64,000 nucleotides of DNA, from positions 15,490 to 79,489 of the IMG/VR virus record IMGVR_UViG_3300044712_000499; one strand, 5' to 3'. The translations under genes were made by a program, and so were the position numbers. How positions within the stretch are numbered: the stretch's first letter is position 1; each line of letters begins with the position of its first letter. Of this stretch, positions 1 through 64,000 are shown in pieces. The stretch comes from a virus. The notes below the pieces were generated by a model. The model ran no database searches. It was not told where the DNA came from and was given only the letters and a program-made list of their open reading frames with translations.

Positions 1-358
1 CTGGCGCAGGGGAAAGGTTCTTAAAGTTGACGTTGCTCCATCCTTGGCGTTTGTGTACTCTTGATAGAGGTAAGTCGTCCCAATTCTCTACCGAGGCGGG
101 AGTAGTACTTGAGTCTGTGTTGTTATCTTGAACTAAGAAAGACTTGTAGGCTTCCGGTGATTGTTCACCCCTAGAGTATAACCTATTGTTATTAAATCTA
201 TTTACATCATTGAACCCCCAAGAGGTCTGATTAGAGCAATACAATGAATATATTCCAAGTGCATTTCCTTTATAATATTCAGGTGTTTCTTTTTTCTTTG
301 GGTCTATATCACGACTAGGGAACTCTTGCCCTTTTAAGTGATCGAGAACTGGAATCAT
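1..358 (-). CDS. Portal protein, N-terminal part (runs off the window edge; not in the ORF track)
   Basis: Open frame from ATG at 358: MIPVLDHLKGQEFPSRDIDPKKKETPEYY...LYSRGEQSPEAYK...GWSNVNFKNLSPAP. It resembles crAss-like portal N-termini, lies directly after terL and has a TATCTTTG promoter at 375-382. Confidence 0.7.
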   Translation of the reverse strand, partial: MIPVLDHLKGQEFPSRDIDPKKKETPEYYKGNALGIYSLYCSNQTSWGFNDVNRFNNNRLYSRGEQSPEAYKSFLVQDNNTDSSTTPASVENWDDLPLSRVHKRQGWSNVNFKNLSPAP

Positions 359-390
359 TGGCTATAATTTTCCACAAAGATACTCACTTT

Positions 391-2913
391 CTAGATATAC
401 CTCTTTCTGAACATACCGATAGAACTTATGTCTAGACTAGGTTGCTTATTCCCCCCTGATATTATTTCTCTATGGCGGGACTGACTACCAAACTTAGCCA
501 TACAGAAAGCAGCAGCAAGGTCAAGGTGTGTCATGGACTCTGGGCCTCGTATAGCCTTAATCTCATTTAGCAGTTTGTCATGGCACTCTGCGTGACCTCT
601 GAACTCTATATGGTCTTTGATTAAACCGAAAGCATCAGACCAAGTATCTGTTGATGTATATCTTCCTGGCATTGGGTTAGGCTTGCCTGTCAAAGTATTA
701 ATATCATAGAGCATATAACCCCACATACCATGTTCTATAAGATAAGTAACAACTCTCTCCACGTTGTACTCAGGATAGCACATCGCCCCAAAGTACTGTA
801 ACGTCATTATCGCATCATCAAAATATTCTTCTTGTGATGCTGGTCTTGCCCTATATACGCATACCACTCTATCACTCTGCCAGTCTAATCTATTTTTACC
901 GCCGTCAATGGTCTTATCATATTCCCAATAGACACAGATACCGCCATCGGATTGACGAGAGTTGCTTGCACTACCAGTGAGTCTACCAATATCCTTAACA
1001 TCCGCTTTCTTAATTGATCTGAAAGGGTCAAGACCACAAGTGAATTTATCTCCTCTTACTGGTTTCCATGCAGGTAGCCATTGCATTTTTATAGGATCAA
1101 AGTAATCACATCTTATCCTTTGGTTGGTTAGCTCTGGCGGGAGTATCATAGATAGTTCCCATTTGCCTTCTACTGAGTCCGCCCAAAGAACTCTACTCTG
1201 ATTGTCGTTAGGATTCTCTCTATAAAGATTCCCTGTTCTATAGGGTTGCTTGTGAATCGTTCTATCCCTATTTATCTCAGCGAGTCTCTTATCTATTATC
1301 TCAAGATTGAATCCTGCGTTACCGGCAGAGCCCAACCAACAGTCCGCCCATTTCATAGGAAATTTTCTTCTTCTTGATCTGTAAGCCTCAAGTGCCTCCG
1401 GTGTTCCTTTAGATAGTAATGAGTCTAATTGAGATTGAAGTGTTTCTCTTGCTCCTTTGCCTGTCAGTGCAAACTTAGCCCTTGGACTATGCGCCATCTG
1501 TCTCTCTGTCGGGTCTTCAATGACAGACTTTCCCCACTTGTCAATATAACCTTCAAGTTTCTTATAGGAAGGAATGAATATCCTTGCAAGTCCCGAATAG
1601 GTCTGTCCAACTACGGGCATCCTCTCATAGAAACAAGATAACTGAGCAAGTTTATAGTATTCTAATCCTGCACCATCCATCTCCTCTACTGTGGACGGGT
1701 GAAGTGAGTAGCCAATAATATTAGTACCACCACCCCTCGACATAGCCATCTTGTTGACACTCCATCTTTCAAAGATAGATGCACGGGAATCTTTGCCTTC
1801 CTCGTCCATAAGGCTGAAGTGGAGCGTGTCTCCGTCGTTTTTGCCTACACCCGCACTTCCCGTAAAATCAATAGTACTCCCAAGTCCTTCAATATTCCAC
1901 ACGTTAGGCGGTTCAATCAACTTGAGAGATGATGGTCTTTTGCTACCCATCCATATAGGCTTAAGAAACATAGGATACTTATTCCATGCAGGAATTAACT
2001 TCTTGTAGTAGTGTTTCTCGGCATTATCCCCCTCCATTGATATGATAGTACCATAGGCGGCTTGCATAGTACTTGTGCCTTTCCATACCTTATGACAACC
2101 TCTCTGCGTTTCCCCTGCCCTCCTGAACTTAGGTGTCATCTCACCAAAAAAAGTTCTACTGCCTACATCAACCATGCGATATGTACCGTCCTCGCTCTTT
2201 ATCGCTTTCCCCGTTTCTGGATGTAGTTCTTGAAAGGTCTCTGTTGTCTCCTCAAGATACTTTGAGAATATAGAGTTCTTTCTATCCTCCTCCCTAAAGT
2301 CAGGATAAACTTCTGATTCTTTGATATACCAAAAGGCAAGATAGTCAAAGTAATCTCCTGATAGATACACGAGTTCTCCGTCATTGAACATCCAAAAGCC
2401 ATTAAGCCTCCACCACCAAATATGTTTTATCCATTGTATCTCGTCCCTATACTTATCTGACTCTTGTTCTAGTATCTCCCAGTACTTCTGATAGATACGA
2501 TACCCTTGCACAACTTCTTGGCGATTACGTACTTCTATTTCATAAAGAGATAGATACGCTCTCTCTTCTAATTTCTTAAGTGTTATAGGTACTTCTGGTC
2601 GTCTCCAAAACTGATCGTCTTTAGGTAATCCATAGTTTGTTATTAACTCTTCCTTTGGGGGTTGTGGTGTAGAAATAAAAATCGGGATTAAATCTTCATC
2701 GTCTAGGTTCACTCCAACATAATAGGGTGTATTCTTTGGTGGGGCATCACCTAAAAACTTAAGCTGACCAATGTCATAATCTCCGTAAGGATTAAAGTCT
2801 GCCGGTAGGTTTCCACTCTCCCTATAGTATTTAACTATCTGTTCAGGACGTATGCCTAGTTCTACTCGGTCAATTAAATCAGTATCTAACTCTTCTTTTT
2901 TCTTTCTCGCCAT
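391..2913 (-). CDS. terL: Terminase large subunit (crAss-like/Bacteroidota phage type)
   Basis: Walker A-like KFRRAGET, Walker B LMDEEGK, C-terminal RNase H-like GLDPF...DLAAAFCMA. The track start at 2934 (TTG) overlaps the promoter, so the ATG at 2913 (MARKKKEE) is more likely. Confidence 0.88.
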   Translation of the reverse strand: MARKKKEELDTDLIDRVELGIRPEQIVKYYRESGNLPADFNPYGDYDIGQLKFLGDAPPKNTPYYVGVNLDDEDLIPIFISTPQPPKEELITNYGLPKDDQFWRRPEVPITLKKLEERAYLSLYEIEVRNRQEVVQGYRIYQKYWEILEQESDKYRDEIQWIKHIWWWRLNGFWMFNDGELVYLSGDYFDYLAFWYIKESEVYPDFREEDRKNSIFSKYLEETTETFQELHPETGKAIKSEDGTYRMVDVGSRTFFGEMTPKFRRAGETQRGCHKVWKGTSTMQAAYGTIISMEGDNAEKHYYKKLIPAWNKYPMFLKPIWMGSKRPSSLKLIEPPNVWNIEGLGSTIDFTGSAGVGKNDGDTLHFSLMDEEGKDSRASIFERWSVNKMAMSRGGGTNIIGYSLHPSTVEEMDGAGLEYYKLAQLSCFYERMPVVGQTYSGLARIFIPSYKKLEGYIDKWGKSVIEDPTERQMAHSPRAKFALTGKGARETLQSQLDSLLSKGTPEALEAYRSRRRKFPMKWADCWLGSAGNAGFNLEIIDKRLAEINRDRTIHKQPYRTGNLYRENPNDNQSRVLWADSVEGKWELSMILPPELTNQRIRCDYFDPIKMQWLPAWKPVRGDKFTCGLDPFRSIKKADVKDIGRLTGSASNSRQSDGGICVYWEYDKTIDGGKNRLDWQSDRVVCVYRARPASQEEYFDDAIMTLQYFGAMCYPEYNVERVVTYLIEHGMWGYMLYDINTLTGKPNPMPGRYTSTDTWSDAFGLIKDHIEFRGHAECHDKLLNEIKAIRGPESMTHLDLAAAFCMAKFGSQSRHREIISGGNKQPSLDISSIGMFRKRYI

Positions 2914-2931
2914 CCATCTCTTGTTTGAATG

Positions 2932-2939
2932 CAAAGATA
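2932..2939 (-). promoter_or_regulatory. Bacteroidota sigma70-type -7 element (TATCTTTG) for terL
   Basis: Exact TAnnTTTG match 19 nt upstream of the ATG. Equivalent minus-strand boxes at 375-382, 6660-6667, 11403-11410, 12731-12738, 12783-12790, 14737-14744, 16316-16323 and 56218-56225. Confidence 0.75.
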
Positions 2940-3030
2940 CTAACTTTGGTGGGACTCATTAAATAGTCTTAGATAGTAGTAGTATTACTATCATTATTAG
3001 GATATTCTTAATGCTTTAGCGGGGTCGGAA

Positions 3031-3333
3031 TTATTCTATTTCTCCGGTTCTTCGAGCCTCATTAATGTCATCATGTATTTCGTGATATTCCTCTTCCTCT
3101 ATTTCCTCGTCTGTTACATCCCTTACTGCTTTCTGACATCCTCTAATATGACCCTTGTAATAGCCACATTCAGGGCAGTTATCCTTGCTTACTGTAGAAT
3201 CAAAGTATAAACCAAGCATTAATGTTTGCTCTTCTACCCACTTATCAAATTCAATAGGTTTCATTGTTTGCATGTCGTAATCATGCGCCCTGTATAGAGC
3301 ATTTGTAATATATTGTATTAAATCTTCTTTCAT
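3031..3333 (-). CDS. Hypothetical protein with CxxC...H..C cluster (possible small terminase by position only)
   Basis: 100-aa ORF, CPECGYYKGHIRGC, acidic tail, upstream of terL. Confidence 0.55.
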   Translation of the reverse strand: MKEDLIQYITNALYRAHDYDMQTMKPIEFDKWVEEQTLMLGLYFDSTVSKDNCPECGYYKGHIRGCQKAVRDVTDEEIEEEEYHEIHDDINEARRTGEIE

Positions 3334-3338
3334 AAGTT

Positions 3339-3539
3339 TTACAGTATTGTAACTTTAGTAGCTTTAACCGTTTCTGCTGTCTGTGGATTAATAATAAGAA
3401 CTCTTTCTGTCTTAATTTTTACTCCGAGATGTGAAGATATTGCTGTTAAGTGCCTGTCTTCTTTATTGCTGTAAAACCACTTTCCTTCTTTTAGGGTGGT
3501 CATTGCAATACTTTCAAGTGTGTGTTTTTGTTTTGACAT
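3339..3539 (-). CDS. Hypothetical protein
   Basis: 66-aa ORF packed into the operon. Confidence 0.6.
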   Translation of the reverse strand: MSKQKHTLESIAMTTLKEGKWFYSNKEDRHLTAISSHLGVKIKTERVLIINPQTAETVKATKVTIL

Positions 3540-3604
3540 AGTGTTGATTATTAAGTTAATATCACTGTTTTTGCATTATATCATTACCGGTGTTAGCGTG
3601 CATT

Positions 3605-3799
3605 TTATATCTTATCTTTCCAAATTAAAATTATAGCACCTATTGCCTCAAGTCCAAACATTGATACCAGCATAAGCATCATGGCTTTTCCAAAGTTCAT
3701 TATATAATCTTCTGTTGTAATACAGAAATAGATATTTATTAAGTTAGCCATTAGGCATATTAAAAATATCGTCCAAAATACTTTCTCTCCTTTATCCAT
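3605..3799 (-). CDS. Small membrane protein (2 TM)
   Basis: Two hydrophobic stretches; overlaps the neighbouring gene. Confidence 0.6.
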   Translation of the reverse strand: MDKGEKVFWTIFLICLMANLINIYFCITTEDYIMNFGKAMMLMLVSMFGLEAIGAIILIWKDKI

Positions 3800-4097
3800 C
3801 TTTTATGTTTTTAATATAATTACTAATTCTTTCAACTAAGTCCCATCTCAACTTCCCGCAAATTTCTTCGTTAGCTTTTATATAATCAAGATTATCTTTA
3901 TCTATGTCTATTTTAGATAATATAATATGAAGCGTCTCCCTCACCTCTTTATCGCATGGCATCACTAAGCTCGTGGCCTTATATTCCTCCATACACTCCA
4001 ATACGCTCCGTCTAGAATACCAATTTCTTTCAGGCATAACATTCCCCTCGCTAACTAGAGAAACGCAGTTATCCAATATTTCTTCTGCTGTTTTCAT
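3792..4097 (-). CDS. Hypothetical protein
   Basis: MKTAEEIL...CMEEY start typical of small Bacteroidota phage ORFs. Confidence 0.6.
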   Translation of the reverse strand: MKTAEEILDNCVSLVSEGNVMPERNWYSRRSVLECMEEYKATSLVMPCDKEVRETLHIILSKIDIDKDNLDYIKANEEICGKLRWDLVERISNYIKNIKDG

Positions 4098-4118
4098 TAT
4101 TAGAGATTTATTAGAGAT

Positions 4119-4334
4119 TTAGTAGAAGATTATCAACCAAATTATCCAAAACAAAGAATAGCAAAATATTGGAATTACTGCTCCTATTGCAGAACCAATG
4201 CTTCCATAATCGCCTCCGCTTGGTTTTGTCGCATAACGTAACCAAACATACCAAACTATTGTTGCAATTATTACAATTACCCATTTAATGTGTATTGTTA
4301 CCATAGTCTTAAATTTTGACCAAAGATAAAACAC
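4119..4334 (-). CDS. Small membrane protein (2 TM, Gly-rich loop)
   Basis: Hydrophobic helices flanking KPSGGDYGSIGSAIG. True start may be an internal Met. Confidence 0.55.
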   Translation of the reverse strand: MFYLWSKFKTMVTIHIKWVIVIIATIVWYVWLRYATKPSGGDYGSIGSAIGAVIPIFCYSLFWIIWLIIFY

Positions 4335-4361
4335 ATAAATGACAAATCCAAATATTTCTGA

Positions 4362-4841
4362 TTATATTTTACAAGCAATAGCCACTTTCTTATACACAAC
4401 ACCCCTTGACATGTCGTGCCACTGCTTCTTGAACTTCTTAATTGAAATCATCTCTATCCCTCCTGTAGCAGGATCAAAGAAGTATAGCCTTTGGCGGGCA
4501 TAGCCTATCAGAACTACATAGTGTCCATGCTCCCATGTGTTGTACCAACTCAGTTCTTTCTGGTTCTGTATAAGACATACTATTGGTATCTCTTTTCGTA
4601 TATACTTTTTAATGCGAGAAATGTCGTTGCGGAAATAGTCGCAACTTAAGCCTAGCCTTTTCGTTACTTTAATAAAACGCTTAACCGATGTCCCGTGTAT
4701 AGGGGAAGTCTTTAGCAGCGATGTTACATTTTTGTAACTTACATTTTTGTTATAATATTTCAATATGCACCAAAGGGCTGCTACGCCACAGTCGTAATCA
4801 CTCTTCTGCTCTCGTATAGGAAAGTTAGGAATGTTTTGCAT
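4362..4841 (-). CDS. Stand-alone C39-family cysteine peptidase
   Basis: QKSDYDCGVAAL (Q..DCG.A catalytic Cys), GHYVVLIG (His), FFDPATG (Asp). Confidence 0.85.
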   Translation of the reverse strand: MQNIPNFPIREQKSDYDCGVAALWCILKYYNKNVSYKNVTSLLKTSPIHGTSVKRFIKVTKRLGLSCDYFRNDISRIKKYIRKEIPIVCLIQNQKELSWYNTWEHGHYVVLIGYARQRLYFFDPATGGIEMISIKKFKKQWHDMSRGVVYKKVAIACKI

Positions 4842-4853
4842 AAGACAAAGATA

Positions 4854-5510
4854 CTACACTTTCACATACCTATTGGTAATGCCGTACTCATCTAGTGCAG
4901 TAATATATCTTTGGTGTGCCTCTTCGTAGGTATCGTAATAACCGAGTGTCTTGCTTTTTTTATTTATCCTTATCGCAGCCATCCATCGTCCATTGGTATA
5001 ACAACATCCTTTTGCTCCGCCTATAGCATGACTGTAATTTTCCCTATTAGTAACGTATTCTAAGTTCTCAATGCAATTATTTCGTGGGTTATTATCTATG
5101 TGATTTACTTGCAGGTCGCTTGCCCCACAAAAGGCTTCCATAACTAATCGGTGAACTAAATAAGAACTAACATGAGTAATAATACTAAGATACCTACCAT
5201 TAATACTTGGATGAGTTAAGATCAGTTGCTCTCTCCCCTCTCTTCTAAAATTTAACGACTTAACTCGCCCTTTATTGCTTACAACATAACCTTTTCCAAG
5301 CGTAGGTGAAGAAGCCCATATCTCACCGTCTAAATCCATCACATAATTAGACACCCCTAACTCAAGTTTTTTAATTTCTCTCGCTATTATGGCATCTTCC
5401 TCTGTGTCAAAATAACCCAAATTATATCGAGTCCCATTATGCTCTATAACACAACGCCATCTTTCGTTGCCATTTTTAGTAATACCTGTGTGTTTTGAAT
5501 ACTTTCCCAT
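4854..5510 (-). CDS. HNH homing endonuclease with NUMOD4 and flanking AP2 domains
   Basis: AP2-like LGYFDTEEDA and LGYYDTYEEA, NUMOD4 YVVSNKGRVKS, HNH VHRLV...VNHIDNNPRNNCIENLE. Confidence 0.88.
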   Translation of the reverse strand: MGKYSKHTGITKNGNERWRCVIEHNGTRYNLGYFDTEEDAIIAREIKKLELGVSNYVMDLDGEIWASSPTLGKGYVVSNKGRVKSLNFRREGREQLILTHPSINGRYLSIITHVSSYLVHRLVMEAFCGASDLQVNHIDNNPRNNCIENLEYVTNRENYSHAIGGAKGCCYTNGRWMAAIRINKKSKTLGYYDTYEEAHQRYITALDEYGITNRYVKV

Positions 5511-5545
5511 TGCTTTAATATTTTACGTGTCGGATGTAAAGATAC

Positions 5546-5574
5546 AAAAAAGAAATGACTCCCGAAAGAGTCAC
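5546..5574 (-). terminator. Rho-independent terminator
   Basis: TGACTC-ccgaaa-GAGTCA stem followed by a U-tract on the minus strand. Confidence 0.7.
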
Positions 5575-5608
5575 TTCAACAATGGGGTTTTGGTTGACAC
5601 GTAAAACC

Positions 5609-6085
5609 CTAATTAAGCTGATTTTCTTCTAAAAGCATATATACTGCTGTGTAGTCGTGACTGACTAAAATTCTTATCATGTCCCAACCTCCGTCTGAAT
5701 ATAAAATCCAGGTATAGGCACTATTCCCATCATGGTTATAAGGGTAGCAATAGGCTATGGCAGCCTTGCCTATCGTAATCTCTGTGGTAGCTAATGTGGG
5801 GTCGTTGTCAATAAACTTATTAAAGGTTACATCCTTAGAGCCTATATCAGTATCTGCCGCATCGGTAATATTACTTAAAGCCGTATCCCATATCTTCATC
5901 CATGCACCTCCGTCTCTCGAATTAGAATGGTTATCGAAGAATCGCATCCTCTGTTTGTCCTCAAAGTCAGAAGTGATCTCATACATTCTGTTGGTATTCA
6001 GAAGGTATAGATTACCATCGGTCTTGTCGGGGACTCTACGCCCTCCGTCAATCCTCCAATCCTCTACTATTGTTAATAGAAACAT
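5609..6085 (-). CDS. Hypothetical protein (paralogue of 6104-6622)
   Basis: Shares L.N.NR, FFDN...R.G, IAY...YN...Y.W..Y..G and LLE blocks with its neighbour. Confidence 0.7.
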   Translation of the reverse strand: MFLLTIVEDWRIDGGRRVPDKTDGNLYLLNTNRMYEITSDFEDKQRMRFFDNHSNSRDGGAWMKIWDTALSNITDAADTDIGSKDVTFNKFIDNDPTLATTEITIGKAAIAYCYPYNHDGNSAYTWILYSDGGWDMIRILVSHDYTAVYMLLEENQLN

Positions 6086-6103
6086 ATCTGTAGAATTAAA
6101 GGA

Positions 6104-6622
6104 TTACTGTTCTGTACTAGATGTGGTTGTTCCTGATTCGAGAAGGTCTTCTATATCCTCAAGTGAATATTTGACAAGAACCTCTCTGCGTTTAAATGCC
6201 CCGTTTCGATAGCACATCCACACATATTCAGTGGGTCTCGGATTGTACCTGTCAAAGTAAGCAATACAACTTACCGGTAATGTGGTATCCACTGTCAGAG
6301 CATCGGGGTTATTGTGCTTGCAAATAGGTAAAGTAACCATGTTTGAATGAAAAGGGACATCGTCTGTAGCTATAATGGTTGCTACTGCAATGTAGGCTTT
6401 ACCATAACTCCACCCTTCTCTCCTATCTACCTCATTATCGAAGAACTTAAACCAAGAAGTGGGAACTTGAATTGTTGAATCGTTGCCCTCGATAAGATCA
6501 CTAATCCTATTGGGGTTGATAAGAAACTCACGATAGCCTAAAAGCCTTTCGTCGAGAGGTGATACACGGTAAGCAGAATCACGCTTATCGCTCCAAGAAT
6601 AAAATTTTGTATTTACAAACAT
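6104..6622 (-). CDS. Hypothetical protein (paralogue of 5609-6085), Ser/Thr-rich tail
   Basis: As above; ends SGTTTSSTEQ; own promoter at 6660-6667. Confidence 0.7.
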   Translation of the reverse strand: MFVNTKFYSWSDKRDSAYRVSPLDERLLGYREFLINPNRISDLIEGNDSTIQVPTSWFKFFDNEVDRREGWSYGKAYIAVATIIATDDVPFHSNMVTLPICKHNNPDALTVDTTLPVSCIAYFDRYNPRPTEYVWMCYRNGAFKRREVLVKYSLEDIEDLLESGTTTSSTEQ

Positions 6623-6698
6623 TTTTTTACGTTTTAAATTATCTTATAAATCTTGGATGCAAAGATAACTAAAACTTAGAATATGACTTTAGCGGGTC

Positions 6699-7541
6699 TT
6701 AAAGACCACAGTATCCGCTATCACAATCAGTAAAGTCTGAGAAGGTTAACTCAGCGTAAGGCTTCCACGCATTTATCTGCTTAAACGTAATTTCTTTTCT
6801 AAATCTATTGCCGGTTTCATCCTCTTTACGTTCAAACCACTTCATCTTATCCGAATTATTTCTATTCATCATTGAAAGAAGTAATGGATTCTTGTGAAAG
6901 CAACCAACACAGTTGTTGTAATAACCTTCAATAAATGGCACTGGTTTATTTTTCCAATAGGCATCTACCATATCCTTTCTTATTCTATTCTCTATAAGAG
7001 GGAACTTAGGTATTCTCCATGCTATGTCTCCCCATTTATTCTGACTCTTGCGGGTTCCTACAATAGCTTTATAAGTATCAAGACCTTCACTGTTTAACTT
7101 ATCTTGCATCCTTACCATCCTATCTTCCTCTCCAAACCTAAACCCAATGTTCATATAACAAATATCCTTAACATAGCGTTGCCACCACTCAAAAATAGGT
7201 TTCATTTTAAGTTCAGTAGTACAATAACGAGCCATTAGATTGGGCAGATAATTACCTTTCTTCTTGATAATATCATCAAAGGTTTCTCCGCTAACCCAAA
7301 AGATTTCTCTCCCTATAAACTGCTCTAGTTCTAACATTATGGGTATAATAGCATCCATTTCTAAGGTTCCTATAAAATCTTTCTGTAGTTTAAGAGAAAC
7401 GGTCTTTCTTATTCCTTTGTCGGGATATTTTAACTTCTTGTCATTCGTTCTGACCAAGGCAAAGACATCATAGTCCGCAGGATAGTTCTTTGCGATATAA
7501 GACGAACTCTTACCTCCCGATAAGCTATTTATTGTTTTCAT
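6699..7541 (-). CDS. PAPS-reductase-like / adenine-nucleotide alpha hydrolase family protein
   Basis: PP-loop SLSGGKSS, RYCTTELK, NCVGCF, C-terminal CDSGYC. Confidence 0.8.
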   Translation of the reverse strand: MKTINSLSGGKSSSYIAKNYPADYDVFALVRTNDKKLKYPDKGIRKTVSLKLQKDFIGTLEMDAIIPIMLELEQFIGREIFWVSGETFDDIIKKKGNYLPNLMARYCTTELKMKPIFEWWQRYVKDICYMNIGFRFGEEDRMVRMQDKLNSEGLDTYKAIVGTRKSQNKWGDIAWRIPKFPLIENRIRKDMVDAYWKNKPVPFIEGYYNNCVGCFHKNPLLLSMMNRNNSDKMKWFERKEDETGNRFRKEITFKQINAWKPYAELTFSDFTDCDSGYCGL

Positions 7542-7879
7542 TAATCTTCTCCTAATAAATAAGTTTTCTCTGGCGTGGTTATAGAAACCCTTCTTTGTTT
7601 AAATTTAATCATTAGCCTATCCGCTAGCTCCCACGCATCATAAATCAATCGTTGTTTTTCTTTGGGAAACCTTGCATAGCTAATAAACCCAACTATTGCG
7701 CCGTCTTCCCATCCGTCTTTGTAAACAAACCTTGTGGGTGTTATGGTAACACAATTACCTGGGTATTGGCAATATCTATAACAGACATCATAAACCTCAT
7801 TGATGTTGTGCCTAATATCAGAATATTCTTCTCTTAGTCCAATCCATATCTGTATGTTAAAAGAATCAACTGTTTTCAT
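7541..7879 (-). CDS. Conserved-looking phage hypothetical protein
   Basis: Translationally coupled on both sides; CVTITPT.F.Y..G.E.G pattern. Confidence 0.65.
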   Translation of the reverse strand: MKTVDSFNIQIWIGLREEYSDIRHNINEVYDVCYRYCQYPGNCVTITPTRFVYKDGWEDGAIVGFISYARFPKEKQRLIYDAWELADRLMIKFKQRRVSITTPEKTYLLGED

Positions 7880-8886
7880 CTTGTCTTAATTGGTAAATTG
7901 AACTGTTCGGAAAACCAAGACAGATCATGAGTGAATATCTGCTTATTTCTCGCTCGTATCTTAAGTACGTTAGCGTAGTTTTTCTTAATTAGAGTTCTTG
8001 CTTTGTTAAGGTTTAATTCAGGGTATAGGAAGTTAGATATTTTATTCCTTTGGTCGGCATCCATAACCATAGTTTCGAGTACCCACAATCTATTCCAGAA
8101 CATCTTCAAGGGACTTCGTGGCCCCTTCTCGTACCTATTAACTCCCTCTCTGTTGAAGAAATGAGTTGCCTCTACATCTGGCATGAGATAGCATCCGCCA
8201 CCTACCAGCCAACTCTTTAAACTAAGATGAGGCTCAAGTGTACCCCATTGGATGTGCCCCTGCCACCTCACTTTAGGGTCAGTGTCAAAGCCACCAATGA
8301 ACTGATAGTATCTCTTTGATGTCCAATAAAAGGCTCCCATTAGACATGAGATAGGACTTATGTCGTCTGATACAACATCTGTCTTCCATCTGCCTTTGAA
8401 TATATCAGCGTAGTTAGGCTTTTGACGGAGCTTAGAGAAAGGTGGAAGGTCGTCTTTGTCAACAGTTATAACTAGGTCTGCCCCGTAACGCTTATGAAAG
8501 TTACCATCTTTGTCGGGCTTATCTCCTATGCAGACTGCACAGCCTATTGAGTTAGGTCTCTCTGTTACTGCTTTTATTACTTTGGTATCCCATCCCTTTT
8601 GAGTGTAGATATCGCATCCAAGTATGACTATAATTTCTCCTTTGGCGGCTTCCACCCCTCTATCCAGTGAGTAGCCGACACCACGAGAGATAGGATTCTG
8701 AATAACCCTTACGACTGAATTATCAATCATTAACGGCCTAAACTTGCCATTATGACTGAAAGAACCGTCATTAACGATGATAATTTCAATATCCGAGTTA
8801 TCCTCGGCAGTTGCTAGCAGGTTGTTTACGACGTTATGAACCTGCTCATCGTCATTTTTAAAAGGGATCACAACGCTAACGGTCAT
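7876..8886 (-). CDS. GT-A glycosyltransferase (GT2 N-terminus; C-terminal half resembles polypeptide GalNAc-transferases)
   Basis: VSVVIPFKN, EIIIVNDGS, GVGYSLDRGVEAAKGE, then SCLMGAF...IGGFD...WGTLEPHLSLKSWLVGG...P...H.F. Confidence 0.8.
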   Translation of the reverse strand: MTVSVVIPFKNDDEQVHNVVNNLLATAEDNSDIEIIIVNDGSFSHNGKFRPLMIDNSVVRVIQNPISRGVGYSLDRGVEAAKGEIIVILGCDIYTQKGWDTKVIKAVTERPNSIGCAVCIGDKPDKDGNFHKRYGADLVITVDKDDLPPFSKLRQKPNYADIFKGRWKTDVVSDDISPISCLMGAFYWTSKRYYQFIGGFDTDPKVRWQGHIQWGTLEPHLSLKSWLVGGGCYLMPDVEATHFFNREGVNRYEKGPRSPLKMFWNRLWVLETMVMDADQRNKISNFLYPELNLNKARTLIKKNYANVLKIRARNKQIFTHDLSWFSEQFNLPIKTR

Positions 8887-9038
8887 CTTCTGTAATATTG
8901 TAAGTTATACCACACTCTGTACAAATAGCTTTAGCGTCTACATCAAACAACTCGGATACAAGATCAACCTTTCTATCTGTAAGAAATCCAAAAGTGTGTA
9001 AGTGCATTAGTGCTTCTGTGGCAACGTTTTCATTCATT

Positions 9039-9830
9039 TTACTCATTGCTTTTCCTTTTGATTACCATGGCAATTTTTCTTCTAGGAATCAGAATATACA
9101 ACTCATCTCCATTGAACGTGGCAGAGTAACTCTTTCGCTCAAGCGGGAGGTGTACCGTATTTCTCTCAAGCAATACCTCATCTCCTGGTTGTAGGTCTTG
9201 GTGGTCTATGTAGGATTTAACTTTATATGATCTATTGCAGGTTCCAACATACCGGACTATAGCTCTTGTCTTGTCTATTTTGTCTTCGCTTGTAACGTCT
9301 AAGGCTGATAACTTTGGGAGGTTTACTGTTTGACAGAGTACGTAGCCGTTAAGAGGGATGACTTTAATAACTTCCCTTAATCCACCCTCAAAGTTTCCTC
9401 CAAGTTTCCACAGTTCGACTTCTTTTCTCTTTGCCACATAGCAGTCAGCATAAGGCAGTATCTTGTAGGTCTTGCCCTCGCAAAGGACTTCATGCGAATT
9501 TGCCGATTCTATTAAAGAGAAAAAAACCACGTCTGATTCTTGTAGTTCCATATCGGTATCCCATTCCATAGAATTAGGATCATTCTCATTGTAGTAGAGC
9601 TTTGGTGGGCACTTGTAAACTATACCCCATACCTCTTGAAGATTTGCGGGATGAGAGTCCGAACCTTCAGCGTAATTTACTGACCGATTAAACCCATATA
9701 CGATTCCGCTTCTCGTTGTAGCACCATCGCTAGAGTACGTCATCTCTACAATCACTTGGTTGCACTTGTCGGTTAAGATACCTTCATCAAGTTGCTTTCT
9801 TGTCAGTTCTATCTTTGGGTTTTCTATCAT
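9039..9830 (-). CDS. Tandem double GroES-like (Cpn10) protein
   Basis: Domain 1: TTRSGIV...GIV...DVVFF...EGKTYKIL. Domain 2: IPLNGYVL...AIVRYVG...LQPGDEVL. Confidence 0.7.
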   Translation of the reverse strand: MIENPKIELTRKQLDEGILTDKCNQVIVEMTYSSDGATTRSGIVYGFNRSVNYAEGSDSHPANLQEVWGIVYKCPPKLYYNENDPNSMEWDTDMELQESDVVFFSLIESANSHEVLCEGKTYKILPYADCYVAKRKEVELWKLGGNFEGGLREVIKVIPLNGYVLCQTVNLPKLSALDVTSEDKIDKTRAIVRYVGTCNRSYKVKSYIDHQDLQPGDEVLLERNTVHLPLERKSYSATFNGDELYILIPRRKIAMVIKRKSNE

Positions 9831-10069
9831 AATTGTTCAAACATTAGCTTGTTATACTCTTCTTCATTAAGAGTTATACCCCTTATCTTTTTTCCGCAAG
9901 AGGGGCAGTAGTTAACATGGAATCCCCCTATGCAAGCCATGGTATATTTTTTAGTACCATCCTCTTCATAGAAATACCACTTAAATGTTGGGAGTATTTT
10001 CTTTATGGGCTCACAGCAAAATTCAGTTTCCATTTTTCTTATCTTTATTTTCAAACCATATTTCAACAT
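9827..10069 (-). CDS. Small Cys-rich hypothetical protein
   Basis: FCC and YCPSCG motifs. Confidence 0.6.
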   Translation of the reverse strand: MLKYGLKIKIRKMETEFCCEPIKKILPTFKWYFYEEDGTKKYTMACIGGFHVNYCPSCGKKIRGITLNEEEYNKLMFEQL

Positions 10070-10280
10070 CCGGTGTAACGCCTATTTCATGCTCAATTTC
10101 CCCATCGAACTCTATAAGTAGTCTATCTCTCTTAGTCTTATTAACGTAAGAAATAGATAATACCTTTAGCGGGGATGCCATACCTGCCCTAAAGAAATGA
10201 TCACCAACTATGTAGGTAGTACTGATTATATCTCCCGACACGGGGACTTTATTGAAGCGGATGCTCGTTATTTCTTTCAT
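10023..10280 (-). CDS. Hypothetical protein
   Basis: 85-aa ORF in a tight operon. Confidence 0.6.
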   Translation of the reverse strand: MKEITSIRFNKVPVSGDIISTTYIVGDHFFRAGMASPLKVLSISYVNKTKRDRLLIEFDGEIEHEIGVTPDVEIWFENKDKKNGN

Positions 10281-10287
10281 TTACTAA

Positions 10288-10500
10288 TTAAAACATATTC
10301 CATGTTTTATCCATGTTTAAAATACCATCAGCTTTGAAATTATCATCTTGCAATTCAAGATTCCCGTTTTTATACATTTTATCCCTATTTATTTTAAGGA
10401 CTTCAATAGCTTTTTCTTTTGCTTCTTCTTCTGACTCAGATTTAACATGGATACAAATAATTGCTTTATAGCCAAATGTTACTTGATAATTTGTTTTCAT
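10288..10500 (-). CDS. Hypothetical protein
   Basis: 70-aa ORF with a V.A.SEEEA.EKA-type motif. Confidence 0.65.
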   Translation of the reverse strand: MKTNYQVTFGYKAIICIHVKSESEEEAKEKAIEVLKINRDKMYKNGNLELQDDNFKADGILNMDKTWNMF

Positions 10501-11198
10501 TTCATTATTTGATTTAGTATTTCTCTTTCCTCAGTACTTAAAATTTCGTATAGCTTTTGCGGGTCTTCCCTCTCCTTGATCTTCTTACACCAAAAGTCAA
10601 CACGATTCAGGTTTTGCTTGCTCTTAATATCGAATACTACTGCATCATCCACAATCTTACTCGTCTGCACATGTGGTTTGATAGCTAAAGTAACAAGCCC
10701 GTCAAGCCCCCAGTTCTTATCTTTAGTCCATGGTCGCCAGTCAACCTTGTCAAGCACGCTAGAGCTTATAGTCTTGCACACTCCTAGCATACTCTTTCCT
10801 GTGAATTTAACCATGTCTCCTTTGTATATCCCTGCCGTGCCAAAGAAATAGATGTTCTGTACTCCTACTAAGTCATAGCCTTTCTGTACTTCTGTATTTA
10901 TTCTTTGGTAGGTTTCTGTACTCATAACATTGTCGGAACCCAAAATCATGCAATAGTCTACTTTTATTGACCTCATATAAGCCATGGCACGGTTGTATTT
11001 CTCTGAAACGGGGTAGTTCTCCTGTTCTATGTGTACTATATGCCCGTTTTCACATATCCCTTTGTCCTCTGAGCCACTTACTACCACTGCGGGTATGTAT
11101 GTCTCGGTTTCACGTCTTAAACGGTTCACAGACTCCACCCACAAGCTCAAAATGAGAGGTCTATTATGGTTAGCGCAAATAAGTCCCAATGTTTTCAT
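10497..11198 (-). CDS. GT2-like glycosyltransferase
   Basis: LGLICANHNRP, KYNRAM, MILGSDN, WGLD. Start refined to MKTLG at 11198, coupled to the upstream small ORF. Confidence 0.7.
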   Translation of the reverse strand: MKTLGLICANHNRPLILSLWVESVNRLRRETETYIPAVVVSGSEDKGICENGHIVHIEQENYPVSEKYNRAMAYMRSIKVDYCMILGSDNVMSTETYQRINTEVQKGYDLVGVQNIYFFGTAGIYKGDMVKFTGKSMLGVCKTISSSVLDKVDWRPWTKDKNWGLDGLVTLAIKPHVQTSKIVDDAVVFDIKSKQNLNRVDFWCKKIKEREDPQKLYEILSTEEREILNQIMK

Positions 11199-11359
11199 TA
11201 TCCTTTTGGTATAAAGAAAGTCCACGTCTTTGCCTGTGGATGCTCGGCTCTCCAAAACTTATATTTAATAAAGCCAACTCCGAAAACCAAAGAAGCAATG
11301 GCAAGAACTAGTCCTACCACAAGCATATTATACTTTAATTTTTGAAAAAACTTTTTCAT
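11198..11359 (-). CDS. Small single-TM protein (53 aa, not in track)
   Basis: MKKFFQKLKYNMLVVGLVLAIASLVFGVGFIKYKFWRAEHPQAKTWTFFIPKG; follows the promoter at 11403-11410; TAATG coupling to the next gene. Confidence 0.6.
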   Translation of the reverse strand: MKKFFQKLKYNMLVVGLVLAIASLVFGVGFIKYKFWRAEHPQAKTWTFFIPKG

Positions 11360-11440
11360 CGCCCGTTAAAGATTAAATTATTACTTATTCTCTTGTTTCT
11401 TGCAAAGATAGTATAGATTAATTAGAAATACAAATTTATT

Positions 11441-12223
11441 TTAACCTTTGGTGGTTTCAAGTAATTCAAATTGTTCTATAACTTTAAATATCTGTAACGC
11501 AACGCCTGGTACTATCGCATTGCCATAAGCCTTTATAGATTCTCTTCTCCATTCTGAAACGGTAATTCCGTCCATTGCGGTGGAAACCCCATCATTGTTG
11601 CTAACAACGTCGGATTCGGATATACGGTACGCTTCTTGAAACCTATTCTGTAGTTCAGAAAATGTTTTAATTGACTTTTCCACCTTTCTCTGTTTAGTGC
11701 AGACTTTGGTGTGCTCCCTTTCCAATCGCTTGTTGTTGGAGTAGGCAATAAACCATACCCTATCTCTGCTATGGGGGGCATCAACGGCACAAGCTGGAAG
11801 TATAATCGGTTGTACGACGTACCCTTGAAGTTCCAGGTCAGTACACACCTGCTCGAATACCAATCCCCCGTTCCAATTAACAATTCCATAAACATTTTCT
11901 CCCACAACCCAAACCGGTTCAATCTGCTTAATAACTTCAAGCATTCGAGGCCAGAGATGGCGGTTATCATTCGTGCCCTCTCTTTTTCCCGTTTGGCTAA
12001 AGGGTTGGCATGGAAACCCTCCGGTAAGTATGTCAATTCTTCCTCGGTGAATAGAGAAGTCTGTTTTTGTGATGTCTCCATAACTTATTGCATTAGGCCA
12101 GTAATATTTTAAAACTTTTCGTCCAAATTCATTCCATTCACAATGAAACACATTATTCCATCCCATCCATTGAGCAGCCATATCAAATCCGCCAATCCCG
12201 CTAAAGAGTGAACCATGTCTCAT
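11441..12223 (-). CDS. dcm: DNA cytosine-5 methyltransferase (alpha-type chain lacking an obvious motif IX)
   Basis: Motif I FSGIGG, IV GFPCQPFS, VI ENV, VIII SRDRVWF, X AYGNAIVP. Confidence 0.92.
   Translation of the reverse strand: MRHGSLFSGIGGFDMAAQWMGWNNVFHCEWNEFGRKVLKYYWPNAISYGDITKTDFSIHRGRIDILTGGFPCQPFSQTGKREGTNDNRHLWPRMLEVIKQIEPVWVVGENVYGIVNWNGGLVFEQVCTDLELQGYVVQPIILPACAVDAPHSRDRVWFIAYSNNKRLEREHTKVCTKQRKVEKSIKTFSELQNRFQEAYRISESDVVSNNDGVSTAMDGITVSEWRRESIKAYGNAIVPGVALQIFKVIEQFELLETTKG
11533..12081 (-). CDS. Overlapping alternative-frame ORF, putative MTase beta subunit carrying motif IX
   Basis: 182-aa ORF nested in dcm; LLPTPTTSDWKG and NPTLLATMMGFPPQWT resemble the motif IX GFP..W segment. 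Confidence 0.55.
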   Translation of the reverse strand: METSQKQTSLFTEEELTYLPEGFHANPLAKREKERARMITAISGLECLKLLSRLNRFGLWEKMFMELLIGTGDWYSSRCVLTWNFKGTSYNRLYFQLVPLMPPIAEIGYGLLPTPTTSDWKGSTPKSALNRERWKSQLKHFLNYRIGFKKRTVYPNPTLLATMMGFPPQWTELPFQNGEENL

Positions 12224-12653
12224 ACCTCCAAAAGTAAATCAAATTAATTAAATATCCAAATCTTTAGTAGGTTTTGTTTTAAACTTTAGCGGGTTTGCTC
12301 ATAAAAGAGCATAGTATGGGCTTTTGTTTTGCATTTGGTTTCTCTCAATTTTGAATCTTTTAACTCTCATCCGAGAACCAAAGAAGAATCTGCTATTGTT
12401 TCGCTCAACTCTGGGTGGTAGGCATAGTCCCCCTTACCCCCACAGCCTTTATGCCATGGAAGTAGCCTACCACCCGTCGTCTCGCTTACAACCCTTCATC
12501 TTGTAATATCCTTCATACTACCGAAAACAAAAACCCGACCTCTACTGGCTCGATTGTTAATGTTTTTGATACCGTAACAATTATGGTATCCCGCTTATGT
12601 GGTGGCTTGGCGGGCTCATCGCCACCTAAAGATTATATGAGTTATGGGAAATG

Positions 12654-12727
12654 AAAAAGAGGGAGGACTTTATTTGCACATGATGTAAGACTGCGATTCG
12701 ATGACCGCTTACCTCCCTCTATTTGAA
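12654..12727 (-). ncRNA. Candidate ~75-nt small RNA / attenuator
   Basis: Promoter TTTG(12758-61)-20 nt-TAAATTTG(12731-38); 9-bp stem AGAGGGAGG/CCTCCCTCT plus U-tract. Confidence 0.45.
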
Positions 12728-12848
12728 ATACAAATTTACTCAAATTAATCATCATGTGCAAATATTTTGACTTAATTCTCCGCAAAGATAATACTTTTTT
12801 TGAATATAAAAAATCCGCCAAAGACTTGCACGATAATTTTATTATAAT

Positions 12849-12856
12849 TATCTTTG
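12849..12856 (+). promoter_or_regulatory. Bacteroidota -7 element (TATCTTTG)
   Basis: Exact TAnnTTTG. Further plus-strand boxes at 16369, 23920, 30840, 34906, 35380, 38353, 45082, 45466, 46148 and 49770, all near gene starts. Confidence 0.7.
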
Positions 12857-12975
12857 TATTGAATACAACAATATGCCCCTCGGTTGAAACGGGGTTAATT
12901 ACTAACCGATTTTTTGCTGATTACAAGGATGAAGTTTACCGAGGGGTTCTTTGAAAGTTATTAACTCTATATATT

Positions 12976-13236
12976 ATGTGGATTACTTTACCGGTTCTTT
13001 GGGCAGACGATGATTGGGAAAGGAAAGAAGACCTTGGGCAGGACGTGGAATACCACGAAGACGACCTGAGTATAAATGTCAATAGTATCACTGCCTATCA
13101 TAAAGATGATGAGGGAACCTTAATGCTCAGACTTAATAATGGTGACGTTTTTAGATCAAGGATTAAGTTTGAGTCCTTTGTTGCCCTTCTTAATGATTGT
13201 AATGTACAGGTAGAGTTAAAGTACACAGATAACTAA
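12976..13236 (+). CDS. Hypothetical protein
   Basis: 86-aa acidic ORF downstream of a promoter. Confidence 0.65.
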   Translation: MWITLPVLWADDDWERKEDLGQDVEYHEDDLSINVNSITAYHKDDEGTLMLRLNNGDVFRSRIKFESFVALLNDCNVQVELKYTDN

Positions 13237-13252
13237 GTTCTTTTTTTCTTTT

Positions 13253-13468
13253 GCAGTAGTGTGTGCCGATGGGTCGGCAAAGGGGAACACTCTGGGTAAC
13301 ACGGTGAGTTAAGCGATTAGTAACCGTATCTTCAATAATTCATAGACCCTCTTCTCGTTGTGTGTGATATAGTCCGCTACGACTATGACTTAGAGAAGTA
13401 ATTTCCGAGACTGCTACAGGATATGCAGCACAGCAATGTGGTACGGAATCACGCAAATGCAAGCAATT
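13253..13468 (+). ncRNA. Candidate structured non-coding RNA (~215 nt)
   Basis: No credible ORF; nested stems TGCCGA/TCGGCA, ACGGT/ACCGT, CTTCTC/GAGAAG, ATAGTC/GACTAT, TTCCG/CGGAA, CTGC/GCAG; ends at a terminator. Confidence 0.5.
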
Positions 13469-13503
13469 AAAAAGGCTACTCTTTCGGGTAGCCTTTCTTT
13501 TTA
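13469..13503. terminator. Bidirectional intrinsic terminator
   Basis: AAAGGCTAC-tctttcgg-GTAGCCTTT with A-run 5' and T-run 3', between convergent units. Confidence 0.8.
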
Positions 13504-14415
13504 TCTAGCTGTTGGCATCATTATTCCTGATTTACACTTTAGTGGGGTATCCACCTTACGACTACGGCAGATAGCACCACAGTCTTTGCACCTAAAGGCT
13601 AAGTACCTATTAACAGATGTAGAGTAGTGACCGCACTCATCAATATTAGTTGAACCGCAAGTAGGACAAGATGGTTCTATTGACTCCTGGTAGATAGCCA
13701 TGTTAGGATGAGACTTTATATAAGGTCTTAGGAATACGTATGCTTCTTCTTCAAGTAGTACGTCCTTCTTATTGTAGGTTAGCATCTCCTGTAATCTTTC
13801 CGGTACTCCCTGCATACAATCAAGCCATAGTTGATATTCTGTATGAATCTTTCTGTCGTGCAATAGAAGTTCGCTTATGTAGTCTAGTTTGTTGGACGCA
13901 AACCTGAAGTTCTGTTGTGCTATTGTAAGTGTATCTATGGTGCGGTATGGTGATGGTGGTGCAAGTTTATTAACAATGAAGCGAGTCTGCGCCTTAGGGA
14001 TATCAAATCGGTTTATGTTGTGACCTATAACTACATCGCATTGATCTAAAAACTTCCACAGTTCTCTTGCTATGCGTGAGTCATCTCTATTTACAGCCTC
14101 TTCGGGAGTGACAACAGACCCATAGACCTTAGAATCAAATAACCACTTCCATGAGTAGGATAACATGAACCAATCATTGATTACCTGCTCATAACCTATC
14201 CTTTGCTTCCATGTACCCCATACGTTAACCTGCATAGGGCTAGTCTCGATATCTAAGATACCTACTTTAGGTTGTTTTGTTTCCCAAAATCTTTTCTTTC
14301 TTTCGTAGCGTCTGAGTGTTTCGGCTGTAATGCCAAAGTGTTGGAGTGTTTCTGTTTCGCCATTTTCATTTAAGAAGGCAAGTACTTTTTCTAGATATTC
14401 TATGCTTACAGCCAT
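13501..14415 (-). CDS. DEDD/RNase H-like 3'-5' exonuclease with N-terminal HTH-like and C-terminal Zn-finger regions
   Basis: LDIETSP, GHNINRFD, DTL, YNKKDV; CPTCGS...CKDCG. Confidence 0.8.
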   Translation of the reverse strand: MAVSIEYLEKVLAFLNENGETETLQHFGITAETLRRYERKKRFWETKQPKVGILDIETSPMQVNVWGTWKQRIGYEQVINDWFMLSYSWKWLFDSKVYGSVVTPEEAVNRDDSRIARELWKFLDQCDVVIGHNINRFDIPKAQTRFIVNKLAPPSPYRTIDTLTIAQQNFRFASNKLDYISELLLHDRKIHTEYQLWLDCMQGVPERLQEMLTYNKKDVLLEEEAYVFLRPYIKSHPNMAIYQESIEPSCPTCGSTNIDECGHYSTSVNRYLAFRCKDCGAICRSRKVDTPLKCKSGIMMPTAR

Positions 14416-14720
14416 TATTTATTTTTTTGGTTAGTAGATTTAATCTTTAGCGGGTGTATGAGATCGTCTATGACGGTTAACTCTTTCTTCCAGTCATCTT
14501 CAAAATGGCTTGTACGCCTATCCCTAAACAGTTTTTCGTCACTCATTCTACGAGAGTAACCTTTTGTATAGGCTACAGAGTAAACGCCCTCTAAAGTGTT
14601 ATTTACTATCTCTGTTGTGGGGTTCGTTTTAACTATCCTATCAGCTACAGCTACAAGGTAGTCCTTTGGCAGGGTATGAGGTCTCTTGACCTTTCCTTTT
14701 GACTTCTTCTTTTTCGACAT
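14415..14720 (-). CDS. Basic hypothetical protein
   Basis: Lys-rich N-terminus; promoter at 14737-14744. Confidence 0.65.
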   Translation of the reverse strand: MSKKKKSKGKVKRPHTLPKDYLVAVADRIVKTNPTTEIVNNTLEGVYSVAYTKGYSRRMSDEKLFRDRRTSHFEDDWKKELTVIDDLIHPLKIKSTNQKNK

Positions 14721-14780
14721 ATCTCTTGATTTTTGACAAATGTACTAACAATAAGTGATTTATCCAAAACTTTTGTTGCT

Positions 14781-14849
14781 TTTTATGAAAAACATTTACT
14801 TTCTGTGAAAATTATTTAAAAAACACTTGCTTTTATGAAAAACATTTAC
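14781..14849. repeat. 19-bp direct repeat TTTTATGAAAAACATTTAC x2, 50 bp apart, in a divergent promoter region
   Basis: Copies at 14781-14799 and 14831-14849. Confidence 0.85.
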
Positions 14850-14872
14850 GACCTTTGTAAAAAATATATTGT

Positions 14873-15175
14873 ATGACAACCGAACTACAAGAATTAAAGT
14901 TCATAGACTACGCAAAGACCTTCAACCAGAAGTTAACCTTTGCCCTGCTAAAGATAGGAGACTGTAAAGAGATAAGTGAGGAAGAAGAATTATTACTTAA
15001 GGAGGTTTTCAGAATCCAGTGGTTCGGTAACTATCCCCTTTTTGTGACTAAACTTGCACTAGAGCAACAAACGGTAAGCCAAACTGGCTTGTTCGACTGC
15101 AATTCTGTCAGTACAACCGATGAAACCGCCAATGGCATGACTGTTGCTTATACTCCGACAGAACCAACAATTTAA
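14873..15175 (+). CDS. Hypothetical protein
   Basis: 100-aa ORF, first gene of the divergent unit. Confidence 0.6.
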   Translation: MTTELQELKFIDYAKTFNQKLTFALLKIGDCKEISEEEELLLKEVFRIQWFGNYPLFVTKLALEQQTVSQTGLFDCNSVSTTDETANGMTVAYTPTEPTI

Positions 15176-15179
15176 AGAG

Positions 15180-15473
15180 ATGATTAAGAAGTATAGATTT
15201 GCAGACAGAACAAATGATGATCTAGCCCAGGTATTTGATGATTTCTTTGGGTGGCCTTTCGCCTCTAGTTACAGCGTGAACGGTAGGCTGGTCAATACGG
15301 ATGACTACGAAATTCGACCTAAGAAGCACACCATTGAACGTAAGATTAAGGAAGCCGAGCAAAGACTTGAATCCTTAAAAACCCAGAAAAAGAATTGGGA
15401 GAGAACATGGGACGAACAGAAGAAACAGATAGAAGACGAGATATTTGACTTACAGAAGAAACTTTCAACATAA
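15180..15473 (+). CDS. Hypothetical coiled-coil protein
   Basis: Start refined to MIKKY; heptad-like C-terminus. Confidence 0.65.
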   Translation: MIKKYRFADRTNDDLAQVFDDFFGWPFASSYSVNGRLVNTDDYEIRPKKHTIERKIKEAEQRLESLKTQKKNWERTWDEQKKQIEDEIFDLQKKLST

Positions 15474-15490
15474 TTTAAAAACAAGATAAG

Positions 15491-15640
15491 ATGGCAACAG
15501 AAGAAGAACGGCTTCAACAAGCTAGAGACGAAGAATTAAGAGAACGTGCAGTAGCCTTTGCAAGAGACTTCCGCAAGGAGGGAGCTAAGGAACTTATAGC
15601 AGAAGCAAAAATTATCTACAAATACCTTAAAAACGGGTAG
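15491..15640 (+). CDS. Small hypothetical protein (49 aa, not in track)
   Basis: MATEEERLQQARDEELRERAVAFARDF...LKNG; good start context. Confidence 0.6.
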   Translation: MATEEERLQQARDEELRERAVAFARDFRKEGAKELIAEAKIIYKYLKNG

Positions 15641-15687
15641 TGGATTTAAAACAAGAGAACCCAAAAACAAGAGACATGACGACAGAG

Positions 15688-15714
15688 AGGGGGTTGGAAA
15701 CTTCCCCCTTTTTT
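15688..15714 (+). terminator. Intrinsic terminator
   Basis: AGGGGG-ttggaaactt-CCCCCT followed by a T-run. Confidence 0.7.
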
Positions 15715-15777
15715 AATACCATTTTGTAAGTCACGTTTTACACCATTTGAATTTTTGTAAAAGATATACTGCCTTAT

Positions 15778-16041
15778 ATGATACGACAAGAAAGAAGAAG
15801 TTCGCTGAGAGAGATGACCAAAGAGATAAGTAAGTTTGAAAAGACTGGACTTTATAAGTCTATGGTGGGTTATTTCAATAAACTCCCCAAAGATCAATAT
15901 GAACTACTAGAAAAGGGAACGCACGAAAACCCGCTAAAGCAAAACGAGTTTAACGGTTTCATGCGTCTTATGAAAGGTTATATAGAGTTACAGACTAGAG
16001 CTGACTATCTAAGGTCACTCAGAGTAGGCGAAAAGCACTGA
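15778..16041 (+). CDS. Hypothetical protein
   Basis: 87-aa ORF; 3' end overlaps the convergent groES-like gene. Confidence 0.5.
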   Translation: MIRQERRSSLREMTKEISKFEKTGLYKSMVGYFNKLPKDQYELLEKGTHENPLKQNEFNGFMRLMKGYIELQTRADYLRSLRVGEKH

Positions 16042-16293
16042 ACTTTCCGGTAATAAAAAATAGTCCGTAGAATCGTCGTCTACATTAAATTTTGTTGCTG
16101 ACAGTCTAGGGTAAAGAACTATCATTCCTTCTTTGATGGTTTCACAGGCAGACCCCGTTAGGATTACCTTACCACTTAATGTATCATTCTTTGTTACTTG
16201 CACCGGAGCGATTATACCGCTAGGCCGAACTGTTTCGACCTTATCCAACTGCTGTAAAATCAATTTTGTAGGAAGTACTAAGCCACGTCTCAT
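16015..16293 (-). CDS. groES: GroES/Cpn10-like co-chaperonin
   Basis: RPSGIIAP mobile loop, GKVILTG, IKEGMIVLY, YFLLPESSVL. Confidence 0.8.
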   Translation of the reverse strand: MRRGLVLPTKLILQQLDKVETVRPSGIIAPVQVTKNDTLSGKVILTGSACETIKEGMIVLYPRLSATKFNVDDDSTDYFLLPESSVLFAYSE

Positions 16294-16394
16294 GTTTCTC
16301 TTGTTTTAGTTTTGACAAAGATACTTAAAATTCTTGTTTATTTGTTTTGAAAAGTCAATTTGTTTATTTATCTTTGAATAAAATTACAAGAGAG

Positions 16395-16487
16395 ATGACA
16401 ACAAATCAATTCTATGATGACAATAAGGAGTGGATACTGCTCTTTGGTGTTTTGGTGGTAGCTACTTTGATAATGTGGTTTGCATGA
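16395..16487 (+). CDS. 30-aa single-TM peptide (not in track)
   Basis: MTTNQFYDDNKEWILLFGVLVVATLIMWFA, immediately after the promoter at 16369-16376. Confidence 0.45.
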   Translation: MTTNQFYDDNKEWILLFGVLVVATLIMWFA

Positions 16488-16507
16488 TACGAGAATCAAA
16501 AGGTAAT

Positions 16508-17146
16508 ATGTATTCTTGGGTTACGCACACATGGAATACTGTTAAGGGAGAATGCCCACATGGTTGTACTTATTGCTATATGAAGCGATGGGGTACACAG
16601 ACTCCTGTCAGATTTGATTATGATGAACTAAAGACAGACCTAGGATCGGGCAATATTATCTTTGTCGGCTCTAGTTGCGATTTATTTGCAGAAGCTATCC
16701 CTAGTGAATGGATTCACAACACACTACAACACTGTAATATTTACGATTCAAATGAGTATTTATTTCAAAGTAAGAACCCCAAAGGATTTGCTTATATAAG
16801 GCAACACCAGATACCAAAATACAGACTTTGCACTACAATAGAAACAAATAGGGTTTATCCTAAAGAGATGCAACTATCGCCATCCCCTATGGAAAGAGCA
16901 CTTGCATTATCTAAGTATGTTTTGGATTATCGGTATGTGACCATTGAGCCTATTATGGACTTCGATATTGATGAGTTGGTAACGCTGATTGAAATGATTG
17001 CGCCCGATCAAGTAAATATAGGAGCAGACAGTGGCAACAACGACTTACCCGAACCGTCTAAAGATAAAGTTATATCTCTTATAGAAGAACTATCTAGGTT
17101 TACTACCATAGATAGAAAGACTAACTTAGCAAGGCTTTTAAAATGA
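16508..17146 (+). CDS. DUF5131 / phage Gp37-Gp68 radical-SAM-like protein
   Basis: TWNTVKGECPHGCTYCY (CxxxCxxC), FVGSSCDLF, FQSKNP, VTIEPI. Start refined to MYSW. Confidence 0.82.
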   Translation: MYSWVTHTWNTVKGECPHGCTYCYMKRWGTQTPVRFDYDELKTDLGSGNIIFVGSSCDLFAEAIPSEWIHNTLQHCNIYDSNEYLFQSKNPKGFAYIRQHQIPKYRLCTTIETNRVYPKEMQLSPSPMERALALSKYVLDYRYVTIEPIMDFDIDELVTLIEMIAPDQVNIGADSGNNDLPEPSKDKVISLIEELSRFTTIDRKTNLARLLK

Positions 17147-17727
17147 TAACCTACCTTATCAATAGAGAAGATCGCCCCCAAAGGCTTGCTCATGCTAGAG
17201 AACAACTACAAGCACAGAACTTAAATGCTCATGTGTTTAAGGCTATAGTGGGTTCTCCTGGTTGGAAGGGCTGTCGAGATTCCCACGTAAGTCTCATGGA
17301 GAGATGCCGTAACGAAGAGACGTTCCAAATCCTTGAAGACGATGTACTTTTCTTAGGCGACTACCATTCTGCTGTTGAAAATGCAATGTGGGAACTGCCT
17401 AATGAATGGGATGCTTTGTTTCTTGGGGCATCACCGCAAGAGCCTTTTGAACGCTACTCTGAACATCTATTTAAGATGGGAAAAGCCTTTACAACACATG
17501 CGATCATCTGGCATACACGTTATAAGGGCGCAGTAGAGTTCATCCTATCCAATAAGAAGGACATACATAAAATTGATGTTTTCTTTAACGATTTTATTTA
17601 CTCTAACTTTAATTGCTACTGTATCTATCCATTATTGTGTATTCAATCTGGCTCTTTTTCTTCAGACACATGTAAGGTAAGCGATGTGTCAACTATATCA
17701 AAAAATTATAATTTATTTTGTATATGA
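17143..17727 (+). CDS. GT25-family glycosyltransferase
   Basis: YLINREDRPQRL, GCRDSH, ILEDDV, WDALFLG, TTHA, ID. Confidence 0.8.
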   Translation: MITYLINREDRPQRLAHAREQLQAQNLNAHVFKAIVGSPGWKGCRDSHVSLMERCRNEETFQILEDDVLFLGDYHSAVENAMWELPNEWDALFLGASPQEPFERYSEHLFKMGKAFTTHAIIWHTRYKGAVEFILSNKKDIHKIDVFFNDFIYSNFNCYCIYPLLCIQSGSFSSDTCKVSDVSTISKNYNLFCI

Positions 17728-18815
17728 TAGGGGATAGAAATTACGGAGAAAGTGGCGTATATATAATACAATCAAAGACAAAACCAAACAGGGTATACGT
17801 TGGTAGTGCGGTAGCTGTTGAAAGAAGAAGGTGGGAGCATACAACTGCATTAAGGAAGGGCAAGCATCACTCTCATAAATTACAAAATCATTTTAATAAA
17901 TACGGAGAGAATGATTTAATTTTTGATGTTATAGAGAGCGGTGATTATATAGACAAAAATCACTTACTTTCAAGGGAGCAAGGTTGGTTTTATCATTTTG
18001 ATGACAAAAAAACAGGCAAGCCATATTTCAATGAGTGCGCATTAGCAGGCAGTGTTTTGGGTATTAAACAATCTGAGGAGACAAAGAAGAAGAAGTCTCT
18101 TGCCATAAAAGGTCGTAAAAGAAGGGCAAAAACGCAGATGGAAAAAGATCATCAATCAGATATGTTAAAAGGGAAACCTCTTTCTGATGTGCATAAAGCA
18201 AAACTAAAAGGACATAAGCATAGCGAAGAAACAAAGGCTGTACTTAGAGAGAAACTTAAGGGAAATAAAAATGGAGTTGGTAATAAATCTAGCAAGGGAA
18301 AACCATCCCTAAAAAAGGGTAAAAAACTTCCTTCTCATAGTCCGCAAACAATTTTAAATCAATCTATTGGAATGAAGAAATGGTGGGATAACCATCCAAT
18401 GGAGAAAAATAAAAGGAGCGATATGTTTTCAGGGGAAAAAAATCCGTTTTATGGGAAAAAGCACAAACCAGAGTCTATCATGAAAGGTGTAAGTAAAAAT
18501 AAGGGTAGGAAGGCATCCTCTGAAACCAAGGAAAAACAAAGTATTTCTTTAAAAAAAGCGTGGGCAGAAGGGAGGAATAGAGGTTCTTTTGGTATTCATA
18601 CGCCAATGCCACTAACAACTAGAAATGCACTTAAGACAGCGAATGAAATACCTATCTTACAATTTAACGATAAGAATATATTTATAAAGGAATGGGGGTC
18701 AATTAAGAATGCGTGTATGTGTCTTGGAATATCTTATGCTACAATAATTAAAAGTATTAAACTCGGTATTATTGTTAAGAATAATTTTGCATTTCAATAT
18801 AAACCCGATGCGTAA
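17718..18815 (+). CDS. GIY-YIG homing endonuclease with NUMOD3 repeats
   Basis: SGVYIIQ...YVGSAV...R...H...L....H....LQ..FNKYG; repeated HSEETK/SEETK units; NUMOD1-like tail. Confidence 0.88.
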   Translation: MYMIGDRNYGESGVYIIQSKTKPNRVYVGSAVAVERRRWEHTTALRKGKHHSHKLQNHFNKYGENDLIFDVIESGDYIDKNHLLSREQGWFYHFDDKKTGKPYFNECALAGSVLGIKQSEETKKKKSLAIKGRKRRAKTQMEKDHQSDMLKGKPLSDVHKAKLKGHKHSEETKAVLREKLKGNKNGVGNKSSKGKPSLKKGKKLPSHSPQTILNQSIGMKKWWDNHPMEKNKRSDMFSGEKNPFYGKKHKPESIMKGVSKNKGRKASSETKEKQSISLKKAWAEGRNRGSFGIHTPMPLTTRNALKTANEIPILQFNDKNIFIKEWGSIKNACMCLGISYATIIKSIKLGIIVKNNFAFQYKPDA

Positions 18816-18836
18816 TAATATTAATTTTAATAAATA

Positions 18837-20057
18837 TTGTATATGAAGATAAATAAATGCCCTATAACAGATGCCGATAATGGGGTTAAGTATCTTGACC
18901 TTGGGGATATTCCTTTAGTAAACAATCTTTGTAGTACAAGAGAAAGTTCTTTAGCGTGCAAGAGATATCCTTTATCGGTTCAGCTATTCCAAGGATCGGG
19001 ATTATCATGCCTCACAGAGCTTATCCCTAAAGAAGAACTATTTAGCCACTACCTATATAAATCAGGAGTTAGTAAACCATATATTAGCCACTGTTCTCAG
19101 ATGTATGATTACCTAGATAAGTATGTTAATCTTGAATATGGAGGTATAGTAGTTGACATAGGCGGGAATGACGGTAGTTTGCTCAATGAGTTTAAGAAAA
19201 AGAATGGTACACTAACCCTTATTAATGTTGACCCGTGCATAGAGTTTGCTGATGAGAACATGAGAGAGGGTATTTCATATCATAACGCTTTCTTTGGAGA
19301 GGAGGTTGTACTTCCAGCCAAAGCCACTCTTATCATATCTACCAATGTCTTTCAGCATAATTGGGATATAAGATCATTTGTTAAGGGGGTACATGAAAAT
19401 CTTGATACTAATGGCATTTGGTGTTTAGAGTTCCCATATTGGCTTACTACTATCTTAACCGACAACTACGATCAAGTATATCACGAGCATGTGTATTACT
19501 ACATTTTAAGTAGTCTGCTTACGTTATTTAAGCAAGAAGGGCTTAAGGTGATTAATGTATCTTACCACCCGATTCACGCAGGAACGCTAAGGGTCATAAG
19601 TGCTAAGGAAGAAAGCAGTCTTGTTGCGGACAGTAGCATTGATTCGTTTCTTAATCTTGAGCAACTTATGACAGAGAGCTTTTATATTAAGTGGGGTAAC
19701 TCTATTCAAACTAAGATTAGCGAGTGTGAGGATTTTATCAAAGGATTTGTGCATGTTTACAATGCTAGAATATTCGGTTTTGGTGCTGCCGCCAAGGGCT
19801 GTATATTTCTAAATACCTGCCATCTTACTGACACAGACATGCCGTTTGTCATTGATGACACGCCAGAGAAACAAGGCATGTTTATTCCTGGCACGGGTAT
19901 TGAGATAGTAAGTAGGGATATCTTGAAGAAATGGCATCCAAATTACATTTTGATACTTGCCCATAACTTCAAGGATTATATTATCAAGTCGTTAAGAAAC
20001 GATGGCTATATAGGCGGATTTATTATAATGTTTCCAGAAATAGAAGTAATAGACTAA
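18837..20057 (+). CDS. NDP-sugar C-methyltransferase (TylCIII/NovU-like)
   Basis: N-terminal Zn-binding-type region, VDIGGNDG, YDQVYHEHVYYY, HAGTLR, GFGAAAKG, DDTPEKQG.FIPGT. Confidence 0.88.
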   Translation: MYMKINKCPITDADNGVKYLDLGDIPLVNNLCSTRESSLACKRYPLSVQLFQGSGLSCLTELIPKEELFSHYLYKSGVSKPYISHCSQMYDYLDKYVNLEYGGIVVDIGGNDGSLLNEFKKKNGTLTLINVDPCIEFADENMREGISYHNAFFGEEVVLPAKATLIISTNVFQHNWDIRSFVKGVHENLDTNGIWCLEFPYWLTTILTDNYDQVYHEHVYYYILSSLLTLFKQEGLKVINVSYHPIHAGTLRVISAKEESSLVADSSIDSFLNLEQLMTESFYIKWGNSIQTKISECEDFIKGFVHVYNARIFGFGAAAKGCIFLNTCHLTDTDMPFVIDDTPEKQGMFIPGTGIEIVSRDILKKWHPNYILILAHNFKDYIIKSLRNDGYIGGFIIMFPEIEVID

Positions 20058-20058
20058 T

Positions 20059-20601
20059 ATGCAAGAATTATCTCTTTTAGACTTAAACACAAGAGGCGTT
20101 GCAGGACTCTCTTTCTCAGATAAGGGAACACTTCATAGCTATCTGCCTTATTATGATGTATTGTTTAGCCCTTTCCGATATAGGTCTATAAACATCTTTG
20201 AAGTGGGCTATCAGCACGGAGGTAGTTGTATGTTATTTAGCCTTTACTTTTCCGATGCTAAGATACTCGCTATTGATACCGATGGGTGTGTGCCTTTACC
20301 AGAGTCGGGGCGAATACTTGTTGATGTTCTTGATATCGCAGGTCTTACTCCGGCTTACTTTGATAATTTCATTCCCGACATAGCCATAGATGATGGTTCT
20401 CATACAATAGAAGATCAGATAAGGTTTATTCGTCTTGTTTATCCCGTTTTAAGAGAAGGTGGTATGCTTATCGTTGAGGATATTCAGAATATTGATAAAC
20501 AAAAGGAAATATTTGATCTTCTTAATATTCCATATACCATCTATGACTTAAGACACATCAAGGGAAGATATGACGATGTTTTTTTAGTTTTTAATAAATA
20601 A
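20059..20601 (+). CDS. Class I SAM-dependent methyltransferase (sugar O-methyltransferase-like)
   Basis: DKGTLHSY..YYD, EVGYQHGGS, IDDGSH, GGMLIVEDI. Confidence 0.8.
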   Translation: MQELSLLDLNTRGVAGLSFSDKGTLHSYLPYYDVLFSPFRYRSINIFEVGYQHGGSCMLFSLYFSDAKILAIDTDGCVPLPESGRILVDVLDIAGLTPAYFDNFIPDIAIDDGSHTIEDQIRFIRLVYPVLREGGMLIVEDIQNIDKQKEIFDLLNIPYTIYDLRHIKGRYDDVFLVFNK

Positions 20602-20604
20602 TCC

Positions 20605-21366
20605 ATGAATAAGATAGTTATTGCCTATCACGCCTACTTATATGGCAATCGCTATATGGAGATGGTAGTTGATCAGCTAAGAAAAATTAGTAGTGCTATT
20701 TGGCATGAAGATACTCAGTCATTGGAGGTAAACTTATTTCCACTGTGTCACAAAATGTACATTGGTATTGTTGATACTCCCACAAAGAAGCCTAGTCATG
20801 GAGTCGAATGGCTAACTAATTGGTTTAATACTAAGTCAAGTAAACTTGATTGCGATGTTATATGCCCTAAACTTGAAGTGGTTGTTTATCCAAAGAATGA
20901 AGAGTTAAGGGGAACATTAAGATGGATACGTGACTATGCAAAAGAGAATCCAGATGATTATATTCTATTTTTTCACACCAAGGGGATAACTCATCTGACT
21001 GAAGCTACCGAGGACTGGCGTAAGTATATGGAGTATTTTGTTCTTAAAAGATGGAAGGATTGTGTGCAGAAGTTAGATGAGGGGTACGACTGTTGCGGTG
21101 TTTTATGGAATACGGACACACCAATAGGAATCTGGCCTCATTTCTCCGGTGCATTCTTTTGGGCAAAGGCTAGTTATATAAATACACTTGATCATAGTTA
21201 TTTGGAATCAAAGTGGCGATACATGATGGAGTTTTGGATAGGGAGTAATCCTAATGCCAAGGTTTATGAGTTTCATAATTCTGGATTTAACTCAAAAGAA
21301 AGACTACTAGCAAGACAAGGACATTATAATATTCCATATCCCCCTAAAGAATATGAGATAAAATGA
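20605..21366 (+). CDS. Uncharacterised protein, possibly glycosyltransferase-like
   Basis: HTKGI...WRKYMEYF...YDCCG...HFSGAFFWA pattern; embedded in the glycan operon. Confidence 0.5.
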   Translation: MNKIVIAYHAYLYGNRYMEMVVDQLRKISSAIWHEDTQSLEVNLFPLCHKMYIGIVDTPTKKPSHGVEWLTNWFNTKSSKLDCDVICPKLEVVVYPKNEELRGTLRWIRDYAKENPDDYILFFHTKGITHLTEATEDWRKYMEYFVLKRWKDCVQKLDEGYDCCGVLWNTDTPIGIWPHFSGAFFWAKASYINTLDHSYLESKWRYMMEFWIGSNPNAKVYEFHNSGFNSKERLLARQGHYNIPYPPKEYEIK

Positions 21367-21950
21367 GTACGCTTCACGTAATATGTACAGCATTCAATCG
21401 TCCTATTCAACTTAGGATGATGATAGACTCTTTCCTCTTACAAACAGACGGAAGGTGGAAATTGACTGTTATACATGACGGGCAAGCATCACAAGAGATT
21501 CATGATATTATTGGATGGTATAACGATAACCGGATAACATTCTTTGAGACGGATATTGTTGGCGGTAGTTATGGTCATCCTAATAGAAAGTATATGTTAA
21601 ATCAGATACAGGGAGACAAGGATGACTTTGTATTAATAACGAATGAAGATAATTATTACGTTCCCGCTTTTGTAGAATACTTTCTTGGGGCATGTACGCC
21701 TCGTGTGGGCATGGTTTATTGTAACACTATTCATTCTTATCTTAAATACAATATTCTAGTAACTAAGGTTAAGGAGAATTATATAGACATGGGGTCTTTT
21801 ATTGTAAGATTAGCAGTAGCAAAGGCAACTGGTTTTAATCATGCACACCTCTCGGCAGATGGTAAATATGCAGAAGAGTGTTTTCAAACGTGCCGTAAGC
21901 GAGGGTTGATGCCCGTGTGTATTAATAAACCTCTTTTTGTTCATAATTGA
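21363..21950 (+). CDS. GT2 glycosyltransferase
   Basis: VICTAFNRP, VIHDG, GHPNR, NEDNYY. Confidence 0.8.
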   Translation: MSTLHVICTAFNRPIQLRMMIDSFLLQTDGRWKLTVIHDGQASQEIHDIIGWYNDNRITFFETDIVGGSYGHPNRKYMLNQIQGDKDDFVLITNEDNYYVPAFVEYFLGACTPRVGMVYCNTIHSYLKYNILVTKVKENYIDMGSFIVRLAVAKATGFNHAHLSADGKYAEECFQTCRKRGLMPVCINKPLFVHN

Positions 21951-22642
21951 AAGACATGAAAAATTTACTAATAACAACAATAGGAAAGTATAATCATTTC
22001 TCTGCGTGGATTGATGGAGAAAGAGATTATGACATAGCCGTAGTTATTTATGATGACTCAGTTCAGCCAAAGGTAAGTGACAACACTTGCTTGGTCGTTG
22101 AACGCTTTAAGACTTTCAAGTACGAGGGTATTAAAAGATTATTTGACTTGCACCCCACGTTATCTGACTACGACTACTTTTGGATGCCGGATGAGGATAT
22201 ATGGGCTAAACCTGAAGATATAAACAGAATCTTTACTCTGACAAAGGAAAGAGAACTTTGGTTGTCGCAACCAAGCATACTAGATACCCACGACAGCTTT
22301 CCTTCATGGAAGTGTTTTGCCCATAGACCCGACGTAGAACTTGTTCATACTAACTTTATAGAGGTTATGTGTCCGTGTGTTTCACGCAAGGCAATGAAGA
22401 AGATTTACCCCCTGCTTAATAAGTCTAAGTCGGGATGGGGGCTAGACCTCATTTGGAGTTGGCTTGGAGTTGACGAGAAGATGGGCATACTGAACTCTGT
22501 ACCCGTTAAGCACACACGTCCCGTTGGTGGAGGAACGCTTTACTCTGAGTTAGCCGCCAAGGGTATCTATCCATCAAGAGAAAGAAAGAAGTTAATGAAA
22601 GAGTTCGGCATTCCAAGTATTGACATAAAAACATGGATATAG
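21947..22642 (+). CDS. DUF707-like GT-A glycosyltransferase
   Basis: YDYFWMPDEDI, LSQPS, TNFIEVMCP, GWGLDLIW, H.RP. Confidence 0.72.
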   Translation: MKDMKNLLITTIGKYNHFSAWIDGERDYDIAVVIYDDSVQPKVSDNTCLVVERFKTFKYEGIKRLFDLHPTLSDYDYFWMPDEDIWAKPEDINRIFTLTKERELWLSQPSILDTHDSFPSWKCFAHRPDVELVHTNFIEVMCPCVSRKAMKKIYPLLNKSKSGWGLDLIWSWLGVDEKMGILNSVPVKHTRPVGGGTLYSELAAKGIYPSRERKKLMKEFGIPSIDIKTWI

Positions 22643-23319
22643 TCTTTCTTATAACCACTTACAATAGAAGGGAATCCTGCCAAAGACTTGTTGACTCTCT
22701 ACAAGGACTAGGAGATATAGTCGTTCTAGGAGATCATGTGGACTACACCATTAGTGGGTGTAGCTTTACAAACCTACCGGAGCACTATGGAAGATCAGGT
22801 TATTGGTTTACTGTTAAGCGTCTCTTTGCCATGAGGGGTAAGCATAAATACTTCATGATGCTTCCTGATGATTTCATGATGTGTGAAACGCAAGTTATGG
22901 AAGCTATAAAGTTATGGGAGGGTATTAACGATCCGCAAAAGATATGCCTAAACCTATACATGGACAGATTAGGTCTTAAGTGTTGGACTAATTTTTATCC
23001 TACATCATTGGGTAATGTTTGGCAGACAGGATGGGTAGATATGTGTTTCCTTTGCGAGGAATCCTTCTTTTGTAATTTCAAACTTAGGCAGAAGATATCC
23101 CATACTAGTAGTGGAGTGGGCGCACAGATAAGCAGACAGTTGTTTCACAGGAAGTTTCATTTATACCAGGTTAAGGAGAGTCTTGTAACGCCCCAAAGTG
23201 AACATTCTATATCCCAAATGCACAATGAACAAAACAGTAACGGTGGGAATCGCCAGTCTCAAAGAGAGAGAAAAGTCTATGATACTCGTCGTAGAGGCAG
23301 TAAAAGATCAATGCGATAA
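22633..23319 (+). CDS. GT2-like glycosyltransferase
   Basis: ITTYNRRESC..L, MLPDDF, GVGAQIS. The polar tail overlaps the next gene by 95 nt. Confidence 0.68.
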   Translation: MDIVFLITTYNRRESCQRLVDSLQGLGDIVVLGDHVDYTISGCSFTNLPEHYGRSGYWFTVKRLFAMRGKHKYFMMLPDDFMMCETQVMEAIKLWEGINDPQKICLNLYMDRLGLKCWTNFYPTSLGNVWQTGWVDMCFLCEESFFCNFKLRQKISHTSSGVGAQISRQLFHRKFHLYQVKESLVTPQSEHSISQMHNEQNSNGGNRQSQRERKVYDTRRRGSKRSMR

Positions 23320-23893
23320 GGTAGTAGTAGGACTTAATAACTATACGAGGGTTCCCGAAGCACTATCTTGCTATTCCAATGTGGAATGTCATCTGCTCGA
23401 TAATTCTTTGGGAGATGCGGCAAAGATGCTCACAGTTGGTTCATGTGACGGTTACTATGCCACCTTGGACGACGATCTATTGCCCCCAAAGACCTTCATT
23501 CAAGATTTGATTAGAGGCATAGACCGGTATAATGGATTCATATCTTTTCATGGTAAGGTGTACAATAGGGGGTTCAGTGGGTTTAAAAAACCGTCTATCG
23601 TCTATCGTTGTCTTGGTTCTGTGGCTGATGACGTCCGTGTCAACTTCATAGGTACGGGATGTTCGGGTTTTCACACAGACCGCCTAAAGCTATCAATAGA
23701 TATGTTCCCTATAAAAAATATGGCTGACGTACACGTTTCTAAGGCATGTCATGACCAAGGGGTACAAATGGTCGTCCTTAAGCATGATCGTGGCTATTTC
23801 GCCTATCAGCAACCTTCAGGAGGGACAATTTGGGAGTCGTTTAGAGGAGCAACCCCCGTACAGGATAAAATAATGAGAACTTTTCTTAAATAA
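23225..23893 (+). CDS. GT2-like glycosyltransferase
   Basis: VGIAS...RE, GDAAK, TLDDDL, GTG, NMADV. Start refined to MNKTV. Confidence 0.72.
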   Translation: MNKTVTVGIASLKEREKSMILVVEAVKDQCDKVVVGLNNYTRVPEALSCYSNVECHLLDNSLGDAAKMLTVGSCDGYYATLDDDLLPPKTFIQDLIRGIDRYNGFISFHGKVYNRGFSGFKKPSIVYRCLGSVADDVRVNFIGTGCSGFHTDRLKLSIDMFPIKNMADVHVSKACHDQGVQMVVLKHDRGYFAYQQPSGGTIWESFRGATPVQDKIMRTFLK

Positions 23894-23945
23894 GATTTGC
23901 TTTTTACATTAAGATAGTTTATCTTTGGTGAAAAATAAGAGAGAA

Positions 23946-24125
23946 ATGAAAACATTTAATGTAGGATTGACAATAATCTCCATATTGGCGTTAGCGGCAT
24001 TAATCATCAGTACGGCAATATTCGGAGAAAGAGGGAATGATGATGCTATGTGGGGGTATGGATTAGCATCTATTTATTGTTTTTTGTATATAATTCAGTT
24101 ATTAAAACCCACTAAAGAGAAATGA
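23946..24125 (+). CDS. Small 2-TM membrane protein
   Basis: After the promoter at 23920; two hydrophobic helices. Confidence 0.6.
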   Translation: MKTFNVGLTIISILALAALIISTAIFGERGNDDAMWGYGLASIYCFLYIIQLLKPTKEK

Positions 24126-24379
24126 AACCACAATACATCAAGAACAAAACCGCCCAAAGGCTAAGAGATGGCTTTCATACTGATCTCATGGCTTTCTTTG
24201 AAGAAAGCATAGACCTATATACAGAGAAGAACTTTATGCGGGGTCATGATTCGTTCTTTGAGGATGCTAGTGTTCATGCCTACAATATTGCAGAGAAACT
24301 TGGGTATTTAGATGAAAACGACACTAGACTTGCAGCAGTAATTATAGAAGACTATTTTAACTCAATAAAACCACAATAG
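24122..24379 (+). CDS. Hypothetical protein
   Basis: Coupled ORF. Confidence 0.6.
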   Translation: MKPQYIKNKTAQRLRDGFHTDLMAFFEESIDLYTEKNFMRGHDSFFEDASVHAYNIAEKLGYLDENDTRLAAVIIEDYFNSIKPQ

Positions 24380-24381
24380 CT

Positions 24382-24588
24382 ATGGAGGATACATTTACAA
24401 GCACAGTTGATGGTGCTGCCGGATTTGAAAGGATGAGGGTCATTGAAGAAGAACGTAAAAACAGACCTTCAAGGCTTGATGTTATGGATTTCAGAGATGA
24501 AGAAGAGGTTGAATACGATGACTATGATAGATGTAACTGCTCTGATCCTGGTTGTCCATGTGGCGGTATTAAAAGAGGAGGTGTTTAA
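24382..24588 (+). CDS. Hypothetical acidic/Cys protein
   Basis: CNCSDPGCPC motif. Confidence 0.55.
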   Translation: MEDTFTSTVDGAAGFERMRVIEEERKNRPSRLDVMDFRDEEEVEYDDYDRCNCSDPGCPCGGIKRGGV

Positions 24589-24848
24589 TGCGCAATAGAG
24601 TGTATTTTAATGACACTGATTTTAATGAGTGTGTTATAGAGCAGAGCGAGATGCTTTTGATGCAAGCAAAGCCTATACTCGAGAGCCTTACCAGTTGTAG
24701 GTTAAGAAGACAATCATTACCTCGTTTTATTAATACAGAAGAAGAGGCAAAGGAACAGCATGAGTTAAACGCACTAGAGATATATCTAATCTCTCAGCTT
24801 CACGCTCTACTAGGATATGATGATGTAAACAAAAAATTTATATTTTAA
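24588..24848 (+). CDS. Hypothetical protein
   Basis: Coupled ORF. Confidence 0.55.
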   Translation: MRNRVYFNDTDFNECVIEQSEMLLMQAKPILESLTSCRLRRQSLPRFINTEEEAKEQHELNALEIYLISQLHALLGYDDVNKKFIF

Positions 24849-24851
24849 ATA

Positions 24852-25316
24852 ATGAAGGATAAAAACAACTACTACGACATTAGCGGGGTTATCTATGCAA
24901 AGCCAATGCGCTTGGTTCCCGACAAAAAGAATAAGAACAACGGACAGCCATGGGAGTTTCCATCCATAATACTAGAAGTTAAGCGTGAGTATGACGGACG
25001 TGAGTTCATAGAGCTTCCTGAGTTCGACCTTGGTAAGGGAGTAAGCACAGAAGACTTTAGCGTGAGGGACAACGTAACGATAACCTTTAGCCTTTCGGGT
25101 AGGGAGATTGAGTACAAGGACAGGCAAGGGGAGAAGGCTAAGATGCACAAGACAACCGCCAAAGCACTATATATCAAGCACTCAGACATACAGAGTAATG
25201 ATACAAGAGCTATAGGCACTTCATTTGTTCCTGCCCATAAGGATGATAGCATACCGCCACTGCCTTACAGCGAGGGTGCGAGTAAAGAAGAAGACGAAAG
25301 TGATCTACCGTTCTGA
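24852..25316 (+). CDS. DUF3127-like single-stranded DNA-binding protein
   Basis: W...IILE...EF...V.ITFSLSGRE OB-fold pattern with an acidic tail ending DLPF. Confidence 0.75.
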   Translation: MKDKNNYYDISGVIYAKPMRLVPDKKNKNNGQPWEFPSIILEVKREYDGREFIELPEFDLGKGVSTEDFSVRDNVTITFSLSGREIEYKDRQGEKAKMHKTTAKALYIKHSDIQSNDTRAIGTSFVPAHKDDSIPPLPYSEGASKEEDESDLPF

Positions 25317-25504
25317 TGATTGATAAACTCATAATATGGAACCCGCTAGAGCCCTACGACAGTCTAGATAATGAAAAACATCTTAATACTGAGTATTGTA
25401 AAGACTGTGAGAAACCTATTGATGAGTGTAGGTGCTTAAGTCCTTGTTGCTCGGCAAAGATTATACATCACGATATTTGTTCTAACTGCCTTGATCATGT
25501 GTAA
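25316..25504 (+). CDS. Small Cys-rich protein
   Basis: Several CxxC motifs. Confidence 0.55.
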   Translation: MIDKLIIWNPLEPYDSLDNEKHLNTEYCKDCEKPIDECRCLSPCCSAKIIHHDICSNCLDHV

Positions 25505-25829
25505 TATGGAATACTTAGACGACACCGGATATCCAACAGATGAGTTTTTGGATTATGTCAAGTACTCTACAGTAACAAGATATAGTGCATTCTCATTCTT
25601 TAAAGAGATAGAATCTTATTGGGCGTATGGCGCATGGATTTGGGAAGATGGAATGGATTTTCAGGGAAGCCCCGTAAAGTTAGTAAGCATATCTACATGG
25701 GGATGGAGTGGAAATGAATCTATTATAGATGCGATGCAACATAACTTTATCTTATGGTCGCTATTTTGGGTACAACACCGTAGAGGAGGACATTATCAAT
25801 TTGAAATACCATGGCAACAGCAGAATTAA
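25491..25829 (+). CDS. Conserved-looking phage hypothetical protein
   Basis: STWGWSGNE...W...RGGHY.F. Confidence 0.65.
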   Translation: MIMCNMEYLDDTGYPTDEFLDYVKYSTVTRYSAFSFFKEIESYWAYGAWIWEDGMDFQGSPVKLVSISTWGWSGNESIIDAMQHNFILWSLFWVQHRRGGHYQFEIPWQQQN

Positions 25830-26059
25830 AGTTTAACCTAGAAGACCCCGATGACAGAATGGAGTTTGAGAGATGCACCAAAGCTACTGACCTAGCATTA
25901 GTACTTTGGGAGGTCTACCATAACTCATGGAGGGACATAGAGCGTCAGATAGAGGCAGGGACTATCAAAGAACCACAGGACGCTATAGATGCTTACGTTC
26001 TAGCGATACAAGAACAGATGGACAACCACAACATAATCATTGATAAACTTGTAATCTAA
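25811..26059 (+). CDS. Hypothetical protein
   Basis: A.LKFNL.DPDD..EF pattern. Confidence 0.65.
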   Translation: MATAELKFNLEDPDDRMEFERCTKATDLALVLWEVYHNSWRDIERQIEAGTIKEPQDAIDAYVLAIQEQMDNHNIIIDKLVI

Positions 26060-26256
26060 TGGCAGACATCAGTAAATGTTCGGGTGCTAACTGCCCGCTA
26101 AAGAAAACCTGCTATAGATATACTGCTATAAGCAATGAATACTATCAGTCATATAGTGAATGGTTCCCCGCTAAAGTTAAAAATAAGTGGACTTGCGATG
26201 GATACGAGAGCAACAAAGGACTATGGAGAATATCGATACCAATAAGACATGAGTAA
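26059..26256 (+). CDS. Small Cys-containing phage protein
   Basis: MADISKCSG..CPLK..CYRYTA. Confidence 0.65.
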   Translation: MADISKCSGANCPLKKTCYRYTAISNEYYQSYSEWFPAKVKNKWTCDGYESNKGLWRISIPIRHE

Positions 26257-26734
26257 ACTTAACTTTCTAAAGACATACTTCTCTCCTTTTAAGCCACTAA
26301 AGTTATCGTGGTATTTTGGGAAGACCGCCATAGGTACTCCTTACTTCCTTCCCCGCAGATGGGTAAGGGATAAGACAAGGGAAGGTTTCTCCATTGCCGT
26401 ACCCAAGAAGATAGGCTTTGACTTTGTTGGTCTTGGGTGGAAGACTAAGTGGGAAGCCACCGACTATCGCTTCGAGTGGAGTCCTATGTTGTCATTCGTG
26501 TTCTTCGGATACCAGGTGACAGTTACCTTTGTCGCACCAGAGCTAGACCACTATTGGGAGTGTTGGTTGTACTACGAGAGGAATACCGATAAGTCCAAAC
26601 CTGCTAAAGATCGAATACTACAAGCTAAAAAAGAGTTCCCTTGTATATGGACAAGTTGGAATAAAGATGGAACCAAGAAAACAACAGACTATTGGAATTT
26701 AATATTGAAACCCGCTAAAGCTAAACAGCCATGA
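26249..26734 (+). CDS. Hypothetical aromatic-rich protein
   Basis: 161-aa coupled ORF. Confidence 0.65.
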   Translation: MSKLNFLKTYFSPFKPLKLSWYFGKTAIGTPYFLPRRWVRDKTREGFSIAVPKKIGFDFVGLGWKTKWEATDYRFEWSPMLSFVFFGYQVTVTFVAPELDHYWECWLYYERNTDKSKPAKDRILQAKKEFPCIWTSWNKDGTKKTTDYWNLILKPAKAKQP

Positions 26735-27075
26735 AAGACATAATCAAAAAACAGGAGGAGTTAATAAACTTATTACTCGCAAGAGAATTAAAAAGAGAGG
26801 GTAATTTTGATATTAAAATAAGAAATCTTGATGATGAGCTATCAGTTCTGAAATCTAAGATGGAAGAAGTGACGGAATATCAATCAGGCATTGTTACTGT
26901 AAAGGAAAGAACTATTGAAATGTTAAATCTTGGCGATAATCAGAATAGTGTACATGATGCGTCAATTATGGATCGTTATCAGAATGAAGCAATCAGATTT
27001 CTTGCAGAACAGATTGATAAATTGCATGAATTACGATATAAAGCCCACAGAGACAATTTAATAAAGAAAGGATAG
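26731..27075 (+). CDS. Hypothetical protein
   Basis: 114-aa coupled ORF. Confidence 0.6.
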   Translation: MKDIIKKQEELINLLLARELKREGNFDIKIRNLDDELSVLKSKMEEVTEYQSGIVTVKERTIEMLNLGDNQNSVHDASIMDRYQNEAIRFLAEQIDKLHELRYKAHRDNLIKKG

Positions 27076-27077
27076 AT

Positions 27078-27323
27078 ATGAAGATACATTTTGAATTTAA
27101 CTTTTGGTTATGGCTTTGCAGATTTTCTTATAAAATGATAAGAAGCTCAATTAACCCATATCCTTTAGGAATACCGGGAATGAGAGATAAAGACAATATA
27201 TGCCCCGGTTATACACCCCGAAAATGGAGAATGGGAGACGCACAGCCTGACTGTGAATCTGATGGACATTATCTATGTAATGAATGTGCCTTTAAAAACA
27301 GGGGTGAATCTATAAATGATTAA
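27078..27323 (+). CDS. Hypothetical Cys/His protein
   Basis: CESDGHYLCNEC. Confidence 0.6.
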   Translation: MKIHFEFNFWLWLCRFSYKMIRSSINPYPLGIPGMRDKDNICPGYTPRKWRMGDAQPDCESDGHYLCNECAFKNRGESIND

Positions 27324-27346
27324 CAATCAATAAAGAAAGGATAGAT

Positions 27347-27634
27347 ATGAGTGATAAAACAATTTGCACAGGATGTAGTGTGCCTCTTGATTTGCATGGC
27401 ACTTGCTGTGGATGGGAGAATGCAAAACAGACAACCTCTGATCAGTCTATAAATATTGCGGTGTTTAAGAAATTAGTAAATGGCAAATCTGAGAATTTAC
27501 CGCAAAGATCAGGAGAGTATTTCTGTATGCTTAAAAATGGAAGTAAGTTATTAAAGCCTTACAACAATAAGCCGGGATTCGGAAATGAAGAACTGCATTG
27601 GCTTAAAGTAGTTGAATGGTGGATAGATTGTTAA
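27347..27634 (+). CDS. Hypothetical protein
   Basis: 95-aa ORF after the repeated leader. Confidence 0.55.
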   Translation: MSDKTICTGCSVPLDLHGTCCGWENAKQTTSDQSINIAVFKKLVNGKSENLPQRSGEYFCMLKNGSKLLKPYNNKPGFGNEELHWLKVVEWWIDC

Positions 27635-27657
27635 TTAAAATTTAAAGAACTTAATGT

Positions 27658-27999
27658 ATGATAAAGAAAATTAACATACCAATTTATTTCGGGCAGATCA
27701 TTATTATTCAGAAAAAGAAGTTAAGTGATATTCCGAAGAAATGGAGTATTGATTTTGATTTTCACGGGTATGCAGCTACGTGCTATACAAAGAATACAAA
27801 AGATGGATGCCTGAGAATAGTTATGGCTTTTATGAACCCTACAACTGCTGAAATCATTGCTCATGAGTCATACCATGCTGTTAATTATCTATTCTCTCGT
27901 AGCGGCATAAAGCATGATCCGAATAATGATGAGCATGGTGCTTTTATCTTAGGGTGGATAGTAAATCAATGTCATAAATATTTGAAAGTAACAATCTAA
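27658..27999 (+). CDS. HExxH-motif putative metallopeptidase-like protein
   Basis: IIAHESYHA...NDEHGAFILGW. Confidence 0.6.
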   Translation: MIKKINIPIYFGQIIIIQKKKLSDIPKKWSIDFDFHGYAATCYTKNTKDGCLRIVMAFMNPTTAEIIAHESYHAVNYLFSRSGIKHDPNNDEHGAFILGWIVNQCHKYLKVTI

Positions 28000-28024
28000 C
28001 AACCAATAAAGAAAGGAGAATGAT

Positions 28025-28258
28025 ATGAGGATAAAATTAATATTTGCATGGTATGACCTTTGGGTTGGTTTGTTTTGGGATATAAAAAAGAAGTGGTTAT
28101 ATATATTCATAATTCCTACTATTGGGATTATCATTCAGTTTAAAAAGAAGCCATTAATAGATGTTGATGATCCTAACCAGCCTTGGAATTATAGAAAAGA
28201 ACAGTATCATAAAAATGAATTAGAAATTTCAGATGCCGGGTATTTTAGTGATAATTAA
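28025..28258 (+). CDS. Hypothetical protein
   Basis: FAWYDLWVG.FWD pattern. Confidence 0.6.
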   Translation: MRIKLIFAWYDLWVGLFWDIKKKWLYIFIIPTIGIIIQFKKKPLIDVDDPNQPWNYRKEQYHKNELEISDAGYFSDN

Positions 28259-28275
28259 TCTAACAACCAATAACC

Positions 28276-28464
28276 ATGAAAGAAGTTTGCAACGGTAAAA
28301 TAAATACAAATGGCATTTGTGAAAAATGCTATCAGGTATCACAGACTACATCGGGATATTGTTCAAGGCTTATTGACATTTATCCAGAAGACGACACAGT
28401 TATCCCTCCACACATGTATCGTAATGTATGGGAAGCAGGAGATGGAACAATCGAAAAACATTAA
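28276..28464 (+). CDS. Small Cys-containing protein
   Basis: 62-aa ORF after the repeated leader. Confidence 0.5.
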   Translation: MKEVCNGKINTNGICEKCYQVSQTTSGYCSRLIDIYPEDDTVIPPHMYRNVWEAGDGTIEKH

Positions 28465-28467
28465 ATT

Positions 28468-29370
28468 ATGAAAAGAGAAGAAATAATTGAGATACTTGAA
28501 AAGTACTTACCGAGATTTGAGAACGAAGTCAGGATAATAGATTCTATTGCTGATGAATTTCTTGCCTCTCATCCCGAACCAGCACAAGAGCAAAGAGAAA
28601 CAAACTCGTTTTCAAAAACAGAAATAATACAGATTCTTAACGATGGGGGATGTGACAGATGGTTGATGGATGAAAATATTGAAAAAATGGCTGATCAAAT
28701 TATAACTCTTTATTCTAATTCCTTTGCAAAGACATTGACTGAGGATCAAATAGAAGAAAATAGTTCAGATTACAGTCAGTTACAAAAAATGAAAGAATTA
28801 GCAATGCAAGAGAAACAGACGACAGAGGAAGCAAAATTTAATAAAGCAAATGAAAATGTAAAATCTACGTGGAAAGGACATTCACAAGGATATTACTACC
28901 ATTTTATTGAAGGATGGGAAGCCTGCGAAGAGTATGCCTCTCAGAGTCAATCATCTGTTTTTCCGAGTGAGGAAGAAAATAATACAAATGAATTTGATAT
29001 AGAGGGAGGAGGTGGAGTAACTATAAATGAGATCGAGAATCCACCAAAAGAGAAATCTTTATACGATAAGGCATTAGATTTTATTAAGGAATATCATTGG
29101 GATGAAGAATCACTAAAACAATCAGGTAGAATAATTCCTTTAGTTGCTACTATGTTAGAAGTTTTTGCCAAAAGATATGTCAATAAGGAGTCCCAACTAA
29201 AGCAGGGATACCCGAAACCATTCGTACTTTGGCTAATATTCGGTAATCATCCATTTGTGCAATGGTATGACAGCCCTGATGAATGTTTCTTCACCGATGA
29301 AGTAGATGACAAAAAATGGACTCTTGACGATCTTTTAAAATATTGGATTGATAACGTAAAAGACAAGTAA
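28468..29370 (+). CDS. Hypothetical mosaic protein
   Basis: 300 aa; repeated EII.IL...I..IAD module. Confidence 0.6.
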   Translation: MKREEIIEILEKYLPRFENEVRIIDSIADEFLASHPEPAQEQRETNSFSKTEIIQILNDGGCDRWLMDENIEKMADQIITLYSNSFAKTLTEDQIEENSSDYSQLQKMKELAMQEKQTTEEAKFNKANENVKSTWKGHSQGYYYHFIEGWEACEEYASQSQSSVFPSEEENNTNEFDIEGGGGVTINEIENPPKEKSLYDKALDFIKEYHWDEESLKQSGRIIPLVATMLEVFAKRYVNKESQLKQGYPKPFVLWLIFGNHPFVQWYDSPDECFFTDEVDDKKWTLDDLLKYWIDNVKDK

Positions 29371-29419
29371 CCAACCCGACCTAGCGATAACCCCCCAAAG
29401 GTTAAATCCCTACATACTA

Positions 29420-29686
29420 ATGAAGAACATACAAAACAAATGCGACAAAGGATGGCATGACGGCTCTTGCTGCTGTAACTGCCAACACCAACGCAAACTC
29501 ATGTGCCACCCATGGAATAAAGACTTCGGCAAAGGAGCAATGACCGATCAATGTGGCTTCGTATGCCTTGTATGGCTTGATAAAGGATTAGACGAAGAGG
29601 CAGATAAGGTCATATTCTTCGATAGAGAACATGGAATGTGCGAACTTCACACGCCACGAGTTAATCAAAAAGTCGTATCTTTGTGA
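29420..29686 (+). CDS. Cys-rich hypothetical protein
   Basis: CCCNC, C.PWN, G.CE.H. Confidence 0.6.
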   Translation: MKNIQNKCDKGWHDGSCCCNCQHQRKLMCHPWNKDFGKGAMTDQCGFVCLVWLDKGLDEEADKVIFFDREHGMCELHTPRVNQKVVSL

Positions 29687-29721
29687 AGTAAATGACAACC
29701 AACCACTGAGAGAACACCATA

Positions 29722-29907
29722 ATGAAAGCAAAGTCTAGGTTTAAAACATACTTCGTACTAATAAACACAGCTACATTCACAGTCAAAACAACATACAGAG
29801 TGTCCGTAGCTGCACAGATAACCGAAGCAAGCATTAACACTCTCAAGAAGATAGTAGGTAGGCACGTAATTAACGAATGGATAGTATGCAGAGTAGTAGA
29901 AGAGTAG
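29722..29907 (+). CDS. Possible small hypothetical protein
   Basis: 61-aa ORF in a T-poor, skewed segment; may be non-coding. Confidence 0.3.
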   Translation: MKAKSRFKTYFVLINTATFTVKTTYRVSVAAQITEASINTLKKIVGRHVINEWIVCRVVEE

Positions 29908-30243
29908 AGAAACAAGTAGGGTACATAGGAGAACAACAAGGGATGGGCATGTATAAAGAGGTTGTGGGCAAACAATGGAGTATAGGGGGAGAGACACGTA
30001 GTTTATGGGGGTGGCATGGCGTTTGGGTTTCCGTATCCATCGCAGGCCGGTATGCCGTTAAAGCATTCTTTTTGCCTAATCTGTTAAAAAATAGTTGCGT
30101 CTTGCTTAGGTGCAACGAAATAAAGCAGAATATTGCCAGATATAAGGCAGGATCATTGATTTATTCACCTTTATATATATGAGGGTGCAATTTATTAGCT
30201 GTTGATCCTGATATATGAGAACAAACATAAAGCTATTTAATAA

Positions 30244-30648
30244 ATGACTACCATCAAACCTTATGACACATTAGCCTTGTTTGGTCAATCTGTTACACTT
30301 GCACAGTATAATATTGTCAATGCTTTTAGGATAATGCGTCCTGTATGTAAAAAATACAAGTTAACAGTTAATAGTGTTATTATCTTATTAGGATCAGTAA
30401 TATATAATAAGTATATAGGATCAGGAATGAATAAGTATAACTTTAGGCGGTTCATTGGATATTATAATAGCAATAAGATAGACTATTATATTAATCTATT
30501 GTGTGAACGTGGTTATCTTGTTAAGTCTGATATAATACATGGTAAGGATATATATAAGATTACCGATTCAGGAATGAATGTATATAATGATATTGAAGAG
30601 TGTTATAATAGTAGTCTATATTCTTTTATTAGTAAGTATAATCTTTAG
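30244..30648 (+). CDS. Winged-helix-like DNA-binding protein
   Basis: C-terminal YYINLLCERGYL.K.......Y.IT..G wHTH pattern. Confidence 0.55.
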   Translation: MTTIKPYDTLALFGQSVTLAQYNIVNAFRIMRPVCKKYKLTVNSVIILLGSVIYNKYIGSGMNKYNFRRFIGYYNSNKIDYYINLLCERGYLVKSDIIHGKDIYKITDSGMNVYNDIEECYNSSLYSFISKYNL

Positions 30649-30703
30649 CGGGTTCGTTCATTATCCCCTTATTTATTGAGCCTTTGCGCTGATTACTCAT
30701 TTT

Positions 30704-30729
30704 AAGCCTGTTTTAAGGCTTATTTTTTT
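30704..30729 (+). terminator. Intrinsic terminator
   Basis: AAGCCT-gtttta-AGGCTT followed by a T-run. Confidence 0.6.
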
Positions 30730-30876
30730 GTCTGGTGGTTAGTCCCATTATTTTTAGTTATTGCCTTAAAAGTCTTTATTTGCCTTCAGTCCTGGTTAAA
30801 TAGTTTGTTATTTATTTGCATTTAGACCTTTGGCGGGTGTATATTTGTATCATAATATTAATCAATAATTAAAGAG

Positions 30877-31059
30877 ATGAAAACGAAAAAATACCTTTTA
30901 GTTAAAGTAGCTGGTAATCTTAACCCATTAATTACTCAGCGTTTCAAATTATCTGAAGCCCATTTTATTAGTAATGTTGCTCAAGATTATCCTAATGAAA
31001 CACTAATTATTAAATTAGTTGAATGTTCACCATCTGATTATAAATCTATATTTGGATAA
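30877..31059 (+). CDS. Small hypothetical protein (putative early)
   Basis: First gene after the full promoter TTTG...TATATTTG (30815-30847). Confidence 0.55.
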   Translation: MKTKKYLLVKVAGNLNPLITQRFKLSEAHFISNVAQDYPNETLIIKLVECSPSDYKSIFG

Positions 31060-31087
31060 TTTAAGTAATCATTAATACTTATTTATT

Positions 31088-31279
31088 ATGAAAACAAACC
31101 TTAATAATACAATTTGTGATTTATGGAATATATCCCGTACAGCTTTAGCGGGTTCTGATTGTTCCCGTTATTCACGGATGATATATATTAAATCTGAGTT
31201 AATCCGCACGTATCCCGATTTAATTAAGGGGATGACTTCAAAACAGATATGGTTTGCTATTGAGGATCAATTAAATTAA
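31088..31279 (+). CDS. Small hypothetical protein
   Basis: MKT start, A-rich leader. Confidence 0.55.
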   Translation: MKTNLNNTICDLWNISRTALAGSDCSRYSRMIYIKSELIRTYPDLIKGMTSKQIWFAIEDQLN

Positions 31280-31286
31280 CAATAAT

Positions 31287-31397
31287 ATGAATACTCTATT
31301 ATATTACTTGCCTTATTTACCCCTCTATTTAATAACTTTAGCGGGCGTAATGATCATACTTAAATCACTTATCAAATGTTTTATTAACCTTAAATAA
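31287..31397 (+). CDS. 36-aa single-TM peptide (not in track)
   Basis: MNTLLYYLPYLPLYLITLAGVMIILKSLIKCFINLK fills the gap exactly. Confidence 0.45.
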   Translation: MNTLLYYLPYLPLYLITLAGVMIILKSLIKCFINLK

Positions 31398-31405
31398 TTA
31401 CGAAT

Positions 31406-31879
31406 ATGAATATAACAGATAAAACAATAGAAACCATTAGGCAAATGGGATACGGTGTAATGTTTTATGATAATGGGATTAATGATACGACACCAGGCAA
31501 GGCAATAGAAATATCTGTTTATTGCCTTGATCCTTACTATATAAACTATTCATTTAAAACGCCAAAGAACAAAGAAATTACAACGGATTGGATAATGAAT
31601 AAAATTGCACAAAAAGAAAATTACACCTCTATTAATTGGAACAAAATATTTGAACCATTAAAATTAGACAATATCCATTTTTATATTACCTCTTATGGTA
31701 TTGGTGTTGAAACAATTTTTGGAAGTAAACACGAAACAAGAAATAAAATAAACGAATATCTTGATAATTTAGGTATTGAATATAAAAATGAATATTCTGA
31801 TGCAAACTGGGTATTCAGGTATAAGATTAGTAAATCTAAAGAGAATATTGAGAAAATAAATAAATTATCTAATAAATAG
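31406..31879 (+). CDS. Hypothetical protein
   Basis: 157-aa AT-rich ORF. Confidence 0.65.
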   Translation: MNITDKTIETIRQMGYGVMFYDNGINDTTPGKAIEISVYCLDPYYINYSFKTPKNKEITTDWIMNKIAQKENYTSINWNKIFEPLKLDNIHFYITSYGIGVETIFGSKHETRNKINEYLDNLGIEYKNEYSDANWVFRYKISKSKENIEKINKLSNK

Positions 31880-31883
31880 ACTA

Positions 31884-32126
31884 ATGAAGACAAGTAAAAA
31901 GCAAAAGCAATTAGCCCGCTGGGTTTATTATGAGGATGCGGAATATTATTGCCCCTCATGTATGAATATAAGACTCGATGAAATAAATAGAAATAAAGAG
32001 TTTGCCGAATATATTGATTATAATAGGGGTGAAGAGTGTGGATATTTTGAAGACTATATAATTGATCAAGATAAGGCGTTTTGTTGTAAATGTTCCGCCC
32101 CTCTGTTTGCAAAATTAGACTGCTAA
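31884..32126 (+). CDS. Zn-ribbon-like hypothetical protein
   Basis: CPSC...CCKC. Confidence 0.6.
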   Translation: MKTSKKQKQLARWVYYEDAEYYCPSCMNIRLDEINRNKEFAEYIDYNRGEECGYFEDYIIDQDKAFCCKCSAPLFAKLDC

Positions 32127-32175
32127 TTAAAAGTAAACTAGTAAACCGGCCAAAGATATTAATTAACTAAAAACC

Positions 32176-32280
32176 ATGAAAACTTTTACAGTAAACACCA
32201 AAAGGAAATTTAATACAGTATTTTTAATCAGTTACTTTGTTATATCTGTTATATACTGTATAATAGTAACTTTTATTTAA
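32176..32280 (+). CDS. 34-aa single-TM peptide (not in track)
   Basis: MKTFTVNTKRKFNTVFLISYFVISVIYCIIVTFI. Confidence 0.45.
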   Translation: MKTFTVNTKRKFNTVFLISYFVISVIYCIIVTFI

Positions 32281-32323
32281 ACCTTTAGCGGGAATTTTAA
32301 TATTAACTTAAAAAATAAATACG

Positions 32324-32581
32324 ATGAAAACATTAACAGAATGGGAAAACTCGAAACTGTGTTTATCTAATTTCCTTAATATTGGGGATGAAGTTGACGA
32401 AGATATAACCGAGTATGTTTTATGTGTTTTGCCTCCTGCAACATGGACAAAACAATGTATCCAAATGGGGGAACCATACAGCCATGATAATTTTGGCCGT
32501 GCATGTTATTTAACACTTGAAAGGCCAATATTTGGCAGCCCTTGGATATATACAGGAATTAAACCACGTCCAAAGAATTAA
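32324..32581 (+). CDS. Conserved-looking phage hypothetical protein
   Basis: VLPP......IQMGEPYSH. Confidence 0.65.
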   Translation: MKTLTEWENSKLCLSNFLNIGDEVDEDITEYVLCVLPPATWTKQCIQMGEPYSHDNFGRACYLTLERPIFGSPWIYTGIKPRPKN

Positions 32582-32612
32582 TAATAATTTATAAACCTTA
32601 ATAAATACAATT

Positions 32613-33125
32613 ATGAAAACATTAAAAATTTATCCGAATCAAATACATTATAACAATGAATTAAATAAAATTCTTGTTAAGGAAATACAAAACATTTACC
32701 CTCAGTTATTGCCGTTTTTAAATAAACAAATATTGCTATCTGACGGCAAAAACTCTAAAAAGTTTAAAATAGACTTTTTGCGGACTGATCCAGCACCATT
32801 AAAAAATAATGACTTTGGCCGGAATCATATTTGTTATTTAGATATATCAACATATTCTATTTGGTTAAAAGTCTCTTTGTGTTTTTCCGGTGGCAAATAT
32901 GAGGATAATACATACTATTGCAGTTATATTGATAAATCGGTTTATATCGGTAAGGTTGAAAATTGTATGCTAACTGAAATAAGTAAACCTGATGACATTA
33001 TAAAAGACTATAAACTCAATAATCTTATTGATATTGATAATGAACAGGCAAAAGTAAAAAAATATAATAGCTTGTTAAGTGAATTGGAACAGGTTAAAAA
33101 CAGTTTTGCATATAACCACGAATAA
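32613..33125 (+). CDS. Hypothetical protein
   Basis: 170-aa ORF. Confidence 0.65.
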   Translation: MKTLKIYPNQIHYNNELNKILVKEIQNIYPQLLPFLNKQILLSDGKNSKKFKIDFLRTDPAPLKNNDFGRNHICYLDISTYSIWLKVSLCFSGGKYEDNTYYCSYIDKSVYIGKVENCMLTEISKPDDIIKDYKLNNLIDIDNEQAKVKKYNSLLSELEQVKNSFAYNHE

Positions 33126-33252
33126 AGCCAATTTAAGCTATTATACCAGTCTTTAAGGGTAAATACCTTACACTGGTTTATAATGCCTTAAATCCTTTAT
33201 GTATAGGTTTATTTTGAACATTAGCTGGATTATTAACTTAAAATTAAACACA

Positions 33253-33531
33253 ATGACACTAAAAGAATTTAAAAATGAATATCGCCTAGTTTGTTCTGAT
33301 GACTGGGGTACAGCTATGGAGGCCTGGTTTGAATGTGCAGGCAGAATGTATAAAAAGAATATGCTAATACCGGCAAATTGGGAATATAGGGCCGGTTTAG
33401 GTGATCCGTGCGACAATGATAGTTATTTTTATAGTCTATTTGCGCATTCGAGTAAAAAGCAATTGACTGAAATAGGTAATTTTTTATTCAGGTATTGCCA
33501 AATGTTAAAATATCAGGGTAAAGATTATTAA
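33253..33531 (+). CDS. Hypothetical protein
   Basis: Start refined to MTLKEF; D.WG..M..WF...WEYRAG. Confidence 0.65.
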   Translation: MTLKEFKNEYRLVCSDDWGTAMEAWFECAGRMYKKNMLIPANWEYRAGLGDPCDNDSYFYSLFAHSSKKQLTEIGNFLFRYCQMLKYQGKDY

Positions 33532-33735
33532 CAATGAATGCAAAATATCATTATAAGCAATATGTAAACGGTGAATTTATTAACTGTTATTCACTTGTAG
33601 AAATAATTAGTAATGATAAAAAAACATATTTAGTAAGATGTTTGGACTTTTGCCGGTCTTATCAGCCCGGTAAAGTCTTAAGAGTAAAAAAGAGAAGTAT
33701 AAGATTTTAGTATAAACAATTAAAAAACAAATATT

Positions 33736-34083
33736 ATGAAAACCATACAAAATAATATCTATAAAGATTTAATCCAATTTGTTAAGGATCATCACGGATA
33801 TAGTAAAACAGATTTTGAAGAGCACCCCGAAATAAGAGAAAAGGAAAATAATTTTATTAAAGAACTCAAAGAAATAGAGGGCAGAAAAGTAAAAATTAAA
33901 TTCTATTGCGAAAACGATTTTTTAAGCATGGGTGGAGAAAAGACAGGTAAAATTATATTTGCAGATGATAACCGCATAAGATTTTATGAAGGTAAAAAAA
34001 GAACACGTTTTTATTATCTAGATGCTGGTTTACATTTGGGCTTTTATGCCGTATTAATCCCAATAGAAATAAATATACTATAA
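33736..34083 (+). CDS. Hypothetical protein
   Basis: 115-aa ORF. Confidence 0.6.
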   Translation: MKTIQNNIYKDLIQFVKDHHGYSKTDFEEHPEIREKENNFIKELKEIEGRKVKIKFYCENDFLSMGGEKTGKIIFADDNRIRFYEGKKRTRFYYLDAGLHLGFYAVLIPIEINIL

Positions 34084-34103
34084 ACCTTTAATAAAAAAGC
34101 ACT

Positions 34104-34412
34104 ATGAAAAAAGATGATTTTAAAACTGATGTTATGTTCAGAATAGAAAAGCACGGGGAGCTCAAAGATGAAATTTTAGCAGTATTCCCGCATGAAGTGA
34201 ATGATTATAAAGGGAATGTTGTGGCCTATGTTCATATCGGACAACACACAAGCGCAGATTATAACTATGTGCTACAAAGGACAAGACCCGCTAAAGAAAT
34301 AGACTACATGCCATTAAAAAGGGAATTAGAGTCTATTGGCTATAATCTTAAGATAGTCAAGAAACGCAATTACAACAGGTATTTAACCGAACTTAAAAAA
34401 GCAAGGGCATGA
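34104..34412 (+). CDS. Conserved-looking phage hypothetical protein
   Basis: V.FR......LAVFP...Y.HIGQH..A...EL..IGY.L. Confidence 0.68.
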   Translation: MKKDDFKTDVMFRIEKHGELKDEILAVFPHEVNDYKGNVVAYVHIGQHTSADYNYVLQRTRPAKEIDYMPLKRELESIGYNLKIVKKRNYNRYLTELKKARA

Positions 34413-34600
34413 CACACAAAGAATATAAAACAGAAATAGAACGGCAATTTCCATTAGTTGCTGATCCAGACCTAGTAATTGAGGTAAATGAAAGGCAGAT
34501 GACCCCGCAAAGGCTATCATTTAATAGATTTTATCATCTTTACCAGGATTTACACCGTGAAAAGTACGGGGAATATTTACAGATTAAAATTAAAAACTAA
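34409..34600 (+). CDS. Hypothetical protein
   Basis: Coupled ORF. Confidence 0.5.
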   Translation: MTHKEYKTEIERQFPLVADPDLVIEVNERQMTPQRLSFNRFYHLYQDLHREKYGEYLQIKIKN

Positions 34601-34615
34601 TAAAAAAGTAATATT

Positions 34616-34903
34616 ATGAATTACAATGAATATGGAGTATCAGAACAGACCTGTATCATTAACAGGATTAAAAGCAACAACGAAACAGTTGAATTGCTTG
34701 AGGCTATTGAAAAAGCAATGGATAAAATACATTATGACAGTATTGCGAATGTACTTTATAAAGACCATGAGGGTAATTACTTTCCGGCTGATTCGGACAC
34801 AAGAGACACAGATTTTTATAATGATATATGCGAATGGATAACTAAAAACTGTGTTTATCTTACCAAAGATTCAATGGAACAATACACAAGACTACGTAAA
34901 TAA
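34616..34903 (+). CDS. Hypothetical protein
   Basis: 95-aa ORF. Confidence 0.55.
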   Translation: MNYNEYGVSEQTCIINRIKSNNETVELLEAIEKAMDKIHYDSIANVLYKDHEGNYFPADSDTRDTDFYNDICEWITKNCVYLTKDSMEQYTRLRK

Positions 34904-34936
34904 CCTATCTTTGCCCCTCATCAAAAAAATAAGGAT

Positions 34937-35374
34937 ATGAAAAGACTAATATTGTTACTTTGTTTTGGGATTTTAGTCTCTATAGCGGCGAACCCAAGTT
35001 ACGAGAATGTGATTTACATCCCGTTTTCACCCCCTCTCACACCGTATGAGGCATTATCTAGGGCAATAGGTACTGTGGAGTCCAAAAATGATCCGAATGC
35101 CTACAACAGTCGAGAAAATGCAGTAGGTATTTACCAGGTGCGCCCCATAAGACTAGATGATTATTACCAAAGAACCGGCAAGAGATATGAACTAAACGAG
35201 ATGTACGACACTATAAAAGCTAAAAAAGTATTCCTATACTATGCTCTTCAGTATCATTATTCAGAAACAGAACGTATAAGCAGAGAATGGAACGGGGGCG
35301 AAAGGGGCATGAAAAAGCAGTCAACAAAAAGTTATTACAAAAAAGTGAAAGTTTATTTGGAAAATCAAAATTAA
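34937..35374 (+). CDS. Lysozyme-fold lytic transglycosylase / i-type-lysozyme-like protein with signal peptide
   Basis: AIGTVES.NDPNA (catalytic Glu), GIYQV, WNGG; N-terminal MKRLILLLCFGILVSIAA. Confidence 0.72.
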   Translation: MKRLILLLCFGILVSIAANPSYENVIYIPFSPPLTPYEALSRAIGTVESKNDPNAYNSRENAVGIYQVRPIRLDDYYQRTGKRYELNEMYDTIKAKKVFLYYALQYHYSETERISREWNGGERGMKKQSTKSYYKKVKVYLENQN

Positions 35375-35406
35375 GGTTATATATTTGATAATTAAAAACA
35401 AGGGCT

Positions 35407-36123
35407 ATGAATAAAAAATGTAAAGTTGTTATGTTAGCAACGGATAAGGAAACGGAAATTGGATTATATCACGATAATCTGTATAATTCTACATTTGGAG
35501 CAAAAACGAATGATTGGAATAATCAACATCTCTATATTCTCTCTGATGATGAGATTAAAGAAGGTGATTGGTTTTGGCAAGGATTTGATAAGAAGGTTCA
35601 TCAATGCCATAAAACCACTGATCATTTCATTATAGCAGTATTACCTGATGATTATCCAAAAAAGATATGTAAAAAGATTATTGCTACTACTGATTCTTCT
35701 CTTTCTTTAAACCAATGCGATGGCTGTATTACAGGTGCGCCCATAGACGGTAAAAATATTCATAGATTCGCAGATAAAGGTGCAATGGTTTGTCAGAGAG
35801 ATAAATATCAGCTCCCATCTATTCCTCAATCATTCATTGAATACTATGTTTCTGAATATAATAAAGGAAATAAGATTGAAGAAGTGTTGGTTGAGTATGA
35901 AATTAAAGGGTGGTCAAAACATCTTATTGAAGAAGCGCATGAGCCTAAAGAATTACATCAAACACTTAAACTCAATTCAGATAACACTATCAATATTAAA
36001 GCTATTAAAGATAGCTGGACAAGAGAAGAAGTATCTGGTGACATGCAATATTATATGGAATATATTCAATCAAATGGATATGTTACTCCGATGGAATGGC
36101 TTGATGAATTAAAACATTATTAA
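35407..36123 (+). CDS. Conserved-looking Bacteroidota-phage hypothetical protein
   Basis: QHLYILSDDEIKEGDW, CKKIIATTD.SL; promoter at 35380. Confidence 0.7.
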   Translation: MNKKCKVVMLATDKETEIGLYHDNLYNSTFGAKTNDWNNQHLYILSDDEIKEGDWFWQGFDKKVHQCHKTTDHFIIAVLPDDYPKKICKKIIATTDSSLSLNQCDGCITGAPIDGKNIHRFADKGAMVCQRDKYQLPSIPQSFIEYYVSEYNKGNKIEEVLVEYEIKGWSKHLIEEAHEPKELHQTLKLNSDNTINIKAIKDSWTREEVSGDMQYYMEYIQSNGYVTPMEWLDELKHY

Positions 36124-36124
36124 C

Positions 36125-36325
36125 ATGAACCAAAACGACATTATAGAAAAAGCATTGCGCCAATGCGATCAGAACTACTCTAAACATCCTTATGCATGGT
36201 CTGAGACAGGATATCACGCAATGGCTGAAGACCTCGAAAAGGAATTACTAAAGATGAATTATAAACTACTTAAAATTATACCTTATGAAAACGAAAGAGG
36301 AATTAACAAGACAGATGATAAGTGA
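36125..36325 (+). CDS. Hypothetical protein
   Basis: 66-aa ORF. Confidence 0.5.
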   Translation: MNQNDIIEKALRQCDQNYSKHPYAWSETGYHAMAEDLEKELLKMNYKLLKIIPYENERGINKTDDK

Positions 36326-36460
36326 GTATAACTCTGGTGGGTCTAAGACTCTCACAGTAGCAATACTCTGTGCCTTTGCAACAATGGTGCTTACCGGATT
36401 CGGGCTGCTCGCACTGTATCTTATAGGTCACGAAATAGTAACCTTTATAAAAGACCTGCT

Positions 36461-36805
36461 ATGAAAAATATAGTGACCACCAAAGATGAGATTAAGCATG
36501 TAAGGGCTTTACTCGACCATAGCGAAAGATGGTATGTTGAACCTACTGCACCCGAAATAGATGAACTCAAAGAACTCGCAGAAAAAGCTCGTGAGTACGC
36601 ACAGGAGAGGCTAAGAAAAATCTCTTCAGGTAATTTATATCAGAGGTATCTTATTTGGGAGAAGTCTGATCCTATTGACACCGGCAAAAGCCATTATCAT
36701 TCTTTTCTTGATGATGTAGTCTGGAATATGGGATTAGAGTCTTTACGAGGCACTGAGAGAAATCTGTTTGAAGAGAATTGTGTTTTAGAACTTAGATGGT
36801 TATGA
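36461..36805 (+). CDS. Hypothetical protein
   Basis: 114-aa ORF. Confidence 0.6.
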   Translation: MKNIVTTKDEIKHVRALLDHSERWYVEPTAPEIDELKELAEKAREYAQERLRKISSGNLYQRYLIWEKSDPIDTGKSHYHSFLDDVVWNMGLESLRGTERNLFEENCVLELRWL

Positions 36806-37188
36806 ACATCCTAAATGATAAATATGATGTTGTCTCAGCTTCTAGTACAGAGATTGAACAAGTACAGCAAGAGCAAACTGAATATGTATTGCTTGGGAGT
36901 TTCTTACGCACGAAGGGACTAAACATTTATTATTATGATCCTCACAGTGGAAGAGTGGCAGAAGCATCTATTAAGTATAGTGATACAATTCATGTTTATC
37001 TTGTAGACGGTAAGTTTATTACTATAGATTGGGAAGCACAGCGATGCACAGTTGAAGGAAGGTTCATTTACTTTGAGGCCCTCAATCTAAAGAGTGCAAC
37101 AGAACGGGTTAGGCGATTTAAGGAAGGCAGAATAAAAGACCTTGCTAACTTAAAAGCACCAAATCCAAATGGAATTAAATTCTTTTAA
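36796..37188 (+). CDS. Hypothetical protein
   Basis: 130-aa coupled ORF. Confidence 0.6.
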   Translation: MVMNILNDKYDVVSASSTEIEQVQQEQTEYVLLGSFLRTKGLNIYYYDPHSGRVAEASIKYSDTIHVYLVDGKFITIDWEAQRCTVEGRFIYFEALNLKSATERVRRFKEGRIKDLANLKAPNPNGIKFF

Positions 37189-37423
37189 ACCTACTAAAGC
37201 TATGAAAAAATTTATCAAATCAATCCTTTGCGGGTTCGTGCTATGGTTCTTACTACTTATAACTATTCTTATTATAGCTCTATCAGGAAATATAGTACTA
37301 GTATTTAAGATAATAGGAGTAATAGGGTATATCTTTGGTGCGATTGTCGGACTTTGGGCTATCGGACTATTAATACACAGTGGAATCTTTCTTTATAAGT
37401 ACAATAAAAACAAGAAATCATGA
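37169..37423 (+). CDS. 2-TM membrane protein
   Basis: Two long hydrophobic helices; start probably at MKKFIK. Confidence 0.6.
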   Translation: MELNSFKPTKAMKKFIKSILCGFVLWFLLLITILIIALSGNIVLVFKIIGVIGYIFGAIVGLWAIGLLIHSGIFLYKYNKNKKS

Positions 37424-37785
37424 AAGCAAATGAATTGAGAATGGGGAATTTTGTTGAAGGAGAACAGGGCTATGTTTATCCATGGGAGTTAAGTGATTTT
37501 TATGACTGTTATAATGATCATAATTCTCATGAATATGTGAATAGTGTGAAACCAATCTTATTAACCGAAGAATGGTTGCTGAAGTTTGGATTTGAAAAAG
37601 TAAACAGGGATGTTCCGGCATACGAAAAGGAAAATCTAATAGTTGAGTGGTTATTTGAAAGATGGACTGGTAGACTTTATATGGATGTCTATAATTCAAT
37701 TCAAATTATAGAATTAAAATCGGTTCACCAACTTCAGAACCTTTACTTTGTTTTGACCGGTGAAGAACTAACAATTAGTGAATAA
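37420..37785 (+). CDS. Conserved-looking Bacteroidota-phage protein
   Basis: MKANELRMGN, KPI.LTEEWLLKFGF, VHQLQNLYF.LTGEEL. Confidence 0.72.
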   Translation: MKANELRMGNFVEGEQGYVYPWELSDFYDCYNDHNSHEYVNSVKPILLTEEWLLKFGFEKVNRDVPAYEKENLIVEWLFERWTGRLYMDVYNSIQIIELKSVHQLQNLYFVLTGEELTISE

Positions 37786-38322
37786 ATGAAAACCTGCTCT
37801 GAACCTGGATGCAATAACAAACCTTTCAATGAGTACTGCCTATATCATCAGTACAAATTACGTATGAAGGGAGGACGCTTATATAAACAAAAGCGTAAAG
37901 CTAAAGCCCCTATCCCACGAGAGAGCAGGAAACGCAAAGAAGAGAGAAAGATATACACTGAGGTATGTGACCTACTAACAGAAGAAATAAGAGCAAGTAA
38001 TGATGGTAAGGTGCATTGTTTCTTTAGCGGGCTTGAGATAACAGCCAAAAGGCCACACTACCACCATCTAAAGTCAAGAACAGGGGACTATTACACAGAT
38101 AAGGAGTGGTTGGTTCCATCCTTAGATGAATTTCATGTGGACGGGTATCACAGCAAGTCAGTTGAGTGGCTACTACAACAGAAATGGTACACCGATGTGT
38201 TTTTACCTAACCTGCTAAAGAAAGATAGAAAACTATACGATAAAGAGATAGATAAGCGTACTAAGTCAGAACCTATCAATCCCCGTAAAGGCTATACACT
38301 ATTTGAAGATGAAGATTACTAA
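37786..38322 (+). CDS. Putative HNH/NinG-like nuclease with N-terminal Cys/His knuckle
   Basis: CSEPGC...YC..H; CFFSG...HYHH...H...YH. Confidence 0.5.
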   Translation: MKTCSEPGCNNKPFNEYCLYHQYKLRMKGGRLYKQKRKAKAPIPRESRKRKEERKIYTEVCDLLTEEIRASNDGKVHCFFSGLEITAKRPHYHHLKSRTGDYYTDKEWLVPSLDEFHVDGYHSKSVEWLLQQKWYTDVFLPNLLKKDRKLYDKEIDKRTKSEPINPRKGYTLFEDEDY

Positions 38323-38386
38323 AATAAATTTGGAGAATTGATAAATAAAGCATATATTTGACAAAACAATTAAAAACAAGAGAGAA

Positions 38387-38839
38387 ATGACAAAGATTAC
38401 GAAGTACGAACCAAAGACCTATCTGGGTAAGATAACAGGCTATAGCGTGGAACTATCTGATGGGACAAAAGGCTACCTTGATGATAAGGCAAGCGACAAA
38501 GGGCTAAGACAGGGGGATGCTGTATCCTGTAGCCTGTCAGTTAAACAGAACAAAAAAGGAGAGAACTATAATCTTCTTAGCTTAAGATTGCTCTCTGACG
38601 GGCAATCATCTCCGACACCATCACCGACAACGGGTATCCACCTGCCCGAAAAGACACCTCTCTCAGTCAATTCAAAGATTGACCACAAAGTAACCGCTGC
38701 TATCAAAGCAATGGAGTTTTGTATGAGTGTTTTTAACGAAGAAAAGCAGGGTTTTGAATGGACTAATATACTAAATCGTCAGAAAGAGTGCGTTAACGTC
38801 CTCTGGTCAGAAATAGATGAGATATACAGCCAAAAGTGA
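38387..38839 (+). CDS. Possible OB-fold ssDNA-binding/recombination protein
   Basis: Beta-rich N-terminal half, Pro/Ser linker; promoter at 38353. Confidence 0.45.
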   Translation: MTKITKYEPKTYLGKITGYSVELSDGTKGYLDDKASDKGLRQGDAVSCSLSVKQNKKGENYNLLSLRLLSDGQSSPTPSPTTGIHLPEKTPLSVNSKIDHKVTAAIKAMEFCMSVFNEEKQGFEWTNILNRQKECVNVLWSEIDEIYSQK

Positions 38840-39131
38840 AATAACTGATCCTTTCTTATACAGACTCTATTGGGGTTTAATGCTAGAGGACTTGCTGACA
38901 AAGCTAAATGCTGAGATCACACCAAAGAACAAGCAAACCCTACATGAGTTTAATAAAAAGGTTTTAGGTTATACCTCTATATCAGGGCGGTCAAAAGAGT
39001 TTGTAAGCCTTTTTATTTACGAAATGACAGCATGGTGGGCAGTGGAGCAGGGAATATTCGTGAGATCAAGTGGAAATCAGCCGCCCGATATAGAGAACCG
39101 CTCTTTCCTTGAAGTTAAAGACTTATTATAA
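38817..39131 (+). CDS. NinB/Orf-like recombination accessory protein
   Basis: RLYWG, LHEF.K, S......E...FI.......A.E.GI pattern. Confidence 0.5.
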   Translation: MRYTAKSEITDPFLYRLYWGLMLEDLLTKLNAEITPKNKQTLHEFNKKVLGYTSISGRSKEFVSLFIYEMTAWWAVEQGIFVRSSGNQPPDIENRSFLEVKDLL

Positions 39132-39137
39132 AAATAG

Positions 39138-39431
39138 ATGGAAATGACAGTAACAGAATTAAGAGAGAACATTGGCAGGTTTGGAGAACTAAAGGCAGGC
39201 AACACAGGCTATAAGAAGACACTTAATGGATTCCTGAGAGACATGGACACAAGAGGCACTATTTGGTTTGTGGACAACGATGGCTTTGGTTACTCATATA
39301 AGAATACGCTTGTGGACTCCTTCACGCCAAAGGTATTTGAACCACTACCCACAGAGTATCACGGTAAAGATGTAAGATGGGTTAATGGTAAGCTCTACGC
39401 AGACGGAAAAGAAATTGACCTTAAAAAATAA
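39138..39431 (+). CDS. Hypothetical protein
   Basis: 97-aa ORF. Confidence 0.6.
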   Translation: MEMTVTELRENIGRFGELKAGNTGYKKTLNGFLRDMDTRGTIWFVDNDGFGYSYKNTLVDSFTPKVFEPLPTEYHGKDVRWVNGKLYADGKEIDLKK

Positions 39432-39602
39432 ACTACTATGAAAAGACTTCCACTTGTACTTGCTACTATGATTATGGTATTTTTAGCCGGACTTGCTGCA
39501 ATACCGCTATTCTTATTATGGTTACTTGGGGCAAACAAACCATTTAAGAACTTTTGTAACACAATGAATGAAATTGTATTTGATAAAATTTAAAATAAAA
39601 CT

Positions 39603-39818
39603 ATGAAAAGAAATGAATTCTTACTCGACAAACTGCCTAAGTTCGGTGATGGTAAAGTCACCATAGGCAAGACAAGCTATGAATTAAGGATGGTCCAGGA
39701 TGGTAACTGTGGCGGGATACTCACCGTATGGGAGAACGGCCTCGCTAAAGATCAAATCTGCTTAAGCCTTATGGATATGAAGGGTATATACTTACTGCTT
39801 TCAAGTAAATCAGAATGA
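39603..39818 (+). CDS. Hypothetical protein
   Basis: 71-aa ORF. Confidence 0.55.
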   Translation: MKRNEFLLDKLPKFGDGKVTIGKTSYELRMVQDGNCGGILTVWENGLAKDQICLSLMDMKGIYLLLSSKSE

Positions 39819-40228
39819 CAGTAGCAGAGAAAAAAGAGATAGACTCTATCAAAGCACAGTTAAATGCTATTCTTGGTAAGATAGAGAGCTTTGGGGCGAC
39901 ACGACCTATGCCTACCCTTATCATCAAGAAAGAAGACCGCATAAGATATGTTATTGATTCTATCTGTGATTTCTATGGCGTGGATCAGCAGACCCTTGTC
40001 AGACGCTATCGGAATACGAGGTACGCATCACGAAAAAAACTTACCGTAAAGCTACTAAGGGATGTTGCAGACATTACCTATAAGGATATGGCAGATACAA
40101 TAGGAATGAGTCAGGAGGCATCACAGATGACCTATAGTGAAGTATCAGAAAACCTCGCAGAGAATACCTACGGGAATAAAGAACTTAAACAAGAGTATAA
40201 AGAACTACTTAAATATTTGGGCGTATGA
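39815..40228 (+). CDS. DnaA C-terminal (domain IV)-like HTH protein
   Basis: VIDSICDFYGV...L....R......RK.....L.R......Y..MA..IG pattern. Confidence 0.65.
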   Translation: MTVAEKKEIDSIKAQLNAILGKIESFGATRPMPTLIIKKEDRIRYVIDSICDFYGVDQQTLVRRYRNTRYASRKKLTVKLLRDVADITYKDMADTIGMSQEASQMTYSEVSENLAENTYGNKELKQEYKELLKYLGV

Positions 40229-40731
40229 GAACGATAATTGGAATTGATAATGGAGTGACGGGCAGTCTTGGTATCTTAACCATCAATGGATCGGATGTCC
40301 GTTCTGCCTTTAGTCCTACCCCTGTTATTAAAGTTAGGGACTATACTCAGGAAGTTCAGTATTTCCATAGAATTGATTGGAGGGCACTTATTGAAATCAT
40401 ACCTAAAGACGCACTCGTTTTTATAGAGAGACCTATGGTTAATCCTAAACGATTTATTGCTACCAAAAGCGCATTAAGGGCATGGGAGGCAACCTTAATT
40501 GTCTTTGAGATGCTAGATATTCAATATACTTTAATTGATAGTAAGAGATGGCAGAAAGAGTTTATCTCAAGTGGCATTATAGGCTCTGATAAGATGAAAG
40601 AAGCAAGTCTCGAAATAGGAATTAAACTTTTCCCAAACAATGAATCATTTATTAGAAAGCACGGAGACGCTGACGGACTGCTCATTGCTGAGTATGCCCG
40701 CAGGAAATTCGTTGAAGAAATATGTTCTTAG
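40225..40731 (+). CDS. RuvC-like Holliday junction resolvase
   Basis: IIGIDNG.TG, FIERP, WQK, DADGLLIA. Confidence 0.78.
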   Translation: MRTIIGIDNGVTGSLGILTINGSDVRSAFSPTPVIKVRDYTQEVQYFHRIDWRALIEIIPKDALVFIERPMVNPKRFIATKSALRAWEATLIVFEMLDIQYTLIDSKRWQKEFISSGIIGSDKMKEASLEIGIKLFPNNESFIRKHGDADGLLIAEYARRKFVEEICS

Positions 40732-41887
40732 GGAGTACCAGGAACAAGCCGTTAGTGCTGCCAAAAGGTATCTTCTTGACAAGAACGCCAAGAAGCCTGT
40801 CCTTATCGTCATGCCCACAGGATCAGGCAAGAGCTTAATAATTTCATCTATTGCAGAACAGATAGACGCACCACTTATTGTGTTTCAGCCTACCAAAGAG
40901 ATTCTTGAACAGAACTACCATAAGATGATGGACTATGGGATTATGGGAGTAACTATCTACTCAGCATCTATGAATAGAAAAGAGATAGGGAATATCACAC
41001 TTGCTACTATAGGTTCTGTGTATAAGAAACCCGAAGACTTTAAGCACTTCAAGTATATCATCATGGATGAAGCTCACCTCTGTAATGCAAAAGGGGGTAT
41101 GTATAAGGATTTCTTTAGCGTGGTCGGGAGTAAACTGATAGGATTAACCGCTACCCCTTATAGATTAGCCCACAATAGTTTTGGTAGCACACTAAGATTC
41201 TTAACACGTACTAATCCAAGAGTGTTTAGTAAGGTTATTCATGTCACCCAGACAAGAGACTTGTCACAATTAGGTTACTTCTGTAAGACTGAATACTATC
41301 AGATAAAAGGATTTAATCGTAGTGAGATTAAGTTGAACTCTACGGGGGCTGACTATCAGGAAGAATCAGAGAAAGCATATTACACCAAGCATGAGTTTAA
41401 TAAGTCAGTGCTTGACGTGGTACGTAGGTTACTTAAAGCAGGCAAGACTAGAATACTTGTATTTACTAAGTTTGTTAGCGAGGCACAGACGCTAGCCGAA
41501 GACTTAGGTGATATAGCGGCAATGGTTAATGGAGAGATGAAAGCTAAAGAAAGAGATGCTATCATTAAAGGCTTTCGTTCCGGTGCTATTAAGGTGGTGG
41601 CTAACGTGGGCGTTCTCACTGTAGGGTTTGACTACCCCGAACTAGAGTGTGTGCTTATCGCCAGACCAACAAGATCACTTACTTTATACTATCAGATGAT
41701 GGGTCGTGCCGTAAGACCTCATCCTAACAAAGAGAGTGCTTGGGTCATTGATATGTGTGGTAACTACGAGATATTTGGCAAGATGGAAGACATGAGACTT
41801 GTTGAATACAACGACAACCTATGGACAGTAGTTTCTAACGGGAGAAAACTGACCAATGTTTATCTTGATGAAATAATGAAAGACTAG
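40640..41887 (+). CDS. Superfamily 2 DEAD/DEAH helicase (RadD/UvsW-like)
   Basis: LREYQ, MPTGSGKS, DEAH, TAT, VLTVGFD, QMMGRAVR. Exact start uncertain. Confidence 0.9.
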   Translation: MNHLLESTETLTDCSLLSMPAGNSLKKYVLREYQEQAVSAAKRYLLDKNAKKPVLIVMPTGSGKSLIISSIAEQIDAPLIVFQPTKEILEQNYHKMMDYGIMGVTIYSASMNRKEIGNITLATIGSVYKKPEDFKHFKYIIMDEAHLCNAKGGMYKDFFSVVGSKLIGLTATPYRLAHNSFGSTLRFLTRTNPRVFSKVIHVTQTRDLSQLGYFCKTEYYQIKGFNRSEIKLNSTGADYQEESEKAYYTKHEFNKSVLDVVRRLLKAGKTRILVFTKFVSEAQTLAEDLGDIAAMVNGEMKAKERDAIIKGFRSGAIKVVANVGVLTVGFDYPELECVLIARPTRSLTLYYQMMGRAVRPHPNKESAWVIDMCGNYEIFGKMEDMRLVEYNDNLWTVVSNGRKLTNVYLDEIMKD

Positions 41888-41891
41888 GTTT

Positions 41892-42290
41892 ATGAGACTC
41901 GCCTCCAAAGATAAAGAGCATATACGCTACATAAGACACTTATTCTTACAAGGAAAGTGGATAGCAATGTGTAATGAGATATGGTACTATGGCGAGTTTG
42001 ACTTTGCATACGATTTCTTACGTCATGTCCAATATAAGTACAAAAATGAACATTACGCAAGTTCAATGTACAGAGAATTGATAGATATTTACTTTAGCGG
42101 GCAATATAATCCCAATCTAATGAATCCAAGTGAGGGAAAGCCACGCAAAGACCGATGGATGGAGTTCTATATGGGGAATAATGAGGGAATAAGTGAGGGA
42201 TTAAATGAGGGAATAAAATCAACATCAAAGATAAAAACAAAGAATATCTCAAAAAAGTTGCAGAAAATTTTGGAAAAGAATAATATTTAA
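41892..42290 (+). CDS. Hypothetical protein with short C-terminal EG repeats
   Basis: 12-bp tandem units (A/G)TGAGGGA(A/T)TAA x3 at 42181-42216. Confidence 0.55.
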   Translation: MRLASKDKEHIRYIRHLFLQGKWIAMCNEIWYYGEFDFAYDFLRHVQYKYKNEHYASSMYRELIDIYFSGQYNPNLMNPSEGKPRKDRWMEFYMGNNEGISEGLNEGIKSTSKIKTKNISKKLQKILEKNNI

Positions 42291-42308
42291 CCGATATTTG
42301 AATAAAAA

Positions 42309-43283
42309 ATGGTAGCACGAATATCCACACCGAGAAAGCCAAGTAAAAAATTGGCTAAGATACTTGCAGCGCAAAGCAAAGAGTTAGCAACAGGTATTAC
42401 AAGTGAACAACTGTCAGCAATGTTCTTTGATGCAACAGTACTTAAGTATCAACCAGAACCTCTTTATAGGTTAGACTCTAGCGGGCACAGATATTACTAT
42501 CGCTATGGAGAAGACGGTAATCCATTATTCTACACATCCGTTACTACTCTGATTAAGGCTACACTGCCTACAAGTCCTCATCTCATTAAATGGCTGATAG
42601 ACAAAGGTGGTGAGAGTGGTAAGGAAGAGGCTATGGAAAGGGCAAGTTACGGCACGTTCCTCCATATTCAATGCGGAGAACTACTGATGACGGGCAAATA
42701 CGACCTTGATAAACTACAAGAGAAACTTGCACTGTTCTTGATTGGAGAGAAGGTGCCGTCAAGAGATGAATGGATAGACGAACTTAAAAAGGATGTTCTT
42801 GCCTTTGCTCAGTTTATCATAGACAGGAATGTTAAACCCATAGCAGTAGAGATTGTTCTTTATCATCCAATGGATATGTACGCAGGGGCGATTGACTTAG
42901 TTTGTGAGATTGATTGGAACAAGAAAAGAGTACCTTGCATTATTGATATAAAGTCAGGACGTAAGGGGTTCTATGAGAGTTCAGAGATACAACTTGGTGC
43001 TTATCGGGATATGTGGAATTTACATTTTCAAGACTATCCTATTTACAACATTTTTAATTGGAGTCCCAAAGCATGGGCTAAGTCCCCCACCTACAATTTG
43101 AAAGACCAATCGGATAGCAAGAACCTCGCAAAGTTACCGTACCTAGTGAGTCTAAGTAAGATTGAAGCCGACAAAAGACTCGATAGCGTAACTATCACTA
43201 AAGGAAGGATAGACCTCGCTAAAGGACTTAGTGACAATATTGAAGAAGTATCATACACCGAACTAATAAAGAGAAACAAATGA
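42309..43283 (+). CDS. PD-(D/E)XK (RecB/Cas4-like) exonuclease
   Basis: YTSVTT, G.FLH, YAGAID, IIDIKSG, QL.AY. Confidence 0.8.
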   Translation: MVARISTPRKPSKKLAKILAAQSKELATGITSEQLSAMFFDATVLKYQPEPLYRLDSSGHRYYYRYGEDGNPLFYTSVTTLIKATLPTSPHLIKWLIDKGGESGKEEAMERASYGTFLHIQCGELLMTGKYDLDKLQEKLALFLIGEKVPSRDEWIDELKKDVLAFAQFIIDRNVKPIAVEIVLYHPMDMYAGAIDLVCEIDWNKKRVPCIIDIKSGRKGFYESSEIQLGAYRDMWNLHFQDYPIYNIFNWSPKAWAKSPTYNLKDQSDSKNLAKLPYLVSLSKIEADKRLDSVTITKGRIDLAKGLSDNIEEVSYTELIKRNK

Positions 43284-43597
43284 AACCACTAGAGCAAACC
43301 TTTACTAAAAACGGTATAGACTACGATACTGTAAGAAGAACAGAGAGAGTAGTACTTCTTAGATTATTCCTTGATGGTACTTTGGTGGGCTATGAGGTAT
43401 CCCGTATATATCAGAATCCTGAGAGAACTATGGCGGGTCATGTCATCCAACCCACAGAGAGTATATCCGGCAATGAGCAGTTCGGTGGTGACGGCAGTAA
43501 AGCCTTCTTCCCTGACCATTTCAGTAGGGCAGAGGACTATTTCTTAGAACTCAATGCTGAGTTAGATGTAAAAGAGGCTGAGAAGGCTGAAATTTAG
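43280..43597 (+). CDS. Hypothetical protein
   Basis: 105-aa coupled ORF. Confidence 0.6.
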   Translation: MKPLEQTFTKNGIDYDTVRRTERVVLLRLFLDGTLVGYEVSRIYQNPERTMAGHVIQPTESISGNEQFGGDGSKAFFPDHFSRAEDYFLELNAELDVKEAEKAEI

Positions 43598-43684
43598 TTA
43601 GCAGAATGGTAAATTAGCCACGATCTCTGCTTAAACGATAGTAGATACCGCTTTGTATAATAAGGGCTTAAAAACGCAATTTCA

Positions 43685-44257
43685 ATGAATAGCCTGCAAA
43701 CAGACGACAACGACTTCAAGTTCTACATCTCGCTAGACGATGCGAAGGCTGATGGGTGGAGTCCTGTTCCTGTAAGAAATCTCTTGCAGTTCTTTACTAT
43801 GGAGAGTCGCAAGACAACCATGACCAAAGAGAACCTAGTCCCCCTGCATGATCAGCCATACGTAGTCCTTGGAACCGACCAAAGATATTACCTTAAGACA
43901 TACCGTAATTACAATGTAGATACACTATACTTTTACTTCCAAGACAAGATAAGCCCTGTAGACGAGGCTATAGAGCAACTAAGAAGCTACGTTTTGGATG
44001 AGAAAGTGTGGATTCTGTTCGACAAGACACAGGTGGACGACATGAAGAAGATGCTCGAAAGAGTATTCAAGAGTAAGATTTCAGGAGAGGGCACGCTAAC
44101 GTATAAATCGTTTATAGACATACTAGATTTAGAGATAAGACTTCAGGACTATAGGCGGATTGGAAGTAACCTCCCAGGAAGTAGAACGGTGGTCAACCAA
44201 TTTGATTTGGCTATCGCCGACCAATGGAGAAAAGTTTACGAGAAAAACATTAAGTGA
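43685..44257 (+). CDS. Hypothetical protein
   Basis: 190-aa ORF. Confidence 0.65.
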   Translation: MNSLQTDDNDFKFYISLDDAKADGWSPVPVRNLLQFFTMESRKTTMTKENLVPLHDQPYVVLGTDQRYYLKTYRNYNVDTLYFYFQDKISPVDEAIEQLRSYVLDEKVWILFDKTQVDDMKKMLERVFKSKISGEGTLTYKSFIDILDLEIRLQDYRRIGSNLPGSRTVVNQFDLAIADQWRKVYEKNIK

Positions 44258-44505
44258 TGGACTGCGACACCATAGTAAACATACGCATAGTAGTCAGATG
44301 GTTTCTTGTGGCTTTGTCTGTTAGCTCTATTACTTTTATATTCTACTATCTTTCCTGCTGTTTTAGTAAGAAGAAGTGGTGTAGGATAGCTTTGGTGGGC
44401 ATACTACTAGCAATCTCTGTTACGGTGTATGTGATGACGCATAGACCCGCTAAAGTTGTACAAATGAGAGAAGATGTACTTTATATAAAACCAAGCGATG
44501 AGTAA
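44254..44505 (+). CDS. 2-TM membrane protein
   Basis: Two hydrophobic helices. Confidence 0.6.
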   Translation: MMDCDTIVNIRIVVRWFLVALSVSSITFIFYYLSCCFSKKKWCRIALVGILLAISVTVYVMTHRPAKVVQMREDVLYIKPSDE

Positions 44506-44797
44506 GTTCTTACGTAGTCTAACCGATGGTTCATTGCGTTGCCGTTACTGCGGAGATAAGGTATGTAACTGTATGGAGGATGGTATCACAACAGTTAATT
44601 TTATTGCTATTTGGAAATATGGGGATAAGGGTACTTCCATGTGCGTCCAGTTAGCAAAGCAAAAACTCCCTAATGGTAAGAAAATACCTAGCGGTCATAA
44701 GCTATGGATACCACTAAGTGTCATTCATGGATGCGATGACAATCTTAAAAAGATGGGTATAGATAATAGTTATCTGAATAAACTCAGATTTGATTAG
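44498..44797 (+). CDS. Hypothetical protein
   Basis: CxxC...C.C N-terminus. Confidence 0.55.
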   Translation: MSKFLRSLTDGSLRCRYCGDKVCNCMEDGITTVNFIAIWKYGDKGTSMCVQLAKQKLPNGKKIPSGHKLWIPLSVIHGCDDNLKKMGIDNSYLNKLRFD

Positions 44798-44820
44798 TAT
44801 AAATTTAAAACATTAAAAAC

Positions 44821-45054
44821 ATGGTAAGAGCTAAGTTTTTTGTAATGAGCAACACTCCTAATGGAATGACGGATGATAACTACAGGGGAAATGCTATTAA
44901 TTTAAATGCCGTCTATTCTGGTAGTCCTGAAAATGAGGCATTCTTTAAAATGACTCCTGGTGGAACCATACAACTCGTAACAGTTAATCCTAATGCGGCA
45001 GAACAATTTGAAGTAGGAAAAGAGTATTACGTTGATTTCACCAAGACTGAGTGA
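44821..45054 (+). CDS. Conserved-looking phage hypothetical protein
   Basis: VRAKF, EN..FFK.TP.G.I.L...NP.A...FE.GKEYY.DFT. Confidence 0.72.
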   Translation: MVRAKFFVMSNTPNGMTDDNYRGNAINLNAVYSGSPENEAFFKMTPGGTIQLVTVNPNAAEQFEVGKEYYVDFTKTE

Positions 45055-45092
45055 TACTAAAGCGATTTAACGAAAATTGATTACCTTTGCAT

Positions 45093-45455
45093 CTGTTATT
45101 GATAGGTAATGCGAAGGACTCAAAAACAAATTAGACTTAATGCCCCGCTAAAGGGATACTGTAATAATCCAATTCGCATTGCCTATTCAGTAGCCCAAGG
45201 CGGGGTTTCTTATAACTTATTCTTCCCCATTGCTGATTATATCGAGCAGAAACAAAGCAAAGTACAGTTTGTAGTATTGAATGAGATAAGTAAATCTGTG
45301 CAACGTCCGTGCGACCTGACGACATAGTGGGTTATGTCCTGTAAAGGATAATTCAACATTCAACCATTGAACCTAATGGGTGGTACTAACAAGCTGAGTG
45401 CAAAAAGAGGCAACCAAGGGAAGATAACCCTATAGAGGTCGCCTTGCACTTTACT
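45093..45455 (+). ncRNA. Candidate large structured non-coding RNA (~360 nt)
   Basis: Begins right after TACCTTTG (45082-89); 14-bp stem 45102-45115/45173-45186 with a G-U pair; several more hairpins; 3' long hairpin AGTGCAA...TTGCACT. Confidence 0.45.
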
Positions 45456-45485
45456 GAACTTTGACTATCTTTGTGGAAATGATTC

Positions 45486-46124
45486 TTGATGCTTGAACTC
45501 ATAAATAAAACAGGAAGTAATTCAAAGTTAGGTTATGCCGTAGTCCTTTCGCCTGACGACAACCAATCCTTTATCTATGCGCCACTAGGCAGTACTCGTG
45601 TTCTAGGAATAGTTACCCAATCAGTCGGGTACAGGCAGAAGTGCAAGATAGCCACCCAAGGAGAGAAAGCCCAAGTCTATATATCAGCAAACGCCGTAAA
45701 GGATAATATAATACGTCTATCTAAATCTACAGATAGGATTAGCTTTGGTGCGTCCACAGTAGCTAAGACAGCCGATGAACCATATCTAAGAATAGGTACT
45801 GCTCTTAACTCAGGTAGAGGACTAATAGAGTGTATACTCGAATTAGTTTATGTAGGCTCTAGCGGGACTAACACTCTAGGGGAAGAGTTTGAAACGGTAA
45901 GTAAAAACCTCAAGAGCTATCCTTATGACTTAACCTATGGAGTAGATGGTATAGATACAATAGTTTATGACCTTGGCGGGGGGCTAAGCATAACCAAGAC
46001 CTTCAACTACACACTTAGTGTTTTAACGAGCATAGTCCTATCAGGGGACACGCCATCGGGCATAGACCTTACCAAGACTCTTATCTATACTGGTGCAGAC
46101 CTGACAAGCGTTACTTATTCGTAA
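45486..46124 (+). CDS. Putative virion/tail-associated protein
   Basis: Beta-rich; GEEFETVSKNLKSY...TKTL.Y C-terminal module; promoter at 45466. Confidence 0.55.
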   Translation: MMLELINKTGSNSKLGYAVVLSPDDNQSFIYAPLGSTRVLGIVTQSVGYRQKCKIATQGEKAQVYISANAVKDNIIRLSKSTDRISFGASTVAKTADEPYLRIGTALNSGRGLIECILELVYVGSSGTNTLGEEFETVSKNLKSYPYDLTYGVDGIDTIVYDLGGGLSITKTFNYTLSVLTSIVLSGDTPSGIDLTKTLIYTGADLTSVTYS

Positions 46125-46180
46125 AATCCACTCTTATTTTTTATGGCTATCTTTGCGTTGAATATTAAAACGTAAAAGAT

Positions 46181-46615
46181 ATGCCTAAGAGTACTCCCAC
46201 CTGTACAAGTATTTTAAACCTGATGTACTGTGCAGTTACGTGGTCTAATGTTGCAGTTAACGCTACTGCTGGCCCATTGACAAATGTTGAATTAGCTCTC
46301 CATACAGCCACCTTGACACCGGCAACCGACAGTCAGGAAGAGAATGAGACTGCCTATAGTAATAAAGCTAGGGTAGCCGTGGCTAGATCAGCCGTTGGAT
46401 GGACTGTAGCTTCAGGAACAGCCGAAAATGCTGCCCTTGCTGCCTTTCCTAAGTGCGGTGTTACTGGCTCTACTGTGACCTATCTTTCAACAGGTACAGA
46501 CCATACAGGCGCAGGACACGTATGGCACTATGGAGAGATGAATAGTCCTCTTGCAGTAGCCCTCAACATTACACCTCAATTTCCTGCCGGAAACATAGTA
46601 ATTCAGGAAACCTAG
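46181..46615 (+). CDS. Putative tail/decoration structural protein
   Basis: LALHTA....E..Y....RVAV.R...GW.V......N.A...FP pattern. Confidence 0.65.
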   Translation: MPKSTPTCTSILNLMYCAVTWSNVAVNATAGPLTNVELALHTATLTPATDSQEENETAYSNKARVAVARSAVGWTVASGTAENAALAAFPKCGVTGSTVTYLSTGTDHTGAGHVWHYGEMNSPLAVALNITPQFPAGNIVIQET

Positions 46616-46885
46616 ATGGACGCAAGAACACCAAGAGAAAAACTTCTATGGAACCTCATAGGTGAGCCTCTTTACTATTGTAAGGAGTGTCTGAAATATG
46701 TGAGTGTTACTACTAAGGATGGTGTTGTGACTGTAAAGAGACATTGTGAGCATGATGATGCTGAGATAATAGCACCAAGGAAAGCATCTCTTTCAGGTAA
46801 GGGCTTTGCGGGGTTAAGACTAGCGACCAAAGTAAAGGTTAGATATCAACAGATAGCTTCAAAGATTACAGGTAGGAACGTATGA
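46616..46885 (+). CDS. Hypothetical protein
   Basis: 89-aa ORF with CKEC. Confidence 0.6.
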   Translation: MDARTPREKLLWNLIGEPLYYCKECLKYVSVTTKDGVVTVKRHCEHDDAEIIAPRKASLSGKGFAGLRLATKVKVRYQQIASKITGRNV

Positions 46886-47727
46886 TTAAGACAGTATCAG
46901 ACATAGCAGACGCATACGCAGCGGGAAGGGTTCACCTACAGCCTTTCATTAAGGTATGGCCTTCTGGCTTTGCTACGGCTAATGCTTGGTGGGACTGCAC
47001 TATGGCTGGTAACTTTCCAAAGGCTTCTTACTATGCAGGGGATGACCTTAAATTCACTCCCTATCCTACGGGTAATCATCTGTCTTTCTTCCATGGTGGT
47101 AATGTATCTCCCAAGCAAAAGATTCTAAGAACGGTTGATCTTTATGGAAACAACGCTACTCTTACACCTTCAAGATATATACTCTGTGATTACTTAGGCT
47201 TTGCAAGTGGTATATCATGGGAAACCAACGACCTGCAAGAGATTGATAATGCCTATACTCTTCCAAGATATGCAGATGGTAAGGGCGTAAGAGCCTTTAT
47301 CGTTCAACTCTTTGGTAATAACGCTAACTCAGTTTATACTGTAAATTATCGCAACTGTGCAGATCAGGACGTTACATCTCAGGTTCAGACAGGAAATGCT
47401 TTAAGTACGGGTGCTTTACAACATGCTAGAACATCTGCTAATTACAACCCCTTTATTGATATGAACGCAGGTGATTGTGGTATTAAAAGAGTTAATAGCA
47501 TTAGTGTTTCTTCAGTGGGAGCAGGTATAGCCGTTCTAGTACTCGTTAAGCCTATAGCAGAAATAATATTCAGAGATTTGCAGTGCCCGACAGAGGTTGA
47601 CTATCTTACACAGAAATACGAGACACCTATAATATATGATGGTGCTTGCTTAAACTTCTTAATGACAAGCGTTGGCTCTCCGGCAACATGTATAACAGAA
47701 GGATATATGGAATTTATATGGACTTAA
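46882..47727 (+). CDS. Putative structural protein (paralogue of 47740-48885)
   Basis: Shares RYADG.G.RA, AGD.GI, VLVKPI and IYD.A.LNFL with the next gene. Confidence 0.65.
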   Translation: MIKTVSDIADAYAAGRVHLQPFIKVWPSGFATANAWWDCTMAGNFPKASYYAGDDLKFTPYPTGNHLSFFHGGNVSPKQKILRTVDLYGNNATLTPSRYILCDYLGFASGISWETNDLQEIDNAYTLPRYADGKGVRAFIVQLFGNNANSVYTVNYRNCADQDVTSQVQTGNALSTGALQHARTSANYNPFIDMNAGDCGIKRVNSISVSSVGAGIAVLVLVKPIAEIIFRDLQCPTEVDYLTQKYETPIIYDGACLNFLMTSVGSPATCITEGYMEFIWT

Positions 47728-47739
47728 TAATTTAAAGAT

Positions 47740-48885
47740 ATGGGGTTTTCGAGTGTTGACGATTTCGTCAGTGAAGCCACAACGGGTGGTAAAATATGGC
47801 ATCAGGACTTTGTAAAGACAAGTGCCGTGTCAGTAGCTCATGTAGCGGGTAACTGTTACGATTGGGCGGTACATGCAGGTTCTCCTGTAGCTAACCTTTA
47901 TACAGGGGTTACTAAGGTAGCAGCAACTCCAACAGATATTGGAATAGGTGGTGGTATCTATCATGGGGGTAACACACCTTCGGGACAGACCAAGCATCTT
48001 ATTAATATAGGAGCTTACTCAGCAGTAGCAACAGCAGTACCAAGCGTACTTCAGCTTTGTGATTCGGTGATGTATTACCCGACACTGGACTGCAAGAGTA
48101 CAAGTGCTAACGACATGATAAACAGTAATACTTTTACGGCAGATAGTAACTCTGGTTTGCGTTTAGCATACACGAATGATTTTGCAAGTTATACTACTGT
48201 TAAGTTTACTGGGGCTGATCTCCCAACGGGATTAAATACAACCGATATATTTTATCTTGTAAGGGTTGATTCTACCCACGCAAGAGTAGCAACAACTCTC
48301 GCTAATGCTATTGCTGGTACTGTCATTACTTATACGAATGCAGGATCAGGAACACTAACTATGACAGTAACTCCTAATAGATATGCTGATGGTGCAGGAC
48401 TAAGAGCTTATGTAGTTCTTACTGTTCAGTCAGGTAACGGTGCTACCACTCCTGTTATGACAATGACATATTATAATCAGGACGGTAATGAGAAGACAAT
48501 GGGTGCTACCGTTAACTTCACCACAGGAGGTACAAACATCCCGCAGTTAGGCAAGATACTTCACTCAGGTATCGCAGCTAACAACTACGGGTTCTTCCTT
48601 CCTCTTGCAGCAGGTGATTCGGGAATAAGGGGAATAAAGACAGCTACCTTTACCACGGCTTACACAACTGCAACAACTCTTACAGCAGCTATTGTTCTGG
48701 TTAAGCCAATATGTGCCATACCGATAGTAGCAGCCTCGGTAGCCGCAGAGAGAAACCTAATGTCACAGTTACCTAGTTTACCAAGGATATATGATCACGC
48801 AGCACTTAACTTCTTACAGTTTACAGGAGGCGCAACAGCAACCGCCACAGCCATCAATGGATATATAGAAACAGCATGGGGTTAA
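47740..48885 (+). CDS. Putative structural protein (paralogue of 46882-47727, with ~100-aa Thr-rich insertion)
   Basis: As above; Thr/Ala/Gly-rich. Confidence 0.65.
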   Translation: MGFSSVDDFVSEATTGGKIWHQDFVKTSAVSVAHVAGNCYDWAVHAGSPVANLYTGVTKVAATPTDIGIGGGIYHGGNTPSGQTKHLINIGAYSAVATAVPSVLQLCDSVMYYPTLDCKSTSANDMINSNTFTADSNSGLRLAYTNDFASYTTVKFTGADLPTGLNTTDIFYLVRVDSTHARVATTLANAIAGTVITYTNAGSGTLTMTVTPNRYADGAGLRAYVVLTVQSGNGATTPVMTMTYYNQDGNEKTMGATVNFTTGGTNIPQLGKILHSGIAANNYGFFLPLAAGDSGIRGIKTATFTTAYTTATTLTAAIVLVKPICAIPIVAASVAAERNLMSQLPSLPRIYDHAALNFLQFTGGATATATAINGYIETAWG

Positions 48886-49661
48886 TAATGAATGTATATA
48901 GGGATTCTGTCATACCGTTCACTCAGTTCGGTGGAACCTCTATGTCTTCTGAGTTCCCTAACTTCAATGGTGAGGAGAATTGGATAACTCTCTTTGCGGG
49001 GGAAGGTGGATTCACTCATCAAACATCTATGCCTGATGGTTACTATCCTCCTACTACATGGAAACTACCTTTAACAGAGGGTAATCTTGTTGCCCGTAAT
49101 AGAATAATTGGCACAGGAAGTCTTGCAGTAACAGGTCAGTTAGGCTATGAGTTAGCGGCAACACTTAACATGACTGGCTCCGGTGGTATTACAACTGCAC
49201 TAGGGGAATTGGTAGCTGACTTACTAGCGACTCTTACAGGAGAAGGAAGCCTTACAACTGATATAGAGGGTATCCTTGAAGGTATTGCCACGCTATCAGG
49301 AATAGGGGATATAAACGCCACCATAGATGCTATTGCAGAGATGACAGTCCTGCTCGCAGGAGAAGGTACTATCATATCAGACTCAGAGGGATTGGGAGAT
49401 ATGGAGGTAACTATTCGTTCTTATGGCTCTCTTACTCCCGAAGGTATCAGAGATGCAGTGTGGAGTGCAGCAGCGTCTTCGTTTAATGTCACGGGAACAA
49501 TGGGTCAGAAACTCAATAGTGCAGCATCAGGTGGTGTGGACTACGATGCTCTTGCAGAAGCCGTATGGGATGGAGAGACAAGTGGCAGAACGGGTACTCA
49601 GGCCGGTAAAGTTCTCACCGATATCAAATCCAAGACAAATTTAATACCAGGATTATTCTAA
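48876..49661 (+). CDS. Putative tail-associated structural protein
   Basis: Repeated A.L.G.G.L units; IRDAVW and LAEAVW repeats. Confidence 0.6.
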   Translation: MGLIMNVYRDSVIPFTQFGGTSMSSEFPNFNGEENWITLFAGEGGFTHQTSMPDGYYPPTTWKLPLTEGNLVARNRIIGTGSLAVTGQLGYELAATLNMTGSGGITTALGELVADLLATLTGEGSLTTDIEGILEGIATLSGIGDINATIDAIAEMTVLLAGEGTIISDSEGLGDMEVTIRSYGSLTPEGIRDAVWSAAASSFNVTGTMGQKLNSAASGGVDYDALAEAVWDGETSGRTGTQAGKVLTDIKSKTNLIPGLF

Positions 49662-49677
49662 CTTAATACTTAAAGCA

Positions 49678-49710
49678 ATGGGATGTAAGAAACCACCTAA
49701 GAAAAAGTAA
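49678..49710 (+). CDS. Candidate 10-aa basic micropeptide MGCKKPPKKK
   Basis: ATG...TAA with an A/T-rich leader, directly after the preceding stop. Confidence 0.35.
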   Translation: MGCKKPPKKK

Positions 49711-49798
49711 TCTGAAATACGATTGCCCGCTAAAGAGAATATCTAAATAAGAGTTCTCTTTTTTGTTTGTATCTTTGTACATCTTAAAAGAGTAAGTT

Positions 49799-51055
49799 AT
49801 GTCACCTGGAATAAGAATAGGTAGAACAAGTATAGGAAGTAAACAGGAGAGTTCGTACTGGACTCCCCTAAATATCGTTTCAAAGATATTATTTTGGGGA
49901 AAGGTATCAGAGATTTCCGCAGGACAGATGCCAAATAAGGTTACTGGCGCAACTGATTTTCTCACAGTAGCCGGAAGCCCTTATACTTTTCAGACTCCGA
50001 ATACTGCTGCATACAAGTCTGCCGATACTGATTATATTTGGTTCAAAACTGATGCTACACAGAGAACAACTACAACGGCTGAATTAATTGGCTATGACCT
50101 TCAAAGAACACCTGTAAAATACGGCGATGTAAGTCCGAATACCTTAACTGAAATAGTTATCTTAAAAGCAGGTGAATCATTAACAACATCAGAAGTTAAT
50201 TCACTTCACGCCTATATGCACCTTTCAATGTTTTGGAGCGGGGTTGAAAATGATTATGGTTATCTTAAAGATAATCGTGTAGGTCAGCAGTTATGGACAC
50301 CTGAATCAGTTTATGATGATGCAACAGTAGCTTTCTTAGCAAGGATAGGAACCGCAATGAGTGAACCACAAGAGGCCGCATTAGATACTCTAATTAAGGC
50401 AGCAAAAGAACATAGCTGGTGGGAGCCTTTCAAAGTTATTCGTTTATATCATTTGCATACAGAAGCTGATTCATTACTTAATGTCAAGGGAAATACAAAT
50501 GCAGCAGCCAAGATTAGTACACCCGCATTTACAGCATACTCAGGATGGGTAAGTGATGGAGCTGCCAAAGGAATAGATGAAAATTACACCCCGTCAACAG
50601 AGGGAGATATGACACAAAACGATGCCTCTCTTATTGAGTATGTTTCAAATGTACCGGGAAGTGGGAGCAATAAGTTTTCGGGCGCAGATGACGGTACACG
50701 ATTTATTACACTTGGTAACTCTGCTGGGACAACGGGTCTTGGGCGAATGAATGAGGGGTCGGCCACATCTACAGCTATTGCATCTTATACGAGTGGATTA
50801 TTAGGGATAATAAGAAGTGCTGCAACTACAAAAATGCTGCTCAATAATGCGAATAAAACAGATGACACGGATGCTTCAAATGGATTGCCTACACGGAGTA
50901 TCTCTACCGGGTGTTATAATAACAATGGGACATATCTCTATGGGTCGAGCGTAAAAGTATTTAAGGCAAGACTTATAGGAAAGGCAATAAGCCAAGCGAC
51001 ATTTAATTTAATAAAAACAGATTTAGAAACATTTTTTACTGCATTTACAGCATGA
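49799..51055 (+). CDS. Putative tail fibre/receptor-binding protein
   Basis: Multi-domain beta-rich 418 aa in the tail block; promoter at 49770. Confidence 0.55.
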   Translation: MSPGIRIGRTSIGSKQESSYWTPLNIVSKILFWGKVSEISAGQMPNKVTGATDFLTVAGSPYTFQTPNTAAYKSADTDYIWFKTDATQRTTTTAELIGYDLQRTPVKYGDVSPNTLTEIVILKAGESLTTSEVNSLHAYMHLSMFWSGVENDYGYLKDNRVGQQLWTPESVYDDATVAFLARIGTAMSEPQEAALDTLIKAAKEHSWWEPFKVIRLYHLHTEADSLLNVKGNTNAAAKISTPAFTAYSGWVSDGAAKGIDENYTPSTEGDMTQNDASLIEYVSNVPGSGSNKFSGADDGTRFITLGNSAGTTGLGRMNEGSATSTAIASYTSGLLGIIRSAATTKMLLNNANKTDDTDASNGLPTRSISTGCYNNNGTYLYGSSVKVFKARLIGKAISQATFNLIKTDLETFFTAFTA

Positions 51056-52539
51056 TTACAATAGCATACGGAATGACAGGCAAGCAGGTCAGGGATGCCT
51101 TGCTGGCAAACTACAATGAGATAGAGAATAATTCTCTTGGTGCTTCTGAAGCTATAATTACAGAAGTTACTACAAGTCAAACTGTGGCTAATTTTATGAC
51201 TTCTATAAATACAAAATTCACACAACTCGCATTAAGAATATGTAAAGAATCTCCTGCACATACCGAAGTATCTCCAACAACAGAGGATATAGCGACTGTT
51301 TTAAACTCTAATTTTACATTATTTGACGGCTATTCTGATGATTTTCTTACAGACGGAGTTCCTTTTTGGTTAGATGTAAAACAAAAAACCATTCCCCCCA
51401 AGGGGGCTGCAAATATACTGGCACAACAAGATTCATGGAAACTTGGGTATTATACCGGAGAAGATGTTTTGTATTTGAGTGCTGATAATGGATTAACATG
51501 GCCTTACTCAATTGCCTTTGCGAGTGGGTGTGACAAGATAAGAACGGTTCATGTATTTAAGAACGGTAATGTATTTATAGGGATAAGGGAAAATAAGATA
51601 TTTTACTCTAATACTTTGCTCAGTACCCTATCTGAGATTACCTGTAAAGATATTGATGGTGAAAATTTAGCATTTCACGAACCAGTAAATGCATCTTATC
51701 CTGGGTCTTATTTTTCATCATTCAGAGGCAATTCGTTTGTTAAAGACGGTGTTGAGGTATTTGTTTTTGGTAATTACCCCCATCATGCAGACTATGGTGC
51801 TGCTCCTATATTAATGTATAGGATAAGGGATGATGCGGCGGATTGTAAGGTTATTTATAAATTTGGACAGAACCCGGTAGAAAGAGATAACGGGGGGGCT
51901 GAAGGAGCGGCAGAGGGGAATCTACTTGGAGATGTCTCAAATGAAGTCTTTTGTAAACATTTTCATTACTGTAATTACGATTACTATCATGATGAGTTAT
52001 GGGTACAGACGGGAGACAACACTACTCCGGCAGAGATTAAGTTTATGAAAAGTCCTTATGATGTTGGCAATGACACATGGGACTGGACGGTGTATAATAT
52101 GTCTGCTTTAAGTGGTTATTTCAGGGCGGTTGCCCTTGATTTCTATAATAATGGTATTAGCTGTATATGGGGTTCGGATGCTAACAAAAAGATATATAAA
52201 GTGCCTTATGCTCAACTCACTACGGCACTCACTAATCATACCGCTAAATTTACAATGAATCAAAATATATTAGGGATGTCACCGTATGGAGAAAAGATGT
52301 TTGCTATCGGTGGGCCAGAAGTACCGGGGGAAATAGCCGTAAGTGTTGATTATGGAGAAACGTGGAGTATTGTAACAACTCCTTATCTTAATATTATAGG
52401 AGCATTAACCACTAAAATGATTTGCAGACTTTGGGATATTGATACTGACGGATATGCTTTGATTCATAGAAGTCAGATCGTTCCATTATATGCTAAAGAA
52501 AGCTACTTATTAAAGATTAAATCAAAGCCAGTGCATTAG
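51052..52539 (+). CDS. Putative tail spike with Asp-box (BNR) beta-propeller
   Basis: S.DNGLTW and SVDYGETW Asp-boxes. Confidence 0.6.
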   Translation: MITIAYGMTGKQVRDALLANYNEIENNSLGASEAIITEVTTSQTVANFMTSINTKFTQLALRICKESPAHTEVSPTTEDIATVLNSNFTLFDGYSDDFLTDGVPFWLDVKQKTIPPKGAANILAQQDSWKLGYYTGEDVLYLSADNGLTWPYSIAFASGCDKIRTVHVFKNGNVFIGIRENKIFYSNTLLSTLSEITCKDIDGENLAFHEPVNASYPGSYFSSFRGNSFVKDGVEVFVFGNYPHHADYGAAPILMYRIRDDAADCKVIYKFGQNPVERDNGGAEGAAEGNLLGDVSNEVFCKHFHYCNYDYYHDELWVQTGDNTTPAEIKFMKSPYDVGNDTWDWTVYNMSALSGYFRAVALDFYNNGISCIWGSDANKKIYKVPYAQLTTALTNHTAKFTMNQNILGMSPYGEKMFAIGGPEVPGEIAVSVDYGETWSIVTTPYLNIIGALTTKMICRLWDIDTDGYALIHRSQIVPLYAKESYLLKIKSKPVH

Positions 52540-52627
52540 TGCAGTTGGTACTTGATGACACTAACTTTTCTTTAAAATAATTTGTTTATCTCGTTCTCAT
52601 AGCATATCTTTACCAAAAAAAGATACT

Positions 52628-53530
52628 ATGAAAACATTCAACGAGATCATCCCTGAGTTCTTGATGGTAGTCAAAATACAAGTCTCAGATAAGGTTTACA
52701 AGACCTATGGGGCGCAACTAAGACGCTTCTCTGCCTTCCTCGACACTAACAAGTCATCACATCTGCTCATTAAAGAGATACCAAATACTTTAGTGGGCAA
52801 TTTCTTTCTCGAACTTGCCTCCACGCATCACTTAGACCGTCCCACCTGTCAGAAGTACTTCATATCACTTAGGCGTCTTTGGCAGTATGCAGTCAAACAT
52901 GGCTACTCAGACAACCTTCCCTTTGATACGGTAGAGTTCCCGAAGAAGGGAGAGGATATGTCTAGTGAGGTTATATCGCCAGAAGACACAAAAACATTGC
53001 TCATGGAGTTTGAAAAGAAAGACCCTCAGTTATATTTAGCGGCACTTACGCAGTACTATTGTTTTTTAAGACCAGGAAAAGAATTAAGGCTCTTGCGGGT
53101 TAAAGATATAGATTTTAATAATGGGCTCATACGTGTACCACAGGAGAGAGCAAAGAACGGTCATGCAAGGACTGTCACTATGCCCAATCATTTAATAGAT
53201 GAGTACCACAAACAAGGAGTTGACAAGGCTGATAGTAGTCTCTTCGTCTTTGGCAAACGTAAGAAACCCGACATAAGACCCGTTAGTATTAATATGCTAC
53301 GTTATAGGTTCAATAAATACAGAGATAAACACGGGATGTCTAAAAAATACCACTGGTACAGTTTTAAGCACGGAGGAGCCTCCATGTTGCATGACTCACG
53401 CCTAGTGTCTATGAGAGAACTAATGGATCAGCTTGGTCACAGTAAACTGTCGGCAACAGAGCACTACCTAAAAAAATTATCAACAGGTGTTAATACAAGG
53501 ATAAAAGAGTCATTCCCTGCACCTTATTAG
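52628..53530 (+). CDS. Tyrosine recombinase/integrase
   Basis: SAM-like N-domain; LRPGKEL (R), KNG (K), YSFKH, LGHS, TEHY (Y). Confidence 0.9.
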   Translation: MKTFNEIIPEFLMVVKIQVSDKVYKTYGAQLRRFSAFLDTNKSSHLLIKEIPNTLVGNFFLELASTHHLDRPTCQKYFISLRRLWQYAVKHGYSDNLPFDTVEFPKKGEDMSSEVISPEDTKTLLMEFEKKDPQLYLAALTQYYCFLRPGKELRLLRVKDIDFNNGLIRVPQERAKNGHARTVTMPNHLIDEYHKQGVDKADSSLFVFGKRKKPDIRPVSINMLRYRFNKYRDKHGMSKKYHWYSFKHGGASMLHDSRLVSMRELMDQLGHSKLSATEHYLKKLSTGVNTRIKESFPAPY

Positions 53531-54276
53531 AAGCTAATTATACTATAACTTAAGCCAACTCCGACAAATGGCGACAATCCACTACGGCAAATGGCATATC
53601 CGGCACTTACCCCCATTCCATATTTCTTTGGCTTTGGCACGTCTGTCTTATAGGACGCTATACTTATGGTTCTGAGATAAGGGTTGTCTGTATAAAGATT
53701 CAGTATAGGTTTCTTGTTCTTGTCTATCCCACTAACGGCATTAACTTCTATTCCCATACTCAGGTCTATACCGAGTTTGCCTTCTTCATTGAACCGTCCT
53801 TTAAGGCTTAACCACTTATCGGTCTTTTCAAAGGTAAACGGAAGTAGTATTGCTTTTTGATGCAACATAGACATCGTGTCTATGTTATTGTCTATGTTCG
53901 TGATTTGCGAATTGAGAATTGTTATTATCTGCCCGTCATGGGTAATATCTTCAAGCAAGGTGTCTATCCTTAATTTAAGCCTTGATATCTCATTTGCCTG
54001 TTTAAGACCTAATGCCTTTAACTCTTTCTTCTCAAAGATGTCTTGTTTTCTCAGTTCTTTCTCTGTCATGAGTTCCTGTTCAACCTTTGTTACCTGGTAC
54101 TCGGTATCGTTGATCTCAACTGACATTCTCTGTATTTCTTTTTTCTGTGCCTCTATAGTCGTATTTAAGGCATTTTTATCTTTGGTAGCTCCAATGTACC
54201 AACCTCCAAAGAAGATGCCTAGAATCAACAACCCTATGGCTAGAATTAAATATTTATTGGGTATTGTGTAACTCAT
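53527..54276 (-). CDS. Putative spanin-like lysis protein
   Basis: N-terminal TM helix, coiled coil, C-terminal G.SAGY...PFVGVGLSY beta motif; next to the endolysin. Confidence 0.55.
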   Translation of the reverse strand: MSYTIPNKYLILAIGLLILGIFFGGWYIGATKDKNALNTTIEAQKKEIQRMSVEINDTEYQVTKVEQELMTEKELRKQDIFEKKELKALGLKQANEISRLKLRIDTLLEDITHDGQIITILNSQITNIDNNIDTMSMLHQKAILLPFTFEKTDKWLSLKGRFNEEGKLGIDLSMGIEVNAVSGIDKNKKPILNLYTDNPYLRTISIASYKTDVPKPKKYGMGVSAGYAICRSGLSPFVGVGLSYSIISF

Positions 54277-54491
54277 GACTGTGGTTCTACTGATAATTTA
54301 CTCATGCCCTTAAATAATGCAATCAAAAGATTCGATATTCCCATACCCCACATTGTAAACTCTGTGCTGACAGGTTGTACTGCAAGAAAGAAAGCATTGA
54401 TAGCCGGAAGCCCCGTATAGAGCAAATAGTCTGCTATCAGTTTCCACTTCTTATGCGAAGGCTTATTGATGTTGTCTAATGAAAGTTCCAT
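54273..54491 (-). CDS. Putative holin
   Basis: 72 aa, two hydrophobic segments, between endolysin and spanin. Confidence 0.55.
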   Translation of the reverse strand: MELSLDNINKPSHKKWKLIADYLLYTGLPAINAFFLAVQPVSTEFTMWGMGISNLLIALFKGMSKLSVEPQS

Positions 54492-54494
54492 ATA

Positions 54495-55007
54495 TTAAAA
54501 TTTAGTGTGTTCTATGCGATTCAACCATCCCTTCATAAAAATTCTTAGTTCTGGTTTCCGTTGCACTAAAGTAACGTAAAACAGCTTTCTGCGTTTTATA
54601 AACTCATCCACTACGTTACCATTGAACTCTCTTATTGCACGTAGAGTCTTCTGTCCTATCACGCCATCATCCGTCTCTCCCACCAACCTCTGTAACATCT
54701 TAACCGAGGTAAAAGCTCCGGCATTAACTCCATGATCAAAAACGTGAAGAACTAACTCTTCGTTATCTATCTGTTCAACTCTCATCGGATTCCAATACAT
54801 AGAGTAGTAGATATCATCTATTTCTTCATCTGTAATATCTATAACGGGATTTGTAGGTAAGTTGTTCTTTAGGCGGTATGAGTCATATACGGCTTGTGTA
54901 ACCCCTTTCATCGTTGCATGTCCTGAGTCCAACGGGTGATTTGAGTAGCCCCCCTCGCTTTTGAGAACCACGGAAAGACATTTTGCAAATAAAGGGGAAT
55001 AACTCAT
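54495..55007 (-). CDS. Endolysin, glycoside hydrolase family 108 with PG-binding domain
   Basis: EGGYSNHPLDSG..T.KGVT, FD.GVN.G, DGVIG.KT, GWLNR. Confidence 0.92.
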   Translation of the reverse strand: MSYSPLFAKCLSVVLKSEGGYSNHPLDSGHATMKGVTQAVYDSYRLKNNLPTNPVIDITDEEIDDIYYSMYWNPMRVEQIDNEELVLHVFDHGVNAGAFTSVKMLQRLVGETDDGVIGQKTLRAIREFNGNVVDEFIKRRKLFYVTLVQRKPELRIFMKGWLNRIEHTKF

Positions 55008-55201
55008 GATGTTTTCTTATATCGTTCAATCTTTCTCTTGTGCAGGCTATGGCGCATTATCTGTATGGGCTTTGGGCAATTATCCGGTGGCATAGCCGAG
55101 GATAGACCTTCTGGCCTATCTGCATGCTTGCAGTCGTCAAGCGTTCTACACCCTTCACATTCTGGATAAGGGCTTTCATTAGTCTTCATCGGTGTTAGCA
55201 A
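55004..55201 (-). CDS. Small Cys-containing protein
   Basis: CEGC...C; start uncertain. Confidence 0.5.
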   Translation of the reverse strand: MLTPMKTNESPYPECEGCRTLDDCKHADRPEGLSSAMPPDNCPKPIQIMRHSLHKRKIERYKKTS

Positions 55202-55361
55202 TTAGGACTAAGACCCAAAAGACAAGAGCAATGAAAGCAAAGATATTCTTAGTTATAAGTAACCATAGCAAGAATATCGCTAGCGGGGACACGAAAATAA
55301 CGGCGTTACTCCGCAAAGCCTTCATCAGCTTTTCCCAATACTCATTAATTACCTGTTTCAT
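55179..55361 (-). CDS. Small membrane protein
   Basis: 60 aa with a long hydrophobic segment, in the lysis block. Confidence 0.45.
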   Translation of the reverse strand: MKQVINEYWEKLMKALRSNAVIFVSPLAIFLLWLLITKNIFAFIALVFWVLVLIANTDED

Positions 55362-55752
55362 TTATTTCTACGCTCCTTGTTTGAAGATTAGAATTAAGCA
55401 CCATTATATTACCCCTTAGTTCGGAACTCTTTTTATTAAACTCCTTGATAGCTCCCTGAACATCTGACGGCAAATATTGTTCCATAACCTGCGTCTGTGT
55501 CTCGAAAGTCATTATCAGCCTGTCAATGGCCTTAATGGAGGCTGAGTTTTCCATGATAAATTTGATGTTCTGAGTGTTTATCTCCGTCTGTTTCTTTGTG
55601 GCTGACCCTGATGCTATCTGTACTGAACCAATAGTAAGAAACGCCCCTAGGATAACAACAAGAACCGCAATGAAGAAGTTCTGCATACGAGTATATTTAT
55701 CATCATACTTCTTAGACAACTCTTTGATAAAGTTTTCCTGCTGTTCGCTCAT
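55345..55752 (-). CDS. Single-TM coiled-coil protein (lysis-associated?)
   Basis: TM helix followed by heptads. Confidence 0.6.
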   Translation of the reverse strand: MSEQQENFIKELSKKYDDKYTRMQNFFIAVLVVILGAFLTIGSVQIASGSATKKQTEINTQNIKFIMENSASIKAIDRLIMTFETQTQVMEQYLPSDVQGAIKEFNKKSSELRGNIMVLNSNLQTRSVEINETGN

Positions 55753-55764
55753 ATTAACGAAGTA

Positions 55765-56193
55765 TTAAAGGATTATACCTATCTGTATCTCTGTTGCTAC
55801 ACTAGCATAATGACCTGTTCTATCCCCATCTCCACCAAAAACCTTAACCACTGAACACTCTAGCCACTGCCCGTCTTTGCCATTGATTCTTCTTGGCTCT
55901 ATGTCGGCAAGTGCTGTCTGCTTCTCATGTACAGTAGCGTTAGACCTTACCACGTTCTGTAGCTGTCTCCATGTGACCACCCAAAGGTCTCCATCTGCAT
56001 TGGGTCTTACAAGAAAACCATTCTTGGCATAGTAAGCTGCTGCATGTGGTTCTGTCATCTCTGTAGGATGAACATGATCTATGTCGTGCAGGGTAACTAT
56101 AGGGTCAAAGGCATCTGTGGTGATGTCCTCTGTCCATGTATCGTCAACAAAGAGTGGTGTTGCGTACCCTGCGGTCTGATGTAAATTGCTCAT
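55765..56193 (-). CDS. Hypothetical protein
   Basis: 142 aa; own promoter at 56218-56225. Confidence 0.65.
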   Translation of the reverse strand: MSNLHQTAGYATPLFVDDTWTEDITTDAFDPIVTLHDIDHVHPTEMTEPHAAAYYAKNGFLVRPNADGDLWVVTWRQLQNVVRSNATVHEKQTALADIEPRRINGKDGQWLECSVVKVFGGDGDRTGHYASVATEIQIGIIL

Positions 56194-56227
56194 ATAATTG
56201 TATCTTAAAATATTTCACAAAGATAAC

Positions 56228-59200
56228 CTATTTTACGCTATTCGTTTTTTCATCTCTTAACTGACGTTTCATTTGTTTCTCGGCTCTTTCCCTTGCTTTA
56301 GTCCACTCCTCATCAGTTTTGTTGTCAAATCTTGTCTTACCATTGTCCATTATGCGCTTCTTATCCTCCTTAACTCTTTCTTTATTGTCTATGTAACGCA
56401 TAATCCTTTCGTGGTAGTGTTCCATGGTAAGTTGATTGTATTCCACCATCTGAGACTTATCTAGTTTAGTCTTCTTATCTCCGTCCTCAATCTCGATAGC
56501 GGTCATCTCTGGTTCTTTGACGGCATCAGTGCTTAACATTAAGTCCCAGTCCTTTGCATTAGTCTTTTTGAAGTCATACCATCTAAATAAAGCTGTCCTT
56601 GCACTCTTGCGGGCATCAGCCCACATCTTCTCTACATCAACCTGTAATCCCGTCTTAACTTCAGTCTCACCTTTATAGTTCTCTGAGCTTATTAAGTCCT
56701 TCTGTCTCTTTGATACTTTAGCGGTATCTCCCATGTAAGCCTCTAACTTATCAGAGAATAATCCTCCTGCTAACTTAGTGTAGTCGTGAAGTTCCTTAAC
56801 CTCCAGTGTGCGCTTCTCTACTCCGTCCTCTGTATCAATATAAGTAGTGGTATTCTGTACTTTGTTGGGTATTGCGTTATTGTCGGCAAGGAATCTCCAA
56901 CGAGCGTCATCACCCTTGATATTAAACCAATGGGTGTAAGGTAATAGTGCCTCACCTGGATATGTCTTAACCTCATCACCTAACTGATCCATGGTCGGAT
57001 AGTTAACGAAATGCTGAAGTCCGGCAGAGTAAGCCAAGATACTCTTAATGTCTTTCTGTGAGTAGGAAACGGGGTCAAAGAACTTCCATGTCTGCTGTAC
57101 TAAGGCTGAGTTCTGCGGTAGCGGTCTAAGTGCAAATCCAAGATAAGTCTTAGCCATTTCCTGTCCTGCTCTCTTCCATCCACCCTCTTCCATGGACATA
57201 GCATCAGTAAGGAGAGTAAGTAGGTTCTGAGTACCTTGAACGAAGGACATATCTTTTGTCATCAGAGCTGTGTTGGCTACGGCATCCAAGAGCATAGTCG
57301 CTGCAAGCCTGTTAGAGATTTCCTCTGACGGCATCTTCATCTTAATAGCATCGTTGATATTACCGATAAGACCAAGTGGAATAGCTAGTGCAGGTATGTT
57401 AAGATAACTTATTTCAACATCTCCAATTCTTAGCGTATATTTAGGCATCACGTTCTCTCTGCCGCCCTTCTTAAATCCTTCCTGATTGTAACCACCGGAT
57501 ATCTGAACATAATCTTCATCATCACTACCGAGGAACATCATTGCAAGGGCTGTAAAGCTCATTGTTCCTAACCAAGCCCTCCCCATCTGTTCGTAGTAGA
57601 GATTGCTTCCTTTCTTACCCATCTGAGCCGTCATAGCATCAGGGTTCATCTTCTTCTTGATACCTGATACACTATATCCATTAGCTCTAAGGAATCCATA
57701 GAAAGGTACATGGTCTAGCATATACTCGGTTACGTTTCCTACTATCTTAGTAAAGGGGATGAAGGGTTTAACTATTACTCCCATGGATGGATTAGAGTTA
57801 GATAACATCCCTATAGCATTAGCGAGCGTAGCCACTATACCACCTCTTGTGTCGGTAAAGATATTTCCCTGTGCAAGTCTCTCAGCGTCTAGCCTCTCTT
57901 CTTCGGTGATAGGAAGTTGTTTAACCATCAACTCACGCATCCTTATCTTCTTCTGCCTATCGGTAGTCTCCTGACCTGTGAGTTCTTTAAACTTAGCTGC
58001 TTCTGCCTCTATCTGTGCGTTTAATGCTTCTTTGTCAACCTTCGTACCTTGTAGTTCATCCATTACTGCGGTTGATAGAGCCTGTCCTGTAAGGTTCTGA
58101 GTATTGGCAAGATTACGTCTTATGATACTAGCTACCTCCATCTCGAAGATAGTGTTGAACATTAGGCGGTCTTGTGCAGATAGGTTGCGTCCTGAGTACT
58201 TATTAAGGTTGAATATGTTAAGGTCTATCCCACCTACCTTAAGTGGCTTGAACCGTTTTCCTTTACCAAACTTATCTCTTTCGAGTTGTCCTACTCTAAA
58301 CTGTTTACTTTTAGTTATCTCCTCAATGTACTTACTCCCTACGTCACCATTCTCGTATATCTCTGCTGCATCAGTAGCCCCATGAGCAATACCTTGTAAC
58401 ATCGGCATGTAGTACATCTCTCCACCAGGCATGTAGACTTCACCACTCGGATTGTTACTCTTAACTGCCCTTAACCATCTCGACATGTTAGTAGCATCCC
58501 TCAGTGGTTTGAGTAGAATATTACTTCCCGAACTCCAAAGGTTAAGTATGGTAGTGAAATATCCGAATAACATATTAGAGTAAGAGAGAGCTATCCATGT
58601 CTCTGCCCATTCATTGAACTTACTTGTTGGGTTTAGTTCGTAGAGATACTTAGTTAGGTCTTTGACGGCTTCCCTGTAGAACCACCCCTTATCTGTCATC
58701 TGCTGAACGACACTAGCTTTCTGCATAATGATACGTCCCTGCTCTGATGTTATCTCCGGTGCAAGTCCAAACTTATCAGCAAATAGCCCACGATAGACAT
58801 CTTCTTCAAGCGCACCAAGGTTTACAAGTTCAATAAGCCTATCAAGTCTTGTCTTCTTCTTCTTATCGGTAGGTACTTTCTCTTTACCTAGTAGGTTAGC
58901 AAGGTCTTTAAAGGACTTTAGTCGGTCTTGTATCCTCTTGTTGTACTCGGTAAGTATTGCAGTCTCTAGTTTCTTAGCCTCTGCTTCGCTTAACCCCGCA
59001 TCGTCTACTAACTTCTGAGCAAGAGTACGTCCAAGTTCATCCCTTTGCGACCAGTGCATCTTAACTATATCACTGATGCGTAGTTTGAGAGACTTCATCT
59101 CCTCAGTTAGACCGACAGAGGCTTCCTGTTCTCTCATCCATGAACGGAAAGTCTGATTACCTTCTTTCTTAGTACTCAGTATAGGGTCTATGTCGTCTTC

Positions 59201-62200
59201 TGTAACGGTAATACCAATAGCCTTTAAGTCATCTATCAGCTTATTGATTACATCTACTGCTCTGTAGTACCCTTCTCTTACATAACTAGCAATAAGATTA
59301 CCTCCTAGTTCTATCTGTTCAGCCGTTAGCGGGATGCCTGCCTGTAAAGTAACCTTCCCCTGTGACTTACGGTAATCATCAAGCAATTTCTTCCGATAAT
59401 CCTTTTCTGCCTTGACTTGTTCTTTAGGTACAGTCTTTTTCTTTGCGGGTTCTCTCTTGACATTAGGCTTATCAACGGGCATCTGAGCCTCTATCTCTTT
59501 ACCGGCAAGTATATCGTCAATAACTTCCTTGCTCGCATCAGAGAGTTGCTTATAAACCAAGTCGAGTAACTGCCCAATGCTCTTATCTCCTATCTTACGA
59601 TTTAACTTAACTCGGTTAAACTCTGCTATATGACGCTTGGCGAACTCTAACAGTCCTGCGGGTTGCATGACCTTCCAAAGATTTAAGTGAGCGTTACCCT
59701 GTCCTGTCTTGTTAGCTTCAATGGATATTCGTTCTTGTAACTTATTGGTAGCTATGTAAGCATTATCCTTTTGTTCTTTGGTGGCTTTCGGGTCTCCAAG
59801 AATCCTTGTATAGTGATCTATGAGAACCATTCTTGCTACCTGATATGTAGGATAATTATCAATATCCATTACCTTGGTAGGTTGTTCTAATTGCCTCGTG
59901 GCAGCATCAACTCCCCTTTCTTCAATAAACTTATTAGCGTTCTTAACTGCTTGCTCTCCATGAAGGGTGTCATAAAAGCCTTTATTCTCATTTATAATAT
60001 CAGAAAGTATCTGCTGTTGTTCGGTCTCTATCTGACTTAAGGAACGCTCTTGTGCACCGAGGGGCTTTTGTCCCTGTTTTTCACTCTCTGTAACGTCAAT
60101 TTGACCACTTTCGGGTGGCGGTGGTACATTACCCTCGCTTGGGACTTGAGTGGCTGTATCAGTCGGTAATGTTATTCCTTCTCCCGTGACGGTTTCCACC
60201 CCGTTTTGCGCAACGTCCCCCACTTGTACGCCATTTTGCGTTCCTTCGACCAATTCGGGTGCTGTTGTAGTTCCTTGTCCAACTTGCGTTCCAATTCCTT
60301 CGGCATTTTGTTCACCTCCTATTTTTGCTTTTGGTTTCTTTATCTTTGGTACTTCTTCTATACCAACTGGAATAAACTGACTCTTATTCGTAATCTTAAA
60401 TTCCTGTTGATTGTCATGGAGGACATTGATCTCATTATTACCCTCTGCTAAATTTTTTTCATTAACGGAAATAAAACCTCTATAAACAACAGGCTGCTTA
60501 CCCCTTATCCATGCGTATAACATGGCAAGTTTTTTACTTCCGGTAAAGTGTAGTGTTTTTGTTTCTGTGACTGAGGGGTCTAATCCTTCTACGTGATATT
60601 GACCCTTGCCCGAATAAACCAATAAAGGTTCTCCATTTCTATCTAAGACTAAACTGCCCTCTCCCGACTGCCAATCACCGAACTTAGCCTTGAACTCAGG
60701 TGTGCGTACAAAGGCATGGTTTTCAGGAGATAAATTAGACTTCTCTCCATTAGGGGCAGTCTGATTCGCTACCTGTTCTTCAGGAGTTACTACTGGGGTT
60801 CTGTTTCCAGTTCTTCTTTGCTCATAGACCCGTCCCACCTGTCCATCATTTCCTTCAATTTCTTCGGGTCTAATTTCGCTAATTCCGCCTGAAGCATCTG
60901 TTCCATACTCTCCCACTGCGTCGGGATTGCTTTGTCTGCTTGCTCTTTCATTTACTGACTGTTTTATTAAGTCTATATTCTTTTGCCTATCGGCTATTTC
61001 TTCTTCTGTTGCACCTTGTTCACGAAGCGAAGATATGGTATTATTTTCAATTTCGCTAATATTTTCTGAATTAATTTCAACATAGGGTACTTTAGGGGGC
61101 TTAAGATACTCTTTACTTTTGGCATCAACTACCTCTTGCGGACTCCCTTCGGGCACACCAAAGGTCTGTCTCTGACCATCATCCTTGACTACATTGAACC
61201 AATCTCTTCCGTCTTTAGTCTCTAGTGGGGTTATAGTCCCTGCCGGTTCATCTGTCTTTTCTGCTGCCTTTAGGTCTTCTATAGCTTTTAACTGTTCTTC
61301 TTTAGTAGGTTCAACCTTTGGTGCTTCCTCTTTTGGTTCATTCCCTTCGGCTTCTTTGACCTTTTCTTCCTCTATAGCTATCTGCTCATCCTTGATGCCT
61401 TGTATTTGGTCTTTAATACCCTTAATGGTATTTTCTAAAGCAGGAACTTCTTGCTCTGTGACTTCTTTATTGTCAATTTTGGCTTGTAGTTCATTCCAAA
61501 CCGAGTAGAGTTCTGCTACCTGTGCTTGCTTCTCAGGAGACAATTTAGTTGCAAGTTCATAGTTAGCATCCATTACCTCATCAGCCTGTACTCGTAAGTC
61601 TTTTATACTTCTCTTTAGTGCGTTCTTTACGGGGTCACTGTCTGTTTGGTCTAGTTGATCTATGAGAACCTTCTGCTGATTAAGATTATCTTGCACCTGT
61701 TTAACTTCCTTGTCGGATGCAAGCGTCTTACCCATAAGAGATGCAAGTGGATTCGCTGCACCACCAACGAGACCAAAGCCTAATCCTCCAATGAGCATGG
61801 CATCAAACACATTATCGAATACTCCTGCATTAGGGTTCTTTCCGGTTACTATATCTGTTATGTTCTGACCTATCTGAGTAATACCCTCTGAACTTGATTC
61901 AAGACCTACTGATGTAGCAATACCCTTTGCAATATCCTTTGCCCCTGACGGAGTTATTTCTTTTATTAGCCCTTTTTGAAAGGCAGTACCGATTCCTCTA
62001 AATATATAAGCCGATGCGAGCTCTCCAAGTGCTTCAAAGCCTCCGTACATCCATGCGTTAAGAATCTTACTTCTCTCGGTAGGCATATTCTCATTCTCTG
62101 CGTATTGCTGTGATGCCGATACTGCGCCTATAGTTCCGAGTGTTGCTGCTGCCCCACCTCCTGCCGTAGCTGCCGTAAGAGCAAGTAATGGGACTGATGC

Positions 62201-62887
62201 AACCGTACCCCGCCCAAACTGTTCAAGTGCTGCACCTATATTTTTCTTTCCGTCTTCTCCCTTAGTTAGATTCTCCCAAATATTGCCTTCAATTTGGTGC
62301 ATTTCTTCTTCTATCTTTTGCGCTCTTTTATTTAGTGGTGCTTGTGCCTCGGATAACTGAAGCATTGATGCGCCTGCGGGATAGGTAGATGAAATATTAT
62401 TTAGGGCTAGTTCGGCATCTCTGTCGTTTCCACCCATGCTTTTAATAAGAGGACGCATGATAGACCCCGCTAGAGTTCTATTAACCATCTGAGGTGTAGC
62501 TAATACTGCACCTGCTGTTTTTAATGAATTAGATTTTAAAGTACGGAATAGATCACCAAGTACGCCTGTCTCTCTTGGCTTCTCAGCCGATGGTGATTGT
62601 GGTTGTGCCGTTAAAGGCTTTCCCGATGCGTCTAAGAACGGTAATTCCTCTTTGCCAGACGTAGGAGTGAGAGAATCCAAGACAGAAAAGGATTTTTTTT
62701 TTACGAGTCCCATGTCCCCAATGAAAGTATCATAGTCGGGTAACTCGTATCCTTCTCCTACTAGACTATCATGTAATTTCTTAGACTTTAGCGGGTCGGA
62801 CATATCAGTCTTGAATGTACCGTAATCAGGTAGTTCGTATCCCTCTTTTACTAGGTTGCTATGTAGTGTTAATAACTTCTCTTCCAT
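56228..62887 (-). CDS. Large polyvalent virion/DNA-ejection protein (2219 aa)
   Basis: Duplicated N-terminal LH..LV.EGYELPDY.TF..DM, Gly/Ala TM-like region, internal SNL...VRTPEFKAKFGDW...D.NGEP ART-like module, long helical C-terminal part. Confidence 0.72.
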   Translation of the reverse strand: MEEKLLTLHSNLVKEGYELPDYGTFKTDMSDPLKSKKLHDSLVGEGYELPDYDTFIGDMGLVKKKSFSVLDSLTPTSGKEELPFLDASGKPLTAQPQSPSAEKPRETGVLGDLFRTLKSNSLKTAGAVLATPQMVNRTLAGSIMRPLIKSMGGNDRDAELALNNISSTYPAGASMLQLSEAQAPLNKRAQKIEEEMHQIEGNIWENLTKGEDGKKNIGAALEQFGRGTVASVPLLALTAATAGGGAAATLGTIGAVSASQQYAENENMPTERSKILNAWMYGGFEALGELASAYIFRGIGTAFQKGLIKEITPSGAKDIAKGIATSVGLESSSEGITQIGQNITDIVTGKNPNAGVFDNVFDAMLIGGLGFGLVGGAANPLASLMGKTLASDKEVKQVQDNLNQQKVLIDQLDQTDSDPVKNALKRSIKDLRVQADEVMDANYELATKLSPEKQAQVAELYSVWNELQAKIDNKEVTEQEVPALENTIKGIKDQIQGIKDEQIAIEEEKVKEAEGNEPKEEAPKVEPTKEEQLKAIEDLKAAEKTDEPAGTITPLETKDGRDWFNVVKDDGQRQTFGVPEGSPQEVVDAKSKEYLKPPKVPYVEINSENISEIENNTISSLREQGATEEEIADRQKNIDLIKQSVNERASRQSNPDAVGEYGTDASGGISEIRPEEIEGNDGQVGRVYEQRRTGNRTPVVTPEEQVANQTAPNGEKSNLSPENHAFVRTPEFKAKFGDWQSGEGSLVLDRNGEPLLVYSGKGQYHVEGLDPSVTETKTLHFTGSKKLAMLYAWIRGKQPVVYRGFISVNEKNLAEGNNEINVLHDNQQEFKITNKSQFIPVGIEEVPKIKKPKAKIGGEQNAEGIGTQVGQGTTTAPELVEGTQNGVQVGDVAQNGVETVTGEGITLPTDTATQVPSEGNVPPPPESGQIDVTESEKQGQKPLGAQERSLSQIETEQQQILSDIINENKGFYDTLHGEQAVKNANKFIEERGVDAATRQLEQPTKVMDIDNYPTYQVARMVLIDHYTRILGDPKATKEQKDNAYIATNKLQERISIEANKTGQGNAHLNLWKVMQPAGLLEFAKRHIAEFNRVKLNRKIGDKSIGQLLDLVYKQLSDASKEVIDDILAGKEIEAQMPVDKPNVKREPAKKKTVPKEQVKAEKDYRKKLLDDYRKSQGKVTLQAGIPLTAEQIELGGNLIASYVREGYYRAVDVINKLIDDLKAIGITVTEDDIDPILSTKKEGNQTFRSWMREQEASVGLTEEMKSLKLRISDIVKMHWSQRDELGRTLAQKLVDDAGLSEAEAKKLETAILTEYNKRIQDRLKSFKDLANLLGKEKVPTDKKKKTRLDRLIELVNLGALEEDVYRGLFADKFGLAPEITSEQGRIIMQKASVVQQMTDKGWFYREAVKDLTKYLYELNPTSKFNEWAETWIALSYSNMLFGYFTTILNLWSSGSNILLKPLRDATNMSRWLRAVKSNNPSGEVYMPGGEMYYMPMLQGIAHGATDAAEIYENGDVGSKYIEEITKSKQFRVGQLERDKFGKGKRFKPLKVGGIDLNIFNLNKYSGRNLSAQDRLMFNTIFEMEVASIIRRNLANTQNLTGQALSTAVMDELQGTKVDKEALNAQIEAEAAKFKELTGQETTDRQKKIRMRELMVKQLPITEEERLDAERLAQGNIFTDTRGGIVATLANAIGMLSNSNPSMGVIVKPFIPFTKIVGNVTEYMLDHVPFYGFLRANGYSVSGIKKKMNPDAMTAQMGKKGSNLYYEQMGRAWLGTMSFTALAMMFLGSDDEDYVQISGGYNQEGFKKGGRENVMPKYTLRIGDVEISYLNIPALAIPLGLIGNINDAIKMKMPSEEISNRLAATMLLDAVANTALMTKDMSFVQGTQNLLTLLTDAMSMEEGGWKRAGQEMAKTYLGFALRPLPQNSALVQQTWKFFDPVSYSQKDIKSILAYSAGLQHFVNYPTMDQLGDEVKTYPGEALLPYTHWFNIKGDDARWRFLADNNAIPNKVQNTTTYIDTEDGVEKRTLEVKELHDYTKLAGGLFSDKLEAYMGDTAKVSKRQKDLISSENYKGETEVKTGLQVDVEKMWADARKSARTALFRWYDFKKTNAKDWDLMLSTDAVKEPEMTAIEIEDGDKKTKLDKSQMVEYNQLTMEHYHERIMRYIDNKERVKEDKKRIMDNGKTRFDNKTDEEWTKARERAEKQMKRQLRDEKTNSVK

Positions 62888-64000
62888 TAGTAGAGTTTGC
62901 CTTTAGTGGTCTTTGGTGCGGTCTCTCTCTTAAAACTTGATCTGTCTATAAACAACGGTTTTGCCTTCAAAAGCTCACTATATCCTTCTGCCGGTAGTGC
63001 AATTATATCCCCTGCGCTAAAGGCATCGCTGTCATTTGATATTTTAACTAGAATAACATCCTCACTTGGGCTATATCCTGTTACTGTAAACTGAGCATTT
63101 TGGTTTACTTCTTTTAAGACTGGCTTTCCACTTGAATAGTCATAAACCAAAGGTATTGTCTGTGCCTCGGTTACTGGTTGTGGAACAGCCCCTACGTTCA
63201 TCATATCAGAAAAGGAGTGCTTACCATAAACCGTTTCTGGCGTTAACGCCTTTACGTTATAATTGGGTTTATTTGCCCCTTCCGTCTTAGGCTGTGTGAT
63301 ATTAGAATACCCCGTTGACTTCTCCCTTATGATTGTCTTCTTGAAAGGTTCGTACTGCTGTGCCCATGCGATAATAGCGTTCTCATCACCTCTTTCATTC
63401 TTATCAATAGTCCCGCTCTTATCGGCATCAAGCCACTTTAACTGTTCCTGTATTGGCTGTTCAGCAAAGCGTCTCATCACATTCTTTCTTCCACCCTCTG
63501 AGTAGAGTATGAGTTCTTTTATACCATTGTCGGCTTGCCCCTGTGTCATATTAGCCCAGGCCTTACGCTTCTGTCTTATTCCATTAACAACGCCACTTGT
63601 GTCAAGTTCAACTTCCTGTTCCCCCGTAAAGTTCTTACTATAATCATTAAGTAGATTTTCAAATGGTACTTCTTTGACGGGCAACGGGTCTTCTGTGTAC
63701 ACACCCTCTTTGAGATACTTTTCTTTAATGGCAGCCCACTCATCTAAATCAAGAGTTCTTCCGTTATCTCTCTTTATCACCTGCTCGTCTAGCTTAAACC
63801 TCTCGTAGTCTGCGTTCATCTTTGCCTGTGCCGACTCAAGCATCTTACGTCCCTTCTGAAGTTCTACCCAATCCTGTGTCTGAAAGTTCTCAAAGCTACC
63901 TCTTGATTTAAGTATTGACTGTGCTTTATTATTATAGTCGTCTACAAGCTTACCTTGTGCGGTAGCATTAGCACTTGATATGTAGGTATCAAGATCAATG
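62887..64000 (-). CDS. Putative virion/ejection protein (5' end beyond window)
   Basis: The track ORF 62887-63843 stays open to the window edge (IDLDTYISSANATAQGKL...GRKMLESAQ). Confidence 0.6.
   Translation of the reverse strand, partial: IDLDTYISSANATAQGKLVDDYNNKAQSILKSRGSFENFQTQDWVELQKGRKMLESAQAKMNADYERFKLDEQVIKRDNGRTLDLDEWAAIKEKYLKEGVYTEDPLPVKEVPFENLLNDYSKNFTGEQEVELDTSGVVNGIRQKRKAWANMTQGQADNGIKELILYSEGGRKNVMRRFAEQPIQEQLKWLDADKSGTIDKNERGDENAIIAWAQQYEPFKKTIIREKSTGYSNITQPKTEGANKPNYNVKALTPETVYGKHSFSDMMNVGAVPQPVTEAQTIPLVYDYSSGKPVLKEVNQNAQFTVTGYSPSEDVILVKISNDSDAFSAGDIIALPAEGYSELLKAKPLFIDRSSFKRETAPKTTKGKLY

Follow-up and report, generated by a model that had tools for sequence, protein, structure and literature searches.

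What does a single asymmetric 10-bp word do when it recurs more than twenty times in one phage genome, and what reads it? The word CTTTAGCGGG raised this question in the stretch of DNA analysed here, a window of 64 kb that covers positions 15490-79489 of the circular genome (82,580 bp) of a soil Bacteroidota phage. The earlier note on this DNA had described the repetition and offered a Chi-like site, an uptake-like sequence, a packaging or replication signal and a binding site for a phage protein as possible explanations.

Abundance and shape of the word

By exact search, the window contains 21 copies of CTTTAGCGGG, 12 on the plus and nine on the minus strand; dinucleotide shuffles average 0.08 copies and never exceed 1, which bears out the over-representation claimed in the earlier note. 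All 20 coordinates given there proved correct, while a minus-strand copy at 12197 had been missed; among its one-mismatch examples, those at 11362, 30828, 42476 and 45857 are true, whereas 8929 is a two-mismatch copy (CTTTAGCGTC). Allowing up to one mismatch, we count 47 matches in the window where 2.3 are expected. The entire circular genome carries 23 exact copies (14 plus, nine minus; about 0.1 expected) and no copy of the reversed control word.

None of the simpler explanations that had been put forward accounts for these counts. Markov models of order 1 to 5 predict between 0.08 and 2.7 copies for the genome, and an order-3 simulation yields 0.05 exact, 4.4 one-mismatch and 48 two-mismatch copies, to be set beside 23, 35-36 and 112 observed. 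Shuffling synonymous codons within each gene (1000 trials) leaves 0.92 in-gene copies on average and never more than 6, compared to 13 in the real genes. As this shuffle falls short, and as copies occur in two frames per orientation and also between genes, selection acts on the DNA rather than on the encoded protein, in line with the original suggestion. An assembly artefact is likewise excluded because the word recurs in independent assemblies, and there only in those of related phages.

CTTTAGCGGG is an asymmetric 10-mer with sharp edges. Information content drops to background on both sides, for which reason an extended or composite motif was rejected, and the sites show neither a palindrome nor conserved flanks, the flanking positions displaying a weak A/T preference at most. 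No second conserved element or partner half-site was found at a fixed distance. A literature search for the word returned chance primer matches only, the INPHARED collection contained no near-identical phage, and scanning the window against Rfam and for tRNAs gave no match.

Placement of the sites in the genome

The sites are not scattered at random. Ten of the 23 exact copies are intergenic, although only 10% of the genome is (p 2e-4), and 12 are found in the 120 nt ahead of a start codon, compared to 17.5% of random positions (p 1.6e-4). Just three of the 23 fall into structural and lysis genes, although these account for 38% of the genome (p 0.008), and sites are depleted in the structural genes of the related phage G002 as well. 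The placement of CTTTAGCGGG thus matches where regulatory sites sit. An even spacing, as considered for priming sites, was rejected, since the sites cluster. Coordinates and surroundings are compiled in the table below.

Table. The 21 exact copies of CTTTAGCGGG in the window and associated features, in window coordinates.
Feature	Position	Strand	Context
Exact site	3014..3023	+	Intergenic, ~100 nt upstream of large-terminase start; CCCGCTAAAG along transcription; 74 nt before TATCTTTG -7 box
Exact site	6687..6696	+	Intergenic; 19 nt before TATCTTTG -7 box; 64 nt before start of gene 6104-6622
Exact site	10164..10173	+	Within ORF 10023-10280 (-); imperfect inverted partner CCCTAAAG 13 nt off
Exact site	12197..12206	-	First codons of C5 DNA methyltransferase gene (11441-12223, -)
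Exact site	12284..12293	+	Intergenic; 47 nt before TACTTTTG box of methyltransferase gene
Exact site	14445..14454	+	Last codons of gene 14415-14720 (-); 29 nt before start of DNA polymerase exonuclease-subunit gene
Exact site	15930..15939	-	Within ORF 15778-16041 (+)
Exact site	26094..26103	-	In ORF 26059-26256; first member of direct pair 73 bp apart
Exact site	26167..26176	-	Second member of direct pair; 72 nt before start of gene 26249-26734
Exact site	26711..26720	-	Last codons of 26249-26734; 10 nt before ATG of 26731-27075
Candidate reader gene	30244..30648	+	134-aa MarR/SarA-like winged-helix protein
Exact site	30643..30652	+	Spans stop codon of winged-helix gene (CTT TAG CGGG)
Terminator-like hairpin and T-run	30703..30729	+	Just 3' of winged-helix gene; read from sequence
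One-mismatch site CTTTGGCGGG	30828..30837	+	2 nt before TATATTTG -7 box (30840-30847)
Exact site	31143..31152	+	In AT-rich island; orientation = transcription
Exact site	31336..31345	+	Intergenic; 60 nt before start of 31406-31879; orientation = transcription
Exact site	32283..32292	+	Intergenic; 31 nt before start of 32324-32581; orientation = transcription
Exact site	34287..34296	-	Within 34104-34412; G002 orthologue has one-mismatch copy at matching position
Exact site	38022..38031	+	Within conserved HNH/NinG-like gene 37786-38322
Exact site	42092..42101	+	Within 41892-42290, right after DnaB-like helicase gene
Exact site	44446..44455	-	Intergenic, leader position: 59 nt after TAGCTTTG box start; 42 nt before start of 44498-44797
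Exact site	45144..45153	-	Intergenic, leader position: 62 nt after TACCTTTG box start
Exact site	49726..49735	-	Intergenic; 34 nt before TATCTTTG box; 63 nt before start of 49799-51055
Exact site	62786..62795	+	~100 nt into 5' end of 2219-aa virion-protein gene (56228-62887, -)

Several sites adopt geometries like those of operators. The one at 6687 overlaps the -33 region, as follows from its distance to the -7 box, and that at 30828 lies right against the -7 box of the first promoter to follow the winged-helix gene, an arrangement that recurs in the relatives L032 and G004. Those at 44446 and 45144 occupy leaders, and the inverted pair 12197/12284 flanks both promoter and start codon of the methyltransferase gene. 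The gap between a site and the Bacteroidota -7 box TAnnTTTG ranges from 2 to 74 nt; a fixed spacing was looked for and not found, so there is no single promoter geometry. Read as CCCGCTAAAG, the word is co-directional with transcription at 16 of the 23 exact sites (p 0.09) and opposed to it at seven, and this mixture argues for a reader acting at the DNA level and against one acting on RNA. Around the genome, site orientation switches in four or five blocks, and there is no single end or origin about which the 23 sites fall into a bipartite pattern.

The winged-helix gene and the phages that keep the word

Among the non-structural genes common to all four complete or near-complete motif-bearing genomes, only one encodes a recognised DNA-binding fold. 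Its product shows a weak Pfam match to Staph_reg_Sar_Rot, and its AlphaFold model (pLDDT 80) features N- and C-terminal helices, a helix-turn-helix and a beta-wing. The top 49 Foldseek matches of this model in the PDB are all MarR-family proteins, Hpr/ScoC and RovA included, with TM scores of 0.47-0.69, and a complex prediction of the homodimer scored 0.35, below the mark of 0.42, which counts neither for nor against a dimer. Homologues fall into about 104 clusters; one search with the protein as query returned itself only, and an alignment of 29 homologues diverges too strongly to guide a scan for loci. Orthologues are encoded in G002, G004, G009 and L032. The gene was found in every relative that bears the motif, and three partial relatives devoid of the word are devoid of the gene, too.

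Word and gene are also physically tied to each other. The 3' end of the gene reads CTN-TAG-CGGG in G000, G002, L032, G009 and L159/L160 and TTA-TAG-CGGG in G004, placing the stop codon within a site whose position is kept in at least six lineages. In L032, G004 and G009 a second copy lies inside the gene, 86 bp upstream, and 25 of 26 sites just downstream of it share one orientation across five phages. No strong site is present at the gene's own promoter.

Looking for the same word in related phages, as had been proposed, was successful. It is kept, exactly or as a close variant (CTATAGCGGG, CTTTAYCGG), by relatives whose proteins are 30-60% identical, in a family of ~80-kb Bacteroidota phages from soil and freshwater. 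G002 has 26 sites with at most one mismatch compared to five for the control word, and G004 has 35, mostly CTATAGCGGG, compared to three. Exact copies number eight in G009, nine within 12 kb of L032 and two within 2.9 kb of L159/L160, while L021 carries nine copies of CTTTAYCGG in 20 kb. Variation is mostly confined to the AT half of the word, a pattern to be expected were this half recognised in the minor groove. Conservation of the word exceeds that of the winged-helix protein (30-45% identity) and of the phage proteins in general, which would also fit a conserved reader encoded by the host.

Second words of the CCTGAGTT type in G004 and L021 were rejected as tandem coding repeats rather than dispersed sites. 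A viral scan for direct pairs likewise yielded mostly coding tandem repeats (PAKEE-like), with G009 as the only true relative. In L035 the word CCTTTAAGR stands beside the winged-helix stop codon and may be a variant site; we left it uncounted because most of its copies lie 2-10 nt before an ATG and may be ribosome-binding-like. Homologues of the sugar C-methyltransferase led to nothing beyond more phage-like contigs and fragments of Bacteroidales MAGs.

A proposed operator-like network and its alternatives

The word is real and selected as DNA, it is conserved yet drifting within the family, and it has a physical link to the winged-helix gene. The reading that we prefer, and to which we give about an even chance, is that the CTTTAGCGGG sites form an operator/stoperator-like network read by the phage's own winged-helix protein. 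Among the options listed in the earlier note, a phage-protein binding site is the best candidate, with the protein at 30244 as its probable reader. The two other candidates named there are disfavoured: the DnaA-IV-like protein (39815) has no detectable homologue in G004, which is 97% complete and carries 35 sites, and the recombinase has none in G002, which is weaker evidence as G002 is only 77% complete. We infer that the winged-helix protein is the most likely reader of CTTTAGCGGG and that its binding would cause repression. Mechanistically, the word would be a cis-acting protein-binding site on double-stranded DNA, held by selection, of which one winged-helix lobe may read the GCGGG half in the major groove while the wing may read the CTTTA half in the minor groove. 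Sitting on, beside or just past host-type promoters and at gene junctions, the bound protein would block initiation or elongation, and the two dozen sites together would make up a single regulon for the timing or silencing of phage transcription.

Such a network has a counterpart in the Cluster A mycobacteriophages, where L5 gp71 and the TipsytheTRex repressor act through operators and stoperators: in L5, more than 20 dispersed copies of a 13-bp asymmetric site occupy promoters and short gene junctions, the consensus drifts among phages, the near-uniform orientation relative to transcription is needed for function, and the reader is a monomer with a helix-turn-helix and a 'stoperator' domain from a temperate phage (PMC9283540, PMC6550527). 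The present phage shares with L5 the short asymmetric site (10 bp here), its dispersal in more than 20 copies (23 here), the location in promoters and short intergenic spaces and the consensus drift among relatives. It differs in that 16 of 23 sites are co-directional with transcription and a conserved block is opposed to it, in that the candidate reader has a predicted MarR fold of 134 aa instead of being a gp71-type immunity repressor, and in the host phylum, Bacteroidota.

Phage P1 offers a second comparison, as its C1 repressor acts on about 20 dispersed asymmetric 17-bp operators over a genome of ~90 kb, which encodes a tyrosine recombinase and is not integrated into the chromosome. Number and asymmetry of the sites, genome size and tyrosine recombinase are alike here; in contrast to P1, the site is shorter, and we identified neither a C1 homologue nor a partition system or plasmid replicon. 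Lysogeny is hinted at in our genome by the tyrosine recombinase only, and none of 185,579 species genomes yielded a prophage relative with the terminase or a terminase alignment as query, both of which count against the preferred reading. The lack of integrated relatives suggests a plasmid-prophage lifestyle as a possibility.

Other observations count against the preferred reading as well. MarR-family dimers normally bind (pseudo)palindromes of 16-20 bp, usually at the regulator's own promoter. The candidate reader resembles this family in its predicted fold and its weak SarA/Rot Pfam match, whereas the sites are some 23 lone asymmetric 10-mers, one of them at the gene's 3' end, and the promoter of the gene has no strong one. 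Unlike L5 stoperators, the sites lack a uniform orientation with respect to transcription, and their distance to the -7 box varies.

Four alternatives were weighed, and all of them we rate weaker than the operator reading. A host factor might read the word, either as a Chi-like site of an AddAB/RecBCD-type nuclease or as an uptake-signal-like word shared with the host, which we consider quite unlikely. The Chi sites of B. subtilis and S. aureus are AGCGG and GAAGCGG, respectively; the AGCGG core of our word equals the former and is contained in the latter, and like Chi it is an over-represented, G-rich and asymmetric word, besides being more conserved than the phage proteins. Yet it is 10 bp long, and a protective or uptake word should not crowd between genes and before starts while being sparse in large structural genes. 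Our word is also tied to the stop codon of one gene, at an exact position kept in six lineages. The block-wise orientation without replication- or end-related polarity and the shifted consensus words of relatives also speak against a host reader, and the same distribution makes a packaging role a poor fit. Uptake signals (USS/DUS) occur about once per kb all over the host genome and often as inverted pairs. Weak evidence against a host word comes from a metagenome scan restricted to such inverted pairs, which gave at least 120 isolated hairpins on unrelated contigs of 29-65% GC, almost none with further copies nearby, and no motif-dense low-GC bacterial contigs.

We are just as sceptical of a link to replication, in which the copies in and after the winged-helix gene would form an origin together with its initiator and the dispersed ones would be secondary boxes or priming sites. 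Origins that go with an initiator gene are found in lambda (O/ori) and SPP1 (G38P/oriL), and in a similar manner the gene of the putative binder holds sites inside and at its end, followed by direct repeats and an AT-rich island in DNA of 31-33% GC, with site arrows diverging from the locus in several phages. The repeats are, however, spaced by 86-950 bp instead of the ~20 bp of iterons, and the winged-helix protein is predicted to have a MarR fold, which is not a known initiator fold. Sites are unevenly spaced on either strand, a single bidirectional origin fits the orientation of only about 12 of the 23, and replication genes differ among relatives while the word is unchanged. A phage-specific promoter core, fired in the CCCGCTAAAG direction by a sigma-like factor of the phage or an unrecognised RNA polymerase, would explain why 16 of 23 copies point along transcription and why many lie 10-100 nt ahead of start codons. 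It is nevertheless very improbable in view of the seven exact copies and the conserved run after the winged-helix gene that are oppositely directed, the lack of a second element at fixed distance and the ~36 intergenic host-type -7 boxes that already explain the promoters. Neither an RNA polymerase nor a sigma factor was recognised, and the large proteins show no DxDGD-type catalytic motif; the idea that the 2219-aa or the 1625-aa protein is a virion RNA polymerase of the crAss type was rejected for want of a family match and a catalytic Asp motif. We see the slightest chance for site-specific single-strand nicks, as known from T5 and LUZ24, introduced by the HNH/NinG-like nuclease (37786-38322), which all relatives conserve, or by another phage HNH enzyme. 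Short, exact and asymmetric words are typical of nicking enzymes, and the HNH/NinG-like protein belongs to the small non-structural core common to motif-bearing genomes; its putative assignment as a nuclease comes from language-model and fold likeness, and nicking would leave the enrichment before starts and the tie to the winged-helix gene unexplained.

A bolder form of control, which we regard as unlikely, would be an orientation-coded system of Bacteroidota phages acting genome-wide. Here the MarR-fold protein would read the asymmetric 10-mer via a single lobe, and the direction of each site would decide the outcome, for example by stopping RNA polymerase, or the machinery of replication or recombination, from one side only; the conserved orientation flip at the regulator gene would then divide a permissive early from a gated middle/late domain. 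If true, this would constitute both a new mode of DNA recognition in the MarR family and a new timing of phage gene expression.

To our knowledge, hardly anything is known of how phages of Bacteroidota, the crAss group apart, regulate their genes. The present family offers a concrete, testable candidate regulon, in which some two dozen mapped sites share a 10-bp word with a single candidate reader and relatives supply natural variants of specificity. Should the reader be a host factor instead, the word would mark an unknown Chi-like or uptake-like signal of soil Bacteroidota. Binding of the word by the winged-helix protein, if true, would have three consequences. Genome-wide control in the style of L5 and P1, through dispersed asymmetric operators, would gain a phage group and a host phylum in which it is new; the MarR fold would be seen to work on a site without palindromic symmetry; and Bacteroidota genetics would obtain an orthogonal protein-operator pair.

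Abundance and anatomy of the word

The asymmetric 10-mer CTTTAGCGGG or its complement occurs in 21 exact copies in the window, where dinucleotide shuffles average 0.08 and never exceed 1, and 47 matches are found versus 2.3 expected when up to one mismatch is allowed. The over-representation described in an earlier note on this DNA is thus confirmed. All 20 coordinates listed there proved correct, but a minus-strand copy at 12197 had been overlooked, and 8929, named as a one-mismatch example, carries two mismatches. The complete 82,580-bp genome, of which the window covers bases 15490-79489, contains 23 exact copies of CTTTAGCGGG, where 0.08 to 2.7 are expected from Markov models of orders 1–5; the reversed control word is absent from it. 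Simulation at order 3 yielded 0.05 copies without mismatch, 4.4 with one and 48 with two, while 23, 35–36 and 112 were observed. Codon-preserving shuffles, which the note had considered as a way to explain the count away, do not account for it either, with 13 intragenic copies compared to a mean of 0.92 and a maximum of 6 in 1000 synonymous shuffles. As the intragenic copies furthermore occupy both possible frames in either orientation, selection acts on the nucleotides and not on the protein, as had been proposed. The conserved block comprises exactly 10 bp, with information content at background on either flank apart from weak preferences for A/T 5' of the C and for T 3' of GGG. Neither a palindrome in the word nor a second element at fixed distance was found in the site alignment.

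The phage stems from a rhizosphere metagenome, and the 127-bp "direct terminal repeat" of its record, which has a common assembler k-mer length, is probably the assembler overlap of a circular genome rather than real ends. Based on our own gene calls, genes run leftward to ~14.7 kb of the window, those between 14.9 and 53.5 kb run rightward, and the remainder are leftward again. Annotated genes encode a large terminase, HNH and GIY-YIG endonucleases, a C5 DNA methyltransferase, a DNA polymerase exonuclease subunit, an SSB, a DnaB-like helicase, a PD-(D/E)XK nuclease, a tyrosine recombinase and a GH108 lysin. The glycan operon includes a sugar C-methyltransferase whose homologues, 55–76 % identical, belong to comparable GT2/TOD1-MUCI70/methyltransferase operons on further contigs of phage size, which suggests that such a glycan-assembly module is common in this phage group. 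Judging by their sequence, the promoters used are of Bacteroidota type, with TATCTTTG among the most frequent 8-mers (38 copies) and 36 intergenic co-directional TAnnTTTG boxes. Bacteroidota mostly lack Shine-Dalgarno sites; AAACAAGAGA, present in 10 copies genome-wide, precedes the ATG of at least eight genes, the terminase among them, by 0–4 nt and resembles a translation-initiation word tied to gene starts.

Placement relative to genes and promoters

Of the 23 exact copies, ten fall between genes or across a gene end, compared with an intergenic share of 10 % of the genome (p 2e-4), and 12 lie within 120 nt upstream of a called start codon, compared to 17.5 % of random positions (p 1.6e-4). 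Structural and lysis genes, 38 % of the genome, harbor only three (p 0.008), and are likewise depleted of sites in the relative G002. Read as CCCGCTAAAG, 16 of the 23 sites are co-directional with transcription (p 0.09). Several occupy operator-like positions at host-type promoters, as listed in the table, including an inverted pair of exact sites with starts 87 bp apart and 77 bp in between, whose geometry would suit repression by looping. As the spacing to host-type promoters is not constant, the word is no fixed element of the core promoter.

Coordinates of sites and associated features (window positions unless indicated)
Feature	Coordinates	Description
Site	6687	overlaps −33 region; 19-nt gap to TATCTTTG
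Site	12798 (genome)	directly 5' of TTTG-N20-TATCTTTG promoter
Site	30828	abuts −7 box
Sites	44446, 45144	in leaders, ~60 nt past −7 box
Inverted pair	12284 and 12197 (12197-12293)	flanks C5 methyltransferase promoter (TACTTTTG) and start codon
Winged-helix gene	30244-30648 (+)	134-aa protein
178-aa protein gene	37786-38322	contains an exact site
DnaA-IV-like protein	39815	
Sugar C-methyltransferase	18843-20057 and neighbours	glycan operon
AAACAAGAGA	2918, 11390, 15666, 16298, 38375 and others	before ATG
CCTGAGTT repeats	G004 (L016) 28827-29259 (record)	27-nt units
CCTGAGTT repeats	L021 16570-16840	15-nt pentapeptide-repeat units
CTTAAAGG	L035 7434-8993	in contig with a distant winged-helix homologue
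CTTTAGCGGG array	L171 (G010) 2492-2868	21-kb viral contig

Conservation in relatives and the winged-helix gene

Syntenic relatives were retrieved by terminase-based searches of IMG/VR, and G009 by a motif-first scan. G002 (77 kb, terminase 59 % identical) contains 26 sites with up to one mismatch versus 5 for the control, following a looser consensus CTTT[A/T]GCGGG, and G004 (86 kb, terminase 50 % identical) contains 35 versus 3, with CTATAGCGGG as the most frequent form (10) next to four exact copies. Eight exact copies are found in G009 (85 kb), nine in a 12-kb piece of another relative (L032) and two in the 2.9-kb contigs L159/L160, while L021, part of an 83-kb contig, lacks the word and carries nine copies of CTTTAYCGG in 20 kb. 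As three more distant, partial relatives contain no copy, the word is a property of one phage family, drifting mainly in its AT-rich half. An apparent second dispersed word sharing CCTGAGTT in G004 and L021 turned out to consist of long in-frame tandem repeats. The unrelated contig L171 carries five copies of CTTTAGCGGG, all on one strand and 72–145 bp apart with extended conserved flanks (caattcc...tagac), in an iteron-like array.

The 134-aa winged-helix protein shows a weak SarA/Rot Pfam match, and the top structural neighbours of its confident model (pLDDT 80) are all MarR-family regulators. An exhaustive profile search returned ~104 homologue clusters. Its gene is present in G002, G004, G009, L032, L159/L160 and L021, and was not found in the partial sequences of the three motif-free relatives. 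The reading frame ends in Leu-stop, CTT TAG followed by CGGG, so that the stop codon falls within a site. This end is identical in L032, G009 and L159/L160, and reads CTC TAG CGGG in G002 and TTA TAG CGGG in G004; more distant homologues keep Leu-TAG and have lost CGGG. In L032, G004 and G009 there is a further copy 86 bp 5' of this one, within the stretch of the gene that encodes the wing. Small genes in an AT-rich island (GC 31–33 %) follow directly 3', and the sites there are oriented with transcription in 5/5 cases here and in L032, 8/9 in G004, 3/3 in G002, 3/4 in G009 and, for the L021 variant, 4/4, while sites immediately 5' of the gene are mostly in opposite orientation. At the first promoter past the gene, this phage and L032 have a weakened site 2–3 nt 5' of a TATATTTG box; at a downstream promoter of G004, an exact site lies 4 nt 5' of TATCTTTG. 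In L035, several small genes in a row have CTTAAAGG 2–10 nt ahead of their ATG; this is either a sequence resembling a ribosome-binding site or the counterpart of CTTTAGCGGG in that phage.

Candidate readers and interpretation

Among the phage proteins previously suggested to bind the word, the DnaA-IV-like protein is disfavoured because no homologue was detected in G004, which is 97 % complete, and the recombinase, more weakly, by its absence from the 77 %-complete G002. The winged-helix protein is the best candidate. Both G002 and G004 lack the C5 methyltransferase. Non-structural genes common to this phage, G002, G004 and G009 encode the winged-helix protein, SSB, the polymerase exonuclease subunit, two glycosyltransferases, a GroES-like protein, the 178-aa protein and a few small unknowns. 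Of these products, the winged-helix protein alone shows a recognisable fold for sequence-specific DNA binding. The 178-aa protein resembles HNH/NinG-type nucleases in language-model features and predicted fold; a nicking site for it is a minor possibility.

With about even confidence, we predict the word to be a duplex-DNA binding site for a phage-encoded regulator. This agrees with the over-representation, with selection at the DNA level, with where the sites lie and their mixed orientation, and with the drift seen across the family. Given such a regulator, the MarR-fold protein is a reasonably probable reader. Its recognition helix would read GCGGG while the wing enters the CTTTA minor groove, consistent with drift being mostly A/T swaps in the AT half. 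MarR dimers normally require palindromes, which counts against the prediction, as do the lack of a strong site at the gene's own promoter and the fact that the word is more conserved than the protein. A dimer prediction for the protein returned no verdict either way. The nearest known parallels are the C1 operators dispersed over P1 and the operator-stoperator network of L5/TipsytheTRex. L5 has more than 20 asymmetric 13-bp sites, which occupy promoters and short gaps between genes (PMC9283540). The uniform site orientation of L5 differs from the mixed one here, which also weighs against a regulator.

A host factor reading the word as a Chi-like or uptake-like sequence is unlikely, because the sites are spread unevenly, the position at the stop codon is conserved and relatives have a shifted consensus. 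When metagenomes were scanned for inverted pairs, the matches listed, at least 120, were isolated terminator-like hairpins in unrelated contigs. There, CCCGCTAAAG-loop-CTTTAGCGGG recurs as a hairpin stem in many contigs of 29–65 % GC (L037–L156 among the matches listed, some clearly orthologous copies of a single locus), showing that a common GC-clamped stem is another source of the word. The copies within and past the winged-helix gene adjoin AT-rich DNA, as an origin with its initiator might, but the repeat spacing of 86–950 bp, the protein fold and the genome-wide pattern make this similarly improbable. Least probable of these is a phage-specific promoter, given that the word has no partner element and the phage no recognisable polymerase or sigma factor.

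A literature search revealed no mention of the word in the sense of a regulatory site. Control through dispersed sites as predicted here is a known kind of system; new are its setting in Bacteroidota phages, the MarR-fold candidate reader and the conserved switch of site orientation at the gene for this candidate.

Follow-up and report, generated by a model that had tools for sequence, protein, structure and literature searches.

The window analyzed here, a 64,000-nucleotide stretch of the complete 82.6-kb genome of an uncultured phage, contains a block of minus-strand genes in which a predicted glycosyltransferase lies upstream of a small protein with a Thr/Ser-rich tail, a tail-less paralogue of that protein, and the large terminase. 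The terminase, on the same strand and downstream of the glycosyltransferase gene, identifies this block as the beginning of the packaging and structural gene region. Further along the genome come the portal and the virion structural proteins (L067 13460-15484, 9438-10883, and 816-5693). The order of glycosyltransferase, tail protein, tail-less paralogue, and terminase is maintained in related phages. The features considered in this analysis are as follows, with positions given in the window.

391..2934, minus strand: large terminase (phrog_6681 at 1.5e-46)
5609..6085, minus strand: 158-aa paralogue that lacks the Thr/Ser tail of the 172-aa protein (BLASTP)
6104..6622, minus strand: 172-aa late protein, candidate acceptor, conserved beside the glycosyltransferase and bearing a Thr/Ser tail
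6107..6139, minus strand: C-terminal tail ESGTTTSSTEQ of the 172-aa protein, proposed O-glycosylation site on the basis of its Ser/Thr density
6699-7541, directly downstream of the glycosyltransferase: PAPS-reductase-like gene (PHROG)
7876..8886, minus strand: soluble GT27-like GT-A glycosyltransferase (Pfam, PDB sequence matches, AlphaFold2 model, Foldseek, and VIA)
8161..8163, minus strand: H242 within EATHFFNR, aligned to the His of GT27 GH(V/I)FR as its counterpart
8233..8247, minus strand: W214-G-T-L-E218, counterpart of the GT27 Gal/GalNAc-T motif WGGEN (HMMER alignment)
8611..8619, minus strand: G90-C91-D92, at the position of the GT27 D-x-H metal motif (HMMER, LGCD against LDAH of a GalNAc-T)
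8761..8772, minus strand: N39-D40-G41-S42, nucleotide-sugar binding motif, DDxS in relatives (coordinates checked)
10497..11255, minus strand: 252-aa protein, candidate second small GT-A enzyme (co-occurrence with the glycosyltransferase)
11441-12223, same strand as the glycosyltransferase and 2.5 kb upstream: C5-cytosine methyltransferase (PF00145 at 2.1e-43)
16430..23893, plus strand: glycan-tailoring island (Pfam and PHROG matches)

The glycosyltransferase gene starts with ATG, encodes 336 amino acids, and overlaps its upstream neighbor by 11 nt and its downstream neighbor by 4 nt. Pfam assigns residues 4-130 to the GT2 family PF00535 (1.8e-16; score 61 bits, cut-off 23.3), while neither Glyco_transf_7C, at E up to 0.1, nor PF11397 (GT60) was matched by the protein in Pfam. 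Given that the maximum 19-residue hydropathy is only 0.98, the protein is considered to lack a membrane helix, and it carries no hydrophobic segment that could serve as a type II membrane anchor. It ends at residue 336, which is the end of the catalytic domain, with no further Pfam domain and no ricin-type (CBM13) lectin domain.

The GT27-type motifs listed for this gene in a preliminary description based on the sequence were all located by coordinate, namely NDGS, GCD, WGTLE, and H242. In the C-terminal half, WGTLE...VGGG...THFFNR aligns with WGGENxE...CGG...GH(V/I)FR of GT27; the W, G, GG, H, F, and R are retained, and the Glu of GGE is replaced by Leu. The collection contains roughly 3,100 representative sequences related to the enzyme at E up to 1e-10. 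Across an alignment of 58 sequences representing the wider family, D40 is conserved in 57 and S42 in 56, G215 is present in all 58, E218 in 55, and H242 in 57. The His of GT27 to which H242 corresponds is the third Mn ligand. The reading of the metal motif as GCD was likewise correct, with G90-C91-D92 encoded at 8611-8619. Relative to the DxD of GT2 enzymes, only the last Asp is kept; this residue, D92, is invariant in the 25-sequence glycosyltransferase family, whereas the first position of the motif is occupied by G, A, S, D, C, or N.

The variation at the metal motif resolves into two states. The motif is D-x-H in 25 of the 58 relatives and (G/A/T)-x-D in 32, and mixed forms do not occur (0). 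Relatives with D-x-H carry the exact GT27 motif, for example DAHMRF or DSHMRF, and position 217 follows the state of the motif, being Leu in the xxD state and D, S, E, or T in the DxH state. Because the two states remain unmixed among the 58 relatives, GCD is interpreted as a derived state of the active site within a GT27-like family of phages. In two fused relatives (P0059 and P0069), a PF11397-like domain precedes the GT27-like domain at the N-terminus.

The proposal that this enzyme resembles eukaryotic polypeptide GalNAc-transferases (ppGalNAc-Ts) was borne out at the levels of both sequence and structure. When the single protein was searched against the PDB with phmmer, several ppGalNAc-Ts were matched at E-values of 1e-6 to 3e-3, and residues 2-257 aligned with residues 184-428 of the GalNAc-T3 chain (6s22). 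A profile restricted to the C-terminal half (A2) retrieved GT27 chains as 12 of its 14 PDB matches, including the eight best, with best E-values of 1.1e-3 to 1.3e-3. The AlphaFold2 model of the enzyme (pLDDT 90.5) was then compared with solved structures: in the Foldseek PDB search, about the top 48 ranks were all ppGalNAc-Ts (E 6.5e-18 to 3e-15), with a TMq of up to 0.72 at 15-19% identity. In a VIA-align search of the model against all structure representatives, in which 50 entries were listed, Toxoplasma gondii GalNAc-T3 reached a Z of 27.3 (279 aligned residues, rmsd 2.6, model residues 1-333), and mouse GalNAc-T1 reached 27.2 (288 aligned residues, model residues 1-336 onto chain residues 116-427). 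The next structural family, comprising AvpGT, B4GALNT1, WrtF, and K4CP, scored 17.2-17.5. Thus, the structural comparison suggested in the preliminary description places peptide-acting ppGalNAc-Ts, rather than lipid- or polysaccharide-acting GT2 enzymes, as the closest solved structures, with a gap of 10 Z units in VIA-align. The likeness of the enzyme to GT27 is well beyond chance.

Nevertheless, likeness in the GT-A fold does not fix the acceptor. An alternative, which we regard as rather unlikely, is that the enzyme elongates a glycan or acts on a lipid-linked or soluble sugar intermediate or a host surface polymer, and that the poly-Thr tail is not its substrate. Such a role would suit a genome that carries at least four other glycosyltransferase-like genes as well as sugar methyltransferases, and the best PHROG label of the enzyme is that of phrog_841, 'GtrB-like O-antigen conversion' (3.5e-08, N-terminal half only). 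The Gal/GalNAc-T-type C-terminal motif also occurs in sugar-acting GT7 and GT2 enzymes. Furthermore, the nearest structural neighbors in the Atlas (TM 0.78-0.84) are uncharacterized viral and bacterial GT2 clusters and not GT27, and the Atlas neighbors also include bacterial clusters of GT2 plus Glyco_transf_7C. Against this, the sugar- and lipid-acting GT-A structures (AvpGT, B4GALNT1, K4CP, TarS, TarP, DPMS, GtrB, and ArnC) score only Z 11.6-17.5, 10 units below GT27, and the enzyme lacks the membrane helices of GtrB, DPMS, and ArnC. The gene neighborhood, in which the enzyme stays beside a Thr-tailed protein in relatives, argues in the same direction.

That neighbor is the 172-aa protein, encoded three genes downstream of the glycosyltransferase and just upstream of the terminase, a position in which small terminase subunits usually lie. 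The pair of genes is conserved in related loci L002-L007, L009, and L071. Its C-terminal ESGTTTSSTEQ is the densest Ser/Thr run of the whole 82.6-kb genome, with 7 of 10 residues being Ser or Thr. Among 49 homologues, 44 have at least seven Ser/Thr in their last 25 residues; a typical tail consists of ETG followed by approximately eight or more Thr/Ser, whereas the protein body contains 10-18% Ser/Thr. G164 is invariant among the homologues, and the conservation of the tail across the 44 is one of composition and not of sequence. The tail in this phage is short, with seven Ser/Thr compared with typically 8-15 in the last 25 residues of most homologues. It is weak in the L003 homologue, and in the neighbor in L007, L009, and L010 it is reduced to GGGTTSTFTS followed by 15 more residues. 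Two contigs with a short-tailed homologue (HGTLTTPEQ; L069 and L070) end in homing-endonuclease genes just upstream. The 158-aa paralogue, which shares 27% identity with the 172-aa protein over 132 aa (BLASTP, E 7e-12), occupies the same position in relatives.

The 172-aa protein and its 49 homologues fall into no Pfam or PHROG family. The protein also carries no virion annotation. Its model has a pLDDT of 85.6, and no matching fold was found either in the PDB, where the best Z was 4.6, or in BFVD, where the best E was 1.3e-2; an Atlas feature search returned nothing usable. Faint likenesses to small DNA-binding beta folds (RemA, Sac7d-derived binders, and LytTR) were too low to be meaningful and were set aside.

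Poly-Ser/Thr proteins also accompany the enzyme beyond its close relatives. Viral loci of the wider family were gathered using two sub-alignments of the 58-sequence alignment. In 13 of 64 viral loci, the ORF directly upstream of the glycosyltransferase contains a 12-residue stretch with nine or more Ser/Thr, compared with 17 of 896 ORFs located more than two genes away under the same criterion. At the level of 50%-identity clusters, a poly-Ser/Thr ORF lies within three genes of the glycosyltransferase in 11 of 26, which exceeds every one of 2000 null draws (mean 0.165, maximum 0.348) and weighs against a purely sugar-acting enzyme. The remaining 15 of the 26 clusters have none within three genes, which is what that alternative would lead one to expect; the enrichment of poly-Thr proteins beside the family is therefore partial. 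The poly-Thr neighbors include crAss tail hub protein B-like, tail-fibre-J-like, and Gly-rich fibre-like proteins.

The suggestion that the tail encoded within 6104-6622 is an acceptor candidate was thus well founded, given the 44 of 49 homologue tails, the conserved adjacency, and the poly-Thr enrichment. The second candidate put forward alongside it, 47740-48885, did not hold up: although its product contains 21% Ser/Thr, it has neither a low-complexity run nor a conserved link to the glycosyltransferase, and it was rejected as a mucin-like acceptor.

A predicted complex of the enzyme with the 172-aa protein obtained a score of 0.48 (runs 0.54, 0.48, and 0.40), and the best of three controls scored 0.00. 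At least 93% of contacts are common to the runs, with a partner pLDDT of at least 82. In the calibration of the method, 58 of 80 solved complexes attained the mark, as did 2 of 110 mismatched pairs; at scores of 0.60 or under, these included only seven of the 80 solved complexes together with both of the mismatches that passed. At the level of modeling, the complex prediction thus lends weak support to the pairing.

It could also be argued that the enzyme glycosylates Ser/Thr of other proteins, such as those of the capsid or tail, and that the tail of the 172-aa protein is an unmodified flexible linker. We consider this improbable. The poly-Thr neighbors in other lineages are indeed tail proteins, several structural proteins of this phage contain 21-22% Ser/Thr, and L003, L007, and L009 have retained the glycosyltransferase with a degenerate 172-aa tail. 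However, no equally dense Ser/Thr run is found elsewhere in the 82.6-kb genome, the composition of the tail is conserved across most of the homologues, and the complex score, weak as its support is, stands against 0.00 for the controls. Glycosylation of the 172-aa tail is retained as the preferred reading.

The genomic surroundings further contain potential partners of the enzyme. The 252-aa protein accompanies the glycosyltransferase in L002, L003, and L006-L009, including L008, in which the other synteny is lost. It has a weak PHROG match to a beta-1,4-glycosyltransferase (E 0.0019), and its Atlas neighbors are viral clusters, some with PF00535; these features make another small GT-A enzyme the probable identity, an assignment that serves as a lead only. 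The island encodes GT25, a sugar C-methyltransferase, an O-methyltransferase-like gene, a weak GT2, DUF707, and DUF5131, which could possibly be elongating or decorating enzymes.

Two genes in the vicinity, the C5-cytosine methyltransferase upstream and the PAPS-reductase-like gene downstream, raise a different scenario, in which the enzyme glycosylates a modified base in phage DNA for protection against restriction, in the manner of T4 glucosyltransferases or TET-associated glycosyltransferases. Methyltransferase homologues are also present in the same block of L003. Yet a thymidylate-synthase-type hydroxymethylase is absent from the complete genome (the control was positive in 10 of 14 genomes), none of the relatives examined has the PAPS-reductase-like gene at the same position, and no DNA glycosyltransferase occurs among the 50 structure matches listed. 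A search for Tet_JBP was also without a match, but its positive control was silent, so this point carries little weight. Overall, we view a DNA-directed role as highly improbable.

In a tblastn search of 50,697 GenBank phage records, the enzyme had no match at 1e-5; relaxing the threshold to E up to 1 added nothing beyond GT2 fragments from the N-terminal part. The 172-aa protein and a putative capsid-region protein had no match among GenBank phages either, so these searches yielded neither a cultured relative nor a virion proteome. A search of prokaryote genomes gave one match, on a contig of 84.9 kb assigned to a Bacteroidales MAG, which is almost surely a phage contig and gives no more than a hint of the host. 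The literature was searched for phage GT27-like enzymes, and nothing relevant was found.

Taken together, we favor, with somewhat more confidence than doubt, the prediction that a soluble GT27-like phage glycosyltransferase starts O-glycosylation of the Thr/Ser tail of the 172-aa protein, because its closest solved relatives start mucin coats and a protein with a Thr-rich tail is encoded adjacent to it. The enzyme is best read as a soluble, cytoplasmic GT-A member of an undescribed, mostly phage-borne family, the closest counterpart of eukaryotic GT27 in prokaryotic viruses. N39-D40-G41-S42 is predicted to bind the UDP-sugar, and D92 and H242 may hold the divalent metal, with D92 replacing the His of DxH; the first Asp of DxH may have been lost in step with the appearance of Leu 217. 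Late in infection, the enzyme would transfer the first sugar to Thr/Ser hydroxyls of the flexible ESGTTTSSTEQ tail, and this sugar would then be extended and decorated by further enzymes of the genome, namely glycosyltransferases and sugar methyltransferases encoded at 10497-11255 and in the 16430-23893 island. More broadly, tailed phages of Bacteroidota and other hosts may possess their own mucin-type O-glycosylation, with a lectin-less, cytoplasmic cousin of GT27 in D-x-H and G/A-x-D states acting on poly-Thr tails or linkers of late proteins; this generalization is tentative, and we would not yet lean toward it.

Mucin-type O-glycosylation initiated by GT27 enzymes is viewed as having arisen in eukaryotes, and phage self-glycosylation is known from experiments only in a few mycobacteriophages, whose enzymes are unrelated. 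If the proposed reading is correct, the phage family would be the counterpart, in viruses of prokaryotes, of the mucin-starting enzymes of animals and apicomplexans and might also be related to them by descent, with a bearing on the origin of GT27, and it would offer a simple soluble model for the recognition of Thr-rich peptides by GT27-class enzymes. It would also suggest that uncultured phages of aquatic and gut habitats, crAss-like ones among them, bear sugar-coated proteins, which could affect adsorption, mucus adherence, or immune recognition, and would provide a compact enzyme-and-tag pair for bacterial glyco-engineering. The unmixed switch from D-x-H to G/A-x-D constitutes a natural experiment that bears on how the GT-A fold binds metal and donor.

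Comparison with known systems places the enzyme among several classes. GtrB, dolichol-phosphate mannose synthase, and ArnC share the N-terminal nucleotide-binding half with it (PF00535, phrog_841); however, their Z scores are 11.6-14.6 against 27 for GT27, they carry C-terminal membrane helices that are absent from the phage enzyme, and they lack the WGxxE...GHxF C-terminal half. GT60 polypeptide alpha-GlcNAc-transferases (PF11397) are soluble enzymes of the cytoplasm that modify protein hydroxyls directly; the link to them lies in the PF11397-like domain of the fused relatives and not in the present enzyme.

Among phages, the mycobacteriophages Che8, Corndog, and Myrna encode glycosyltransferases that modify their own capsid and tail tube proteins (Freeman et al. 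2023, Cell Host Microbe 31:1216, as summarized in PMC12363180). What is common to that system and the present reading is a phage glycosyltransferase acting on the phage's own proteins. As there was no full-length match in the GenBank phage records, the enzyme is not a sequence-level relative of Che8 gp110 or Corndog gp38. The candidate acceptor in the present phage differs as well, being a small, non-capsid protein whose gene precedes that of the terminase.

The closest comparison remains GT27, as represented by human GalNAc-T2, T4, T10, and T12, mouse T1, Drosophila PGANT9, and Toxoplasma GalNAc-T3. Unlike these enzymes, the phage protein has no ricin-type lectin domain, signal anchor, or stem, is cytoplasmic rather than Golgi-lumenal, has Leu in place of the Glu of WGGE, and is borne by a bacteriophage. 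The D-x-H of GT27 is present in many members of the phage family and is G-C-D in the enzyme studied here. Nonetheless, the GT27 catalytic domain superposes end to end on the phage enzyme, and both share DDxS/NDGS, the WGxxE Gal/GalNAc-T motif, and the GHxF(R) histidine; in both cases, the likely acceptors are Thr-rich low-complexity segments.

The 336-aa glycosyltransferase (GT) is encoded on the minus strand (7876-8886) by an ATG-initiated ORF that overlaps the stop of the upstream 56-aa ORF by 11 nt and the start of the downstream 112-aa ORF by 4 nt. Pfam detects only a generic GT2 domain (residues 4-130, 1.8e-16). Searched singly against PDB sequences, the protein aligned to a GalNAc-T3 chain over its residues 2-257 and matched T12, T4 and T2 in both halves. 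A 25-homologue profile improved the polypeptide GalNAc-transferase (ppGalNAc-T) matches to E values of 5e-12 to 7e-7; with a profile of the C-terminal half alone, chains of GT27, the CAZy family of ppGalNAc-Ts, made up 12 of 14 matches, the eight best included (best E ~1e-3). The AlphaFold2 model is confident (pLDDT 90.5, pTM 0.90), and in Foldseek roughly the first 48 ranks all went to ppGalNAc-Ts (E down to 6.5e-18, TMq 0.72). In a Foldseek-independent structure search, Toxoplasma GalNAc-T3 and mouse GalNAc-T1 scored Z 27.3 and 27.2, compared with 17.2-17.5 for the next families (AvpGT, B4GALNT1, WrtF and K4CP) and only 11.6-14.6 for GtrB, ArnC and DPMS. Model residues 1-336 aligned onto residues 116-427 of the mouse GalNAc-T1 chain, a span that we read as essentially the entire catalytic domain. 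The GT27 resemblance proposed in the preliminary description is thus borne out in sequence and fold, and its motif list, including G-C-D where the metal motif D-x-H is expected, proved correct on HMMER alignment and a coordinate check.

The nearest shapes in the ESM Atlas belong to uncharacterised viral GT2 clusters (TM 0.78-0.84); bacterial neighbours include Bacteroidota GT2 and LanC-like fusions and Bacillota GT2 and Glyco_transf_7C proteins. In the Bacteroidota proteins, a GT2 domain very similar in structure to the GT (TM 0.80) is fused to a LanC-like lanthionine-synthetase domain, suggesting that peptide-directed glycosyltransferases of this shape exist in the likely host phylum. Two sequence observations make a host among the Bacteroidota probable: the large terminase is a distant relative (23-26% identity) of terminases from Cellulophaga, Flavobacterium and Tenacibaculum phages, and the close GT family has a single match in prokaryote genomes, on a contig of phage size from a Bacteroidales MAG. 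The source record is a complete viral genome of 82,580 bp with direct terminal repeats, of which the window covers bases 15490-79489; its largest gene in the window is a 2219-aa ORF (56228-62887, minus strand). A related phage contig, L002 (NCBI GCA_040960625.1, JBFOMW010000745.1; GT 48% and terminase 76% identical), is also listed at 82,580 bp, either by coincidence or through a bookkeeping oddity. Glycosylation of DNA bases by the GT is distinctly unlikely: a thymidylate-synthase-type hydroxymethylase was not found in the complete genome by a search whose control was positive, and the 50 entries that the structure search of the GT model listed include no DNA glycosyltransferase.

The close GT family comprises 24 members (42-89% identity), and all those with examined contigs lie on phage-like contigs. 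An exhaustive profile search recovered 144 cluster representatives at E <=1e-30 and 3,141 at E <=1e-10, and no family member had a full-length match in 50,697 GenBank phage records. In an alignment of 58 full-length representatives of the wider family, D40, S42, W99, W167, E218, S222, K224, H242 and N265 are near-invariant. The metal-motif columns fall into two states without mixing: D-x-H in 25 sequences, typically as DAHMRF or DSHMRF, the exact GT27 motif, and (G/A/T)-x-D in 32, including the window GT, with one outlier. The two states also differ at position 217, which pairs with the Glu of WGGE in the HMMER alignment: 31 of the 32 sequences with (G/A/T)-x-D have Leu there, and of the 25 with D-x-H, 24 have D, S, E or T. 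From this joint switch it looks as though the active site was remodelled in a coordinated manner, and the two unmixed states and their linkage to position 217 mark the window GT, at the sequence level, as a variant with a derived active site in a phage family otherwise marked by the GT27 signature. In relatives with fusions, the added domain is a SAM methyltransferase (P0047, P0053, P0055 and P0064), a second GT2, a GT60-like domain of type PF11397 (P0059 and P0069) or an M3 peptidase (P0138).

The GT lies on the same strand as, and upstream of, the packaging and structural genes, within the following arrangement.

Minus-strand block from the C5-methyltransferase to the terminase, with the separate sugar island
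11441-12223, minus: C5-methyltransferase
10497-11255, minus: 252-aa probable small GT-A
between the 252-aa and 263-aa genes, minus: small ORFs
9039-9830, minus: 263-aa protein
directly before the GT, minus: 56-aa ORF
7876-8886, minus: GT
directly after the GT, minus: 112-aa protein
6699-7541, minus: PAPS-reductase-like protein
6104-6622, minus: 172-aa protein
5609-6085, minus: 158-aa protein
4854-5510, minus: HNH/AP2 endonuclease (HNH/AP2/NUMOD4 homing type)
391-2934, minus: large terminase
in the genome beyond the window: portal and virion structural proteins
16430-23893: sugar island with GT25, sugar C-methyltransferase, O-methyltransferase-like gene, weak GT2 and DUF707

The order of the 252-aa homologue, 263-aa homologue, GT, 172-aa homologue, 158-aa homologue and terminase is kept in eight related loci (L002-L007, L009 and L071); adjacency of the GT to a Thr/Ser-tailed protein is conserved. 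The 252-aa protein co-occurs with the GT in L002, L003 and L006-L009, including L008, where other synteny is gone; it has a weak PHROG match to a beta-1,4-glycosyltransferase, in the Atlas its neighbours are clusters of viral proteins, of which some carry PF00535. It is probably a second glycosyltransferase and a partner of the GT. The GT block appears to be a hot spot for mobile endonucleases, with homing endonucleases inserted at different points from one related phage to the next: an HNH/AP2/NUMOD4 endonuclease separates the GT and 172-aa genes in L005 (9747-10466), L006 (9112-9825) and L071 (8285-8935), and in the window it follows the 158-aa paralogue instead (4854-5510). Two genes lie between the GT and 172-aa genes (6699-7879, minus strand), one PAPS-reductase-like (phrog_424, 5.9e-18) and one matching phrog_4848; they were found in none of the examined relatives and look like an inserted two-gene module. 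In the related phage L003, three genes of Polysacc_synt_2, Epimerase and Epimerase_2 types (210-3453) look like a UDP-6-deoxy-HexNAc (FucNAc-type) sugar pathway, which hints at the kind of donor sugars made by these phages.

The C-terminus of the 172-aa protein, ESGTTTSSTEQ, is the densest Ser/Thr run of the whole genome; the preliminary description had listed this tail among its Ser/Thr-rich candidates. In 44 of the 49 homologues (40-89% identity), Ser/Thr make up 7 or more of the final 25 residues, compared with 10-18% of the body; typically, an acidic helix leads to ETG, then ~8 or more Thr/Ser and a short acidic end. Composition and position of the tail are conserved and its length and sequence are not; the divergent L007/L009/L010 lineage retains GGGTTSTFTS at this position. 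The neighbouring 158-aa paralogue (27% identity, E 7e-12) is without the tail. The 172-aa model is confident (pLDDT 85.6), and structure searches returned no fold match for it. From its site just upstream of the terminase, this putative late protein could have a packaging role.

Poly-Ser/Thr neighbours recur in independent lineages. Across the 65 loci collected for the wider family, viral or metagenomic in origin, a 12-residue stretch with at least 9 Ser/Thr occurred in the ORF immediately upstream of the GT in 13 of 64 cases, at position -2 in 4 of 60 and at -3 in 6 of 58, compared with 17 of 896 ORFs more than two genes away. Given that many loci are related, the GTs were clustered at 50% identity; 11 of the 26 clusters, spanning both active-site states, had a run of at least 8/12 Ser/Thr within three genes, whereas 2000 draws of random anchors in the same loci averaged 0.165, with 0.348 as the highest value. 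The remaining 15 clusters are without a poly-Thr neighbour and the fold does not fix the acceptor, which leaves a sugar or lipid acceptor as a serious, if rather improbable, alternative. Poly-Thr neighbours include two proteins with a crAss tail hub protein B domain, one tail-fibre-J-like and one Gly-rich fibre-like protein. The distant fused relative P0059 lies inside a lambda-like tail module and adjoins a protein with 18 consecutive threonines. In crAss-like contigs of ~93-102 kb (L034-L040), as many as three genes in a row (-1 to -3) before a D-x-H GT each encode a poly-Thr linker, and the first of them, as checked in L034 and L039, also has a crAss tail hub protein B domain; owing to these linker genes, crAss-like phages may glycosylate tail appendages.

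Complex prediction for the GT and the 172-aa protein scored 0.48 (best control 0.00), with at least 93% of contacts shared between runs and a partner pLDDT of at least 82. When the method was calibrated, 58 of 80 solved complexes reached the mark, as did 2 of 110 mismatches, and passes at or below 0.60 are wrong more often than right unless the pairing is already likely; the predicted complex lends weak support to the pairing. Glycosylation of other phage proteins instead of this neighbour is possible, at a low probability.

We favor peptide glycosylation of the 172-aa tail. The GT has a GT27-type fold, no membrane segment, and conserved nucleotide-, metal- and sugar-site residues. It would bind a UDP-sugar and a divalent metal via D92 and H242 and place the first sugar on Thr/Ser of the tail in the cytoplasm; enzymes of the sugar island (16430-23893), together with the 252-aa GT-like protein, would then lengthen it.

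The GT is predicted, from sequence and model, to work like GT27, yet it falls outside that family by its defining features, with DxH, the lectin domain and the membrane anchor all absent. No sequence kinship to any glycosyltransferase was found in the 50,697 GenBank phage records, which presumably include the mycobacteriophages with described virion glycosylation, and our literature search found no description of such a GT27-like phage family. What is new here is the G/A-x-D active-site state and, as the likely target of the GT, a small, non-fibre, terminase-proximal protein.

What the first reader, a model, noticed from the sequence alone, without database searches (positions are those of the whole stretch)
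13253..13503. Multi-stem ~215-nt RNA with group-I-intron-like words in a non-canonical order
Seen: at least six nested stems followed by a strong terminator. It contains GGGT-AAC-ACGGTGAG...TAACCGT (like P3-J3/4-P4) and GATATAGTCC (13366-75, like the group I S element), but the complementary GACTAT comes after S rather than before it, and no host gene is interrupted. Inference: a stand-alone ncRNA, possibly a permuted or degenerate ribozyme core; the resemblance may be chance.
Basis: partly seen in the sequence, partly recalled or inferred. Interest (0 to 1): 0.6.

Follow-up and report, generated by a model that had tools for sequence, protein, structure and literature searches.

The report
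New pseudoknotted RNA gene in phages
The flagged stretch is a real gene for a folded, pseudoknotted RNA of about 215 bases, from an uncatalogued family carried by a clade of uncultured phages that probably infect Bacteroidota; it is not a group I intron, and its function is still unknown.

Summary
Window 13250-13463 (+) is a multi-helix RNA followed by an intrinsic terminator (13471-13505).

Folding of the window sequence alone is not significant (z = -1.2). The comparative evidence is decisive:
- A covariance model built only from seven metagenomic relatives finds the window copy full-length (32 bits, E about 4e-6), plus eight other copies and nothing else.
- Across 16 copies that average 50% identity, 95% of cells pair and 42 of 49 pairs show compensatory changes.
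- Among the nine copies not used to derive the structure, 38 of 46 pairs do.

The fold is two closing stems (P0, P0b), a five-way junction (P0b, P1-P4) and a covarying 6-bp pseudoknot between the P2 internal loop and the P3 loop.

Rfam 15 has no match, for group I introns or any other family.

The RNA ends a host-promoter-driven unit: tRNA(CAU) or a tRNA-sized structure, then a small ORF, then the RNA. It is optional: 16 of 21 close relatives carry it.

Function is unknown. My best guess is a stable trans-acting RNA with a structured binding core.

The scan has noted other orphan phage RNAs near tRNA genes, but no look-alike of this one.

The parts
12849..12856 (+). Bacteroidota-type -7 promoter box TATCTTTG (TAnnTTTG); likely promoter of the whole rightward unit
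   Evidence: Every relative with enough upstream sequence has the same kind of box, usually with TTTG near -33, 400-875 nt upstream of its RNA. No such box lies directly upstream of the RNA. Promoter activity is inferred.
12875..12947 (+). tRNA-sized three-way-junction structure at the place where relatives carry tRNA(CAU); context only
   Evidence: MFE z = -2.9. Not a tRNA by ARAGORN or Rfam. No similarity to the relatives' tRNAs.
12976..13236 (+). Small ORF (86 aa), a conserved family directly upstream of the RNA in 14 of 16 loci
   Evidence: Alignment A8. AF2 pLDDT 82.6, a beta fold with a C-terminal helix. Only weak LytTR-like matches. It occurs without the RNA in L023 and L038.
13250..13463 (+). 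The structured RNA (family model match, full length)
   Evidence: cmsearch with R1, which was built without this sequence: 32.1 bits, E 7e-6 to 3e-6.
13251..13263 (+). 5' strands of closing stems P0 (13251-57) and P0b (13259-63); partners at 13456-62 and 13450-54
   Evidence: All 13 pairs of these helices show compensatory changes in the family. Window pairs listed.
13265..13278 (+). P1 hairpin GCCGA-UGGG-UCGGC
   Evidence: 5 of 5 pairs covary; 98.8% of cells are paired.
13281..13350 (+). P2 arm: P2 (13281-84 / 13347-50); conserved GAAY (13285-88); pseudoknot 5' strand ACACUC (13287-92); weak P2a (13293-96 / 13331-34); conserved A-UCAU-R (UCAU at 13340-43)
   Evidence: P2 has 4 of 4 pairs covarying and 100% paired. 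Consensus.
13301..13327 (+).
   Evidence: Falls in insert columns of alignment A7 that only the window and L034 fill.
13351..13398 (+). P3 hairpin (13351-56 / 13393-98). Its loop starts G-UU and carries the pseudoknot 3' strand GUGUGU (13360-65)
   Evidence: P3 has 7 of 7 pairs covarying. Pseudoknot: 5 of 6 in-register pairs in the window; family-wide permutation test 0/20000.
13369..13386 (+).
   Evidence: Falls in insert columns of A7 and is absent from most relatives.
13403..13448 (+). P4 (13403-07 / 13444-48) enclosing P5 (13411-14 / 13425-28) and P6 (13429-32 / 13437-40, GCAA loop)
   Evidence: P4 has 4 of 5 pairs covarying and 100% paired: UUGCG/CGCAA, UUGUG/CACAA, AUGUG/CACAU, UUCCG/CGGAA. 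P5 and P6 in the window are by homology and by eye; an alternative MFE pairing exists.
13471..13505 (+). Intrinsic terminator, usable on both strands; overlaps the stop codon of the convergent exonuclease gene
   Evidence: 11-bp stem plus T tract. All RNA-bearing relatives have one in the same place.
13501..14415 (-). Convergent gene for a DnaQ-like DNA polymerase exonuclease subunit; the anchor used to find relatives
   Evidence: phrog_403 E 1e-86; PF13482.

Best explanation
Window 13250-13463 encodes a member of a previously uncatalogued family of structured non-coding RNAs (about 170-225 nt). The family is carried by a clade of roughly 80-kb environmental phages that probably infect Bacteroidota.

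Proposed mechanism, step by step:
1. The RNA is the last element of a short rightward unit. A host-type promoter (TAnnTTTG) drives it. The unit holds a tRNA(CAU) or, in this phage, a tRNA-sized structure, usually a small ORF, then the RNA, and ends at an intrinsic terminator. (Layout shown; transcription inferred.)
2. The RNA folds so that two stacked stems (P0, P0b) tie its ends together. A five-way junction carries P1-P4. A 6-bp pseudoknot locks the 5' strand of the P2 internal loop to the P3 loop. (Supported by covariation.)
3. The tied ends and the terminator hairpin make it a stable species once it is cut from the upstream message. (Inferred.)
4. The few invariant unpaired bases cluster around the knot and the junction: GAAY, A-UCAU-R, G-UU and AAY-UUGYG...ACRCAA. 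They form a binding surface through which the RNA acts in trans on a protein or other partner. (Inferred.)

The module is optional and sits in a variable slot beside tRNA genes. The job is therefore more likely an accessory one, dealing with host interaction or translation, than core replication. It is not an intron.
For: Family and fold:
- Model R1, built from 7 metagenomic loci only, finds the window copy plus 8 other unseen copies full-length. Nothing else reaches E<=1 in 197 kb.
- 16 copies: 95.3% of cells paired, 42 of 49 pairs with double changes, covariation 0.714 against at most 0.118 for slid partners, 0/500 shuffles.
- The 9 non-seed copies alone: 94.1% paired, 38 of 46 pairs, 0.771 against at most 0.145.
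- Mean pairwise identity is only 50%.
- Pseudoknot: self duplex energy -5.84 against -3.08 +/- 0.45 for swapped partners, 0/20000, with many distinct complementary 5-7-mers.
- Strand: 62 G-U pairs against 2 A-C.

Transcription unit:
- A conserved TAnnTTTG box lies 400-875 nt upstream, and none lies next to the RNA.
- tRNA(CAU) sits on the same strand upstream in relatives.
- A terminator follows the RNA.

Host guess: the nearest cultured phages infect Flavobacterium, Cellulophaga, Tenacibaculum and Bacteroides.

Independence from neighbours:
- The RNA occurs without the small ORF in L004 and L009. The 78-kb record G002, which holds L004, has no homologue of the ORF.
- The ORF occurs without the RNA in L023 and L038.
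- 16 of 21 close relatives carry the RNA. More distant relatives carry none.
Against: - There is no expression data, and the 5' end is unknown.
- No partner is identified. The phage encodes no RT, RtcB or Ro.
- The trans-acting binding role is an inference from architecture and context only.
- The alignments used for pair counts were fitted to the model, which favours the structure. This is mitigated by the non-seed test, the slid controls and the MAFFT-only alignment.
- The window's own P2a and pseudoknot are weaker than the family norm.
- The family is small (16 sequences) and confined to one phage clade.
Confidence: 0.55

Rival explanations
1. It is a cis-acting 3' element of the upstream message. 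On this reading it is a structured 3' UTR that stabilises or regulates the small-ORF/tRNA transcript, not an independent RNA.
For: No promoter lies directly upstream, and the RNA starts 14 nt after the ORF stop. The ORF and the RNA are adjacent in 14 of 16 loci.
Against: The RNA is kept where the ORF is absent (L004/G002, L009). The ORF is kept where the RNA is absent (L023, L038). A terminator hairpin alone would protect a 3' end. A five-way junction, a pseudoknot and invariant unpaired bases are far more than that job needs.
Confidence: 0.15
2. It is a new self-cleaving or otherwise catalytic RNA, for example one that cuts itself free of the upstream message at its 5' edge.
For: It has a complex pseudoknotted fold with a handful of invariant unpaired nucleotides. 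It lies at the end of a polycistronic unit from which it must be released.
Against: No known ribozyme family matches in Rfam 15. Host RNase P and RNase E processing near the tRNA could release it without catalysis. There is no conserved candidate cleavage site upstream of P0, and the spacer there is variable.
Confidence: 0.12
3. It is a ligand-sensing (riboswitch-like) domain. On this reading it controls read-through of the terminator into antisense transcription of the exonuclease gene.
For: It has an aptamer-like size and a junction-plus-pseudoknot architecture. A terminator follows 8-12 nt after P0.
Against: I saw no alternative pairing between the P0 3' strand and the terminator arms (read by eye). 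No same-strand gene lies downstream in any locus. In L038 the RNA is missing and I saw no terminator-like hairpin after the ORF (read by eye), so RNA and terminator behave as a gene with its own stop.
Confidence: 0.05
4. It is a permuted or degenerate group I intron core.
For: Short words resembling P3/P4 and the S element occur at 13294-13327 and 13366-13386.
Against: No Intron_gpI match even at E<=10. The words lie in lineage-specific insert hairpins. The small ORF ends at the same C-terminus with or without the RNA, so nothing is split. The conserved topology differs from group I.
Confidence: 0.02

Closest known systems
ROOL (Rfam RF03087) and GOLLD (RF01998), ornate RNAs of phages and prophages
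   Same: They are orphan, highly structured, pseudoknotted RNAs of phages with no known function, often beside tRNA islands. One GOLLD example lies downstream of a Met-tRNA (PMC12286853, read). Here the RNA lies downstream of tRNA(CAU) in relatives.
   Different: They are 3-4 times larger (about 580 to over 800 nt). There is no covariance-model match. They come from other host groups. They are shown to self-assemble into cages, which nothing here shows.
Bacteriophage T4 stable RNAs C and D (species 1 and 2) of the tRNA region
   Same: They are small stable phage RNAs of unknown function, co-transcribed with tRNA genes and released by processing. This comparison rests on my own knowledge of the T4 literature, not on a tool result.
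   Different: No homology was tested (I held no sequences). T4 infects Enterobacteria, and the T4 RNAs are shorter (about 120-140 nt).
phi29-family packaging RNA (pRNA, Rfam RF00044)
   Same: It has ends paired in one helix and a multi-helix junction. It shows very low sequence identity between relatives with a conserved fold. An internal-loop strand and a hairpin loop covary; in pRNA that pairing is intermolecular. These pRNA features are from my own knowledge.
   Different: There is no model match. pRNA is essential and confined to about 20-kb protein-primed phages. This RNA is optional (16 of 21 relatives) in an 82-kb phage with a large terminase.
Group I introns (Rfam RF00028)
   Same: Similar size to the smallest group I introns, presence in phages, and a few short word resemblances.
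   Different: No model match, no interrupted gene, a different conserved topology, and the resemblances lie in non-conserved inserts.
Class II tRNAs (five helices around one junction)
   Same: Five helices meet at one junction with very short linkers. The RNA sits next to tRNA(CAU), and the invariant UCAU in the P2 arm equals the U33-CAU of such a tRNA.
   Different: No tRNA model match. No D-loop or T-loop signatures and no CCA end. P2 and P4 carry large internal domains. The resemblance is topological only.

Membership tests
Group I intron (RF00028) | Match to the Intron_gpI covariance model | tested here: not met
   No hit at the gathering threshold in 64 kb, none at E<=10 in 13150-13600, and none in 12 homologous loci at E<=1.
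Group I intron (RF00028) | Interrupts a host gene whose exons rejoin | tested here: not met
   The RNA lies between the stop of the small ORF and a terminator. ORF homologues in RNA-less loci (L023, L038) end at the same C-terminus.
Group I intron (RF00028) | Conserved P3-P7 pseudoknot, P4-P6 domain and G-binding site | tested here: not met
The covariation-supported topology is P0/P0b, P1, P2(+P2a), P3 and P4(+P5/P6), with a pseudoknot between the P2 internal loop and L3.
Group I intron (RF00028) | Guanosine-dependent self-splicing | not testable with these tools
   Needs an in vitro assay.
ROOL / GOLLD | Match to the Rfam models RF03087 / RF01998 | tested here: not met
   No hit.
ROOL / GOLLD | Phage or prophage location near tRNA genes | tested here: met
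   tRNA(CAU) or other tRNAs lie 0.4-0.9 kb upstream on the same strand in relatives. The window itself has no tRNA.
ROOL / GOLLD | Homo-oligomeric RNA-only assembly | not testable with these tools
   Covariation cannot tell intramolecular from intermolecular loop pairing.
tRNA / tRNA-like | Cloverleaf with D and T loops (RF00005, ARAGORN) | tested here: not met
   No tRNA call on the RNA.
Riboswitch | Lies upstream of, and on the same strand as, the gene it controls, with a competing expression platform | tested here: not met
   In every locus it is followed only by a terminator and a convergent gene.
Known self-cleaving ribozymes, RNase P, tmRNA, 6S, SRP, Y RNA, pRNA (Rfam 15) | Covariance-model match | tested here: not met
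   No hit. The GGAACAGUCCGGGG resemblance to RNase P CR-I occurs in only a few members, and its variable part is the pseudoknot strand.
Retron msr-msd / Y RNA systems | Partner gene (reverse transcriptase; Ro or RtcB) in the same genome | tested here: not met
   PF00078, PF05731 and PF01139 are absent from the complete 82.6-kb genome.
LytTR domain (for the neighbouring small ORF) | Sequence or fold match to LytTR | tested here: inconclusive
   PDB profile hit 3d6w E = 0.15. VIA Z 4.7 (rmsd 2.7, 60 aligned) and AgrA Z 4.6. No Pfam hit.

The most novel reading that the evidence does not exclude
The covarying 6-bp contact between the P2 internal loop and the P3 loop is intermolecular, not intramolecular. 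That would make it a miniature, Bacteroidota-phage counterpart of phi29 pRNA rings or of the ROOL/GOLLD nanocages, made next to the phage's tRNA(CAU).
Probability: 0.1. Interest if true: 0.8.

Novelty: categorically new. Interest (0 to 1): 0.6.

Why it matters
Complex-folded RNAs with invariant unpaired bases and a pseudoknot are where new ribozymes, ligand sensors and RNA-protein machines have come from.

This one is compact (about 200 nt) and very well supported by covariation. It sits in a transcription unit driven by a host-type promoter, beside tRNA(CAU), in phages of a major environmental phylum. It adds a tractable example to the unexplained pattern of ornate RNAs next to phage tRNA genes (ROOL, GOLLD, T4 RNAs C and D).

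The novelty claimed is at the level of RNA family and fold, not of a demonstrated new mechanism. A large unnamed catalogue of predicted viral RNAs (Fremin et al. 2023, PMC10690425) could already list it; I could not check.

Tried and rejected
- BLASTN of the window RNA against the public phage collection and against relatives' intergenic regions found nothing. The family is too diverged for sequence search. Synteny through the exonuclease gene found it instead.
- Single-sequence folding is not significant.
- Rfam gave nothing but tRNAs.
- The RNase P CR-I resemblance was rejected: only a few members show it, there is no model hit, and the topology is wrong.
- An RNP with the upstream small protein is weakened, because each occurs without the other. 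The protein's fold is only weakly LytTR-like or PH-like, and the Atlas gave unnamed viral clusters.
- The AGTTCTTT motif as the RNA's own promoter was rejected. It is enriched genome-wide but mostly inside genes, and its spacing to P0 varies.
- DNA-pattern scans of viral contigs for family motifs gave only the known L002 contig and one chance hit inside a gene.
- The genome-collection scan gave one short, probably mis-binned contig with too little flank.
- Cellulophaga phage phi38:1 has no gap after its exonuclease gene.
- The supplements of Fremin et al. are not held.

Full report
WHERE IT LIES. The window is 64 kb of a complete 82.6-kb virus record with direct terminal repeats. The flagged stretch fills the 264-nt gap between two convergent genes. 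One is an 86-aa ORF on the + strand (12976-13236). The other is a 304-aa DnaQ-like DNA polymerase exonuclease subunit on the - strand (13501-14415; phrog_403, E 1e-86). A terminator hairpin at 13471-96 has a T tract on one side and an A tract on the other, so it serves both genes.

THE OBSERVATION ON ITS OWN. Rfam 15 gives no match at gathering thresholds anywhere in the window. A permissive search of 13150-13600 returns only terminator look-alikes, and no group I intron at E<=10.

FINDING RELATIVES. BLASTN finds nothing. I therefore searched by synteny, using the exonuclease protein as anchor. That fetched 5 viral loci, then 32 metagenome loci and 20 viral loci. The close relatives (exonuclease 60-90% identical) mostly show the same layout: a small ORF, a gap of 170-260 nt, a terminator, then the convergent exonuclease gene. 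A plain MAFFT alignment of the gaps already shows hairpins whose two sides change together. Examples for P1 are GCCGA/UCGGC, GGAGA/UCUCC, CCCCC/GGGGG and CGUGG/CCACG. Examples for P4 are UUGCG/CGCAA, UUGUG/CACAA, AUGUG/CACAU and UUCCG/CGGAA.

THE FAMILY TEST. I built a covariance model (R1) from seven well-aligning metagenomic loci only, using the RNAalifold consensus. Searched over 197 kb of loci plus the whole window, it finds the window element full-length at 13250-13463 (32.1 bits, E 7e-6). It also finds eight other copies that were not in the seed, and nothing else at E<=1. There is one copy in the whole genome.
- On the 16-sequence alignment, 95.3% of cells form standard pairs. 42 of 49 pairs have changes on both sides. 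The covariation score is 0.714, against at most 0.118 when partners are slid by 1-3 columns, and 0 of 500 shuffles reach it.
- Because that alignment is fitted to the model, I repeated the count on the nine sequences that played no part in deriving the structure. The result was 94.1% paired, 38 of 46 pairs with double changes, and 0.771 against at most 0.145.
- The sequences are on average only 50% identical (range 35-87%).
- G-U pairs outnumber A-C by 62 to 2, so the RNA is read from the window's + strand.

THE FOLD. Two stacked stems, P0 and P0b, pair the 5' end with the segment just before the terminator. P0b, P1, P2, P3 and P4 meet at a five-way junction with linkers of 0-5 nt.
- P2 (4 bp) opens into an internal loop and continues as P2a, which has a tip of variable length.
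- P3 (7 bp) has a loop of about 13 nt that begins G-UU.
- P4 (5 bp) encloses P5 and, in many members, P6.
- The six bases on the 5' side of the P2 internal loop are complementary to six bases of the P3 loop in nearly every member, with different sequences each time. Examples are AUGGCU/AGCCAU, ACAAUU/AAUUGU, AUCUUC/GGAGAU, ACGGC/GCCGU, GACGUA/UACGUC, AUACC/GGUAU and AACAAUA/UAUUGUU.
- Mean duplex energy of own partners is -5.84 kcal/mol, against -3.08 +/- 0.45 for swapped partners. No swap in 20,000 reaches it.
- The window has ACACUC (13287-92) against GUGUGU (13360-65), 5 of 6 pairs. That is weaker than the family norm.
- The only near-invariant unpaired bases are GAAY after P2, A-UCAU-R on the 3' side of the P2 internal loop, G-UU at the start of the P3 loop, and AAY before P4.

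THE GROUP I IDEA. In the family alignment both fall in insert columns, one at the tip of P2a and one inside the P3 loop, and most relatives lack them. They are decorations peculiar to this phage, not the conserved core. No gene is split: the small ORF ends in the same ...(E/D)N stop whether or not the RNA follows. Together with the absent model match, this rejects a group I origin as far as sequence analysis can.

CONTEXT AND TRANSCRIPTION.
- Every relative with enough flank has a Bacteroidota-type -7 box (TAnnTTTG, mostly TATCTTTG), usually with TTTG near -33, 400-875 nt upstream of its RNA on the same strand. In the window it is at 12849-56. None lies directly before the RNA.
- Between promoter and small ORF, relatives carry a tRNA, most often tRNA(CAU). 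The window instead has a tRNA-sized three-way junction (12875-12947, z = -2.9) that is not a tRNA.
- The unit is therefore promoter, tRNA or tRNA-sized element, small ORF, RNA, terminator.
- The nearest cultured phages infect Flavobacterium, Cellulophaga, Tenacibaculum and Bacteroides. That fits the promoter type.

AN OPTIONAL, SELF-CONTAINED MODULE.
- Of 21 distinct close relatives with readable flanks, 16 carry the RNA.
- L007/L008 has the exonuclease most like the window's (90% identity). It carries an HNH-AP2-type ORF in the same place instead.
- L030 carries another ORF there.
- L023 and L038 keep the small ORF but lack the RNA.
- Conversely, L004 and L009 have the RNA without the small ORF. 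The 78-kb record that holds L004 has no homologue of that ORF anywhere.
- More distant exonuclease relatives (36-49% identity) and Cellulophaga phage phi38:1 lack the RNA.
- The small protein folds confidently (pLDDT 82.6) into a small beta structure with a C-terminal helix. It matches LytTR DNA-binding domains only weakly (E 0.15; Z 4.7). It is therefore a neighbour and not an obligatory partner.
- The genome has no reverse transcriptase, RtcB or Ro protein.

HOW IT PROBABLY WORKS.
- Shown: a conserved, knotted, end-closed fold on the + strand, at the end of a unit with a host-type promoter box, followed by a terminator.
- Inferred: the RNA is cut from the polycistronic transcript (tRNA processing would already sever the 5' part). 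It then persists, because its ends are paired and followed by a terminator hairpin. It acts in trans through the surface formed by the knot, the junction and the few invariant bases.
- I put about 0.55 on this reading as a whole. That the element is a genuine structured RNA family I put above 0.9.
- The rivals are a cis-acting 3' element (0.15), a new ribozyme (0.12), a ligand sensor controlling read-through (0.05) and a group I remnant (0.02).
- A more novel variant is that the covarying loop contact is intermolecular and the RNA self-assembles, as pRNA, ROOL and GOLLD do (about 0.1).

COMPARISON WITH WHAT IS KNOWN. By context, the nearest things are ROOL and GOLLD. They are phage and prophage RNAs, often near tRNA islands, and one GOLLD lies downstream of a Met-tRNA (PMC12286853). 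The T4 stable RNAs C and D are also close by context (my own knowledge). By fold it belongs to none of them. A screen of IMG/VR predicted 10,006 unnamed candidate viral RNAs (PMC10690425), and I could not check whether this one is among them. Earlier notes of this scan describe other orphan pseudoknotted phage RNAs beside tRNA genes, but a sequence look-up found no look-alike of this family.

VERDICT. The stand-alone ncRNA reading is supported and the group I reading is rejected. This is a new RNA family and fold of unknown function.

Noticed in passing
window 12303-12813: An ORF-poor stretch of about 500 nt is 68% identical over 540 nt to L021:4495-5001 (-) and partly to L014. It contains a long hairpin (GGTGGTAGG...CCTACCACC, about 12415-12476). 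It could be a second non-coding RNA or a regulatory region between the methylase gene and the rightward promoter.
   Followed up: partly
window 12875-12947: A tRNA-sized three-way junction with a 10-bp closing stem (MFE z = -2.9) sits where relatives carry tRNA(CAU). It is not recognised as a tRNA and is not similar to those tRNAs.
   Followed up: partly
window 12849-12856 and relatives: A conserved Bacteroidota-type promoter box TATCTTTG, with conserved upstream CGCAAAGATA...TTTTTT.AATAT, is shared by the window, L021 and L014.
   Followed up: partly
L007:1223-1699 (+): In the relative whose exonuclease is closest to the window's (90% identity), a 158-aa HNH-AP2-type ORF (a homing-endonuclease look-alike) directly follows the exonuclease gene, in place of the small ORF and the RNA.
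   Followed up: no
L009:3712-3935 (-): Upstream of the L009 RNA, the motif AGTTCTTTnnCATAAGATAT occurs twice. The first copy is followed by about 190 nt without an ORF and then its own terminator. This may be a further small RNA gene in place of the small ORF.
   Followed up: no
window, 18 sites (e.g. 13236-13243): AGTTCTTT occurs 18 times against 4.6 expected (0 of 100 shuffles reach 18), on both strands and mostly inside genes. Unexplained.
   Followed up: partly
L065 (JBBACM010000072.1): The only match in the genome collection is a 5.6-kb contig binned as a Candidatus Paceibacterota MAG, with an exonuclease 68% identical. It is most likely a mis-binned phage contig.
   Followed up: no
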